A stretch of DNA of 64,000 nt from the NCBI GenBank assembly GCA_023920165.1, contig CP089275.1:682001-746000 (forward strand), in the 5' to 3' direction. The position numbers and the translations under genes were made by a program. Positions 1 to 64,000 of this stretch are shown here, piece by piece; position 1 is the first letter of the stretch, and each line of letters opens with the position of its first letter. The stretch comes from Curvularia clavata. Its lineage: Eukaryota. Below the pieces are notes generated by a model. The model was not told the origin of the DNA, did no database searches, and saw nothing but the letters and a program-made list of their open reading frames with translations.

Positions 1-7
1 TTTTCGT

Positions 8-214
8 TTGCCACGCTTTGAAGGAACAGTAGCACCTCAGCAGACTACCAATTGCAGTATAAATATCTCCCAGGATAACAATTGGCTATCTCTGAATGGT
101 CAAGAACGGTTGTGGCTTCCAGTAGAATACCGACCGGGGCACTTCTTCATTTCGGATAGATGTATTACCATAGCCAAACGCTCGGGAAAGACATGGAGAT
201 GTCGCTTCGTATAG
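8..214 (+). CDS. 3' end of a probable NACHT-WD40 (HET-E-like) gene; starts before the window
   Basis: Translation NNWLSLNGQERLWLPVEYRPG resembles the W...g..lLWLP.eyRP tail typical of fungal NACHT-WD proteins; only a fragment is visible. Confidence 0.45.
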   Translation: MPRFEGTVAPQQTTNCSINISQDNNWLSLNGQERLWLPVEYRPGHFFISDRCITIAKRSGKTWRCRFV

Positions 215-1302
215 AATCTCCCTAAATATGTACTATAGTGGACAATAGCTAGACTATCTAATTCGTTCACTGCTTTCTATTGACCAAGCTATAGCGATCA
301 AGGTGTCACTGTGTTTATATATCATTATCGCTATTAGACGCTCGAAGAACGAGGGAGTGAGGCAACTTTGATTCTTAATTTCATAGTGCTAAAGAGCCTG
401 AAGCGAATAGATACCGACTGACAAGGCACTATACACCCTGCGGCCAGGCCCGCCACGGTAATAATGGTTCGACACGCTGCTATTCACAAGCTCTTAGGTA
501 AGATCTTGCTCAGCTGTAGCTTTGCTAAGACGCACTGTGTAGGATACGGCTAGGCCGCTTCTGAGCAACATGTCATTGATCGCTACCTAGGCGTGCAACT
601 CAATCAAGTAACTGATCACTACTCATTGAATATCATGATTCTTCCTGCCATCTTCCATTTCTCGAGGCCAATCATTCCCAGATTTGGAACGTAAAAGGAA
701 AAGCATCTAGCCCTTTCATTGCTCTCCCTGTATTGCTCTCGAGTCAAAATTAGTTGTCTGCTCCTCAAGTCTCAAGCGCTCTACCATCTCTACCACACTA
801 ATCGACCTCATGATCTTACCTAAGAAGAGCCAAATCTGGATGATTTTTGCCATGTTTCAGATTTGCTTTAATGACTGCTCGAATGGATTTCTCGAGCTCT
901 TTCGCATCAAAGGTAGCGCTAGTGCTCCTAGGCACAATGGCAGAGGCTACGAAATTCACTCTAGAAGCAGCTCATACGCATCTACAGAGACAAAAGCAGG
1001 AATCGTATCCCGTCCACCAGTACTCTTCCCACTGATAAGCTAGAACATATGCCCTATGCTCCCATCTAACACAAAAATGGAGTACCGGTTCAAGATGGAC
1101 TTTCTACCTGAATGTCTTTTCAGTCGAACAATGATACTCATAAGGCCTGTCCTGTTACTGGTAAGCGATCCTGCACTTGCCCCACCCATGGCAGTGCACT
1201 TATTTAAGACACTCATTTGTCTAACCCTAACTTTTGAGAGCTCATTTGTACTAATTCACCCATTATATTCCTGTTTATATAATTTCTAGTCATATCGGAG
1301 TA

Positions 1303-2073
1303 TCATGAATCATTCTCTTCCTTCTTCATGCATCTCGACCTCACCGTCTTCGCCATCTCTGTCCCGAGCTCGGTGTTCAAACTTTCAAACCCGTTCGCTA
1401 CACCTTCCTGATCACCTGCCGGCATTTCTTGACTCATCTTCCACTTGCCACCAATGTCCGAAATCTCGATCTGGATACCAAGAATTGCGCTTTTCAGTAC
1501 CTTGATGTAAGGCTCAGGTGCATCCTCAACCACCCACGGCTTTTCCTTGTGGCCCATGATGTCAACTTCGTTATGGTTCGTCAGATCACGGATTTGCTTG
1601 TCCAGAAATGTATGTGTAGACTCGGCTTTCGTGTCATAGAATACTGTTGCGCGACCGTATGCTTGTACAGCAGAATAGTTCCACGTTGGAACTACCTTGC
1701 CGGTCGCTGGCTTGGTCTCGGTGTAGAATTTTGGCGTGACGTAGTGATGAGCAGGACCGTTGAAGATGACAAGCACATCGCGCTTAAGAGAGTAAGAACC
1801 GTCTGGGTTTATCTCGCTTTCAAGAGCTCCCTTTGCTGTTTCGACAAATGCCTTGGCTTGTGGGTTTGCTCTTGCTATATGGCCCCGCAGTGTGCCAAGA
1901 TTTTTCTCATTCTTGTCGTCAGGGATGTCCAAGACCCATGGAATATGACTAGACTGGAGGAAAGGGGTGGTCTTTGAATCGATCGCCGTGATCAAGAGAC
2001 CCAATGGATTCTCCTTGATGAATTGGTATAATGTAGGAATATGCTTTTCGGCATGGATCTCACGGAGATACAT
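1303..2073 (-). CDS. PaiB-like FMN/heme-binding split-barrel protein (usually annotated as negative transcriptional regulator)
   Basis: Intronless 256-aa ORF with family motifs SHIP, LRGHIARANPQ, HHYVTPKFY, VPTWNY, GKWKMSQE. Confidence 0.88.
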   Translation of the reverse strand: MYLREIHAEKHIPTLYQFIKENPLGLLITAIDSKTTPFLQSSHIPWVLDIPDDKNEKNLGTLRGHIARANPQAKAFVETAKGALESEINPDGSYSLKRDVLVIFNGPAHHYVTPKFYTETKPATGKVVPTWNYSAVQAYGRATVFYDTKAESTHTFLDKQIRDLTNHNEVDIMGHKEKPWVVEDAPEPYIKVLKSAILGIQIEISDIGGKWKMSQEMPAGDQEGVANGFESLNTELGTEMAKTVRSRCMKKEENDS

Positions 2074-2510
2074 CGTGATTTCTTCGTCGCAATTTTTGGA
2101 CAGTGGATAGGCTGTGATAGAAGTATGTACTCGGGCCTAAAAAGGTACAGCGAGGTAAGCCGACGAGTCCAGGCTACGGCTTATTAATTTTGGCGTATAG
2201 AGCGTCTGCCAGCTTTGTCAGGTAGGCCACATGATCAGTTTTAAGCCAATCAGATATCTTCAATTCGTAAATCTAGCCCACGGCAGGCATGTTAGTGACT
2301 TCGACTCCACGCGTTCACCCCACATATTCTTACACACTTGTGTAAATGTCTAATAACGTGAACAGACCTTACTCCACGAGTACTCGTACGACCGCGGAGA
2401 TACCGTACAACATGTTTCATCTCCTGAATCTTTCATCAAACGAACGTAGGCAATTATGCTGTTAGATGGATATTGTACTAAAAATAAGAATACGATTACA
2501 ATGACAATAG

Positions 2511-3227
2511 CTATGCTTTCAACAAGCGACGCAAGACCTTGACTTCAGGCGACAATTCCATCAATACCTGGCTCAATTCATCTGCTGCAGCATTCAACGC
2601 ATCATCGCTAAACGGGTGCAGCGCATCCATAATGATCAACACGTTCGTGGTATCATCTGACAATGCTGTCCTCGGACCCTGCCTCCAGTTCCAATTCCGA
2701 CAAGTAACGCCGACATCATCACACCACACCACCTCTCCCGGGCTTGGAGGCTCGTTCACCACCTCCCCACGTGAGTTCATCTCAAACTTCTCATCGCCCT
2801 TTGCGCGGATCAAGAATGGCGCTCCCGAGTATCTATCCAGATCTTCACCACCTAGTGGGATTTGATGCTTAACGGATATAGCGTTGTAGATATCTGTCAG
2901 TCGATTGACGCACGGCAGCCCTTTGTCAACGCGGCGTGTGAGCGCTTCGAGGCTGTTCTGTGTCTTCTTTGGTTTGGCACCGAAGGCAGTATATGCTTCC
3001 CTCCAGGCTTTGACATGGGGAATGTCGGTGACAGGTGTTTTTGCAAGAGTAGCTTTTGCGGCTGCTTCGGCTTCTTGCAAGAGCGCTTCGCTCTGTGAAT
3101 CGCTGGGTGCAGGTGGGATATTCGTGATTACGAGGAGGAGGGCGCGGTAATCTGGGCGTAACTGAAAAACCTCAGATGCTATGCGCGCATTGTCGAGGTA
3201 TTGTTGTGGATCGGCAAGAGGAGCCAT
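2511..3227 (-). CDS. Stand-alone B3/4-domain protein (PheRS beta editing-domain family)
   Basis: Intronless 238-aa ORF with WREAYTAFGAKP, SLEALTRR, VNRLTDIYNAISV, PLGGEDLD, GEVVWCDD..VTCRNWNWRQ..T motifs. Confidence 0.88.
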   Translation of the reverse strand: MAPLADPQQYLDNARIASEVFQLRPDYRALLLVITNIPPAPSDSQSEALLQEAEAAAKATLAKTPVTDIPHVKAWREAYTAFGAKPKKTQNSLEALTRRVDKGLPCVNRLTDIYNAISVKHQIPLGGEDLDRYSGAPFLIRAKGDEKFEMNSRGEVVNEPPSPGEVVWCDDVGVTCRNWNWRQGPRTALSDDTTNVLIIMDALHPFSDDALNAAADELSQVLMELSPEVKVLRRLLKA

Positions 3228-3747
3228 TATAAGTGATGAGCGTTTCTATCTGTCTAGATAAGAAATAGCAGCTTTAGATATTGAATAGCAGGTTATGAAG
3301 ATATGACAGCAATTGGAGTTTTTTCGGATGACTACAATTTAGAAACCCTGGCTGAATCTTTGCTAAATATTGCGCGATCGAAAAGCTGGCGTTGAAAATT
3401 TCCTTGGTTTTGACATGTAGGGCGCATACTGGCGAGGTGATGGTCCGGGCCCCAAACAACGCGGCGCTTTTTGGAATTCCTAAAAAGGACATCTGCGCTA
3501 GTCATCTTCAAGGGCGCGGTGATCATCGTGGGGCAAAGACCACGTGACCTGTATACTGCGCATTTGATTGTTAGAATGAAACCTATGGAGTCGTGTGAAT
3601 GCTATCCTTATTGTTACCTGCGCAACCTTACAGATAGTGTTTGATAGGAAAAGACACTATTCGCCGATGATTAAGCCTGGATCTATAGAGCTGCATCCCG
3701 AAAATACAATATGAATGCATTGAAACTCGTTTTTTTTTCATGAATCG

Positions 3748-3764
3748 TCTTCAGTAGTATACTG
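3748..3764 (+). repeat. tRNA-Asp 5' fragment (direct repeat 1)
   Basis: TCTTCAGTAGTATAcTG matches 16/17 of tRNA 43130-43146. Confidence 0.8.
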
Positions 3765-6700
3765 AATATTGAATCGTATGTCAAATCTACGGAAACGTGT
3801 TTTAGGAATATAATCTGCTAAGTATCCCAAGCTTCCTGTCTCGCTTACCAGTTCTGGATACATAGATAGGAGAGCCAAGGCTACAGTCGAAGCTGATCTA
3901 GGAACGAAGTAGAAGGGAAGCACGCACATGGCTGAATGATGGAGATCTGTTCTCTTTCTCTCTTTCCTCTCCTTCTTTCCATTTCTTCCTCTCGCTCTCT
4001 TTTGCGTCATCCCTATCTAGGATATGTCTAGTATTAGCTACCATGATATTTTGCTACTATATCTATTTACCGAGCTTTATCCTCGTCTTCTTTACAGTAC
4101 GTGAAAGGAAGCTAATAAGGATCGCATTTTGCGGGCCCTGGAAACGACTGAGTACGAATGCGACAGAGATTAATGCTGTCTTACGCTGTACTGCAGGGGT
4201 AGACCTAACGTGTGAATAACGAGGTTTGTTCCTGCTATAATCTACAATAGAGTTAGACTTGGAAGCGATGTCGGACGCTCACGTACGATCTCTACAACAT
4301 TGTCAATTCATAGCCCACGTGGGAATCTCGGACCAAAAACGTGACCGAGTCTTATGAACGTTGTTGTAAATCGAGTTGAAACGTACCACAGGGTTGGTGG
4401 ATACTAATTCCACTGCTCAGGTTGATTATGAAATCTGGCCGGCGTTTCTTACATCGCCCGGCAGAGTTTGAAGCCGTCTGGAGTGCATACGAGACTGGGA
4501 TGTCCAAGTGCTTGCTTTTGGATTGTTCAATTCGGTTTGAGGTCTAATCCAGCCCAAAACCCCCGGCTGCATGCCGCCAGGTTGGACAACTGTAGTCTTC
4601 GACTGTAGAATTGAGTTTACAATCGCAGTTACAATTTGATGAACTTTATGCATCAGTTTGTGGTCTCTACACCCTTTTGGTTTGGCTATTCCTGCTTAAG
4701 AAATGAGAAGATGGTCTAGTCGAAGACTTAATTGTCATCTCAGTCCCTGCTTGCGGCTCTTCGGCTGAAGAGCCCTCCCATTCTAGCAAAATCTAGCATC
4801 TCCCCATACTCAAGCTGATGAGCATAACTCCTGTGCATATATTACAAACTCCTCTGGCAGACTCCCACACGTATCCGCTGTCTCTGTGTTCCTCGCAGAG
4901 CAGATTGTTAGACTGGTTGTAGACAAGCAAGGCGATGGCATGTGTGACGACAGTCTTGAGTGCAATCTGCCAGATGTGTCGTTCATTTCCTTCCATCACT
5001 GTCGCCTGCATCGCTGATTGCTAGTTATCTATTCGTTTTGACCTTGTGAGAAGGTTCAACAGATGTCAACATCTTTCATCGTATCGACAATGGTAGCAGG
5101 GCAAGGCACAACAAGCATTTGTGCAACATGGTGGGGCGGAAGGATCTCGTATACGGCTCTCAACACGCAGCTAGCTCTGGACGGCGATGTCATGTAGTGC
5201 TTTTCGGTGGTGTATTTTCGAAGCGTCGACATCTGTGTCTTCGTGATGATGACTCTGACACAACGATAGGAGCATTTTGCTTGCGTTGTTCGCGCCTCGT
5301 AGCTAGATGGGGATGTATCGCATGCTACCACAGACTACCGTGTCACAGCTAGGGAACAGCGTTGCGTTTTGAGCTTGGAAGGTCTTACACCACATATTCG
5401 TGTGCCATCCACGGCTTTGCGGCAACTCTCATGTCGCACAATGCGTCCAGAAGTGAATTCGGTGGCATATACAAAGTTTGACCCATGTGCCTACGGTCTT
5501 CACCGGTGGGGGGTTGGCTGTGCTATAGCCGCAGTGGCTCAAGTAAAAGTAACCAAAGTGGAGGCAAAACGGCAGTGTACCTATGATGATTGCTATCAGA
5601 ACTATGGAGTCGGCAAGTATCACAGGTTTGTGCCAAGGCGCCAGTCCCAAAGAGGAGTAGCCTGGCCGTGCCGTAACAAGCTGCCACTCGGCTGGCAAGC
5701 GAGTGTAGCGATACACGTCTATCTGCGGCAACTCCGACCCTGCACAGCAAACCAGTGTGTACATAGCGTAATATCGGGGGCGAAGGTTTGGCCCAAGCCT
5801 AGCTTCGGCAATCTCGATTGATGAGGTCAAGACTGGGACGTTGTATACATGCGAACAACGGGCTGTGTTCGATGTCATGTCGCAGTGCGCGGCAGCGCAG
5901 CGCGTACCTGCCATGAGGGCATGTCTGGGGACAGTGTTATGCCAGCCGCCGCCTCTATTCCCTGAAGATGGCGTAGCCGCGACGCACCGCGGAAATGTCC
6001 AGGTGAGGACATGCTGGAAATTGAGCCTGCGATCGTCGTGGGCTCGGGAACAGTCACCATGACTACGCTCAGGCTTCATTCGGCTGCACAATCCGCAAGC
6101 AAAAGATATCTTTTTGTTCCTGCTAAATGGAATGGCGGGCCAAGTCAATATGGTCTTCAGAGAACGAAGATGAAGCAGGCGGCATGTTTGCACACATGTC
6201 GTCGCCTGATCTTCGTCGCATCGCCGAAGTCGCCATGCTGAAATCGCTTCTGAGGTTCATTTGCGCATGGCGCTCGCATGAACGGCGAGAATCAGACACC
6301 AGATTGCTATTCAGAAGCGTGTGAATGGTGATGCGACGGATAGATGCGAGCGACGCTCCCAGATTGCGCCCCGCAAAGCTCGGTGATGCTTCGGACAAAC
6401 CGGTGCCGAGGCTGTGGAAATGCTGAGTACCTGGAAAGGCTGCGATTACCAAAGTCCAACAAGAGGGGACGACGACTCTCATCTGATATGCGTGTACCAA
6501 TCCTTCACGAACAAGATTCCGCTTACACGAGCCAGTTGAAAAGCACCTGCTCTACCAAGCTTTCTTGCCATGCAATCTTGTGCAGATAAGAGTTTGCTTA
6601 GCGTTGCCATCCCGCCAATCATTCCCAGCTCCATATCTTCTTCGCCCGTGTTCCCTGTCGGAGAGACACAGATTCGGACTGGTACGAGGGCGAGACTCGG

Positions 6701-6828
6701 CAAGTGTCGCCACAGAGAATATCCGCTTCCTTAGCCACGCGGCCTTCTCACGTGTGATATGAACCCGTCGTTCACCTATTGCAGCCACAAATCGTTCCTC
6801 CATCGAGACCCTTGCTAACCTGCCCAAG

Positions 6829-8394
6829 ATGTCGTCTGACGAGGAGACCGGTACGTATGGCAAGACAGCTCATATTGACGAAAAGAACTTCAATCGCACC
6901 ACCTCGCCCAATGTCGAGCTGTACAACAATGCCTACGTCAAGCAAGATGGCGGCATCCTCTCTCGCCTTCGAAGCATCGAATCAAAATTGGACGCCAAGC
7001 TTGGTATCGAGTCGGAAGCCATCAAGAGGAAACTGCCAGAAGAGAAGAAACCAGTCCGCTTCCACGAACAGCTCACCATGTTTTGTCTCTGGGCCTCCGG
7101 CACAATGAACACATCCTGTTTCGCCACTGGCTTCCTTGGCTGGGAATTCGGATTGTCCCTCAAGCAGTCCATCGTCATCATCATCTTTGCTTCGATCCTG
7201 GGAGGTGCTCTCACTGGATTCACAGCCACTTTTGGCGCCGTCACTGGTCTTCGACAGATCTCGGCTTCCCGATATAGCTTCGGTTGGTGGCCAAACAAGA
7301 TCGTTGCTCTCCTCAATGCTATCGTGCAGATTGGCTGGTCTGCAGTCGCTTGCATCACTGCAGGTCTAGCCCTCGAGGCTGTTGCAGATGGCCACCTCTC
7401 CCTTGTCGTGGGCATCATCATCTTGGCAGTAGTCGCTCTCGTAATCTCCTTCGTCGGCCTCAGTGCGATCCTGGTCTACGAGCGATATGCCTGGATAATC
7501 TTCTTCATCATCTTCATGATCTTTTTCGGCGAGGCAGGCAAATATGCCGACAACACAACTCCCGCAAGTGTGACTGGGATCAACCAATCCGGCGCTGTCT
7601 TGACCCTCATCGCCATCATCTACGGCAGCTCTTGCTCGTGGTGTACCATGGCCTCCGACTACTACGTACACTATCCTTCCAGCATCTCTCGAGTCAAAGT
7701 CTTTCTCATGACAACCTTTGGCATCGCGATTCCGACTAGCATTGGCATGGTCGCTGGCGCTGTCGTGGCATCTGCTCTCAACAATAAGCCAGAATGGAAG
7801 ACGACCTACGAAGATGATGGAATCGGCTTCTTGATCCAGGATTTCCTCTACCCACGAGGATTCGCCAAATTCCTCCTCGCCCTGCTTGTGCTCTCGGGAA
7901 TCAACACCAACGTAATTAGCATCTACAGCGCTGCTATTTCTTGCCAGCAATTCGCTCGCCCGTTCTCAAAGATCCCCCGATTCATTTGGACCTTCCTTGT
8001 CTTTGTCTGCATCCTCGGTCTTGCTCTTGGCGGCCGTGAAAAGCTCAATGCTTATCTGCAGAACTTCTTGGGTATTCTCGGATACTGGTGCACTTCGTAC
8101 TTTATCATCCTCTTCTCCGAGCACTTCCTCTTCCGTGGCGGCAACTTTGACAATTACGACCTCGATGGATGGAATGACCCAAGCAGATTACCGTTGGGCC
8201 TTGCGGCTGGTACTTCGTTTGGTTTGGGCATCATTGGCTGGTTCATGGGCATGGATCAGACATGGTTTGTTGGACCTGTCGCCAAATTGATTGGCAGCAC
8301 CGGCGGTGACGTCGGTAATGAGATGACACTTGTGATCACTCTTGTCACCTTTATTCCTCTTAGATTTCTCGAGAAGAAGTATATAGGCCGTTGA
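6829..8394 (+). CDS. NCS1-family purine-cytosine/vitamin B6 permease (FCY2/TPN1-like)
   Basis: 521-aa ORF, many hydrophobic helices, GLRQISASRYSFGWW, ASDYYVHYP and LGYW motifs. Confidence 0.9.
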   Translation: MSSDEETGTYGKTAHIDEKNFNRTTSPNVELYNNAYVKQDGGILSRLRSIESKLDAKLGIESEAIKRKLPEEKKPVRFHEQLTMFCLWASGTMNTSCFATGFLGWEFGLSLKQSIVIIIFASILGGALTGFTATFGAVTGLRQISASRYSFGWWPNKIVALLNAIVQIGWSAVACITAGLALEAVADGHLSLVVGIIILAVVALVISFVGLSAILVYERYAWIIFFIIFMIFFGEAGKYADNTTPASVTGINQSGAVLTLIAIIYGSSCSWCTMASDYYVHYPSSISRVKVFLMTTFGIAIPTSIGMVAGAVVASALNNKPEWKTTYEDDGIGFLIQDFLYPRGFAKFLLALLVLSGINTNVISIYSAAISCQQFARPFSKIPRFIWTFLVFVCILGLALGGREKLNAYLQNFLGILGYWCTSYFIILFSEHFLFRGGNFDNYDLDGWNDPSRLPLGLAAGTSFGLGIIGWFMGMDQTWFVGPVAKLIGSTGGDVGNEMTLVITLVTFIPLRFLEKKYIGR

Positions 8395-9133
8395 GCTCCG
8401 TAGGTAAAATATTTATTCCGTCCTTTGCTCGTTTATAAAGCGGCGCAACTTGACCCACTTAAATTTCTAGCTTCGCTATCTTCACCATATTGTCTAACCT
8501 AGAATCACGTGCGCTAATACAGCGATGATATATCTAGCGCCGATGCCTGTGCTTCGTAAGAAGCTACACTATCTGTGGCTGTGTTCTGTCCTCTTTCTTA
8601 TCATATTATCGACTTTCGCGCAAAGCCTCGGCCATAACGGGTCGACCGTCCTTCCTGCTAGCGTTAGGAAGGTATTCGCCGGTTTCTTAGAGGAGAAGCT
8701 AACTCGGCTAAGTCGGATATGAATTCGCCTCTTCGAGTCGGCTTCACTGCACCATACGGTGGCCTGTACAAACTAGCGCACCTCTCTTCAACGCTGTTGA
8801 ATGCAGAGGAATCAAGCATAGGGTAACTGGTGCATTATCGCTACAGAAGGAAATCTGTTGTGGGAGTATCAAAATCACCATACACTGCCGTTCGTACACT
8901 GGCCCAATCTGGCCAATCCAATGTGGGTGCTCGAAACGGATTAATGCGGTAGTCTTTGCGACAGTCGGAATGTAAAGTGTATATACGCTAGCTTGCCCCA
9001 CTCGCTGATGTGGAGAAAAGATCGAAAATGGGTGGCTCAACCGCACTCCACGCTTGCGTATCTTAGCGCAATATATGCTTGTTTTCCATTGATACAATTA
9101 TTGTTTTTTTCTCTACAAAATATGAACCAACAG

Positions 9134-9149
9134 TCTTCAGTAGTATAGT
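9134..9149 (+). repeat. tRNA-Asp 5' fragment (direct repeat 2)
   Basis: TCTTCAGTAGTATAGT identical to tRNA 43130-43145. Confidence 0.88.
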
Positions 9150-10246
9150 AGATACTGAGACGGTTGTCATCTCTACGTTAACCCGTTTTAAGACTACAGC
9201 CTGCAAAGCCATACTGAATACCTATCTCAGTGACTATTTCTGATATATGGTAGCATAGAGAACGATACTCCATGCAAAAGTTGACACTGTTTTGAAAGCC
9301 CAAGTGGGCACATGGTCGCAAAATGGAGGCCCTCTCATTTAACTTCCTAGTCGTGCTTCTGTGCTAATTTCAAGGTCCTCCAAGGTCCTGGCGTGTTAAC
9401 GAACATATCTGATATTAAAACCGCAATCAGCTTCTAATATAGTTCTCATGTAACTTTGAAATGTAGTGTAGTGCACGACTATAGCTAACGCGAAAGCTTG
9501 CGTGCTATAGAGATAAACTATCGCGCTGCTCTCTAACTCCGCAGACCTGTAGTTAACCCATTGTCTGATTTAGCACGTCCTTGTTCTTTTTTGAGCACAT
9601 CGCTACTGATATATATATACGCATGATGTAGGATACTAAGTTCTGAGTCTAGACTTTGGTAAGTGGAGTGAGTGTTACTAGAAGAATGTCGTCTTTGCAA
9701 GCGCGTACAAAGGTGGAAAGCGTCTCCCTATCTTAGGGATATAGCTGCCGTACGGTCGTACAACGATTGGGGCCTTGCATTAGCACTGCGATCGCCAGAG
9801 CCGTAGATAGGTCCTTTAGTTTGATTGCTGAGAGTGATGAGGGGTTCGGATCGTCGATGCTTGTAAGCGCTGGGCTCAGGTAGACTAGATCTGATGGTAG
9901 CTATGCTTGGTCAGGTACTATGCTACCCAAGGCTCTATGCCGTCGTGTTATCGTTAATGACCCTTCTATCTCGCAACATCATCCATTGTGGACGTTCATG
10001 GCAAGAGTGTGGCCAGAGCGGGTCGGCAGTCGGCCATCGTCCTCGCTTGCGGTGGCGGAACTGCGATACAAATCGTTCATAAACATACTGACATTTGTTG
10101 TGCTTGATTGGCCTTGCACTAGAGCGAGACTGACAACAGATGAACAGGTCGATTGATTTGGAATGATGCAGTGGTCCAGTTTCTATTGTAGGATGGTATG
10201 ATATATTATGTACTCGAGCAACCTTTCATGCTCTGCTCTCAAGTAA

Positions 10247-10383
10247 CGGCACCTTTGTCACGCAGCAGCTTCACTATCTACCCGTAGCCTCCACGTGAAG
10301 CCGCCTGCAGTGCGTTGCCGTGCCTTCTAACCTGCGCGTTGACGTCGGCGCCCTTGTCGAGTAGCAGCTTCACCACATTGTAG
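10247..10383 (-). pseudogene. Ankyrin-repeat (NLR-type) fragment
   Basis: Minus strand reads VVKLLLDKGADVNAQVRRHGNALQAASRGGYG*IVKLL, the same repeat type as the NLR at 45.8-48 kb. Confidence 0.75.
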
Positions 10384-10530
10384 CTCAAAATACACTGCTC
10401 CGTGGGGAGATCAAGGGTCTCAGAAACTCCCTATCCATCAAGAAGAGACTGTACAACAAATCCTACACCCTACAGCTTGGGAGCAATCAGGGGTATCATG
10501 GAGGAGCTGTTTTCTGGTTACCCAAGCTCA
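10384..10530 (+). mobile_element. pogo/Fot1-type transposase C-terminal fragment
   Basis: Reads QNTLLRGEIKGLRNSLSIKK...GYHGGAVFWLPK, similar to the YHGGAVFWSP tail of fungal pogo transposases. Confidence 0.55.
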
Positions 10531-10686
10531 GGATGATGAGGTATTACGACAACAATAGAGGTTTGAGGCAAAGGAATGTTACCTTGGTTTGTGTGGGGTA
10601 TCGCGCCCAGATTTGCAGAGACGATACCTCCTACTCGGTTGTGGTGTCACGACAAGATGGAATGCGGCACTTTCATGATATTGCGC

Positions 10687-11175
10687 TGCTATAAGTAACA
10701 GCGAAGGATCTCTCCTTGACCCGGCCGCATGGTAGGAGACCATCGGGCGACACGTCAGAAGGTAATGATCACCGCGGTGTAACGATCACGTGACTGGTAT
10801 CACGCCAAGACCATGGCATCAGTGAGGCCACCCTGTTCATGTGAGGACACGGCCTCGCATGAAGGGACGGTAGTCAGTGACTTCAGGAGGAAGCCCTGAC
10901 TCCAGAACAAAGGCAATGGGTATAAGAATGGATTGGATTTCATTATTACACTTATTGTGGTTAACTCAGCAAAGTTCTTCTCTTATACAGATTGATACGT
11001 AGCTATTCTATGTACTAATAGAGTTAGTTTATCTATCTTTTAGTTACATCTATAACTCCTTTCCATCCGAATCGTCAGACAACTACCGCACGGTATACTT
11101 TGATAAACCGTCTCGCCCTAACTCGGATCGAGATTAGGTAAGTATATCCCTACTCCACGTAGACCCTGTGTAACA
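10687..11175 (+). mobile_element. Solo LTR, Gypsy family A (opposite orientation to the copies at 25-33 kb and 53-61 kb)
   Basis: Reverse-complement similarity to LTR 32859-33365; ends TG...TAACA; flanked by TGCGC/CGCGC (TSD with 1 mismatch). Confidence 0.85.
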
Positions 11176-11216
11176 CGCGCACACATCTTGACTCTAAGCA
11201 AACAGATACTATACCA

Positions 11217-12593
11217 TTAGGAGTGCAGACCTACATGACCGCTCTGATTGTAATTCCTGTACATGCCCGTCTCAAATTGACGGGCCAACGCTGAACACTT
11301 CGTGTCTCCAGTAGGCATCATTTGTCCCGCGTACAAGCCGCAGAGTCCGGTTTTACGGTCGACCCACTGACTATGTTAGTACCAGAGCATACCGTTTTGT
11401 CCGTGGTGGAGCTTACCCATGTCAGATTCGGCAGACCGCCCCAAATCATAGTACCAGCCGCTTTGCCATCGATTTGGTCGTGCAGAAGAAGAAGGCCCCC
11501 AAGGCCCCAGTCCTTCTTCTGGTCTTTCTGTGTCCCACCCATAGCGTTGTTCACCTGAACCACCCACAATCAGTATGGTTCTCAGAATCACTCCACAAAA
11601 CTTACCATGTCAACCTGCAACATCGCATTGATCGCTGCCGAAGCAGCCTCACCCAACTGTGGCTTGAAGAACTCCTCAAGCGTACTCTTCTTTAACAGCT
11701 TCTCATCCTCATCGGTCGTTAGAAGAGCTTTCAAAACCTTAATGTACTCCTCTGGGCTCGTGAAGACGCCATCACCACCCATACAAGACTGCATCTCCCC
11801 TCCATCCACGTCCAGGTATCCCTGTCTCGCCGCCGTGTACCTGACAGTGGCTGACCCTTCGTCTCGGAAACTCATATCCGCCATTCTGGCTTTCATGTCT
11901 GGACGAGAACTAAGGCGGAATGTCATGTCTGTGATTCCAAGCGGTTCCCAGAGGTTCTGCCGCATGTATGCCTCAAGTGAGAGTCCCGTCACGCGCTCTA
12001 TGAGTAGGCCAGCGTAGTCGATGCCGGGGCCGTACATCCAGCCTTCTCCTGGTTCGAAGGTGAGTGGTGCGTCGTATCGCTGTAACAGCTTTGCACCTGC
12101 GCCTGGCTGTCGTCCATGGTACGCGAGCCAGTCTAGGAGCTTGGGGTGCAAGGCACTGTAAGTCAATCCACTGGTGTGCGTCAAAAGCGTACGTAAGGTA
12201 ATAGGTTTAGTGTGCTCTATTTCAATAGGCTTTCCCTCATTGTCAAAAGATTCGAGAATCTTGAAATCTTTGAGCTCGGGGATGTGGGTATAGACAGAAT
12301 CGTCAAGGGTCAGCTTGCCGCGCTCGACGAGCTGCAGTGCGCAGATCGATGTCATCAGCTTAGTGCAGGATGCTACCCACATCACTGTGTCCGGCCGGAG
12401 CGGTTTGGCGTTTTCGGACTTCATGGACGTGTTGCCGAATGATTTAGCGTACTCGAAGGAACCTGAATGTGTGAGCAAGTGCTAATGGATACATGTCATG
12501 TAGACTACCATCGCGGTTTGTGGCGAGCAAGACGCAGCCGGGTAACTCTTCTGCATCGACAGCTTGCTGGATTGTTGTTTCGAAGTCGGCCAT
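11217..12593 (-). CDS. Beta-lactamase-family serine hydrolase / LovD-like acyltransferase (multi-exon)
   Basis: SxxK motif ASCTK, LLTHTSGL, FEPGEGWMYG, WGGLPNLTW/WVDRK; exons joined through canonical GT..AG introns; start MADFETTIQ at 12593. Confidence 0.85.
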
Positions 12594-13320
12594 GGTGTGA
12601 TACTGTATACACTGCAGTAAATGGGTGGATTGATTGGTATTAGTGCATGCGAGAATAGGACGGCCGGCAACTTAAATAATCAAAATAGAAGAAGGAATTG
12701 ACAGTAACTCCAAGCAACATGGTTGGGCGTCTAGATGTAGTCGTTCGATGAGATGCTGCCTGGCCCACAGTAATGCGCGTGTCTTTAGGCAGCCACTTTG
12801 CACCCCTGTGCAGGAGCTCGGTTCGATACTACGTTTCATAAGCGCGCTAAATTATTCCACCAACCCCCTGGGAAAGAAACAATCCAAATCTTCTAAACTT
12901 CTTTCCTTTAGAGGCCTAGAAATCTACTACAACACTATTAATTTTACTTACAAAAAAACACCCAAAAACCAAAAAAACTAATCTTTTCACGGTCTCTGAA
13001 AGTTCCTTGAGAAGTTTGAGAAGTATGAAATAAAATAAGGGTAATGTTGTTGGTGTGAAGCGCACGGCATTTCTGCCCGTACTGGGTGGGGCAGTAATTC
13101 GTTGTGCATTTTGTGATGAGTAATCCAACTCAACACTCCGCAGTGTCGCACCTACCCCCCACCATTTTCATAGCCAATATTAGTCCAAATAAATTACTTC
13201 AAAGCATAATAGACAGGCCTTCTACTCTAAAAAAAAATGTACATTAAAAGTACTAGATACCAAAAAGCGTGCGCACTTTTTAACTATTACGATTAGTAGA
13301 GCAAAGAAGACACACTTAAG

Positions 13321-13490
13321 TGTTACACGGGGTCTAAAAACGGAGTAAGGGAATACTTACCTAGTCTCGGTCTGGGTTAGGGCGAGACGAGTTATCGAAT
13401 TATACCATGCAGTAGTCATCTGGCAATTTCAGTAGAAAGAAGTTGTAGATATAACTGAAGATAGATAAACTAATTCTATTAGTTAGCAAT
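13321..13490 (-). mobile_element. Partial LTR, Gypsy family A
   Basis: Begins TGTTACACGGGGTC...CTTACCTAG...GGGTTAGGGCGAG like 32859. Confidence 0.75.
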
Positions 13491-13515
13491 AGAAATGCTT
13501 TTGCTCTTATAACAC

Positions 13516-14317
13516 ATGCTAGTTGCTCATATCATCACACAGTATTCGCATCTGATCATTCCAGCCAAATGTAATCGGCATGTCCCTTTATCCTATGATG
13601 GGGAAGCCTGTTACAACTCACTATCCGCCGAGGCCTTCTCCTACCCAGAACCTTACGACAATTACTCGGAGAGCTTTTCGCATCGCAATTGCGACCTTGC
13701 TATTGAAGCGCACGGGCAGCCTCCTCCAACTATGCACCGCCCACCTAACAGTACTGCTAGCAATACTCCCTGTAGCGGATGGCCGACCCAGGAAATGTGC
13801 AACACATTCGCTTTGAATGACGTACCTGATAGCACAGTATCGCCAGTCTCGCTTGTACCTACACCTAGTGGCAGTTCAGCAGCTCGTATTCCTATCTGCA
13901 TCCTCATGTCTGGCTCGACTTCGCTGCGCGTTCTCTGACTCAGGACAACCCGCCCTTGAAGGCGAAATAACAGCAACGCCGGCTCCATGCAAGCGAGGAC
14001 AGCCCCTTCGGCAGCGCACTTCCGCCACCTCTGCTAACAGCTCCATGTCATCAAATAACGTCCGCCAGACGACCTGCGTGCCGCATACGCAAGTCGAGCG
14101 CAAGTATCGTGAAAACATCAACATGCAGCTCGAGCGCTTACGCTGGGCTGTACCAACATTACTGCAGGCTGTTGGTGTCGATGCCATTTGGGTGGCGAAG
14201 CCAAGTAAAGGTATCATGCTAGCGGCAGCGATTGACTATGTCAGCCGCATCGAGAGAAAAAGAAACGCCGCCATGGACGACATTGAGCGGCTAGCAGGCG
14301 ACGTTAGAACTAAGTAG
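13516..14317 (+). pseudogene. bHLH transcription factor, apparently frameshifted near 13.9 kb
   Basis: 3' ORF has HTQVERKYRENINMQLERLRWAVP...SKGIMLAAAIDYV; the upstream part lies in another frame and no clear intron joins them. Confidence 0.6.
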
Positions 14318-15687
14318 GCAACTCGAGAGGTATTAGCGAGCTGTCACAACTACATGACGCCCTCATGAGCCGCACGCTTAGAACACAGCATTGTTGCTAT
14401 CTCTAGCGATTTGCTGTATTCGTACTATCTTCTTATTTCATCTGGTCGTTTCTAGTCCTAGCACGAAGGATTCAAGTCGGGTTCGGTTTCTGATGCCACC
14501 CTATATCATATGTAAATGCTATCTACGAGCATCAAATTACGCGAATTTCTCGGAGTGGAAAGCCTCCATGTCTCCAAAGTCATAGTTCCAAGCTATAGTT
14601 GGTGTGTAGGAAGCGAAAAGCCCCTGCGTGGCGAGAGCCATATTCCGCGCTTCTGCTAGCCCTGCAGGGTCCCCCTCCTGCCCTATCTCTACTAGAAAGT
14701 TGGTAGCCGATACGATATCGTTGCACTGATATGGGACGGGCTGAGTCCGCTAACCTTTGATGTCGGCTAAGAACTCCTCAAAGGATGGAGGTTACCAGAT
14801 AGGAGGCGAAGCCACAGTTAGTGCCATAGAGACAGCTACAGGCAGGGATAAACGAAGAGAAATGGGTGGCGGTAAAGGAGTGGCGTAGGTAAGCTTTCTT
14901 GAGTTGGGCCAGCAATCGCGTCGGGCAGGCTTGCTAGCGCGTTAGCGGCAGATCGTTTGTTCAGGCACACAGGAGGTAGCCGTCTTAGTGGGGTAGCTGC
15001 TTCGATGATGGAACCCAAAAAACTCAAGGAAACAAGGAGAACTGTTGATTTGCCTGAAGGGTTCTACATGGCGTAATGCCGTTGCGTAAATGGGGGTTTG
15101 CTTTTTTCTTGTGGCTTGAGCTATGCTCAGGGAAACGCAGTGATTAAGATTGGCACTGCGCCGCTTGCTTAGTGCGTTTCCAGGGCACTGGCCTGGATTT
15201 TCCCCGCATCTCAACGCACGCGCACGCGGAACTAGGCATCTGTTATGTGGGACCCTGCTGAACCGAGGAAGAGCACGACGATATGTAAGCACACTGCGCA
15301 ACAATTTCAGGTCCGTATAATCCATACTGGGTGACACATGCGCCACAGCCAATTATCAGAAGGTTTCTAGGATCTGCAAGTCCGTCACTAGCGCAGCATG
15401 AAGAACAAATCAAACCACCAGCTACACCCTTGGTACGGAGCTGTGCCGGGTCCCCCATTCAAGCTGTGTGGTGCACTCGTCATATAGAGTTTTGATGCCC
15501 CTGGGGTCGAATGCACGTAACGTATGCACAGACACGAAGGAACTGCTTCGCTTGCTCAAATTATGGGGAAGGCCGCACGTTTCTGTGGCGTAAGCCACCT
15601 CCCTAGGCGTTCGATACGTATAAAGTTTGTTCTACAGCCAACGACGTAGCTGCAGATCAAGGGCTCCTGGTATGCAGGTAACTCAAC

Positions 15688-17286
15688 ATGAAGCGTTTCT
15701 TACTCCTCTGTGTTTTGCTTCTGGCTGTGGTTATACCTTCTCGAGCCCAAGATCATGCCCTCAGCTCGGTTCCGCCATGTGCAGTAAGTTATGTATAATT
15801 CGACGACAAGACCAACACACTTATAGCCTACCTAGCAAACCTGTGTAGACGAATTTCTCAAAACACCGAATTGTGACGCTCAGTCGGCCTCTTTTTTGTC
15901 GTGCGCTTGTAAAAATCCCACTGCCTTGACTCAAGCGCAGCAATGTTTCACTGTCGGATGTACACCGAAAGAATTGCTCACAGCGCTCAACGCTACTAGC
16001 GTCGCATGCGAAGAACCAGTCCGCAACAGATGGAAGTCCTACCGGATTATTCATGTAGTCTTCTTCTCTCTGGCTCTCGCTTCGATCGCTATTCGATGGA
16101 CAGTTCATGCTGCGCATAGTCGTATACATTGGATACAAGAGGCTAATATGGTCGTCGTTTTGGTCAGTTATTTCATTACCATGGAGAATGTATCTCACAC
16201 TCCGCAGGCTCTGAACATTGGTCTTTTCGTTGTTTGTTATAGAATGAGTAAGCGACCAAGCCCACGACACATTGCGCCAAGACATACTCACCACAACAGC
16301 GTTTACCGGGCTGGGCCAAGACTTATGGAAAGTTCCGTTCTCAGACATCACCTATACTCTACACGTCAGTCCCTCCCCTCTCTTGGCCATCTCTGCAACT
16401 CACACTTCCGCTCCAGCTCTTCTGGGTCTCCGAATGCACTTATTTCGCCCTCATCACATTCGTCAAACTCCAGTTCCTCCTCTTTTATCTACAGATCTTC
16501 CCCGACCAGAGATTCCGCCGCATCGTATATTGCGTCATCACATTCAACTTGATCTCTATGACCGCTTTTATATTCTCTTGCATCTTCATCTGCTCGCCGA
16601 TAAGCTTGGCGTGGACGCAGTGGGACGGAGAACATACAGGCAAGTGTAACAACAACAACACGCTGTCCTATGCGAATGCCTCCATCAGCATTCTCCTTGA
16701 CTTGGTCGCGTTGTCTCTACCAATACCCGAAATCTGGAAACTGCAACTGTCTCTCAGGAAAAAGATTGGTGTGTTGCTGATGTTCAGCGTGGGAGCTTTG
16801 TAAGTGCCAACACCACGTCGTTTTGGATGATGGAGATGTTGACAGGATAACTCAAGCGTGACCATCGTCTCCATCCTCCGTCTGCGGGCTTTCACCTACT
16901 TTGCTAAAACAAGAAACGTCACCTGGGACTTCACAGAAGCTTCGCTATGGTCCATCATCGAGTGGGAAGTCGGCATTATTTGCTCTTGCATGCCTGCCAT
17001 GCGTCTCGGCTTAGCGCGCCTCTTCCCCAAGATCCTCGACAGCACCGCGCACAGCACATACAAGAGCACGAACGGAATGAGTCTGGAACAAAGCGGGAGG
17101 AATACACTTCAAGGATTGGGCACGGGCGGTATCAGCGCAAAAACAACATTCAGGGTGAGCCATATGCGGAAGACACAGAGTATTGACAATGAGGACGGTT
17201 TCGTGCAGTTGGTGGAGATTGACGCAGGCACACACAGTGCGGCGGCCTCGACAAGATCGTTGACTGGCGAGTGCCGCCAGGCATAG
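15688..17286 (+). CDS. CFEM-domain, PTH11-like (rhodopsin-domain) membrane protein, multi-exon
   Basis: Signal peptide MKRFLLLCVLLLAVV, CFEM cysteines (PPCA/QTC..C..CAC..C..C..C), GLGQDLW, C.PISLAWTQW, KKIGVLLMFSVG, SILRL, WSIIEWEVGIICSCMP. Confidence 0.88.
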
Positions 17287-17935
17287 GACCATTGACGATA
17301 TGATCAAGGTATTTAATATAGTGTTCTCACGAATTCATTAGTTTCAAAGAAGAACTTGAGTGTTTAGCATACTCGTTGACTGGTATTAGGTCAAGTCCTC
17401 CATCTTCATGACCAGTACAAGTGAGATGAAGGCATCTTGGATTGCAGACATGCGTTACTCAAAGCGTAATCCCTTTGCTTTGAGGTAGATTTGCTTCTAG
17501 CCTTCCCATCACCAAGTTCGTCAGGTCTCGAGTCACCATAAGGACTGTCTAACGTGCAATACACTCATCGTGAGCTCGGCCGCTCGCGTGATCGCCTCAC
17601 GCATTCCTCGTAGTTCTGCCCAGTACGCGAGTCTATAGTGGCACTTCATCGCATGCACCTCAGCAGTGCAACCACCTCCTCCCTAAGCCAGCTCAGCACT
17701 ATCACCATAGTAAACTTTTAATATCTTTTTATACCTAACCTATAGATATTTACTTAATTAAGGCGTTTCTAATGTTCTACACATTCTTATATACTCTTAA
17801 GTAATACGATCTACTAATACTAATTTAAGTAGTCTTGCCTGCGTCGTGTCATACATATATGCTGCTCAGCTCTAGATACTGCCAATGCAGTGTACTGTAT
17901 CTTTTTGGACACGTGATAGCCTAGGTGGAGCTGAG

Positions 17936-18310
17936 TATTACACAGGGTCTACACGGGGTAGGGGAACACTTGCCTAGTCTCGATCCGGTTTAGGGCGAGA
18001 CAGAATCTTGAAGTAAGCGGTGCGGTAATTGTCTGGCGATTTATAGTAGAAAAGAGTTATAGATTTAAATATTAGTAAGATAAATAAATTTGATTATAAG
18101 ATAGAATAACTAAATATCAATCTATATGAGAGAAGAACTTATAAGAGTTGACCACAACGAGTGTAATAATGAGATCCAACCTATTCTTATATCTATTGCT
18201 TCTAGTCCTGCCGTTCCATCTTCCTATTCGGAACCATCATTCCCGGGATGGCATGTCATCCCATCATCCTCTGCCATCCCTTCCTTAGCGGGATGGCACA
18301 TCACGTGACC
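17936..18310 (-). mobile_element. Partial/degenerate LTR, Gypsy family A (U3 type of the 53-61 kb copy)
   Basis: Shares GTTGACCACAACGAGTGTAATAATGA and GCCATCCC/GGGATGGC motifs with LTR 60559-61043. Confidence 0.8.
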
Positions 18311-18731
18311 TCGTGCCCGTGATGATCGTTGCCGTGTTCCTTTGAACCCTTTCATGCATGGTCATCACTTCTCTTTGACTCTATGCATCGTTCCGAGGGC
18401 CTGGTAAAGGGTCACCTTGTTTGTTTATAATAATCTGGAGGAATAGGAACTTGGAGGGATTCGCCTTTGTTGCGGACTCCCAAGATTGAAGATGGGGCTG
18501 TTCCAAATTCATAGCGACAGTCAGCAAGTACGTGTGCAATTCATCTTTTGTTGTTCTAAAAACCGAACATTTTCTCATTTCCACGACCCTGACTTGGGTA
18601 GCTACGCAATGCTAGTTGTATAAGCATACGAATGACGTCTGGAACCAGCATTACAAGTCGTACTAGTGCTTTAGGGTAAGCGGAATACGGCCTGGGGTCA
18701 GTGTGCCACATTTAAGCCGTACCGCTAAACA

Positions 18732-18822
18732 TGTCAGATAAGTGGTAGCGGAAGCCGCAAAATCCAGGTGCGGATCGGAACACCACTCGGATTCTGCGGT
18801 TTCCGCTGCCACTAATCTGACA
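18732..18822. repeat. 34-bp inverted repeat / hairpin
   Basis: TGTCAGATAAGTGGTAGCGGAAGCCGCAAAATCC versus the reverse complement of 18789-18822, 4 mismatches. Confidence 0.8.
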
Positions 18823-20829
18823 AAAGAACACCACGATGACATCCAAAGTAATCACGCCTGATTACTGTCAACAGTCTGGAAAATCAAACCCTAGAACATC
18901 GTGCCGCTATCCCTCCAACCGTTCCACAGTCACATGATCATTCACTGATGAGCCGGACGCTCAGCACTGAGCAGGATAGGCAATCAGGATACAGCACAAC
19001 AACCAATCGCCGGTGCTCAATATTGAGCAACAGAGTGCTTAACAATGAGCAAGCCTCGCTCTCTCATACATATTAATAGGCATCGAACCTGTATAGCCCG
19101 ATATGTTCAACTTAAGTCATAAGTGCAAGTACAAAACAAGAGTTAACTACTTATAGAGACACTGTTTATATCGCCCTATTACTTATCCGTAGAAACCAAC
19201 CTCGAGAGCCTTGACGCTATAAGTCTTGTGTTGCCTCTACTTAAGATCCTAGTTACTCTTAACATTGCGTCACTTCAGCCAGAGGAGACAGTGCCGTTGA
19301 AATTGATTGAAGAGCCATAATGCAGGTTAGTATCGCCAAATCCTTCTCATCAGCGTCATAGCTAGGTACGTTACATGGTCTCGTATCAGTCCACTATCCC
19401 AGCTTCCGGTGTATTCTAGTCCTGCTTCTACAAGGTCGTAATAATTGGAACACCTCCACACATGTAAGGACGGCAGCTGATTCAACGTAAAATATTACTT
19501 GTCACGAGATCGACAGACACAAGATATATGCACCTATCTTTTCTTTTCACTATGTAAGGATAAGAGTGCAGGGCCAGGATGAAGACAGGTGTAACTAGAT
19601 CAAGGAACTCCAAGCGCAGCAGTGGTTGAAGGCCCTCCTGAGTAGACACCGGGGTTCACTAGCAGGACCTGGTCCTTGTGTAGCCATAGGCGTGGAGTGG
19701 CTCTTGTAGTTCTTCCTAGAACAGCGCCGTGACATTATCGATTCTAATTACGATAGTCGCGTTCTTGACAAGAGAATTGCCCATTGCCACAGATAACCTC
19801 TAATATCGGTCAGTGTATGATCAATCTTGCGGACTTTTGTGACTTGCCTCTGCAATAATAACCTGGACAGCAAGCTTCTCCGAAAGAACCGCAGGTCTCT
19901 GTTGATAGTCAAATTGATCTCTTAGCAATAGTAACGTCTCTCCCTATATGACGAGAAATCCTGTGCACAGAGAACAACCATTGAGACACAGCGTTGCATC
20001 AGAAAATCTATCATCCTTACGGCTTGATTGGTCGTCTGTGGCATGCAAGGTTTCCCGCTACATCGTGTAGGACTTTAAGAGAGTTGAGGTAGTAAAAACA
20101 GTCGCGACTTATCTCCAGGGAAGAGACATCTCTGTTGAAGTTCGGCGGGTACAGCTACCGCCACGGCGAAAATGGAGGCCAAATTGGCGAGTAGTAATAC
20201 TATGTAGGTAGTCCTCATGATAGCAATCAGTCTTCGAACTGGATAGGTTGACGATGATGTGAATTGGTAGTTGAGATAGAAGCAATGAGAGTTCCCATGT
20301 GTGCATTTTATAGTTGTTAGAATAGTCGTATATAGAATGATATTAGTCCATGGTAAGTCCCGAGCTGAGGCTAGTATCTAAACTTTATGGAGTAATTACC
20401 GACGAAACCAACGCTCCGATTACAGAGTACTTCCGAAAGTAAGATTCGCCGACGTGTGCAGTAGTGTAATCAGCACTGCACATATTATACGACATTATTA
20501 TGCTCTAGAACTCGCCTGAGAAGATCATGATAGAAAAGCCTGTCTTGCGAATAGGGTTGCGAGGAAAGCGCCATTCACGAAACGTGGTGACAGCGAATAT
20601 CGGTCAACGCAACCATGGAAATAAAAGTGATAGCTGCGCGCTTGTAGTGTTGCGTTCAGGAGAGCCAGCCGTCGGTACAATTCCCTAGTTCCGACGTAAG
20701 CGCCAAGTGAGCGTCGTCAGCCATCTACGCACTCCTCTGTCTTATCGCTGCATACAGTCTTCTGTACCCTCCAATCTTGCTGTCACTATCTCTTGGCTAG
20801 AGTTATTGATCCTGCGGATTAGGCGGAAG

Positions 20830-21373
20830 GTTAGATGAGCTCTGTGGTAGCCACTCTCCAAGCATCGACCAGCAAGTCTCTTAGTAGAACGCTCAGTATT
20901 ATTCTAATTTTCTTATCAAGTGAGAGTCTCCTTAGATTAAAATCTCGCATGAAGTTGGGGTGGTTGAGCATCTAGCGGCACGAGTTCTCTAGGAAACTGC
21001 CTTTAACAGTCTTAATTCGCTTTCTATTACCATAGGGATCAGTAGAGTATAAGCCTTGGAGGCATTCGTTCAGCTTTTCAGTTTCCTTCTCAAGCCGTTT
21101 AAATCCAGCCTTAGACCCTTCACCATAGCGAAGAGAAATTCCAACATCGAAAACGTTTGAGGGAGTAGTTGTTGATAAGTCGCTCGCATTCTGTAGAGAA
21201 GATTCGACTAACTGAGGAGCAAGAAGCTTTTGGAACATCCAACCGCGATTGAACCACCTACTTGCCCGAAAGGCTGATTTCCAAATAGACTCGGCGAAAC
21301 GGTCGCTTGCTTTCCGTTTAGTGACCAAAACAGCTGATAGATAGACTGCAGTCTTGATGTCATAAATTCGCAA
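20830..21373 (-). pseudogene. HET-NACHT remnant
   Basis: SAFRASRWFNRGWMFQKLLAP (HET C-terminal motif), then CLQGLYSTDP..RKRIKTVKGSFLENSCR (pre-NACHT), with stops and deletions. Confidence 0.7.
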
Positions 21374-21400
21374 CGTGCCATGCTCGAACCAGGCAGCCCC

Positions 21401-23524
21401 TCACATCAAATGAATGACTTGGTTCGGCATCTCTTGAAGATGGTCGAACCGGACGCCATTAAAGATTGAAATTCCGATTCTCTCCAGCCAAAAAGCATCT
21501 TGGCTCCCTTGCATACTCTCCAGCTCCATGACCTCTGGTATGGCTTTGTTTGTGCACTCCCGAAGGATCAGGCACAGCTTTGCCCCAGATTCAGATATTT
21601 CGAGCAAGGGCAACAAATACACTAACGAGTAGTCCGATGGCAAATCATCTCCAGCATCAATACAGTACTCTCTCGTGCACTTTCTTGCATCATTTAGAAT
21701 CTCTTTGATGTCCCGAGAGAGATCCCACTGCTGCACGTGGTACGCAGGGACAGCCCACGCATACTCTTTGGCACAAAGTCCCATACTTGCTTTGATATCA
21801 TGCCTATGTCCATGAGTCGAGAAGTGAACACATGAGTACAAAGAGCCTCGAATGACGAGATAGCGACCACAAGGGTCTTCGGGCCAGGCCTTCTTATTCA
21901 GCGATCGTATGTTGAGGAAGGGATTTTTGATGTCCATAAGACACTCAACTCGGTCGATCGAGGCGACTTGGGTGTATTTGCTGAGTTCCCACTCATGGTA
22001 TACAAGCTCACAAGGGCCAAAGCGGGAAGCCCATGACCAACTCGGAATCGGCATCTTCTCCGACCACTCGATGCGCTTCGGATGTGGTCGACAATTGTCG
22101 CAGGCCCATGAACTGGCACGTGCAGAAACCCATTCGCGACTTCGCCAACATAAGTACTTGATCAAGTCCTTCTCCCAGAGTCCTGCAAAGTAGCGGCCTA
22201 GATCACGACCTTCGCTGAATTTTGCTGCTACTCCTGCAAATCCAGGCAACAGATCAGATCGCCGACCGAACATGCGCGAGGTGTACTGCCGGACCAGTTT
22301 ACTCCAGAATCGGTAGGGATCATCTTGTGGTCCTGGGCCTCTAGCCAAAGTACCGGCGAAACCCTGTTCAAACATCCAATGCTGATGGCATTGGCATTTT
22401 TTCACAGCACCTCTTTCCTCGTATAGATATTCTTGGTCGGTGAAATGGATTATGCGTTTTGAAAGTACACGCTCCTGGTAGCACCAACCTCTCTGGGACA
22501 CAGAGTTCCAGTGTTCATTGTCAGCAAGCTCATGGACAAGGCCGACTGCTGGAGCGATGGCGTTGGCTTCGACAATGTCCAGAAGCTCAGGAATGCGGCG
22601 TACATGAACAATCGTGGACGCTTCCCCGACTATGAGTTTGATGTCCTTGAAAGGCATGTATCCGTGCGTTGACCCATGCATGGCGACGGTGAACCACGCA
22701 TTCGCATAGATTTTGTGCATCTTTGCAGCTTCTTTCTCCCATTCTGCGGTATCGTCCTGGACAATGCAGAGAGAATCGATCCACAGATACTGCACTCCGA
22801 GGCGCCGACACAAGCGCACAGTTTGTCTGAAGCTATCCGGCAGTTCTGACAAAGCCAGACGTTCTTGACGAGCCTGAAGATTACTGGATAGGGTTTTGGT
22901 TGATTCGATATCTTCTCTTTGCCAACAATGGCTTAAGGTGGCATAAAGCTGTGGCCCCAATCCCTTCTCTGGTTGAGAAATCTTTATGTCACTATCGTCC
23001 TTCATGCCAATGCCAAGTTCAAGTACTCGATTAGGCAGTTCCGATGGCAAGGGAGCGTCTCTCATAAGACTACTTCGTAGTGCCTCGAACTCTCGTGCGT
23101 TTTCCCAAACCGATAGGACGTGTTGAGATGTTTTAATCGAGCTTGGAAGCGTTGCTGGCTTCTGGTCTGTTTGACCACGGTAGTAAGTTTCTGTGAATGG
23201 TATTTACTAGTAGATGCAACCGGAAGGTAACATACCTTGTGTGCTATAGAACTCAAGCTGATACTTTGTTCCATTGTCTTCTCCTTCTAGCACAAGGCCA
23301 TATCTTGCCCGTAGGCACCAACGCCCTGTGGTCATCGAATCCAGTCCACCAAATTCGTGCATGGCATCTACCAGGAGTTTGCAGTACACACAGGAACCGT
23401 TAGCTCTAATTTGTCTTAGGTTGATGGGAAATTTCCACAAAATGTCATTATTTGTAAGGAGTTCCCGCTTGAGATCTTTGCAATTCTCGCAGACGGATCC
23501 TTCTGTTTCAGCGTGTGGCTCCAT
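21401..23524 (-). CDS. HET-domain protein (intron 23167-23235)
   Basis: YATLSHCW, YLWIDSLCIVQDD, MHKIYANAWFT, RGWCYQERVLS, DLLPGFAG, YFAGLW, PSWSWAS; GTATGT..CAG intron joins the two ORFs in frame. Confidence 0.88.
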
Positions 23525-24088
23525 CTGTCCCCTGCCTTATCCTGTTCAGGCACCGTTGGCGAGCTTGCTAATTGTGCGCTTCGTTGGTCTCGTGAAAATC
23601 AGAAGTAATCTTGACAATACCACTGAGAGTCTAGTCCAGTTTAAAAACGTGAAAGAGGATTCGTGTCGACTAGTATGGAAGGAGTAAATTCGTTAGAATC
23701 ATCGTTGCTTTTATAAATAAATGGAGTCTCAGCTGCCAAGCTACTCGGGCGGGGAAGTTCACCACAGTGTTAGAACAAAGTTGACGCAACTTTCGTCACG
23801 CAGGGAACTCCCTGAATTGGATCGTATGGATCTCAGCTGTGTCAGCCACAAACACTAACCAGTGAAATAACATCAATGCGACAACGACTTGGGGAGAAGT
23901 AGGGTGGATGTTGCGCCAAGTCATTGGCTGAGTGCAAAGTTCTTAGTCATCTGGCGGACGAGATTGCGATCATCGAAACGAGACAAGGGGTTCATGCGGG
24001 GCACACATGACATCTCCAGGAACGACAGCTGCTGTGGCTAATTGTATTCTGTATATTCATTTTGAAAAACATCAGACCACCATCAATC

Positions 24089-24106
24089 ATCTTCAGTAGT
24101 ATAGTG
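24089..24106 (+). repeat. tRNA-Asp 5' fragment (direct repeat 3)
   Basis: ATCTTCAGTAGTATAGTG identical to 43129-43146 (18 bp). Confidence 0.9.
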
Positions 24107-24490
24107 AATACTGTGATGGTTGTCATCTCGACGCGAACCTGTTTTAGGTCTACCGCCTGCTAAGCCACACTAAATTGCCTGTTATAGTTATCGGTTCTAC
24201 GTAAACCCGATTTACGACAGCAGTATGCTAAGTCGTTCTAAGACTCCTATTTTAGTAACCAGTTCTGGAATATATCAAAAATTAACGCTGCTTTAAAATC
24301 CCAGCAAGTACGTGGCCGCATGATAGAGACCCTCTCGATTTCCTTCGTCTTCTTCTCCCCTCTCTCCCTCACTTTCTTTTCTTCTTTCTTTTTTGCCTTA
24401 GTTCGCTATTTACTATCTACGATATATCTGCGAGTTATTAAAACCTTTTCTTTATATATTTACTTGCTGAGGCTCATCTATATCTCTAAT

Positions 24491-24754
24491 ATGCGCGGAA
24501 GAAACAAATTTATCACGCCCGTTAATATAGCTGATCTGCAAGCGCTCGTCTAATAAGAGGATAATCGTAAGAAGACTGCAGAAGATATAGAGAAATCGCT
24601 TATTCCTAAGAGTAAGAAGCAATATAGGTATATAATTAAGCTATAGATAGAGTAAGTAGACGCTGAGATGTAAAAATGTAACTAATAAGTCAGGTTCTCG
24701 CAGTAGGTCTTAGGTAAATATATGTAGAAAGATAAACCCTTTCTATAACCTCTA
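24491..24754 (+). pseudogene. RIP-degraded 5' gene fragment at the left end of a tRNA-bounded segment; candidate integrase (Starship captain-like position)
   Basis: MRGRNKFITPVNIADLQALV**EDNRKKTAEDIEKSLIPKSKKQYRYIIKL*IE, then a GTAAGT..CTAAT..CAG intron and a short exon 2; identity inferred from position only. Confidence 0.35.
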
Positions 24755-24755
24755 C

Positions 24756-25146
24756 TAGACTGGTAAATCGGGTATTTAGCTAGGGCTATCGATTATCTTG
24801 GCCAATACTAGTCCAAATCAAGTAATTCTGACGTCATTAGAGAGCTAGCACTCTAGTCTAAATATTACTAATATATTATTTTAGCTTAACACTAATAGTA
24901 CTAGTGCTAGAGCTAAAAAAGGAGTAAAAATAGGGGTATACCCGACTCATAACCCAGCCCTAGGGCTCACAAACGGGCTATTAAATAACTTTTAAACTAA
25001 GCTAGATACGGCTTAGCTTTATATTACATAATAGAATGCGCTAGCTTAGGGCATTAAAATGACGTCAGAATTACTCGATTTGGACTAGTCTTTGATGAGA
25101 TATTGATGAAAGAAGAAAAGTGGGTCAATACCCGTTTACCAGTCTA
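24756..25146. mobile_element. MITE/foldback-like element with two nested inverted repeats
   Basis: Outer TAGACTGGTAAA(T)CGGGTATT inverted at 25127-25146; inner 32-bp IR 24807-24838 / 25058-25089 with 1 mismatch. Confidence 0.7.
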
Positions 25147-25189
25147 GGCTAGGTAAGTATATTCCCACTAACGAGTAGGACCCCGTGTA
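25147..25189 (+). mobile_element. Terminal fragment of a family A LTR, split by the Fot1 insertion (last bases ACA at 34973-34975)
   Basis: GGCTAGGTAAGTATATTCCCACTAACGAGTAGGACCCCGTGTA|ACA is the reverse complement of the LTR start. Confidence 0.8.
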
Positions 25190-25476
25190 ACGTACCTCAC
25201 GGGTTCGCGGTCCACTTTTGCCAAGACCCTACTAAAACTACCATATTATAGCCTAATATAGCCCAACTTTTACTAGTTTAATACAAAAAAATATAAAATA
25301 CTATTTAGAGCCTACTTCTGCTTTATTCTTATATATTCGCGCGTTATACCTAGTCCTATTGCACCGTCTACACTACTATTGAGACGGTTCACCCACTTTA
25401 GCGCGCTTCTGCTTCTTTAACTTCTTTCTATCACTGTTACACGGGGTCCTACTGGTTAGTTGGGAATATACTTACC

Positions 25477-25983
25477 TGTTACACGGGGTCCTACTGGTTA
25501 GTTGGGAATATACTTACCTAGCCTAGATTCCGGGTTAGGGCGAGGCCAGTTTCTATGAAGTATACCGTGAGGTAGTTGTCTGGCGATTCGGTGGTAGGGA
25601 TTAACGGAAGATAGACAAAACCAATCCTATTGGAAGATAGAATAACTAGTATCAATCTGAGTATGAAAGGTAACTATGAAAGATACTTTGCTGAGTTGAC
25701 CACAACGAGTGTAATAATGAAATCCAACACATTCTTATACCCATTGCTTCCGGTCCTGTCCTCACTGTCCTCACGGAATAACCCCTGTGTTCTCTGAAGT
25801 CCCTGAAGTCACTTTGGTCACGTGTGAGCGTGTCCTCACATACTAGCGTGGTTTCCCGGTCTTGGCCTGAGGCCAGTCATGTGATCGCCCTTCCGCGGGG
25901 ATCATTACCTTCTGACGTGTCGCCCAATGGTCTCCTACCTGCGGCCATCGTCAAGGAGAGATCCTTCTTTGTTACTTGTAACA
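25477..25983 (-). mobile_element. Solo LTR of family A inserted inside the 3' LTR of the same family
   Basis: Full 507-bp TG..CA LTR with TSD TTACC (25472-76, 25984-88). Confidence 0.92.
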
Positions 25984-26404
25984 TTACCTAGCCTAGATTC
26001 CGGGTTAGGGCGAGGCCAGTTTCTATGAAGTATACCGTGAGGTAGTTGTCTGGCGATTCGGTGGTAGGGATTAACGGAAGATAGACAAAACCAATCCTAT
26101 TGGAAGATAGAATAACTAGTATCAATCTGAGTATGAAAGGTAACTATGAAAGATACTTTGCTGAGTTGACCACAACGAGTGTAATAATGAAATCCAACAC
26201 ATTCTTATACCCATTGCTTCCGGTCCTGTCCTCACTGTCCTCACGGAATAACCCCTGTGTTCTCTGAAGTCCCTGAAGTCACTTTGGTCACGTGTGAGCG
26301 TGTCCTCACATACTAGCGTGGTTTCCCGGTCTTGGCCTGAGGCCAGTCATGTGATCGCCCTTCCGCGGGGATCATTACCTTCTGACGTGTCGCCCAATGG
26401 TCTC

Positions 26405-27574
26405 CTACCTGCGGCCATCGTCAAGGAGAGATCCTTCTTTGTTACTTGTAACATTATCCCCCCTCTTAGGGTTATCGTCCCGATACCCTGGATTATCGTT
26501 TTCCCGTGCGTCGCTTGGCGCTGGTGGCTTGGATAAGTATCGAGGTATGCCCGTTGTGTCGTAGGCGCTTCTTCCTTCATGCCTTCCTAACCATGCCCAA
26601 GGTTCAACCAACTCGTCGTGTCCGTAACCAGAATTCGACTCTTCAGCGTCGGGCCCGCGCTGACCGTATAAGGGAACAAGGCCGCGAGATGACTTTTCGG
26701 TGTAAACGTTGTGAAGAGAAGAATCTTCGTTGTTTCGTGGACACAGCATCTGGTCGCTGCGCTGGTTGTATTTCGGTTTCCGCTGAGTGTAGCCTTTTTG
26801 TTTCTGAGGAAGAGTGGGAGAAGGTCGAGGCTGAGAAGCGGCAAAAGCGTCTCGAGATTGCTCGTGCTGAGGAGCGCCAGCTTCAGGCTGCGATGGAGAC
26901 TGCGCGACTTCGGCGCGAGCTCCTAGAGGTTGAGGCGCGAGAGCGAGAATTTGCTGATCGAGATCATGCCATCTTGAGCCTTCAGGATCGTGCGCAAGAG
27001 CAGGCCGAGGGGAGCTCCGCCCCTGGTACGGACCATCCGACAACCGAACCATCGCTACCCGGACTGTCGACTGACTTGGGCTGGTTACAGGCTGACGTTT
27101 CTTACGACCCTTTTTCACTTGATTATTTCCTTTCCCTCGAGGGTCCGTCCCTCGCTTCCGTGGATGTTTCCGATGGTACTCGCGTACCAGTGACCTGCAG
27201 TTCGTCAAGTTTCCTTCAGGTTCCCAAGTGTTGTGGCTATCTGGCCATCCTTCCCACCTGACCAAGTACTTCCACTGACCGCCTATTTTCTGTAGGTCCT
27301 TGATTTCTTCGACCGTATATTCGTCGTCCTCGAGCTCGATATCGTCCATTAGCTCGGCTTCTGGGGGTGCAGGTTCTAGCAGTTTCTTGTGAAAAACGTT
27401 GTGTATGCGCATGCCTGGTGGTAGCCGTAGTTTATAGTTTACGGGTCCCATTTTCTCTAGGATTTCGAATGGTCCTAATCGGAGATTGTCCAATTTCTTG
27501 CTTGGTCGTTTAGTTTTCAAGTTTTGTCGTGACAAGAAAACTCTGTCCCCCTTTTTTAAAGGTTGGTCCCTCAA
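26405..27574 (-). CDS. Pol C-terminus (integrase GPY/F region, chromodomain, long tail), offset by one base from the main pol frame
   Basis: GPFEILEK, IHNVFHKKLL, EYTVEEI...YLVRWEGWPDSHNTWEP. Confidence 0.85.
   Translation of the reverse strand: MRDQPLKKGDRVFLSRQNLKTKRPSKKLDNLRLGPFEILEKMGPVNYKLRLPPGMRIHNVFHKKLLEPAPPEAELMDDIELEDDEYTVEEIKDLQKIGGQWKYLVRWEGWPDSHNTWEPEGNLTNCRSLVREYHRKHPRKRGTDPRGKGNNQVKKGRKKRQPVTSPSQSTVRVAMVRLSDGPYQGRSSPRPALAHDPEGSRWHDLDQQILALAPQPLGARAEVAQSPSQPEAGAPQHEQSRDAFAASQPRPSPTLPQKQKGYTQRKPKYNQRSDQMLCPRNNEDSSLHNVYTEKSSRGLVPLYGQRGPDAEESNSGYGHDELVEPWAWLGRHEGRSAYDTTGIPRYLSKPPAPSDARENDNPGYRDDNPKRGDNVTSNKEGSLLDDGRR
26593..27261 (+). CDS. Antisense accessory ORF of Gypsy A: Zn2Cys6-like cluster plus coiled coil
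   Basis: CKRCEEKNLRCFVDTASGRCAGCISVSAEC = C-x2-C-x6-C-x8-C-x2-C-x6-C, followed by an E/R/K/Q-rich helix; homologue in the second copy. Confidence 0.75.
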   Translation: MPKVQPTRRVRNQNSTLQRRARADRIREQGREMTFRCKRCEEKNLRCFVDTASGRCAGCISVSAECSLFVSEEEWEKVEAEKRQKRLEIARAEERQLQAAMETARLRRELLEVEAREREFADRDHAILSLQDRAQEQAEGSSAPGTDHPTTEPSLPGLSTDLGWLQADVSYDPFSLDYFLSLEGPSLASVDVSDGTRVPVTCSSSSFLQVPKCCGYLAILPT

Positions 27575-30500
27575 TCCTTAGCTTATTCGCAGCTTTGGAC
27601 GTCGTGAGGTTCCTATGAGCGATGTTCCTGCTCAATTCTTTATGCAATTCGCGCATTAGTCGGGCTTTATCGTCTGCTCCGACTGCGATACTTTCAATAT
27701 CCTTTGGATCTCGATGAGCAACCGGCTCATATCCGTAGTTCGCGTAGTGTGGCGAGTACTTCGTTGTCGCCGATCTTGAACTATTGTAAGCCAATTGTGC
27801 TGTCGGCAAGAGTTCAACCCAGTTGTCCTGCAGCTTGTTGGCGTAAAATCGCAGATACTGTTCTAGCGTTTGGTTTGTTCGTTCCGTTTGTCCGTCGGTT
27901 TCTGGGTGGAAGCTAGTCGATAGCTTCTTCTTAACTCCCAGTTTTGCTAAGAACGTTGACCAGTATTTCGATGTGAACAGCTTATCTCTGTCCGTTATGA
28001 ATTCTTCGGGCATCCCGTGCTCTGATATTAGTGCTTTGGAAACTTCGTACGCGCATTCCTCTGCCGTAATTGTTTCTTCTGTGGGCACAAACTTTGCCCC
28101 TTTGGTCTGTCGACACATTATGACCAAAATGGTGTCGCAGAGTCGAGCCGATCCTGGCTCTAACGATTTCGGGAGCTTCACTATGAAGTCCATCGTTACG
28201 CTGCTCCATGGTCGCGTTGGTGGCGGTAAGGGTTGTAACAGGCCATAGGGCTTATGTCTTTTGGGCTTGTTCTGGTGACATGCCACACAGTTGCCTACAA
28301 CTTCCTGCACCTGCGCCCTCAAGCGCGGCATATAAAACGCCTTATTCAGTCGCCTGACCATTTCGTCGATGCTTGCATGTCCGTATTCTCGTGACTCATG
28401 CAGTTCTTTGATGAGATCTTTTCTCATGTGCGTGGGTACGTAGGGTCGACTCTCGTTCCGCGGCTCACCTTTGTTCTGTAGCCCGTTGAGTTCCTTTTGT
28501 CCGTCCAATGGTACCCATTCATTCGCTTTTTGTTGCCATTGCTGTTGCAACGTTTCCACTTGCTCGGCTATCTTGGCTAATCTAGCCAGATCCGGCTGGT
28601 TGTACCTCAAGCTGCCGTCGGGCATTCTCTTGAGTACTGCGTCGTGTGGCTCTTTGTGGCCTTTTCCGCGTAAATCGGATCTTCGGCTCAGAGCATCCGC
28701 GGCTCCGTTGAGCGATCCTGCTCGATGCGTGATTTTGAAGTCAAACTGAGCTAACATCTCAGCATATCGGACTTGTCTTCGGTTGAGTTTCTTCGTTGTC
28801 ATAAAACTCGTGAGGTTCTGATGATCGGTAAAAACCTCGATCGTGTGTGGAAGTCCTAACAGGTATACTTCCCATTGTTCAAAGGCATCGACTACTCCAA
28901 GTAGTTCCTTATCGTGAACATCGTAGTTCAACTCTGCTTCGTCGAACTTTCTGGAATGGTAGAACACGGGTCTCCATTTCCCATCTGGGCACTGCTGTGA
29001 CAATACAGCTCCGAGTGCGTAATCAGACGCGTCAGTCTCGAGTCTGGTTGGTCGTTGAGGATCGTACATCTCTAGTACGGGTGCCTCTAGGAACGTCTGC
29101 TTGAGCTTGTCGAAAGCTTTCTGTTGTTCCTGTTTCCATCTGAAACCTACTTCCTTCTTCGTGATCTCCGTAAGGGGTGCTGTGATCTTCGAATAATCTT
29201 TTATGAACTTCCGGTAGTAGTTCGCTAGCCCTAGGAAGGACTGAACATCCTTAACTGTTTTGGGCGTTTTCCAATCCCGTACAGCCTGTACCTTTTTTGG
29301 GTTCATTTTCACTCCTTCGGTCGAGATGATGAATCCGAGGAATTCCGTTTCCTGCGTGTGGAATTCGCATTTCCCTGGCTGCAGATATAGCTTGTATTCC
29401 TTGAGCTTTCTGAGCACTTTCTTGACATGTTCGATGTGTTCTTCGAGCGTTCCCTTGGAGTACACTAGTACATCGTCCAAGTAAGCTGTTGCGAAGACAC
29501 CAAGGTATTCGTGGAGAGCGTTGTTGATGACTGATTGAAAGGTCGCCGGCGCATTCGTTAGGCCGAACGGCATGACCGTATACTCGAACAGTCCATACTT
29601 CGTCTTGAACGCTGTTTTCCATTCGTCTCCTTCCTTGATCCTGATCCGATAAAATCCTTCTCGGACATCGAACTTCGTGAACCACTTGGCTCCCTGGAGT
29701 CGATCCATGAGCTCTGTTATGAGTGGTAGTGGGTACCGATTCTTTCGGGTTACCGCGTTCAACCTTCGGTAATCGACACATAGTCGCCATTTTCCGTTAG
29801 GTTTCTTTACGAACAATATGGGTGAGGCCATCGGGCCTGACCCCGGTCTGATGAATCCTTTCTTAAGATTCTTCCGGAGGTATTCCTTGAGCTCGGCGTC
29901 GTGCTCGGGCGATATAGGATACATGCCTCCTGGCGTCAACTTTGCTCCATCCTCGAGGATGATCTCGTGATCCCAATCCTGATGTTCTGCTAAGTCTGTT
30001 GCCTCGTTTTCTTCGAATAGTTCCTTGAACTCATTCGTTCTGTATTCTTTAGGAATGTCCAACAATACGTCTTTGGGCTTTTCCTGGGGTAAGGGTCTGT
30101 CCTTCTTGGGCACGACTCGTCTTAACCAAATGACTCCTACTTGCTGAGGGTCCTTCGCATAGATTCTCGCGATCTTATGCGGTGAGATCTTGCCGAATCT
30201 CCCATCCCGGGTTGTGCACTGATTCGTCGGGCGTATCTCATGTCGTACTCCAGCAACCCTTTTCGCAGGTTCTCGGCTGAGTATCGTTCTGTTTCGCCAG
30301 TCGATGGCGGGGTTATGGGCATCCAGCCAGTCATAACCGATCAATAGATCCGTTTCTCCTAGATCCATAATGCTAATGCTCATTTGACTCTTGGTATCGG
30401 ACACCTCCAGTGTCACCAGTTCTGTCTCGAGCCTTATCGTGCCTTTGCCGTATGCTACGGGCGTTTCTTCGGCCGATATTACCTGTAGCGGACGCTTCTT

Positions 30501-30716
30501 GCTCCGGTATGGTATTTCGTACTTCTCTACCACTCGGGGTGAGATCATTGTTCGTGCGGCACCGCTGTCTACGATTGCCTGTAATTTGTGTCCCTGTACA
30601 TACACGGTCGTTACCAATTCCTTTGGGCGATCATCGGTGTAATGTACTCGTCTTAGGGTCGTTTTAGGACTGCCTTTACCAGCGTGACCCTGTCCCTGGT
30701 GGCATCCTAGTTTTTT
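27510..30716 (-). CDS. pol: Gypsy pol (protease, RT, RNase H, integrase), expressed by -1 frameshift from gag
   Basis: IVDSGA protease, YLDD RT, ETDASD RNase H, H..H..C..C zinc finger and D,D,E integrase motifs. Confidence 0.95.
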   Translation of the reverse strand, partial: KKLGCHQGQGHAGKGSPKTTLRRVHYTDDRPKELVTTVYVQGHKLQAIVDSGAARTMISPRVVEKYEIPYRSKKRPLQVISAEETPVAYGKGTIRLETELVTLEVSDTKSQMSISIMDLGETDLLIGYDWLDAHNPAIDWRNRTILSREPAKRVAGVRHEIRPTNQCTTRDGRFGKISPHKIARIYAKDPQQVGVIWLRRVVPKKDRPLPQEKPKDVLLDIPKEYRTNEFKELFEENEATDLAEHQDWDHEIILEDGAKLTPGGMYPISPEHDAELKEYLRKNLKKGFIRPGSGPMASPILFVKKPNGKWRLCVDYRRLNAVTRKNRYPLPLITELMDRLQGAKWFTKFDVREGFYRIRIKEGDEWKTAFKTKYGLFEYTVMPFGLTNAPATFQSVINNALHEYLGVFATAYLDDVLVYSKGTLEEHIEHVKKVLRKLKEYKLYLQPGKCEFHTQETEFLGFIISTEGVKMNPKKVQAVRDWKTPKTVKDVQSFLGLANYYRKFIKDYSKITAPLTEITKKEVGFRWKQEQQKAFDKLKQTFLEAPVLEMYDPQRPTRLETDASDYALGAVLSQQCPDGKWRPVFYHSRKFDEAELNYDVHDKELLGVVDAFEQWEVYLLGLPHTIEVFTDHQNLTSFMTTKKLNRRQVRYAEMLAQFDFKITHRAGSLNGAADALSRRSDLRGKGHKEPHDAVLKRMPDGSLRYNQPDLARLAKIAEQVETLQQQWQQKANEWVPLDGQKELNGLQNKGEPRNESRPYVPTHMRKDLIKELHESREYGHASIDEMVRRLNKAFYMPRLRAQVQEVVGNCVACHQNKPKRHKPYGLLQPLPPPTRPWSSVTMDFIVKLPKSLEPGSARLCDTILVIMCRQTKGAKFVPTEETITAEECAYEVSKALISEHGMPEEFITDRDKLFTSKYWSTFLAKLGVKKKLSTSFHPETDGQTERTNQTLEQYLRFYANKLQDNWVELLPTAQLAYNSSRSATTKYSPHYANYGYEPVAHRDPKDIESIAVGADDKARLMRELHKELSRNIAHRNLTTSKAANKLRIEGPTFKKGGQSFLVTTKLEN

Positions 30717-32797
30717 GACGGTCCCCTGGACCCAAGCTTCTTTCCCTTTCTTTTCCGCGGAAAGTAGCCATGGTTCTGTTTTGCGTCCAGGTGGATTCTG
30801 CAGTTGTCGTCTGTGCAGAAGGTCCAGTGTTCGTTTGGGTGGGGGATCATTTCTTCCAGCGTCTCTGGCAGGTTGATCTCCTTTGTCCCGTGCATCCTGC
30901 ACTTGATCGTCCGGCATTCCTTAGCCGCGATCGTGCCGTGCAGATGGTGATCTGCATGTCTTGCCGCGATTCTCTGTTCTCGGTGGAATCGGCATTTCTC
31001 TATGCAGTTGATCCAGCAGAGCTGCTCGTGAGCTCGTTGATGTTCTTCCTTGTGGATGTGGCAATCCAGCATGGGGCAGTCGTTTGCCCATAGATGCTTG
31101 TGATTAGGATCATGCTCGTCCAACTTGCATTGTTCTTTAGCATCTGAGTGGAACATACAAAACCTCCTTTTGCATTCGTTCCAGGCGATCATTTCGTGAT
31201 CGTCGTGTTGCTTCCATGGTGCGTGGATGGTGCAATCCAATACCTTGCATGCTTCACTTCTTAAGTGTGCGTGGCAACATTCTTCTGCGTCGTACTGGGA
31301 CAGTCTCGATTCTTCGGCATGGAACTCGCAGTAGTCTATACTGTCGCATTCGATCCAGTGCAGCTTTCTATGTTCGTCTTCGCGGTCGTTTTCTGGTTCC
31401 GGTAGCTCGTCCTTAAAGTACGGTTGTTCCTGGGCTGCCTGGGCAAGTACTTCCCTGGCCATCGGCCCTGTGACTGCAATTCTTCTTCCTCGAAGTGGGC
31501 AGCCATTGCCGTGGTGTGCTGGGTCTCCGCACATCCAGCATAAGTTTTGTGCGATCCGACGCTGGGCATCTGTGTCCTTCACGATCCAGTCGGATGGCTG
31601 TGGTGGTTCCCATTTCATGTGTTTGTCCGCTCTGACGAGCTCCGGGACAATCACATAATCCGTGTTCTCAGCTAGACGTGCTTCGTCGTAGAGGTCTAGA
31701 TCGCTGAGGTCGTCGTCGGAGGGTAGTGTAGATGGCTGTGACTTCAGCATCCTGATCTTTACTACTGCCTGCTTGACTTCGTTCTTCGGGCAGTCTCTGT
31801 GGAAGTGTCCTACTTCGCCGCATCGGAGACATGCCTTGTTGTCATAACGCTTCTGGCGTTCTTCCTTGGAAAGGCCGTCCTGGCCCTTTCCTCGGGGTTT
31901 CTTGTCTCTGGTCTTTTCTTGTACTTTTCCCGTCATGATTGTATCGCCGTCCTTGTCTCGGTTGTTGCGTTGTTTCTTGGTGTTAGCCATGTTGGGTCGA
32001 AATTGCCGTTTCTTTTGTTCGTTTCGTTCCCAGATCCTATTGTCGATTCGCGTGGCCAGCTCAATCAGAGCTTGTAACGTTTCTGGCTTATCATGGTGTA
32101 CTAGACCGTCTTTGACAATTTCCTTCAGACCGTCTTCGAATACCGTTCGAAGAGCTGCGTCGTCCCAATCAATTCGCGCTTGTAGCTGCTTAAACTCAGC
32201 TGTGTAAGCCGAAACGGACGTGGTCTGCTTCAGGCGTGTGATCGCTTTCTCTGCTTGGTTCTTGGCGTCGACCTCTCCGAAGACACGTCCCATTTCATCC
32301 TTGAAGTTGTTCCAACTTGCGAATAGGGCCTTGGTTTCTTCCTTGGTCCCTTTGGTCTTTATTGACGATAGGTAGTCCTCCACATATGGTTGGACCCAGT
32401 TAGCCGCTTTTCCTTTCATATGCGTACTGGCCATGAGGATCTTTTCCTGATCACTAGGTACCTCGTTGAATTCGCAGTATAGGTCGATGGTGGTGAGGAA
32501 CGTTCGTAGGTCGTTACGGTTTCCGTCATACTTTTCGGGAGTTGCCATCTTAGGTTTCTTGACAACCTTTTCGTTTGGCGTAGCCATCAGCTGACTCATA
32601 AGCTGATTAACCATATTCTGCATTTCGATCATCTGCTGTGCCTGAGCCTGGTGCTCGCGTCTGAGATTGGCAAGTTCCCACTCAGGAGTCCCTGGGGCAT
32701 GCTCGTTGCCCACTCCCTGGGTGCTTCCGGCCATGTTGATGTCCTGTGCGGGAGCCGGTCCCTGGACGTTGACATACTCGTTGGAGTTGCGTGACAT
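30707..32797 (-). CDS. gag: Gypsy gag (696 aa) with two CCHC knuckles and seven His/Cys repeats
   Basis: PEKYDG capsid start, CLRCGEVGHFHRDC, CWMCGDPAHHGNGC; ends in A-AAA-AAC-TAG. Confidence 0.93.
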   Translation of the reverse strand: MSRNSNEYVNVQGPAPAQDINMAGSTQGVGNEHAPGTPEWELANLRREHQAQAQQMIEMQNMVNQLMSQLMATPNEKVVKKPKMATPEKYDGNRNDLRTFLTTIDLYCEFNEVPSDQEKILMASTHMKGKAANWVQPYVEDYLSSIKTKGTKEETKALFASWNNFKDEMGRVFGEVDAKNQAEKAITRLKQTTSVSAYTAEFKQLQARIDWDDAALRTVFEDGLKEIVKDGLVHHDKPETLQALIELATRIDNRIWERNEQKKRQFRPNMANTKKQRNNRDKDGDTIMTGKVQEKTRDKKPRGKGQDGLSKEERQKRYDNKACLRCGEVGHFHRDCPKNEVKQAVVKIRMLKSQPSTLPSDDDLSDLDLYDEARLAENTDYVIVPELVRADKHMKWEPPQPSDWIVKDTDAQRRIAQNLCWMCGDPAHHGNGCPLRGRRIAVTGPMAREVLAQAAQEQPYFKDELPEPENDREDEHRKLHWIECDSIDYCEFHAEESRLSQYDAEECCHAHLRSEACKVLDCTIHAPWKQHDDHEMIAWNECKRRFCMFHSDAKEQCKLDEHDPNHKHLWANDCPMLDCHIHKEEHQRAHEQLCWINCIEKCRFHREQRIAARHADHHLHGTIAAKECRTIKCRMHGTKEINLPETLEEMIPHPNEHWTFCTDDNCRIHLDAKQNHGYFPRKRKGKKLGSRGPSKN

Positions 32798-35133
32798 GGT
32801 GATATCTCAATCGGACGCTTGGTGTTAAACCGCTTACCGAATCCGTGGGTGGTCAAAGTGTTACACGGGGTCCTACTGGTTAGTTGGGAATATACTTACC
32901 TAGCCTAGATTCCGGGTTAGGGCGAGGCCAGTTTCTATGAAGTATACCGTGAGGTAGTTGTCTGGCGATTCGGTGGTAGGGATTAACGGAAGATAGACAA
33001 AACCAATCCTATTGGAAGATAGAATAACTAGTATCAATCTGAGTATGAAAGGTAACTATGAAAGATACTTTGCTGAGTTGACCACAACGAGTGTAATAAT
33101 GAAATCCAACACATTCTTATACCCATTGCTTCCGGTCCTGTCCTCACTGTCCTCACGGAATAACCCCTGTGTTCTCTGAAGTCCCTGAAGTCACTTTGGT
33201 CACGTGTGAGCGTGTCCTCACATACTAGCGTGGTTTCCCGGTCTTGGCCTGAGGCCAGTCATGTGATCGCCCTTCCGCGGGGATCATTACCTTCTGACGT
33301 GTCGCCCAATGGTCTCCTACCTGCGGCCATCGTCAAGGAGAGATCCTTCTTTGTTACTTGTAACAATCACTACGCACCCTAAAGTCCTAGAGAGCAGTTA
33401 AGCGCGCCCTATCTTTAACTGTTAAGGTCCCCTTTATCTAAACCCGCTTTCTTTTATGCAATTTTCGTCGCGTAGCGGCTGCATTAGCTGCTTTAAACTT
33501 ACTAATCTGTTTTTGTGCCAATACTAGCTTATGCGCGATAACAGCTGCCCCCTTTAAGACTTTTTTAAAAGTCTCCACTATAGACGTTGGTGAGCTGTCT
33601 AGGTGCCTCTAAATCCTCTACTTCACTAGCGTCGATTGCGACCCTATTTCAAGGGTATTCCTCAGGGTTTGCGACAGCTAGAGCTAGGTATTAACAGGTA
33701 GGGGTAATAGAGTGCGCAACTAGATATTAAGGGCGGATATAACCCATTCTAGATTAAATAGAACTAATCTAGCGCCTCAAAACTCTTCTTAGATATTGCT
33801 AGCTATAAATAATACGTTAAAAGCCCGCCTAAAGCAAGGTAGAAACTCTTGTTTAGTGATGTAGTTGATCTAGGTGCGTATAAGCAATTCGACTTGGCGC
33901 CTATAGGCCTGCTTTAAAGAGGTAAAATAGCCTATATTAAGCGGCTATAAGAGGTGAGACGAGTGTAGAGACATGCAAAGAGTAACAATTTTATTATCTT
34001 TACAGTATTTTTAGAAATCTAGCGAGTTGTAGCTTTTATAGCCGTTAATAAAGAGTAGACGGTAGGTATCTACCACCTTCTTCTTTATATGCTCATTAAA
34101 GTGCTTTAGCCACGCAAGACCAAGCTCATTAGTTGTCCAGCCGTTCTTAGAGACTCTAATAACCCAGTTCTAGGGTATATCTCTATCTTTATACCAGCTT
34201 AAGAGGTAGTGGCGCGCCTTAAGTATAATAAAGGGCGGAATCGTCTACCCGGTCGCATTGATGCCCTAGATAACCGTCGCCCACTCTCTATTACCAGGCT
34301 GGATAGTCTTTGGCCGTCCACGTCTCTCTAAAGCTATAATAACTGCTCTAGGGGTAATCTAGCCTATTATAAAGCCTGTCTCGTTAAAGTTGTACGTGTT
34401 GTTATCTTGGATACTATACTTAGCTTTTATATTAGCTACTAGACCAAACCAGTCTTAAATAGCCTTAGGATTTTTATAGAGTGCTCTCTTATAGTTATAC
34501 TTGCGATTAAACTTTATTTTAAACTTAGGGCGGCGCTTAACGAACGTGCTAGGCTAGTTTTGGCCAACCTGGCCTAAATTGCGCTTAGCGCGCAAAGAAT
34601 TGGCTATATTAGCCACATCTGCGAGCCTAGGGGGAAATCCACGTGAACTAAGATTAAGAATATGCTTAATAACCACCTCCTTCTTAAGCTTAGTTAGATT
34701 CATTATTTTAGGCCTGCGATCTGCTTGTAAATCCCGTCTATCGCGTCTTTAACGTAGTGTTATTCGAGAGACGTTATAAAGAGCTACAGCGCGTCGTTCT
34801 AAGAGATTCGCGTCCTGTTTAAGAGCTTGAAGAGCAAGCTATATTTAACATTCACTAGAAGGCTGTAACTGCTATTATTGTTGTAACATTTGTGGGTAGT
34901 AGGTATTTTGGTGGGGTCTTGGCAAAAGTGGACCGCGAACCCGTGTGGACCGCGAACCCGTGAGGTACGTTAACACTAAGTTCTTTATAAAATATAAGTG
35001 CTAGCCCTTTTATAAAGCAACTACTATCTATTTCTTTAACTCTCGTAATATATATCAGTACTTCTAGATACACATCCTTATCGGCGACTAATTTTAAGTT
35101 CTTATTGGCGATATCAAGAGTAAGCTTCCTTAT

Positions 35134-38100
35134 TGTCAGGACCTGGTCCAAATTGGGACATGTTGGTCCAATTCCCTCCTTCTTCACGCTAGTTAGTCAG
35201 CTAGGGCTTACCTAAGGCTATAAAGCCTCCACGATCGCTAGAGGTGCTCAATAGCGATTCGTCTCGTGAATATATGGCTATTAAAGCATAGTTCTCTCTC
35301 ATCTATCTCATGCTGTACCTTCACGCCACTAACAGTCTAACATTCGAATCGCTCTCCTCAAGTACACCTACAAGATGTCAGAGAGAGCCATACTAAACCC
35401 AGGTAGTCGCCAAACTCAGAGCCGCCCAAGGTCAACTCAAAACACAGTAGTAGGGGACTCACAGCCCACTCTAACTAGAGACTCAACCTAGCCATCTTCA
35501 AGTAAACTATCCGAGCCTGCCGTTACGGAGGCAGATCAGGCCGAACTAGCACAGAGAAGCCCAATTCAGGGCAGCCCAGCTCAACTTAAACCACCTCAAA
35601 CCACCATTGCTCAACAGCTAGACGAACTGCGCGCTTAGAGGCAACAAGCGCTTAACAAGCAAAAACTAAAACATCTCCAGAAAGTCAAGCGTCGGTTCGA
35701 CCAAAGTGACACAACAGTACTGACAGAGGACCTATATAAACCACACCATACAGTAGAGATACAACTAGAACTAAACATGGGAGCTCCACAACTAGAAAAA
35801 CCAACACAGTTCACAAGCCGCGATCGTACCGAATACAATCGCTAGAAACGCGAATATAAGACAACATTTAGAGAAAGCCCTAAAACGTTCTAAATAGAGA
35901 CAGTTAAGATCGATTTTAGACTTAAATATATTACTAACCCCCTACGCTCCACATAGAACGCCTATTATCACAACTACTATAGAAAAGACACAAATTGGAC
36001 ACCCACGTGGCTAGACCTAAAGACTATAATAGTAGATTCACTAAAACCACCAGAACAGTAGAAGCTTAAAGCCCACCAAGCTCTCAAACATATCAGACAG
36101 GACTAGTCTCAGAACCTAAACGACCTATTAGCCAAATTAGACACACTTTAGTCCGAATTAGGCAATTCCTACTCAGAAGAGCAGAGAGTAAGAGACTTTA
36201 TAGACGCTTTAACAATAACAGTACAGAAAGAGTTACTTTTACTCAAACTAGGTTAAAGAAGCACAATCTCAGACCTAAACGCGCGAGCGCGACTTATCTA
36301 GGATAGAATGAAAAAAGAGAAGCCTAGCAACGCTAGAACAACGCAGAATAAGCAAGCCAGAAGCAGCACACCACCAAAGAATATAAGAAAGTACGAAAAA
36401 ACCCTAAAAAAACAAAGACGGAACTCTATAGATATAAAAGGTTTATACGCGGCAAACAAGGTTTAAAGACGCGACGTAGAGGGCAAAATTGTCTATTATA
36501 ACTACGGGGAACCCAGACATATTAGTAGGAACTATAGTAAGCACAAATAAAGCCAAGCGGCACCTAAAGAACCCAAACTAGAAAAAGATAAGGGGCGGAG
36601 AATCTAGTAGCCCTACTCTCCACCTATATTGCAAGGCTAGAGCTAGAAGAGGACTTGAAGACACTTCGCGAAGCAATGTTTAGCAAACCTAGCCCACTAT
36701 TGACTATAACAGTGCAAATTGGCTAAGATCTACTCGAAGCGCTAATAGATAGAGGGTCTCAACTAAATCTACTCTTAATCTACTAAGCCAAGGATCACGA
36801 TTTAATAATAACTTCTATACCAAACTTAGTAGCAGAAGCTTTAAGCGGCGCAGAGTTTAAGATTTATAGCACTACAGAGGTGACTATAAAAGTTATAGAT
36901 ATAAGAGAGAGAACTAAATTCTAGAATATACCTTTTATAGTGACAGAAATGAAGCATTACCTAGTATACTTAGATATGCCTTAAGTCGACTTCTACAAGC
37001 CCAAAATAAGCCTCCAATCGCGTCGAGTGCTATTTAGAGGCGTAAAATATATAGATAGGGCTTTATATAAGAAAATCGCGACAGAAAGCGCCAAAAAGTT
37101 TAAGAAAACACTCCAAACGCCTATAATAGACGTTTACGCGCTCAAAGTGTCCACTATAATAGGTTAGAACCCAAGCAATAAGGAAGAGGACTAGGAGGGG
37201 TTGGAGAAGCCCAAGAACGCCCAGGTTGGCCCTGATCAAGCTAAGTTACCTTAGTTGCCACCACAATACGAGGACTTTGCGGATTTGGCCTCAGAAGAGG
37301 ATGCCAAGTGCCTTGCTAAGCATAGCCCGCACAATTTAGTAATAACCTTAAAAGAAGGCACCACGCCACCACATCAGCCGCTATATAGGCTCTCAAAGAG
37401 CGAGTTAGCACTACTCCAGAATTACTTACGTAAGTATCTCGCAAAAAGGTGGATTAGACATTCAAAGTCGCCAGCAGGCGCACCAATACTCTTCGCGAAG
37501 AAGAAAGACGGCATAATAAGGTTATATATAGACTATAGAGGTCTAAACAATATAACGCTCAAAAACCATCACCCTTTACCCTTAATTACAGAGTCCTTAG
37601 ATAGATTAGCTAAAGCAAAATTCTATACCAAGCTAGACGTCCGAGAAGCATATTATAGAGTAAGAATTAAGAAGAGAGACAAGTAGAAGACAGCCTTCCG
37701 CACCAGATACAGCCATTTCAAGTATACTATAATACCTTTTAGCCTTATAAACGCTCCTACACAATTTCAGGCGTACATACACCATATCCTTATAGGATTA
37801 GTAGATATAAGTTATATTATATATTTAGACAATATCCTAGTGTTCTCCAACACAGAAGAGGAGCACGAGAGACACGTACGCGAAGTCTTAAATAGATTAC
37901 GCGAAGCCAAACTATATTTAAAGACTTCAAAGTGTAAATAGCACACCCAACACACTAAGTTCCTTAGCTACACAGTTAGCCCCAAGAGTATAAGTATCGA
38001 CCCAGATCGGGCCAAAACGGCCCAAGAATAGCCAGAACCGCGTACAGTGCGCGATGTCCGCGTGTTTCTAGACTTCATAAACTACTATCGTCGATTCATT

Positions 38101-41100
38101 GCTAACTTCTCCAGAATCACACTACCTTTAACTAAGTTACTAAAAAAGGAGCCGAACGCCGCCAAAAAGGGCAAAGCTCAGCAAAAAGAGAAAAGCGTAC
38201 TACTAATTCTAGACAAAAACGCCAAAAGCGCGTTTAAAACGCTAAAAAACTCCTTTACAGCAGTACCTATCCTAACCCACTTTAATCCAGACAATCAGAC
38301 TAGAGCACAGGTTGATGCGTTAGAAGGAGCGATTACTGGCATCCTAAGCCAGTACATGCCCAAAGAGGCTTGCTAGAGACCCATAGACTTCTACTCGCGC
38401 AAATTAATCGCCACGGAGTACAACTATAACACGCATAACCAAAAGCTACTAGCTATCATCGCTAGTCTCCAACACTAGCAAAGATATTTTGATAGGATAC
38501 ACTTTAATCTAATTACTAACCATCAAAACCTAAAGTAGTTCATAGAAACCAAAACACTGAATCACCGCCAAGTACAGTCTTACTTAGCCCTATCAGGTTT
38601 TAATTTCACAATTGTATACCAACCTAAGAAAACAAACCCCGCTAATAGCCTATCGCGCAGACCCGACTATATAAAAGCCGCCCAAGAGCCAAAGCAGAAG
38701 AATAATAGCGCATATATGCTATCGCTACGCCATCTACTCAAATTCAATACCAAAGAGACTACTATAGCTGCAGCTACCACCACACGATTACAAAGACAGC
38801 AGAATACAGCAGCAAAGCAACATAAAGACCAGAGGCATGCAGCATTGGCTCAAAAGGCCGACTCAGAGACGGACGAATACACTTCGGACTCATATAGCTC
38901 AGAAGAAGACGACGTAGCTAAACCAAGTCCACAAAGGCTCAAACAGGGCCACTCTAGCCCAACCATACCTAAGACGGCACAGGAAAAAGCAGCAGCATTA
39001 AAATAAGGTCACGACGACCCGCTTTCTAGACATTTTAGTGCAAGACGCATATTAGAGAAACTAACGCGCCACTATAAATAGGCTAGCATAAGGAAAGACG
39101 TAGAAGACTACTACAAATTATACCTTATCTATCAAAAATCTACCCTAAAACGGCACCTGCCATACAGGCCCCTTACACCATTACCACCACCCAATAGAGT
39201 CTAGAAAGAAGTAACAATAGACTTTATAACTAAATTGCCACCAAGCAAACTACAAGACATAGTATACGACACAATCCTCGTAATAGTCGACAGACTGACC
39301 AAAATGGCCCATTACGTGCCAGCACGGTCCAATTAGAACAGAGTAGACCTAGCTCAAGTATAGTTACGCGAAGTAATCCGTCTCCATAGCGTACCACGCC
39401 AAATCATATCAGATAGAGGCCCTTTAATAAACTCCACCCATTAGAAGACCTTTCTTCACTACCTTAACTCGAAACGTATACTTACTTTAGCATACCACCC
39501 ACAAATAGATAGCTAGACTGAACGCCAAAATCAGACTCTAGAACAGTACCTCCGCTACTACTATTCCCTAGAGCAGAACGACTGGGCATTATAGATCTCA
39601 GTAGGGGAATACGCGTACAATAACAGTGTACATTCGACTACCAAAGTCACCCCCTTCCAAGCATGCAACGGCATACACCCAAGAGGCGTAGAATAGCCCA
39701 AAGACGCCCAAACTAGAGACGAAAACCCCCTAGCAGCAAGTACTGCCTCAAAAATAATCGAAATACAACAAGAGTACAAGAACAATATTCTAAAAGCGCA
39801 AGAGTACCAAAAATAGCACGCAGATAAGAAAAAACAACCTATTCCTTTTAAGATAGGAGATAAAGTACTACTATCTAATAAGCATATTAAATCCCTACAA
39901 CCAAAGAAGAAGATCGACTAGAAATACATTAGCCTAGACACAATAACTAAACAAATCGGCCCATCAGCATTTAAAGTAGATATACCTAGCCTAAAAAACG
40001 TACATCTAGTGTTCCATACATCCTTACTAGAACAGTATCACCCCCCAGATAATATACCACATCCTAAAGTCCCAACACAACACGAACTAGACAAAACAGG
40101 CGACGATGTCTACCTCGTAGACAAAATAGTGGGACATAGAAAGAACAAAAACAATTAGTAGAAATACTTAGTAAAATAGACTAAATACCCCAACTCTAAA
40201 AATATATAGAAGCCAGCCGCCAATATTACCTAAAAAACGCTTTAAAAGTTCTAGAACAAATCAAATCAGATCCCTCAACACAGACGCGGGCCAAAATAGG
40301 CCAAATAGGGCCAATAGGAGCCAAATTAGCATATATACCTTCACCTACTTTTTTCCCCAAAAAGTTTTATAGGTATTTAACAGCATAAGCTAATTAGGGC
40401 AACCTGGCCCAAATTAGTCCATATTAAACTAACATTACACAACAAAAACTAAAGAATAGAAAAGTAAAGAAAAGAGAATTTTAATTATCACCTCCATCCT
40501 AATGCCCTAGGTATCTCATATAAAAGGGAAGAAAACCACCATAGCCCATACTAACCCAATTTAGACCAAAACAGACAAAACTAGACCCAACCACCCTTAA
40601 TCACCAGCAACTGCGGCCTCGTACTCCTTATTAAGCCTTACCTTAGCTTTTTCCAAGTTCTTAATATCATTAGTAATCTTCCTCTTAGCTTAACTCTTAG
40701 CCCCCTCCTTCTCAGACATTTTTTACAAAATCTCTTTATCAATATCATTAATACGCTTCTAAAGCTCATCAGTAACATCCTTAGCAACCTTAACCTAAAG
40801 AACCAAGTTAGTCCAAATTAGAGTAATTTAGCGTAAATAGGGGGGAAAAAGATCACAAACCTCTTTCTTACGCCCACCAGAGCTATACTTAGACTTCTTA
40901 ACTCTTACCTTAACCAAAGTTTCCACCTTAATCTCATAAGCCTTCCTCTTAACCTCTTCATCCTTCTTAGAGCGGCCAAGAGCAGAAGTCTTCACACTAG
41001 AGCGGGAATCATCTTCCTCCTCAATAGCACCAGAGGAAAGAGACAGATAAGTAGCATAAGGCTCAAACCTACACAAATTAGTCCAATTTAGACCAGATTT

Positions 41101-42464
41101 AGAAAAATTAGATTACTTACTTCTTAAATAACTCAATAATAGGCTTACTAAACATACTAAGTCTAGTAACAGCCACCTCATACATTTCCCTGCGCTCAGC
41201 ACAAACTTCAGCCTCATTAGGACCCTCAGAGATATCTTTGTCAATGGCATAGAAGGCATCCTCAACCTTCCCAATAAGCTAGCCAAGTCTCACCCAGTCA
41301 GGGGAGAACTTATTAGAAGAAGACACCTAACCACTCATTTAGCTCCAAATTAGACCAAATCAGAGCAAAACAGAGCAACTTACCACAAAATAGACACAGT
41401 TGATATAAGAGCAGCAAAGACACTTCATCACCTGCCTAGGCATACCGCCAGACTCCGGTTCAACCTTATAGCCAGACCAAGCCTCAGCTATCTTAGGATT
41501 GTCGATGTCTAACATAACGCAACCCGCTCTACCAAAAGTAACAGACTCATTATCCCTAGAGACGTTCAGACAGCATATACAAGCGTAGTAAGACCTCTAG
41601 CCCTTACGTACGAACAGATTTAACACCATACTACAGTTAACAGATCCAAGTGCGTTCGTCATAGTTCAAGTAGGTCTTAAAGGCCCCAATTTGGGGGTGT
41701 TTAGGACGAATCAGTCAAATCTATCGCAAAATAGATTATATAGGAGGAAACAGCCTAAAAAGAAAAATTAGTAGAAAACTCTAAGTCTAGAGGAAGAACC
41801 TCAGAAAAAGGCAACAAAACCAAAGTCGACTGCAAACTAGCCCAAATTAGGCCAAACTATTGCAAACAGACCGTGGGTGGAAGGTGTCGGGCCCAAACTA
41901 AGAAGACCCACAAAATAGGAGTCTACTTACTAAAGTGGGGTTGGTAGACTATGGGGTGTATTAGGCTTAGTCAAAAACTGGCTATTGTATCCCTGGATCC
42001 GCACTAAATTAGCGCGTCACGTGACTCTTGGCGCTGCCCAGGAGTACCCTGATGGGCCGGGTTGGCCCAAAGTGGGGCAGTCGGCTAGGCAGCAGCGCAA
42101 AACTCCGCTATTATAACGTCATAGCCCTAGGGCGGTAAGCAAATAAAATACACCCTCCAACCCACACGGCGGCATCACCCAGTAATCGCTCAAACTAGGC
42201 GGCAAGCATAATAAGTTACGCAGCTAGAACAGCTACACCCTAAGAAGGGAGATATTATCAGGACCTAGTCCAAATTAGGACATATTAGTCCAATTCCCTC
42301 CTTCTTCACGCTAGTTAGTCAGCTAGGGCTTACCTAAGGCTATAAAGCCTCCACAATCGCTAGAGGTGCTCAATAGCGATTCGTCTCGTGAATACATGGC
42401 TGTTAAAGCATAGTTCTCTCTCATCTATCTCGTGCTGTACCTTCACGCCACTAACAGTCTAACA
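35134..42464 (+). mobile_element. Ty3/Gypsy chromovirus family B, full length, heavily RIP-mutated
   Basis: 209-bp LTRs 35134-35342 and 42256-42464, TSD CTTAT; RT fragments SPAGAPILF, LDVREAYYRVRI; RNase H, integrase and chromodomain remnants. Confidence 0.93.
40597..41662 (-). pseudogene. Antisense three-intron accessory gene inside Gypsy B (RIP-damaged)
   Basis: Introns 41327-41383 and 41069-41120 (GTAAGT..CTAA..TAG) and about 40796-40860 keep one reading frame; Cys clusters in exon 1 and K/E-rich C-terminus. Confidence 0.65.
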
Positions 42465-43129
42465 CTTATCCTCGACCAGCCGTAATAGACGGTGTGTTCT
42501 TTCGTAATAAAGAAGAATATTAAATATAAGAATCTTAGATTACTACTATTATTGAATACGTTATAATTGCAGATCTGCAGGTTCTTAAGAGATCGTATAA
42601 AAGACGTGTCCGCTCGATGAGTATACTAGAGTATTTCATCTCTAGTAAGCTGTTAGATTTTGCTAGTAACCTAGATAAAGATATTTCGAGCAAACCCTAA
42701 AACCTATAGAGCGAGTCCAGACATTGTAACATTGTATATAGTTACTTAATTCGAAATTGAGTTTGGGACCGACGAAAAAGAGGCCGCGATAGTGTATTTA
42801 GAAGAGGTAGAAACGATTAAGGCAATACAGTATAGACGTACTGCTACTCCTACAACACGTTAGTAATATGAAACTAGCAATGTTCATCTAGGGCAACTAA
42901 CTGACTAGATTTCTAGACTTGACATTGACGCTAAGGACTGAATGTGTTCTTATCATGACTGCGGGTTTGGTGGGTGCATGACAATCGATGGGGAAACGAG
43001 GGGCTTGGCAGTGCACGGCCTTCGTCGCAGTGCGTAAGCTGATTCTAACAACTACTTATATAATTTTGAAGATTATACTGCCACCATCAACCAGCAATCA
43101 CAGCTTGTACAATGTAAGCCAAGATTCTA

Positions 43130-43211
43130 TCTTCAGTAGTATAGTGGTCAGTATTTCCGCTTGTCACGTGACAAATCGCGGGAGACCGGGGTTCAATTCC
43201 CCGCTGGAGAG
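43130..43211 (+). tRNA. tRNA-Asp(GTC) with 10-nt intron (43167-43176)
   Basis: Acceptor stem TCTTCAG/CTGGAGA, A box TAGTATAGTGG, anticodon arm TCCGC-TTGTCAC-GCGGG after intron removal, B box GGTTCAATTCC. Confidence 0.96.
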
Positions 43212-43217
43212 CTATTC

Positions 43218-43224
43218 TTTTTTT
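43218..43224 (+). terminator. Pol III terminator
   Basis: T7 run just 3' of the tRNA. Confidence 0.85.
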
Positions 43225-45847
43225 GGAGGAGCGTCGAAAGTTGCAGTCGCGAGACGCGCGCGCCCTAGACTAAGGCGAGTGTTTTTACTTTTTCCTTTTT
43301 CTTCCATCTTCTAATAGACGAAATAAAAGAAAGTACTCTATATTAAAGTGTCGTTACAAGGTTGATTGAATACAAGTTAACGGCTATTCTATCATTATTC
43401 GATAAAGGATGGGTACTTCGAGTATAAGCGCTCTAATTTCTAGATTCTTAGTGTGCATCTAAGCGTTAGTAGTAGAGGAAGTTCTAACTAATCACGCACA
43501 GCCAAACCTGTAGCTAATAATATCTGTAGTTAACCGCCGTATGTGGGAACGTGAATATGCTAAAGAGGAGTTACCCCACCTCAACCTAAACCAATTACTT
43601 ACAAAAGCTACCTTTCATCTCGATATAGGTACTACAACTTGTCTTTCTCCCTATACATTCCATACATGATTCAAGGACTTCTTTTAGATTGTTCAACTGC
43701 AAACTAAACTTTCACGTATGTCAAAGGCAGGGCTGAACAGAAGAACTCTGGCAGAGAAGGTTAGACATATATGCTGATACAACAAATTTGCAGAAGTAAT
43801 CTTACCTAACGACGACTCCCTCACCATATACTATCAAGATGACGGTTGTTGCGGTTTCTAGCACTGCAGCAATCGTATCTGGACCTCCTGTGGCTGCGAC
43901 GGCTGCCTTCGGCGTCGCCTGCGCTCAAGGCGCCGCAGTTGCTGGAGTTGTCGCTGGTGGACCTTCTGCAGCAATGGCCGCTGCAGGTGCAAGTGCGGCG
44001 CTTGTAAACGGCGCTGCGGCTGGCGCCGTGGCAGCGAGTTCTGGTTTGACCACTGCTGCTGGTATTTTTACCACGGTCGCCGGAAGTGCGGTGACAGCGA
44101 TCCCGTGCGGTGGAACCGTTACTAAGGTGCGTCCCTAAGTGACGAGACACACCATGTCCCGAGACAGATTGGCAGTTCGGACCCTCAGCGTGTTCATAGT
44201 GTAGACGAATAGAGCCGTAAGTCATATGTAGTGTTTATGAATTGATTCTCTCATAGGCCAGCAGGCTCCGAACAAAATCTCTGCAGTGTTGATCATACTG
44301 CTGGTCCTCTCGTCAACGTCGTTAAACGATCCTTCGGTAAGACACCCCTGTCTACTCGCCACCACCGGGATTATCTTAAATATCGGAGGACTAAGGCAGA
44401 CGTGCGTTCGAAGGAGGCCATATTCTCATGCTCTGGAGACTACTTTAGTGTATATGTGTGCATGCCGAGGCCTCTGTAGTGGGGAGTAGATGATCCCTGT
44501 AGATAGGCCTAAACTAATGGGATGTGCAAATACGTCTTAGCATGTATCTGCCTGCATTAGCGCATATGTAAGACGCTTGTATTCTACTGTAATAAATTCA
44601 GCGCTATGCCTACTTTGCATTGCCCTCGAAACATGTGTGGCACATGCCAACGACTAACTTGAGACGAAACACGACAAACAGCGAGAAATCAATTTTTGGA
44701 ATTATCGTCACAAAGGACTGGAAACACACCCGCCAATAGCCGCAAAAGTCTCTATAGGCCATCGCGCGTTCCCCCGCGTCGGTTTGGCACCTGCAGAGCC
44801 ACTGTTGCGGCCCTGGCTGGCATAGATAGCAAAATTTACGAGCAAGCTACTTTACATGACACACCCACCAAATACAGTAGCAGCTATCTAGCCACAACAC
44901 AGCAACGCAAGACGCGACGATGGAGCCCAGACACCCCATTCAGCATCATAGTCACATTACGCACACACAAAGTCATTGATGGGCTTCCTAGCTAGCCTAT
45001 TACCATCCGACAATGTCTGCAACGTCCCGCATCGACGAGGTCTTGAGCTGAACGGCATCATCTCTCACGCGAACTACCTCACAGACACCCGGCATGCTAC
45101 TATCGGTGCCACTATACACTTATAGATCACCAGAGAGCCTCGTCCACTGTCGCCCCACGTGTTGAAGGACTGGTCCCTCTTTGATATACCTGACAAGGTC
45201 TGAGGAGGTTCGCATGAGAGCTCTCATGCTTAGTAGGCTTGACGATACGCACGAACGGAGCATCGCTTCTGTGAAACTGCGTTGTGACGAAATGCTGCTG
45301 CCGCTGTGCCTGGTGGTAGGTCACACCACAAGATACAGCCACATAGGAACCTAGTAGACGGCATTATAACACTTGAAGAATATCAGAGTTTGGGGAATAT
45401 ACTTTGAGCTCTAGGGGTATTAGGGCAAGCTAGCACACACGATAGCTGAACGCTAGGGGGAGACTGAAGGTATTATAGACGCAAAGTATGAGGCAACTGT
45501 GCCTCTACGAGCCTTGAACAACGCTGCATATACGAGGCTTTGAGCACGGCATATATATGGAAACACAGTTTGCAGAACACATACATAGGCAAAAGACGTT
45601 ATTTCTAGAGACGAAATGTACATAGTCGTATATAGAAGCTAGACAACGGTAGGCCTCTGGGGATAGATGGCTCTTTCGAGAGTGAAGTGGGGCGTTGTGG
45701 ACTCACGTGCGCATCGCGTCGACTGTCTGCCATGCCAGTCATCCGGGTATAGCTGTGGAGATCACGGCTGAAACCGAGTAGGATATAATCAATCAATCAA
45801 TCAATCAATCGACTAAATTGAGACCTGGATAAAGCTACTAAGGGTGG

Positions 45848-48800
45848 CTAATGAGCGCCTGCATCAAGCAGCATCTTGACGACCTGCTCGTGGCCTTCGT
45901 TTGAAGCTGCTTGTAGCGCATTGCCATAGTGTCCACCCTGTGCGTTGACGTCTGCGCCCGCGTCAAGCAGCATCTGGACTATCTGCTCATAGCCTTCGTT
46001 TGAAGCTGCTTGTAGCGCGTTGCCGTAGTGTCCACCCTGTGCGTTGACGTCTGCGCCCGCGTCAAGCAGCATCTGGACTATCTGCTCATAGCCTTCGTTT
46101 GAAGCTGCTTGTAGCGCGTTGCCGTAGTGTCCACCCTGTGCGTTGACGTCTGCGCCCGCGTCAAGCAGCATCTGGACTATCTGCTCATAGCCTTCGTTTG
46201 AAGCTGCTTGTAGCGCATTGCCATAGTGTCCACCCTGTGCGTTGACGTCTGCGCCCGCGTCAAGCAGCATCTGGACTATCTGCTCATAGCCTTCGTTTGA
46301 AGCTGCTTGTAGCGCGTTGCCGTAGTGTCCACCCTGTGCGTTGACGTCTGCGCCCGCGTCAAGCAGCATCTGGACTATCTGCTCGTGGCCTTTGGCTGAA
46401 GCTGCTTGTAGCGCGTTGCCGTAGTGTCCACCTTGTGCGTGAACGTCTGCGCCCGCGTCAAGCAGCATCTGGACTATCTGCTCGTGGCCTTTGGCTGAAG
46501 CTGCTTGTAGCGCGTTGCCATAGTGTCCACCCTGTATGTTGACGTCTGCGCCCGCGTCAAGCAGCATCTGGACTATCTGCTCGTGGTCTTCAGCTGAAGC
46601 TGCTTGCAGCGCGTTGCCGTAGTGTCCACCTTGTGCGTGAACGTCTGCGCCCGCGTTAAGCAGTATCTTGACGACCTGGTCGTGGCCTTTGGCTGAAGCT
46701 ACTTGCAGCGCGTTGCTATGGCGTCCACTTTGCGTGTTAACGTCTGCGCCCGCGCCAAGCAGTATCTGGACTATCTGCTCACAGCCTTTCCATGAAGCTG
46801 CATACAGTGCGTTATTAAAAGCTCCGCCCTGTGCGTTGACGTTCACGCCCGCGTCAAGCAGCATCTTGACGACCTGCTCGTGGCCTTTCCTTGAAGCTGC
46901 TTGTAGCACGTTGCCATAGTGTCCACCTTGCGTGTTGACGTCTGCGCCCGCGTCAAGTAGTATCTGGACTATCTGCTCACAGCCTTTCCATGAAGCTGCA
47001 TATAGTGCGTTATTAAAGACTACACCCTGTGCGTTCACATCTGCGCCCGTATTGAGCAGTATCTTGACGACCTGCTCATGGCCTTCTCTTGAAGCTGCTT
47101 GTAGCGCGTTGCCGTAGTGTCCACCCTGTGCGTTGACGTCTGCGCCCGCGTCAAGCAGCATCTGGACTATCTGCTCGTGGTCTTCAGCTGAAGCTGCTTG
47201 TAGCGCGTTGCCGTAGTGTCCACCCTGTACGTTGACGTCTGCGCCCGCGTCAAGCAGCATCTGGACTATCTGCTCGTGGCCTTTGGCTGAAGCTGCTTGC
47301 AGCGCGTTGCCATAGTGTCCACCCTGTATGTTGACGTCTGCGCCCGCGTCAAGCAGCATCTGGACTATCTGCTCGTGGCCTTCCCTTGAAGCTGCTTGCA
47401 GCGTGTTGCCGTAGTATCCACCCTGTGCGTTGACGTCTGCACCCGCATTAAGCAGCATCTGGACTATCTGCTCATAGCCTTTTCTTAAAGCAACGTATAG
47501 TGCGTTATTAAAAGCTCCACCCTGTGCGTTAACGTCCACGCCCGCGTCAAGCAGCATCTGGACTATCTGCTCGTGGCCTTTCTTTAAAGCTGCTTGTAGC
47601 GCGTTGCCATGGCGTCCACCCTGTGCGTTGACGTCTGCGCCCGCGTCAAGCAGCATCTGGACTATCTGCTTGTGGCCTTCCCTTGAAGCTGCTTGTAGCG
47701 CGTTGCCGTAGTGTCCACCCTGTGCGTTCACGTCTGCGCCCGCATTAAGCAGCATCTGGACTATCTGCTTATAGCCTTTTCTTGAAGCAGCGTATAGTGC
47801 GTTATTAAAAGCTCCACCCTGTGCGTTGACGTCTGCGCCCGCGTCAAGCAGTATCTTGACGACCTGCTCGTGGCCTTTGACTGAAGCTGCTTGTAGCGCG
47901 TTGCCATGGCGTCCACCCTGTGCGTTCACATCTGCGTCCGCATCGAGCAGTATCTTGACTACCTGCTCGTGGCCTTTCCATGAAGCTGCGTATAGTGCGT
48001 TGCCATGTTGCCCACCCTGCGTGTTGACGTCTGCGCCTTGATCTAGCAACGACCTCGTAATCGCCCTAAGGCCTAACAATGCGGTATAATAAAGCGGCAT
48101 AGCTATACTCTCTAGACCTCTTCTTAAATCTGGTTCTTTCCGTGGCATGTCTGGATCAAACAACTGGATCCAGGTGGGATATGCAGGTTGTTCTATTGAC
48201 ATTAACCTCATCGCTACCTGACTCACTACGATCCTCTTGTCCTCTGTCTTTCGAAAATGGCTGCTCCAGAACTCTGCTGCATACCTTGCGAGCGTGGACG
48301 TCTCAAGAACACTCATTGAAATTGGTCCTTGGAGCTGCATCAGATACTTCAAGCAACCTTCTGTTATCATGTTATGGCATTCGACCGCTTCCATGCTGTA
48401 CTGCTTTGCTTGTCCTCGCTTAATTCTGTCTGACATAAGATACTCCTGGACGGAATAATGCGCTAGTGCGATAATACGCTGGGTAGGTCTTTTCCTTCCT
48501 TCCGCATTGTTCGTCGTAATAGCGACAAGACTTGAGCAGATGTTTATCGCTTCTAGCGGGTCTTCTAGCACCTCATCACGGTCGAACGCCGGCTCGCGTG
48601 CCACGTCAATAGCGACGACCTCAGCAATTTCTTCAACTGACATCGGCCGCGCAGAGAATGTCAGCCACTGCAGGATGCGCATCGCGAAGTCGGAGTCTTG
48701 TTCGCTTATAGCAGTAAGAATGCGGTCGTATGTCTGGTCCAGCGTTTGTGGTAAGGTGGCTAGGGACTTGCGCAACGTCGCTCGATTGCGACACTGTGCC

Positions 48801-50458
48801 AACATGTCAAGCTGACATACCGCCCATCGGAACCTACACTATTTTTAGCTTTAACTGTGAGAGTTGCTAGATGTCCAAACGTACATGCCACAAGCGCCGT
48901 GCATTAATGCAGCCTCAATCTCTTGTCTAATAGCAGCATCTTTGCTCCATTTTGCTAGAGTCTTATCGTTAGAAAGCCTTTGTTGAACGTATTGCTGTAT
49001 ATCACAATCTACAACGTCCTTTTGAAGACAGATTGTGTCTTTCTCCTTGATATAGCTTTCTAAAGAGCTTTCAATATCCCGCTCTTTCCGACTAGTTATA
49101 AGTAGATGTATATTATCAAGCTGCCAACTAGCCATCACCTCGAGTATATTTATTAGTTCTTGACGTTGTGTACACTCGTCGAGCGCATCGAGAATGATGT
49201 AGGCATGCGTGAATTGTTGCACTACCTGTGGCATCAATTCAAGAAGCGCATGTAGTGATGGCTGTCCATCTCCATTTTCATATGCTGAGAATAATACTTC
49301 AACGCCCTTGGGTAGTGTAACCGAACGTTGTAGAAGCTGGCGGAGCAACGAGCATAGCATCAGCTCTGGGTCTTGCTTCTGTGTATCATTGAAATCGAAA
49401 TAGAAGTACGCCGTCACCATACTAGCGTCACTATGGCAGTGCTGCAGCAGATGCTCGACAACTGTAGAGCTCAGGATGGTCTTTCCACATCCTGGGATCC
49501 CATACAGCCATAGTCGCGACGCTGCACTTGTCTTCCATTTGGTGAAACTTGCACTCTCTAGCAGCCAGAGTCCAGTCCCAGCCTGCCGCTGCTTGTGTGC
49601 TTTGTGGTAGTTTGTGGACGGATCAGGAGCCGAAAGCCAACTGTAGATTTTGCCAAGCCTCTCTTTTTGACCTTGGCTGCGAATCTCGGCACTATTCGCA
49701 GAACCATCTGCGACGTCCTTGGAAGCAATATCTATCTCTTTTTTCAGTCGTTTCAATGCCTTCTCTTTGCCTTCTCCATAGATTAATGGCAAATTGATGT
49801 CGAATATGCCTAGCAAGCAGTATGCGCCGTCTTCTTCGCGTGTCGTCTGGCGATTTGCTGCCCAAGAGAACCGCTCAGCAATGTTGAACTGTGACAAGTC
49901 GCTCCCTGACAGAGCTTCGATAGGTACTCCAGTAATCTCGTGTATGGTGTGACTAAGCGAGTCTTTGTCTCCTAGCCGCGCTCCGTCTTTAGAGAAGAAC
50001 TCGACGGAATGAGGGGCTAGTAGTTCCTGAAGCGTCCAGCCTCGGTCAAACCACCTGCTCTTCCTAAACGCTAACCCGCCATCACCTTCTAGAGTGTCGT
50101 GTTCGACATCTGAAAGGAAAACATAGCATTTCTTTGCGTTCTGGTACCAACGAAACATAGAGTTAATCGCCTCCGAAAGCTCCGTGTTGTTTGCCTTATC
50201 GATGCAGCAGGTGTCCACCCAGAAGTAGTCTAGGCCGTCCCGCCTAGCCTGTTGCGCGCAGAAGCGGAGCTTTCGACACCCCTCCTTGCTATGTGCTTCG
50301 ATATCTGCTGCGTTATCTAGATCTTTCAGGTCGGCAAATGTCACCTCCTGCCCTTCTTTCCAGGTGTGCGACAAGATCGCATAAGAGGGGATCTTGTCCC
50401 CGATTAAGTCCTCAGTCCATCGAAGCCTCCCGTCGCTCGCAGTATATAGCAGCCGCAT
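45848..50458 (-). CDS. HET-NACHT-ankyrin NLR-like protein (about 1519 aa; intron 48834-48884)
   Basis: HET (YAILSHTW, WVDTCCIDK, WFDRGWTLQELLAP), Walker A GIPGCGKT, Walker B IILDALDEC, GMFRWAVCQ across the intron, about 22 ankyrin repeats. Confidence 0.95.
45860..48050 (-). repeat. Tandem 99-bp ankyrin-coding repeats with high internal identity
   Basis: Unit LLDAGADVNAQGGHYGNALQAASxxGHEQIVQM repeated about 22 times; the last four or five are almost identical in DNA. Confidence 0.95.
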
Positions 50459-50624
50459 CGGAATGTATATGCGTATGTATGTGCGAGCGCTAGAGGCAAG
50501 TGTTGAAGCTTTGAATCAGGCTGAGGGAATCGATGGCGACTAGGGGCTCGCTCACACAGGGGAGAGAGACGGTAGCTGTCGGGTCAATTGTGAACATCAA
50601 GTAACGGCTTAACAAGTTGCAGAT

Positions 50625-50705
50625 GAGGAGGAGAAGGAGGAGAAGGAGGAGAAGGAGGAGAAGGAGGAGAAGGAGGAGAAGGAGGAGAAGGAGGAGGAGG
50701 AGGAG
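50625..50705 (+). repeat. (GGAGAAGGA)n microsatellite upstream of the NLR
   Basis: Direct reading of the sequence. Confidence 0.9.
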
Positions 50706-51228
50706 TAGAGTCTACGAGCTGCAGTGCAGCAAGCCGGACGTTGGGCTAGGCTGCATCTCCAGCACTCAGGGCGCAGCCCGCCTGCGCAGTGGCGCAAGGC
50801 TGGCCGCGCAAGGCTGACACCGCATGATCGCGCGACAGCTACTATACTACGAACCGAGAAGTATTACTTGTGCTAAAAACGCGATCTGATCATGCAGAAA
50901 ACGCTGTCTACAGACTATTGTTTACTATAGGAGTGTATTATGATGTCTGTAGGGTGGTGTTGGTTCGTGCACAGGCGGACAAGCTGGCCTGAGGGACTGT
51001 GCCGCCATTTCATTGCGGACCGAAACGCGAAGCAGCAGCGATAACAGTCTCAACTGCACAGTCACAACAGCAAGAATAGTATAGTAAGTAGTAAGTATAG
51101 TTCACAATAGTCTTAGGACGTATAGTAGAATAATTCGCCTTCCTATATTGTGCTAAAAAGCACACTATAAGAATATAACTAGCTATCTTTCCTAGGCTGC
51201 CATAAGCTTCGTCTTGTACCCTAGTTCA

Positions 51229-52323
51229 CTAGTACATCCGCGCCACTGGGGCTCTCCATGGAGTAGGTGCACTCTCAACCCCCACGACGGCTGCAACAGT
51301 TGACGTTGTCAGCTTTGACAATAGCTTCCTAGCTATCCGCCTCGCTTTAGTGTTTGGCTCCGCTTTGTCTGCCTCCAGTACAGCACTCGTACGCTTCCGA
51401 CCTCGCTTGCCTTGGCCTTTGGCCTTCTGAGCCGCATCTTTCTCAACGCGCTTCTCTCGTGCTTCCACAAGCTCCTCATAGCCCATGACCTTGGCTTTGC
51501 CTAGCACCAGCGACTTGGTCGATCGTCGCACCTTGGCTTCGTTATTGATCGTCAGCAAGAATCGAATGTGGTTCTGCTGGAGGGCTCCCTTTGCGAAAGA
51601 TAGCTGCGCCGCTTTAACCAGCTTGTGGAGGCGCCTCTGTAGGCGTTGTTTGCTTGCATCGTTGAGGGTACTAGAGTCCTGCTCGATGATCATTTTTTGA
51701 AGCGACACAAGGCCCTGCTCTGACACCGGCGTGACAGGTGTTGGTGGAACTTCGCTCTGGTCGCAAGCCCCGACATTTACCTCGTCGGCCTTCACGATAG
51801 TTAAATCAGCAAGAGGCTTTGGCATAGTTTTGAGCACTCTGTCTGGGTTAAGCGGAAACAGCCCGCTTGCAGCAAAACCAGCTATGATATTCTTCGAAGT
51901 AAAGCCTTTCTCTCTTGCAGGGCTATAGAGGGAAGTAAAATGCTCTTTACCGATTGTGTTGACGCCTCCCCGCTCTAGGCGCTCGGCTTGCTCGCGATAG
52001 GCGGCTTTTAATGGAGCAAACACCGCGACGTCGCAGGGCTGCAGCTTGTGGGAGGTATGAGAGGGAAGACGACAGAGAATGATGTTGTTGGCGAAGCAAA
52101 ACTCTAGCACTTCAAGAGTCTCGTGGGTCCCAAAACCATCGCAGATCAGCACTCGCGGCTTACCCCTTGCTCGCTCTTTAGTTTCAGGGTCAAATATACG
52201 CTGAAGCCATTGCAAGCTAATATAGGAATCTGTATATCCAGCATCAGAGCACGCGCACTGCCATCCAGGGGTAGGAAATGTCGTCCAGTTGCTCCGATGC
52301 GTCGTAGCCGGCCAGATAATCAT
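51229..52323 (-). mobile_element. pogo/Fot1 DDE transposase, 5'-truncated, little RIP
   Basis: GYTDS, RVLICDGFGTH, LPSHTSHKLQPCDVAVF; no N-terminal HTH; the ORF abuts AT-rich DNA. Confidence 0.88.
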
Positions 52324-52740
52324 AGGGTTTAGATGTCAATATCTATATCTATATAGTCGTAGGCACAGTTTAAGTTGAGTGCGTTTCTCTAGACAGTTCT
52401 TTGACCACAGAACCTGTTAGCCTTGGAAACGTCAGCCTGTTCACTTCTCAATTTTATAATGCCCGGTTTATAGGAAGTCGCACCACTAATATTAAGAATT
52501 ATATAATTGCTACATATAAGCTCTCTTTATCCCTTAAGATTTTTATAGTGAATTATTCCCAGCTCGTTTTCGCGGAATCATAGGGAGCAGTTTCTTAACA
52601 GCATAATTAATAGTCCTAAATAGGCTATAAAGCTGCTGAGCCTAAATGAGCTTCTAAATAGTAGTAGGGAAGCCACTTAAGAGTAAAGTCTTGGATGTTA
52701 TACTACAGATTGATATTATAAGAGTCTCTTCTCAAGTTTC

Positions 52741-53095
52741 TGTTGTAGATAAGCTACTCAGCTACTCTACGACAGAATCCGGGTGCTCAGTCACACCCGG
52801 ATTCTACAATCAACTTAATCTATAGTCGATCTATCAAGACTATAATCGATCTATAGATATCTGTCTATGACGCTAAAGATTACGCAAGCTACTACTAGAT
52901 AGATTCTTCTAGAATCTACTCTAGCCAATATATATAGTAGTAGAATAGCTAGTAGATAGAAACTAGAGCAGTTTATACAAAGTCAATTATATCTATCAAC
53001 TCTCTCTCCTAGCATATACTACTTACTTGAGTCTTTGATCAAGCTACCTCTGAGTCTACTACTAGTAGAATAAGTAGCTACCCCATACTTTGACA
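52741..53095. mobile_element. Solo LTR, family D
   Basis: TGTTG...TGACA with perfect TSD GTTTC; homologous to 61561-61907. Confidence 0.88.
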
Positions 53096-53681
53096 GTTTC
53101 TACTTAGAAATTAATATAGCGTCTAAAAGGCGGCAGACCTTTAGGTACGTATCTATTCTATACGCAACTTACTAGATTACCTTAGATTAAGAACTATAAC
53201 TTGGTATAAAGTAAGTAATTGTATAAGTAGTAGAGGCCTTTGGGAGGAATATGTAACCATGCATAGACCAAAACATACCCCAGCCAGGGCAGCTTATCAA
53301 GATCCGATTGAGAGCCGGGTCAGACCCGATGAAGACCCGCACCCAGGTATAAGTACCAGGTACCTTCCATAGATGTTCGGTAGATTTTTGATATTCTTTC
53401 GTACCAGGCCTATGAGTGTCTACCGAATCTAAGGTGTTTCTGCTGTCCTACGCACTTCCATATGCATTTGAGTGACACTACCCACCGGAACCGATTCGAC
53501 TAGTCTTGCTCGCGCCGTTACAGAATATCTAGTTGACAGAATATAAAACTACTATATTCATAACTAGCGTTTCTAAGAATAGACACGTCATCCAATTTAA
53601 AGTAGAATATAAATGCGATTATAGAGTTAAAGATACTAGATATTAGTAGTCTCTCTTTAGCGATAGTTTGCACTACCTTAT

Positions 53682-56600
53682 TGTTACACGGGGTCCTACG
53701 TTAGTGGGAATATACTTACCTAGTCTAGATTCCGGGTTAGGGCGAGACTAGTTTCTGCGAAGTATACTGTGAGGTAGTTGTCTAGCGATTCGGTAGTAGG
53801 GAATAACAAAGATAGATAAAACTAATTCTATTAGAAGATAGAATAACTAGTATCAATCTAAGTATAAAAAGTAGCTATAAAAGATACTTTGCTGAGTTAA
53901 CCACAACAAGTATAATAATAAAATCTAATATATTCTTATATCTATTGCCTTCTAGTCCTGCCATCCCGTCCATCCCTTCTTGGCGGGAGGACTGGGATGG
54001 CGTTGCCATCTCTTCTTGCACTGCCATCCTAGATGGCCAGTCTTAGCGGGATGACACGTTACGTAACCTCTGCCCCGCAGAGGTCCTTATCCTTTGACGT
54101 GGTCGCCCGATAGTCTCTTACCATGCGGCCTTCATTAGAAGAGATCCTTCCTTGTTACTTATAACATTATCCCCCCTCTTAAAGCTATTATTCTAATACT
54201 TTAGATTATCGTTTTCCCGTGTGTCGCTTGGCGCTGGTGGCTTGCTTAAGTATCGAGGTATGTCTGTCGTGTCGTAGGCGTTCCTTCCTCTATGCCTCTT
54301 TAACTATGCCTAAGGTTCCGTCTTCCCGTACCCAACGCGTTCGTGCTTAGAAGTTGAACGAGGAGCGTTACGCTCGTGCTAATCGTGTGAAAGAGTAGAG
54401 GAACGAAATGACTTCTTATCGTTATAAGCGTTGTAAAGAGAAGAATCTTCGCTGCTTTATAGATACGGCAACTGGTCGCTACGCGGGTTGTATTTCTATA
54501 AAGGCTGAGTGTAGCCTATTTATTTCTAAGAAAGAGTGGGAGAAGGTCTAGCGTAAGAAGCGGCAGAAGCGGATCGAAATTGCGCGTTTAGAGGCTCAGC
54601 TCGCCTAAAGCCGTCTGGAACTCCTAGAGGCTGAGGCGTAAAAGTAATTATTTACTAATCAAGATCTTGCTATTCTAAACTTCCAGGATCGCGCGAAAGA
54701 GCAGGCTAAGGGGAATTCTGCCCCTAGTACAGACTTTCCGACAACTGAACTATCGCTACCTAAACTATTAACTGACCTAGGCTGGTTATAGGCTGACGCT
54801 TCTTACAACCCTTTTTTTCTTAATTACTTCCTTTCTCTCGAGAGTCTGTCCCTCGCTTCTGTAGATGCTTCCGATGGTACTCTCGTACTAGTGATTTGTA
54901 GTTCGTTAGATTTCCTTCAGGTTTCTAGGTGTTATGGCTATCTAGCCATCCTTCCCACTTGACTAAGTACTTCTACTAACTATCTATTTTCCGTAGGTCC
55001 TTGATCTCTTCGACCGTATATTCGTCGTCCTCGAGCTCGATATCGTCCATTAGCTCGGCTTCTAGGGGTGCTGGTTCTAGCAGTTTCTTATAAAAAACGT
55101 TGTGTATGCGCATGCCTAGTGGTAGCCGGAGTTTGTAGTTTACGGGCCCCATTTTCTCTAGGATTTCAAATGGTCCTAATTAGAGATTGTCTAGTTTTTT
55201 GCTTAGTTATTTAGTTTTCAAGTTTTATCATAACAAAAAAACTCTATCCCCCTTCTTAAAGGTTGGTCCCTCAATCCTTAGCTTATTCGCAGCTCTGGAC
55301 GTCATAAGATTCCTATAAGCAATATTCCTGCTCAATTCTTCGTGCAATTCACATATTAGTCGAGCTTTATCATCTGCTCCGACTGCGATACTTTCTATAT
55401 CTTTCAGATCTCAATAAGCAACCGGCTCATATCCGTAGTTCACATAGTGTAGCGAGTACTTTGTTGTCGCCGATCTTAAACTATTATAGGCCAATTGTGC
55501 TATCAGCAAGAGTTTAACCTAGTTGTCTTGCAGCTTATTGGCGTAAAATCGCAAATACTGTTCCAGCGTTTAGTTCGTTCGTTCTATTTATCCGTTAGTT
55601 TCTAGATAGAAGCTAGTTAATAGCTTCTTCTTAACTCCTATCTTTGCTAAAAACGTTAACTAGTATTTTAATATAAACAGCTTATCTCTATCTATTATAA
55701 ATTCTTCGGGCATCCTATGCTCCGATATTAAGGCTTTAGAAACTTCGTACGCGCATTCCTCTGCCATAATTGTTTCTTCCGTGGGCACGAACTTTGCCCC
55801 TTTAGTCTATCAACATATTATAACCAAAATGGTGTCGCAGAGTCGAGCTGAGCCAGGTTCTAACAATTTCGGGAGCTTTACTATGAAGTCTATCGTTACA
55901 CTACTCTATGGTCGTATTAGTGGCGGTAAGGGTTGTAACAGGCCATAGAGCTTATATCTTTTAGGCTTATTCTAGTGATATGCTACACAGTTGCCTACAA
56001 TTTCCTACACCTGCGCCCTCAAGCGCGGCATATAAAACGCCTTATTTAGTCGCCTGACCATTTCGTCGATGCTTGCATGTCCGTATTCTCGTGACTCATG
56101 CAGTTCTTTGATGAGATCTTTTCTCATGTGCGTGGGTACGTAGGGTCGACTCTCGTTCCGCGGCTCACCTTTGTTCTATAGCCCGTTAAGTTCCTTTTGA
56201 CCGTCTAATAGTACCCATTCATTCGCTTTTTATTGCTATTACTATTGCAACGTTTCTACTTGCTCGGCTATCTTGGCTAATCTAGCCAGATCCGGCTGGT
56301 TGTACCTCAAGCTGCCGTTGGGCATTCTCTTGAGTACTGCATCGTGTAGCTTTTTGTAGCCTTTTCCGCGTAAATTGGATCTTTAGCTCAGAGTATCTAC
56401 GGCTCTATTGAGCGATCCTGCTCGATGCGTAATTTTAAAGTTAAACTAAGCTAACATCTTAGCATATTAGACTTATCTTCAGTTAAGTTTCTTCGTTGTT
56501 ATAAAACTCGTGAGGTTCTAATAATTAGTAAAAACCTCGATTGTGTATAGAAGTCCCAACAGGTATACTTCCCACTGTTCAAAGGTATCAACTACTCTGA

Positions 56601-59600
56601 GTAGTTCCTTATCGTGAATATCGTAGTTCAACTCTACTTCGTCAAACTTTCTAGAATAGTAGAACACCAGTCTCCATTTCCTATCTAGACACTACTGTGA
56701 CAATACAGCTCCGAGTGCGTAATCAGACGCGTCAGTCTCGAGTCTAGTTGGTCGTTAAGGATCGTACATCTCTAGTACGGGTGCCTCTAGAAACGTCTAC
56801 TTAAGCTTATTAAAAGCTTTCTATTATTCCCATTTCTATCTAAAACCTACTTCCTTCTTTGTAATCTCTGTAAGAGATGCTATAATCTTCGAATAATCTT
56901 TTATAAACTTCTAGTAGTAGTTCGCTAGTCTTAGAAAAGACTAAATATCCTTAACTGTTTTGGGCGTTTTCTAATCCCGTACAGCCTATACTTTTTTTAG
57001 ATTCATTTTCACTCCTTTAGTTGAGATGATAAATCCGAGGAATTCCATTTCCTGCGTATAGAATTCGCATTTCCCTAGCTATAGATATAGCTTATATTCC
57101 TTAAGCTTTCTAAGCACTTTCTTGACATATTCGATATGTTCTTCGAGCGTTCCCTTAAAATACACTAGTACATCGTCCAAGTAAGCTATTACGAAGACAC
57201 CAAGGTATTCGTAGAGAGCGTTGTTAATGACTAATTGAAAGGTCGCTGGCGCATTCGTTAGGCCGAACAGCATAACCGTATACTCGAACAGTCCATACTT
57301 TGTTTTGAACGCTGTTTTCCATTCGTCTCCTTCCTTAATCCTAATCCAATAAAATCCTTCTTAGACGTCGAACTTCATAAACCACTTAGCTCTCTGGAGT
57401 CAATCCATAAGCTCTGTTATAAGTGGTAGTAGATACTAATTCTTTTAGATTACCGCGTTCAACCTTTGGTAATCGACATATAGTCGCCATTTTCCATTAG
57501 GTTTCTTTACGAATAATATGGGTGAGGCTATCGGGCCTAATCCTAGTCTGATAAATCCTTTCTTAAGATTCTTCCGGAGGTATTCCTTGAGCTTGGCGTC
57601 ATACTCAGGCGATATAGGATACATGCCTCCTAGCGTCAACTTTACTCTATCTTTAAAGATAATCTCGTGATCCCAATCCTAATATTCTGCTAAGTCTGTT
57701 GTCTTGTTTTCTTCGAATAGTTCCTTAAACTTATTCGTTCTATATTCTTTAGGAATGTCCAACAATACGTCTTTAGGCTTTTCCTGGGGTAAGGGTCTAT
57801 CCTTCTTAGACACGACTCGTCTTAACTAAATGACTCCTACTTGCTGAGGGTCCTTCGCATAGATTCTCGCGATCTTATGCGGTAAGATCTTGCCAAATCT
57901 CCTATCCTAGGTTGTGCACTAATTCGTTGGGCGTATCTCGTGTCGTACTCTAGCAACCCTTTTCGCAGGTTCTTAGCTGAGTATCGTTCTATTTCGCCAA
58001 TCGATGGCGGGGTTATAGGCATCTAGCCAATTATAACCGATTAGTAGATCTGTTTCTCCTAGATCTATAATGCTGATGCTCATCTGACTTTTGGTATTAG
58101 ACACTTTGAGTGTCACTAATTCTGTTTTAAGCCTTATCGTGCCTTTGCCGTATGCTACGGGCGTTTCTTCGGCCGATATTATCTGTAATGGATGCTTCTT
58201 ATTCTAGTATAGTATTCTGTACTTCTCTACTATTTGGGGTGAGATTATTATTCGTGCGGCACCGCTGTCTACGATTGCCTGTAATTTGTGTCCCTGTATA
58301 TACACGGTCGTTACCAATTTCTTTAGGCGATCATTAGTATAATGTACTCGTCTTAGGGTCGTTTTAGGACTGCCTTTACTAGCGTGACTCTATTCCTAGT
58401 GGTATTCTAGTTTTTTAACGGTCCCCTGGACCTAAGCTTCTTTTCCTTTCTTTTCCGCGGAAAGTAGCTATGGTTCTGTTTTGCGTCTAGGTGGATTCTG
58501 CAGTTGTCGTCTGTGTAGAAGGTCCAGTGTTCGTTTAGGTGGGGGATTATTTTTTCTAGTATCTTTGGTAGGTTGATCTTCTTCGTCCTGTGCATCCTGC
58601 ACTTGATCGTCTGGCATTCTTTAGCCGCGATCGTGCCGTGCAGATGGTGATCTGCATGTCTCGCCGCGGTTCTCTGTTCTTGGTGGAATCGGCATTTCTC
58701 TATATAGTTGATCCAGTAGAGCTACTCGTGAGCTCGTTGATGTTCTTCCTTGTGGATATAGCAATCTAGCATAGGGCAGTCGTTTGTCTATAGATGCTTG
58801 TGATTAGGATTATGCTCGTCTAACTTGTATTGTTCTTTAATATCTGAGTGGAATATGTAGAATCTTCTTTTACATTTGTTCCAGGCGAGATCTTCGTGAT
58901 TATTATGTTGCTTCCATAGTGCGTGGATAGTGCAATCTAATATTTTGCACGCCTTATTTCTTAAGTGTGCGTGGCAATATTCTTCTGCGTCATACTGGGA
59001 TAGTCTTAATTTTTTAGTATGGAACTCGTAGTAGTCTATACTATCGCATTCGATCTAATAAAGCTTTCTATATTCGTCTTTACGGTCATTTTCTAGTTCT
59101 GGTAGCTCGTCCTTAAAGTATGGTTGTTCCTGGGCTGTCTGGGCAAGTACTTCCCTGGCTATCAGCCCTGTGACTGCAATTCTTCTTCCTCGAAGTGGGT
59201 AGCCATTGCTGTGGTGTGCTGGGTCTCCGCACATCTAGTATAAATTTTGTGTAATCCGTCGCTGGGCATCTGTGTCCTTCACGATCTAGTCGGATGGCTG
59301 TGGTGGTTCCCATTTTATGTGTTTGTCCGCTCTGATGAGCTCCGGGACAATCATATAATCCGTGTTCTTAGCTAGACGTGCTTCGTCGTAGAGGTCTAGA
59401 TCGCTAAGGTCGTCGTCAGAGGGTAGTGCGGATAGCTGTGACTTCAGCATCCTAATCTTTACTACTACCTGCTTGATTTCGTTCTTCGGGCAGTCTCTGC
59501 GGAAGTGTCCTACTTCGCCGCATCGGAGATATGCTTTATTATTATAACGCTTCTGGCGTTCTTCTTTAGAAAGGCCGTCCTAGCCCTTTTCTCAGAGTTT

Positions 59601-61043
59601 CTTGTCTCTGGTCTTTTCTTGTACTTTTCCCGTCATGATTGTATCGCCGTCCTTATCTTGGTTGTTGCGTTATTTCTTAGTGTTAGCTATATTAGGTCGG
59701 AACTGTCGCTTCCTTTGCTTATTACGTTCCTAAATCCTGTTGTCGATTCGCGTAGCTAGCTCGATCAGAGCTTGGAGTGTTACTAGCTTATCATAATGTA
59801 TTAGACCGTCTTTGACAATTTCCTTTAGATCATCTTCGAATACCGTTCGAAGAGCTGCGTCGTCCCAATCAATTCGCGCTTATAGCTGCTTAAACTCAGC
59901 TGTATAAGCCGAAACGGACGTGGTCTGCTTTAGACGTGTGATCGCTTTCTCTACTTGGTTCTTAGCGTCGACTTCTCCGAAGATACGTCCTATTTTATCC
60001 TTGAAGTTATTCTAACTTGCGAATAGAGCCTTGGTTTCTTCCTTAGTCTCTTTAGTCTTTATTAACGATAGGTAGTCCTCTATATATAGTTAGACCCAGT
60101 TAGCCGCTTTTCTTTTTATATGCGTACTGGCTATAAAGATCTTTTCCTAATTACTAGGTATCTTGTTGAATTCGCAGTATAGGTCGATGGTGGTGAGGAA
60201 CGTTCGTAGGTCGTTACGGTTTCCGTCATACTTCTCGGGAGTTGCTATCTTAGGTTTCTTAATAACCTTTTTATTTGGCGTAGCTATTAGCTAACTTATA
60301 AGCTGATTAACCATATTCTGCATTTCGATTATCTGCTATGCCTGAGCCTGGTGCTCGCGTCTAAGATTGGCAAGTTCCCACTCAGGAGTCCCTGGGGTAT
60401 GCTTGTTGCCCACTCCCTAGGTGCTTCTAGCCATGTTAATGTCCTGTGTGGGAGCCGGTCTCTGGACGTTGATATACTCGTTAGAGTTGCGTGATATGGT
60501 GATATCTCAATCAGACGCTTGGTGTTAAACCGCTTACCGAATCCGTGGGTGGTCAAAGTATTATATAGGGTCCTACGTTAGTAGGAATATACTTACCTAG
60601 CCTAGATTCCAGATTAGGGCGAGACTAATTTCTGCGAAGTATACCGTGAGGTAGTTATCTAGCGATTTGGTGGTAGAGAATAACAAAAATAGACAAAACC
60701 AATTCTATTAGAAGATAGAATAACTAGTATTAATCTAAGTATGAAAGGTAGCTATAAAAGATACTTTGCTAAGTTGACCACAACGAGTGTAATAATAAAA
60801 TCCAACATATTCTTATACCTATTGCCTTCTGGTCCTGCCATCCCATCCATCCTTTCTTAGCGGGAGGACCGGGATGGCGTTGCCATCCCTTCTTGCACTG
60901 CCATCCCGGATGGCCAGCCTTGGCGGGATGACACGTCACGTGACCTCTGCCCCGCAGAGGTCCTTACCCTTTGACGTGGTCGCCCGATGGTCTCTTACCA
61001 TGCGGCCTTCGTCAGGAGAGATCCTTCCTTGTTACTTGTAACA
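53682..61043 (-). mobile_element. Gypsy family A, second full-length copy, RIP-inactivated
   Basis: 485-bp LTRs 53682-54166 and 60559-61043, TSD CTTAT; collinear with 26454-32858 with many C>T/G>A changes. Confidence 0.95.
54306..54962 (+). pseudogene. Antisense Zn2Cys6-like ORF of the second Gypsy A copy (RIP stops)
   Basis: MPKVPSSRTQRVRA...YKRCKEKNLRCFIDTATGRYAGCISIKAECSLF; the lost Cys are TGT/TGC>TAT/TAC changes. Confidence 0.75.
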
Positions 61044-61560
61044 CTTATTTTTAAGTTTAGGTATTACAACTATATCGTCAAGACTAGGTTTAGGACTAGT
61101 AAGTTTAATATTAAGACGATAGAAGCGCTATCTCACACTAGGTGAGATAGAATTCAAGAACCGCTTCTATACGTCTTCGCCGTCAAGATTATATATAAAA
61201 CTCTTAAATAATTGTATATAGAATTAGAATATTATTAGTAATTTACTAACTAGAGCGTATAATAAAGTCCCTGTTCCTAGCAAAAGCGCAAAGTCTAGCT
61301 AAGGCTTATTCAGCTATAAGAACTGCATCTTCTATTATATAATACTTGCCGGATTGTTATATTACAGGCCGCCATCTTAAAATATACCTAATAATTCTAT
61401 AATCTAGAGTTTAAAGAACCTAATATTATTAGTAAATTAGTCTAGAACTAAAGCTTCTATACTTACTATAGCGCTGTAGAGGTACAGCATGCACTATAAG
61501 AGTTATTACATTATTAATAGAAAGCGAGGAAGACACTTACGCGTCACTTACAGTAACATC

Positions 61561-61907
61561 TGTTGTAGATAAGCTACTCAGCTACTCTACGATAGAATCT
61601 GGGTGCTTAGTCACACCCGGATTCTACAATCTATAGTCGATCTATCAAGACTATAATCGATCTATAGATATCTGTCTATGACGCCAAAGATTACGCAAGC
61701 TACTACTAGATAGATTCTTCTAGAATCTACTCCAGCCAATATATATAGTAGTAGAATAGCTAGTAGATAGAAACCAGAGCAGTTTATACAAAGTCAATCG
61801 TGTCCATCAACTCTCTCCCCTAGCAATCTCTCGTCTATCTAGAGTCTCTCGATCAGGCTGTCTAAGTCTACTACTAGTAGTACTAGCAGCCACCCATTAC
61901 TTCAACA
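61561..61907. mobile_element. Family D LTR with non-matching flanks
   Basis: TGTTG...TCAACA, homologous to 52741-53095; flanks are ACATC and AAAGT. Confidence 0.82.
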
Positions 61908-62553
61908 AAAGTACTAAAAAGTTTAAGAAAATACTCTAAACGTCTATAATAGATATTTACGCGCTTAAAGTGTCTACTATAATAGATTAAGACCTAAGCG
62001 ATAAGGAAGAGGACTAGGAGGAGTTAGAGAAGCCTAAAAACGTCTAGGTTAGCTCTAATTAAGCTAAGTTGCTTTAGTTACTACTATAGTACGAGGACTT
62101 TGTAGATTTAGCTTTAGAAGAGAATGCTAAGTGTCTTACTAAGTATAGCCCGTATAATTTAGTAATAACTTTAAAAAAAGATACTACGCCATTATATTAG
62201 CCGCTATATAGGCTCTTGAAGAGCGAGTTAGTGCTACTCTAGAATTACTTGCGTAAGTATCTCGCGAGAGGGTAGATTAGATATTCGAAATCGCCAGTAG
62301 ACGCACTAATACTCTTCGCGAAGAAAAAAGATAGTATAATAAGATTATATATAGACTATAGAGGTCTAAATAATATAACGCTTAAAAACTATTACTCTTT
62401 ACCCTTAATTACGGAGTCTTTAGATAGATTAGCTAAGGCAAAATTCTATACTAAGCTAGACGTCTAAGAAGCATATTATAGGGTGAGGATTAAGAAGGGA
62501 GACGAGTGGAAGATAGCTTTCCGCACTAGATATGGCTATTTTAAATATACTAC
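61908..62553 (+). mobile_element. Internal fragment of Gypsy family B (pre-RT/RT), RIP-mutated
   Basis: Collinear with about 37085-37730. Confidence 0.85.
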
Positions 62554-64000
62554 TGTAATAAAATTATTACTCTTTGTATACCTCTACACTCATCTCACCT
62601 CTTACAGCCGCTTGATATAGACTGTTTTGTGTTAAGAGTATGATCTCGAGTGGAAGTAATATAAGACTTCTAGTGTCAAGATCTTCTTAGGTTAGTTTTC
62701 GCGGATAAAGCAATAGTGTGTTATGAATAAAAGTTCTGTAGTAACTATTATATTATAGATACTATACTCGTAACTTAAATTAAATATATTAAGCTATAAG
62801 GGCCTAATATCTATTCCTATATATTTATAGTGCTCGCAACTCTTGGTTAGAAGAGTCTAAGTAATCCTCGGTAGCTTATGTATGAGGAGCATTCCTCTAT
62901 AGCTTAAGCACGAAGAGCCTGCCAAGACCCTTCCTTAGATATACGCTACTAAGGAGGTTACGTAATATATGCCCCTGCGTTACATATAGCTAGGTCAACT
63001 GGTCGTTAATACTTCTTAACTTAACTACTATACTTCTTCCTCCCTAGTTTATAATACTATCCTTCTCCTCCCTAAACTTATCCTCAAGCTTTTCCTTATA
63101 TCTAGCTAATAATATCTGCCCCCAGGTCTAAAGAATATCTTCGTCTTACTCTTAAGATTCGTCGTAACGGTCTCCCCGCGCCCGTCCCTTATAATTATTA
63201 TTTTGTAAATAACTATTAGTACGTTATAATGCCCAAAGTCGACGGCAAGTGTTTGAAGTGCTCTGAGTGCACTCGTCTAGATTATCTATGTATTAATATA
63301 TTATAGATGTCGTTAGATAAGACTTATAAAAAGTATTAAAAGAAAGTAGATAAAGATAAGTAATTATTAGCTTAAGTAATTTTGTGGTTAATGCGAAATA
63401 AGAAGATTCTAAAATAGACTAAGGAACGTACTGCGAAGAAGACTATGTATTTAGCGAATTCCTTACGCGAAAGTAGTAATAACGTAGACGCGCAAGAGTC
63501 CCTAAACTACCTTATAGCCAACGCGTTAGTAGAGTTCTCGTCTATTATATAGAGCACTTTAGATTCTCTAGACGCCCTAGCGTTGTCCTCGAATTCTAGT
63601 AATACTCCTATTTTTTCTTTCTAATAGTAAGTTCTTTTTATAGTTTTATAGTATCTTTTAATAATTACTAAGATTATCCTCTAGTTTCTATATATTTTTA
63701 CTATTATTATATCCTAACTATTTAACTAGATACTTGGTTTTGTTACGCGTAGTTTAGTATACTAGAATTTTCTCAACTTCAAATTCATCTTCTTCTTCTA
63801 GTTCGAAATAGAATATTTTTTATAATAGTATTTTAGAGTCTACTAGTTTTAATAACTTAATGTAAAACTTTAGATATATTTTTGTATCTAGTAGTAGATT
63901 AAGTATATAGGTAACTAGTCTATTTTAGATTTTAATTAAAAATAGCCTAATATAGATATTATCTAATCTCTTATTTGGTTGTATCGTGCGAAGGTTCTTT
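62554..64000 (-). mobile_element. 3' end of a third Gypsy chromovirus (family C), RIP-mutated; continues past the window
   Basis: Probable LTR from TGTAA at 62554 to about 63011; minus strand near 63.7-63.9 kb reads KFYIKLLK...EEEDEFEVEKIL (integrase tail/chromodomain). Confidence 0.7.

Follow-up and report, generated by a model that had tools for sequence, protein, structure and literature searches.

Displaced 5' fragments of a tRNA-Asp gene, each opening a homologous leader, upstream of the intact gene in Curvularia clavata

An intact tRNA-Asp gene in the analysed window, a 64,000-nt stretch of Curvularia clavata DNA, is preceded by three decayed and displaced 5' pieces of the same gene, all in its orientation. 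Each piece ends at tRNA nt 17 and is followed by a leader homologous to the other two, and the segments that the pieces delimit have unrelated contents. We tentatively read this array as what remains of three old insertions, oriented and site-specific, at tRNA-Asp nt 1-17, with the gene rebuilt each time; this history is plausible, though we stop somewhat short of calling it probable.

tRNA-Asp fragments and their leaders

The downstream gene was called tRNA-Asp(GTC) by ARAGORN, scored 49.2 bits as a tRNA in Rfam (gathering score 29), and folded into a cloverleaf with a short intron (z -3.4). Its first 17 nt, TCTTCAGTAGTATAGTG, occur four times, all on the plus strand, at 3748, 9134, 24090 and 43130. 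Only 0.01 copies of this 17-mer would be expected with at most 2 mismatches, and none of 100 shuffles reached four, so the co-oriented recurrence described in the first-pass annotation holds. The 3' half of the tRNA has a single occurrence in the window. The relevant features are as follows.

3709-4116, plus strand: unit 1, with a short upstream stretch, core, leader, CACATGG motif (3925), pyrimidine tract, and a distal part in common with unit 3
3748-3764, plus strand: core copy 1, tRNA-Asp nt 1-17 with 1 mismatch (nt 15)
9099-9380, plus strand: unit 2, with core, leader, and CACATGG motif (9309), without a long pyrimidine tract
9134-9150, plus strand: core copy 2, tRNA-Asp nt 1-16, with A for G at nt 17 (1 mismatch)
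24045-24509, plus strand: unit 3, with core, leader with an internally duplicated body, CACATGG-like motif (24309), and pyrimidine tract
24090-24106, plus strand: core copy 3, tRNA-Asp nt 1-17 with 0 mismatches
43057-43093, plus strand: stretch resembling the 38 nt that abut core 3, but 36 nt farther from the gene
43130-43212, plus strand: intact tRNA-Asp(GTC) gene, short intron included, and a T7 terminator behind it (ARAGORN, Rfam, fold)

The tRNA identity of all three fragments ends sharply at nt 17, in the D-loop region. The repeats had been described as 16-17 nt beginning at tRNA position 1; the copies themselves were recovered, but the identity of core copy 3 extends to 18 nt once position -1 is counted.

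Each core opens a non-tRNA unit of ~300-450 nt that is homologous to the other two (c1, c2, and c3). Gapped local alignments paired 3709-3991 with 9073-9380, 3739-4116 with 24081-24509, and 9099-9360 with 24045-24356. Their scores of 117-142, compared with 30-32 +/- 3-4 in shuffles (30 each), bear out the earlier proposal of a homologous leader behind each core. Identity was 84% over 86 nt between c2 and c3 (9134-9219 vs 24090-24175) and 76% over 85 nt between c1 and c3. The CACATGG motifs, as well as ACCAGTTCTGGA and the pyrimidine tracts, both present in c1 and c3, lie at the positions first noted. Within c3, the leader body is duplicated internally (24107-24199 and 24196-24268).

Weak homology was also found 9-40 nt upstream of the core. 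Upstream of core 1, the similarity between c1 and c2 is weak (0.035). The stretch upstream of the tRNA matched the 38 nt abutting core 3 with a score of 33, which was reached by 1% of 800 null comparisons. This match, offset by 36 nt, is the only one among the right ends of the segments, which have at most ~38 nt in common.

Segment contents and the search for a recombinase

The cores delimit three segments, the first of which measures only 5.4 kb.

3765-9133, plus strand: segment 1, with leader, ~2.6 kb without a recognisable gene, and an NCS1-type permease (6763-8394)
9151-24089, plus strand: segment 2 (15 kb)
10281-10430, minus strand: ankyrin fragment in segment 2
10687-11127, 13365-13483, and 17938-18210: solo-LTR pieces in segment 2
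11588-12481, minus strand: beta-lactamase-type hydrolase gene in segment 2 (Pfam)
13817-14317: HLH in segment 2 (Pfam)
15836-17286: CFEM/Fung_rhodopsin in segment 2 (Pfam)
21401-23203, minus strand: HET in segment 2 (Pfam)
24107-43129, plus strand: segment 3, with ~1.9 kb of DNA other than transposable elements, and nested transposons
25188-25242 / 34902-34972: ~55-bp inverted ends of a DDE_1 DNA transposon in segment 3
25477-25983 and 32859-33365: LTRs, 100% alike, of an intact Ty3/gypsy element that splits the DDE_1 transposon
35130-35342 / 42252-42464: LTR pieces, ~90% alike, of a decayed Ty3/gypsy element in segment 3

Pfam agreed with the original calls of an NCS1 permease, hydrolase, HLH, CFEM protein, and HET gene. 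The segments had also been described as carrying unrelated cargo, and indeed neither blastn nor tblastx detected mutual homology beyond the leaders at the DNA or protein level. Other claims fared less well. The "kinase remnant" and "leader gene remnant" assigned to segment 3 were detectable in neither ORFs nor read-through frames, and without its nested transposons this segment comprises ~1.9 kb with zero cargo. The suggestion that the tRNA-proximal segment is the newest had as its sole basis a difference of 0 versus 1 core mismatches, and segment 3 holds the old retrotransposon with LTRs only ~90% alike.

A test of the gene after the leader for tyrosine-recombinase or DUF3435 matches had been proposed. 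The 317 stop-to-stop ORFs that we scanned in 3300-43600 (45 aa or longer, outside the intact gypsy element) contained no match to Phage_integrase or DUF3435. The 24 read-through frames following the leaders and preceding the tRNA likewise contained no recombinase, and no gene was found on the plus strand behind any unit among the ORFs and read-through frames. Beyond the array, 93 ORFs reach 55 aa or more; the 81 of them that we scanned gave the same outcome for recombinases, and the other 12 overlap genes already named by Pfam. The only DDE domains in the window are DDE_1 and retroviral-type integrases, all from nested transposons. Comparison of segment ends in 16 combinations revealed no terminal inverted repeats (best two only 0.045 and 0.058).

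Proposed insertion and alternative origins

Under repeated insertion, each incoming element would have brought its own tRNA nt 1-17 beside a conserved left-end leader. Recombination inside the 17 bp would strand the resident 5' fragment ahead of the element's leader, and the element's far end, with fresh nt 1-17, would be joined to the remaining gene to make the tRNA whole. As the element's own copy of the 17 bp would rebuild the gene, tandem stacking would become possible: the same event repeated at the rebuilt gene would stack elements head to tail. The DNA between cores would have come as cargo. The enzyme may have been a tyrosine recombinase, since lost or supplied in trans.

The pattern of divergence is one that this model would predict. 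Core copies differ at 1-2 of 17 positions, while leader identity is 66-75% over nt 18-105 (P = 0.009-0.048 per pair, for pairs that are not independent). Better conservation of the core is expected if every insertion required it to match the tRNA and the leaders came from diverged element lineages. In contrast, homology upstream of core 1 is not predicted by simple insertion, unless the array continues leftward. Also weighing against the model are the absence of a recombinase gene from the ORFs and frames scanned, the lack of terminal inverted repeats, the short and offset match among the right ends, the small size of segment 1, and a segment 3 whose only contents besides ~1.9 kb are transposons.

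Alternatively, the units could be copies of an old, diverged, dispersed repeat of ~300-450 nt, SINE-like or small and non-autonomous, whose 5' end derives from tRNA-Asp. Proximity to the gene would then reflect coincidence or local hopping, the intervening DNA would be ordinary chromosome, and the finding would be an ordinary one. We consider this unlikely. Homology that begins ~9 nt upstream of tRNA +1, like a Pol III transcript, would suit such a repeat, as would an A box, which we take to lie in the first 17 nt of the core. Unit size also falls within the 140-493 bp described for low-copy tRNA-related SINEs of Aspergillus fumigatus (PMC5063351). Against this, the units have no B box, with GGTTCRANNCC matching only 19079-19089 (minus strand) and the real tRNA. 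Nor does tRNA-likeness persist past nt 17: for the following 75 nt, fractions of 0.26, 0.18, and 0.22 of shuffles (n = 1000) reached the observed score. Target-site duplications and A-rich or LINE-like tails are absent from the units.

The distribution of copies bears on the same question. An nhmmer profile of the unit, run over both strands of the 64 kb, recovered only the three known copies, all upstream of the tRNA gene, so that the remaining 24 kb and the minus strand hold no copy. We estimate, without formal computation, that random scatter would be very unlikely to place three co-oriented copies upstream of the cognate gene. Depth read out from the source genome's contigs was also near single-copy (98.7 and 136.8 for the c1 and c2 bins vs 94.2), while a solo-LTR bin rose ~14-fold to 1348. 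This comparison is weak evidence, being blind to copies less than 80% alike, a limit below which c1 itself falls (66-76% like c2 and c3), and to that extent a dispersed repeat gains ground. Among relatives, the alignment of a 1453-nt contig (X4 record 22) covers 9134-9552 and breaks off exactly where core 2 begins, and ~1040 further nt have no alignment to 1001-21000. This break at 9134 speaks for insertion at the core and also fits an element copy at another locus. Among the 15 joints listed of 79 in relatives' contigs, none crossed any segment, and a metagenome scan returned chance matches only; neither an empty site nor an excised circle nor a polymorphism between strains came to light in this material.

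It is rather improbable that one ancient insertion or rearrangement made a chimeric junction (tRNA upstream sequence, nt 1-17, and foreign leader), of which ~450 nt were copied locally twice, with the other intervening DNA gained or lost later. Such copying would carry upstream homology along, as the weak c1/c2 and c3/tRNA matches would suggest, and every copy is indeed local and co-oriented. The c3 copy further indicates a tendency of the leader to duplicate locally. However, a tandem or segmental duplication would be expected to include neighbouring DNA, of which blastn and tblastx found none shared between the segments, and neutral decay in place should wear core and leader equally, in conflict with the 25-34% divergence of the leaders beside 1-2 mismatches in 17 in the core. 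Transposition apart, we know of no mechanism that places copies of only ~450 nt at a distance of 5-20 kb.

A final alternative, that the units are three paralogous functional host sequences (small non-coding RNA genes or regulatory modules with a tRNA-like start), would account for the blocks kept in all three (nt 1-14, TGTCA, GTTTTA, and CTGC.AAG) and for the imperfect inverted repeat TTCAGTA (nt 3-9) / TACTGxx (nt 20-26) common to them, but is very improbable given folds no better than shuffles (z +0.78, -0.67, and +0.50), a weak consensus fold (-8.8 kcal/mol) with an unfavourable covariation term, no fitting Rfam family at E up to 1 (two units without a match, the third matching only a Listeria sRNA model at 20 bits, E 0.13, against a gathering score of 90), and the lack of a B box and of any plus-strand gene behind a unit.

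Relation to known mobile elements

The insertion mechanism that we favour would mirror that of prokaryotic tRNA-gene islands and resemble that of fungal Starships targeting 5S rDNA. In prokaryotes, the tDNA that an island splits is restored while a displaced fragment stays behind, and tandem arrays of islands are known (PMC4383910). The array shares with prokaryotic tRNA-gene islands and prophages (the tyrosine-integrase islands of Islander) an intact tRNA gene accompanied by displaced cognate fragments in the same orientation, fragments that begin exactly at the gene end and stop within the gene, head-to-tail stacking at one gene, and unrelated contents behind a conserved end. It differs in being eukaryotic and nuclear. 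The fragment here is also the 5' end, which only 159 of 3919 Islander islands leave behind (PMC4383910), and identity ends in the D-loop region rather than at the anticodon loop, T loop, or T/acceptor junction. Islander requires an integrase gene in each island (PMC4383910); the present segments have none, and no att arms are recognisable.

Starships in three families (Enterprise, Arwing, and Voyager) are described as targeting 5S rDNA, Starship direct repeats at this target measuring 6-16 bp, and tandem and nested Starship insertions are known (PMC11162782). As in these elements, the target here is a small Pol III gene, orientation is fixed, and a target-matching direct repeat bounds each segment (17 bp here). 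Accessory-type genes as cargo, in a Pezizomycotina-type neighbourhood with HET, NACHT-ankyrin, and CFEM genes, add to the likeness. Unlike Starships, the segments have no DUF3435 captain as the 5' first gene and are small (5.4 kb, 15 kb, and ~1.9 kb without transposons), and terminal inverted repeats, an occasional feature of Starships, are absent. Moreover, insertions into 5S genes reportedly disrupt them (PMC11162782), whereas the tRNA-Asp gene here would be rebuilt. No tRNA is reported among the Starship targets in the portions of PMC11162782 available to us.

It is possible, if doubtful, that a family of integrative elements with cargo is, or once was, present in filamentous fungi, and that its members target the first 17 bp of tRNA-Asp genes, rebuild the gene, stack, and obtain their recombinase in trans. 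Among eukaryotes, such a family would be the mirror counterpart of the tRNA-gene islands of bacteria: crossover would take place at the D-loop region, and duplication would affect the gene's 5' part instead of its 3' part. Fungal elements that mobilise cargo would then have, besides 5S rDNA, a tRNA gene as a safe-haven target, the first such target to be rebuilt rather than split. In bacteria, rebuilding lets islands pile up at one site, creating a hot spot of gene gain. Eukaryotic genomes could then be searched by a simple rule, for an intact tRNA gene with co-oriented 5' fragments and a conserved leader behind each, and this could reveal such elements and their recombinase.

Two other classes of element offer partial parallels. 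AfuSINE2 of Aspergillus fumigatus likewise joins a tRNA-derived 5' end to a tRNA-unrelated body, with a similar length range and low copy number in a fungal host (PMC5063351). Only 17 nt are tRNA-like here, however, the B box, target-site duplications, and tail of tRNA-derived SINEs are all missing, and the units are grouped upstream of the cognate gene. Dada DNA transposons, in families described from fish and lamprey, insert inside tRNA genes, tRNA-Asp included (PMC8869645). They exemplify sequence-specific insertion inside eukaryotic tRNA genes, frequently at nt 8-13 in the A-box region, with 6-7-bp duplications and a DDE transposase (PMC8869645); the repeat here, by contrast, spans 17 bp from nt 1 and is accompanied by no Dada-type transposase.

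Tandem copies of the tRNA-Asp 5' end and the units they open

The first 17 nt of the tRNA-Asp gene (TCTTCAGTAGTATAGTG, referred to as the core) occur four times in the window, always on the forward strand. With up to two mismatches allowed, 0.01 occurrences would be expected by chance, and four copies were reached in none of 100 shuffles. The four co-oriented copies described in the first-pass annotation were thus recovered where it had placed them, far above this expectation.

Core copies and the intact gene
3748, + strand: core 1, one mismatch
9134, + strand: core 2, one mismatch
24090, + strand: core 3, exact
43130, + strand: core of the intact gene, exact
43130-43212, + strand: tRNA-Asp(GTC) gene (ARAGORN; Rfam, 49.2 bits)

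The gene is the sole Rfam match at gathering level across the window, folds as a cloverleaf with a short intron (z -3.4) and is followed by a run of seven T. ARAGORN also called a 'tRNA-SeC(tca)' immediately upstream (43029-43101, - strand), overlapping a stretch that resembles the DNA 5' of core 3. This call had no Rfam tRNA match at gathering level and is probably a false positive.

Each displaced core opens a unit, in which it is followed by a non-tRNA leader. When the window was compared with itself by blastn, units 2 and 3 were 84% identical over 86 nt and units 1 and 3 were 76% identical over 85 nt, the alignments beginning at tRNA position 1 or 9 nt before it. Gapped local alignment extended to 3709-3991/9073-9380 for units 1 and 2, 3739-4116/24081-24509 for units 1 and 3, and 9099-9360/24045-24356 for units 2 and 3, with scores of 117-142 against ~31 +/- 4 for shuffles. 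From these alignments, the unit was deduced to consist of a short stretch upstream of the 17-nt core, the core itself, and then a body of ~90 nt, which a variable stretch separates from a ~70-nt block with a CACATGG... motif. Units 1 and 3 end with a pyrimidine tract and a further 100-150 nt. Unit 3 carries a tandem duplication of its own leader body (~90 nt) at 24107-24268, which moves the downstream motifs by ~40 nt relative to units 1 and 2. An nhmmer profile of the unit revealed no further copies across both strands of the 64-kb window; its only extra match was the 17-mer of the intact gene (E = 0.028).

Identity between copies is 66%, 66%, and 75% over nt 18-105, where transitions are about as frequent as transversions. 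In the 17-nt cores, mismatches number only 2, 1, and 1. At the leader's rate, so few core mismatches have probabilities of 0.036, 0.009, and 0.048, for pairs that are not independent. As the core is better kept than the leader, either it is constrained or its history is younger than that of the leader.

Segment contents and the search for a recombinase

The neighbourhood is of the filamentous ascomycete type.

Genes and transposons of the locus
Left of core 1: FMN_bind_2 and B3_4 genes
Segment 1 (3748-9133): NCS1-type permease
Segment 2 (9134-24089): beta-lactamase-type gene, HLH gene, CFEM/Fung_rhodopsin gene, HET gene
Segment 3 (24090-43129): DDE_1 DNA transposon with ~55-bp inverted ends at 25188-25242 and 34902-34972
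25477-33365, - strand: apparently intact Ty3/gypsy inside the DDE_1 element (gag, protease, RT, RNase H, integrase, chromodomain)
Segment 3: decayed Ty3/gypsy with LTR pieces ~90% alike
Right of the tRNA gene: HET-NACHT-ankyrin gene and transposons
53682-61043, - strand: third Ty3/gypsy copy, decayed to short ORF pieces (LTRs ~53682-54169 and 60568-61043)

Nested transposons make up nearly all of segment 3, and only ~1.9 kb lie between core 3 and the gene once they are removed. The intact Ty3/gypsy element splits the DDE_1 element. Its insertion is recent, given two 507-nt LTRs with 100% identity and a further partial LTR in tandem at 25984-26456. LTRs of the third copy and of the intact one are 76-78% alike. 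GC content falls to 30-35% over the final 3 kb of the window.

Neither blastn nor tblastx detected homology between segments beyond the units, in agreement with the unrelated contents annotated earlier. A 'kinase remnant' that had been assigned to segment 3 was not found. Neither tblastx nor Pfam on read-through frames showed a decayed homologous gene behind the leaders.

Pfam was run on all stop-to-stop ORFs of at least 45 aa in 3300-43600 outside the intact gypsy element (n = 317; 7 + 88 + 98 + 124) and on 24 read-through frames (stop codons written as X) downstream of each leader and upstream of the tRNA gene. Elsewhere in the window, the scan covered 81 of the 93 ORFs that reach 55 aa, the other 12 overlapping genes already named. 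Phage_integrase, DUF3435, and other site-specific recombinase domains were absent from all of these ORFs and frames, where the only integrase or transposase domains were those of the nested transposons. The first-pass annotation had proposed testing the gene next to each leader for DUF3435 or tyrosine-recombinase matches; no such domain was found behind any leader, in ORFs or read-through frames.

Behind leader 1, ~2.6 kb at 53% GC (4100-6700), partly covered by contigs of relatives, contains long ORFs on both strands that lack a Pfam domain. The longest (5432-6256, - strand; 275 aa) has no relative among longer proteins and no match in an exhaustive phmmer search over 1.84 billion representative proteins, and is probably non-coding. 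In segment 2, a short ankyrin-repeat fragment (10257-10376) matches the 99-nt-period ankyrin array (45848-48838) of the HET-NACHT-ankyrin gene right of the tRNA. It attracted very many contigs of relatives, with loose ends on both sides, and appears to be a unit of NLR-type genes that is highly repeated and shuffles fast. A sharply bounded, unclassified repeat lies at 19075-19700, where depth is roughly doubled over ~600 nt and eight records among the source-genome contigs end loosely at 19075/19077. The sequence GGTTCGATGCC at 19079-19089 (- strand) resembles a B box, with no tRNA-like head visible there.

Other origins considered for the units

It is improbable, though the best of the alternatives, that the units belong to an old, diverged, and dispersed tRNA-headed repeat. 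Their size is within the range of low-copy Aspergillus SINEs (abstract of PMC5063351), and a start of homology ~9 nt upstream of tRNA position 1 fits as well. However, all units lack a B box, neither flanking target-site duplications nor an A-rich tail was found, and a dispersed repeat does not explain why the units are clustered. Public runs containing the locus were aligned to 1001-21000. In one that may be the source genome, depth was 98.7 in the bin of core 1 and 136.8 in that of core 2, against 94.2 for single-copy DNA and 1348 for a solo-LTR bin. There is therefore no abundant unit family at 80% likeness or above, the range that this depth comparison covers; a family less than 80% alike would escape it. 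In metagenomes, an IUPAC pattern specific to the unit matched three loci, each of them by chance and in unrelated, AT-rich DNA.

Copying of a single junction within the locus is less probable still. It would account for the similarity upstream of the cores, where core 3 and the intact gene have ~38 nt in common (TATAT.ATTTTGAA....CCACCATCAA.CA), with a score reached by 1% of 800 null comparisons. At the tRNA this stretch lies at 43057-43093, 36 nt farther from the gene. Upstream similarity of cores 1 and 2 is marginal (0.035) and the other four upstream pairs are at chance level, such that the upstream evidence is thin overall. Local copying explains neither why other DNA is not shared nor why the core is well kept.

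A functional RNA or regulatory module is very unlikely, with support from neither structure nor family: no unit folds better than shuffles, the three-way consensus fold is weak (-8.8 kcal/mol, covariation term unfavourable), and Rfam at E up to 1 gave the units no family save a meaningless 20-bit match to a Listeria sRNA model. The one notable feature of the consensus fold, an imperfect inverted repeat that pairs TTCAGTA (nt 3-9) with TACTGxx (nt 20-26), spans the end of tRNA identity and is too short for significance alone.

Three further candidates were rejected. The units are not tRNA pseudogenes, since likeness to the tRNA past nt 17 is at shuffle level (scores reached by 0.26, 0.18, and 0.22 of 1000 shuffles), its 3' half occurs once in the window, and the units fold no better than shuffles. 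An LTR plus primer-binding site of a minus-strand retroelement was dismissed because normal genes occupy the would-be interior and a second LTR copy is absent. Helitron ends were set aside as the flanking bases, judged by eye only, do not match the rule for such ends.

Comparison with site-specific elements

We rank first, tentatively, the reading of the array as a relic of tandem site-specific insertions at tRNA-Asp, because its combination of features matches the remains of prokaryotic tRNA-gene islands and has a parallel in Starships at 5S rDNA. As in prokaryotic islands, an intact gene is accompanied by co-oriented displaced fragments that start at the gene end and stop sharply inside the gene. 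Each fragment is followed by a conserved element end and unrelated contents, the core is better kept than the leader, and the units are confined to the locus as far as visible. Prokaryotic islands regenerate the target and displace a fragment, can form tandem arrays, and carry 5' fragments in 159 of 3919 cases (excerpts of PMC4383910). The closest fungal parallel is that of Starship families targeting 5S rDNA with 6-16-bp direct repeats (PMC11162782, in part). The array falls outside both groups on the defining gene, an integrase or a captain. Starships or Cryptons that target tRNA genes were not reported in the portions of the literature searched, whose supplementary insertion-site tables may still contain cases. 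Of the tRNA-Asp-targeting islands first proposed, the fragments, conserved leaders, and unrelated contents thus hold, whereas no integrase or captain was found. What we infer is the recombination itself, the enzyme behind it, and that the genes in between are cargo. If the core were reset against the tRNA gene at every insertion, it would be younger than leaders stemming from already diverged element lineages.

The downstream flank of the tRNA gene showed no homology to the distal portion of any unit. Inverted repeats joining left and right segment ends were likewise absent, the best of 16 combinations reaching only 0.045 and 0.058.

Runs from relatives are mixtures of short contigs. Cover of the core 1 bin is low in two of them, X4 and X5, which is not to be taken as absence. 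Among the 15 of 79 joints listed, none spans a whole segment. A 1453-nt contig of X4 (record 22; ~87% alike) aligns to 9134-9552, ending at the first base of core 2, with ~1040 further nt that have no placement on 1001-21000. It marks a structural boundary at the core, which would fit an element end. Depending on how the column is counted, the 'from_end' values that X4 and X5 show at 9210 and 9216 (77 and 83) may likewise reflect pieces with an end at 9133/9134.
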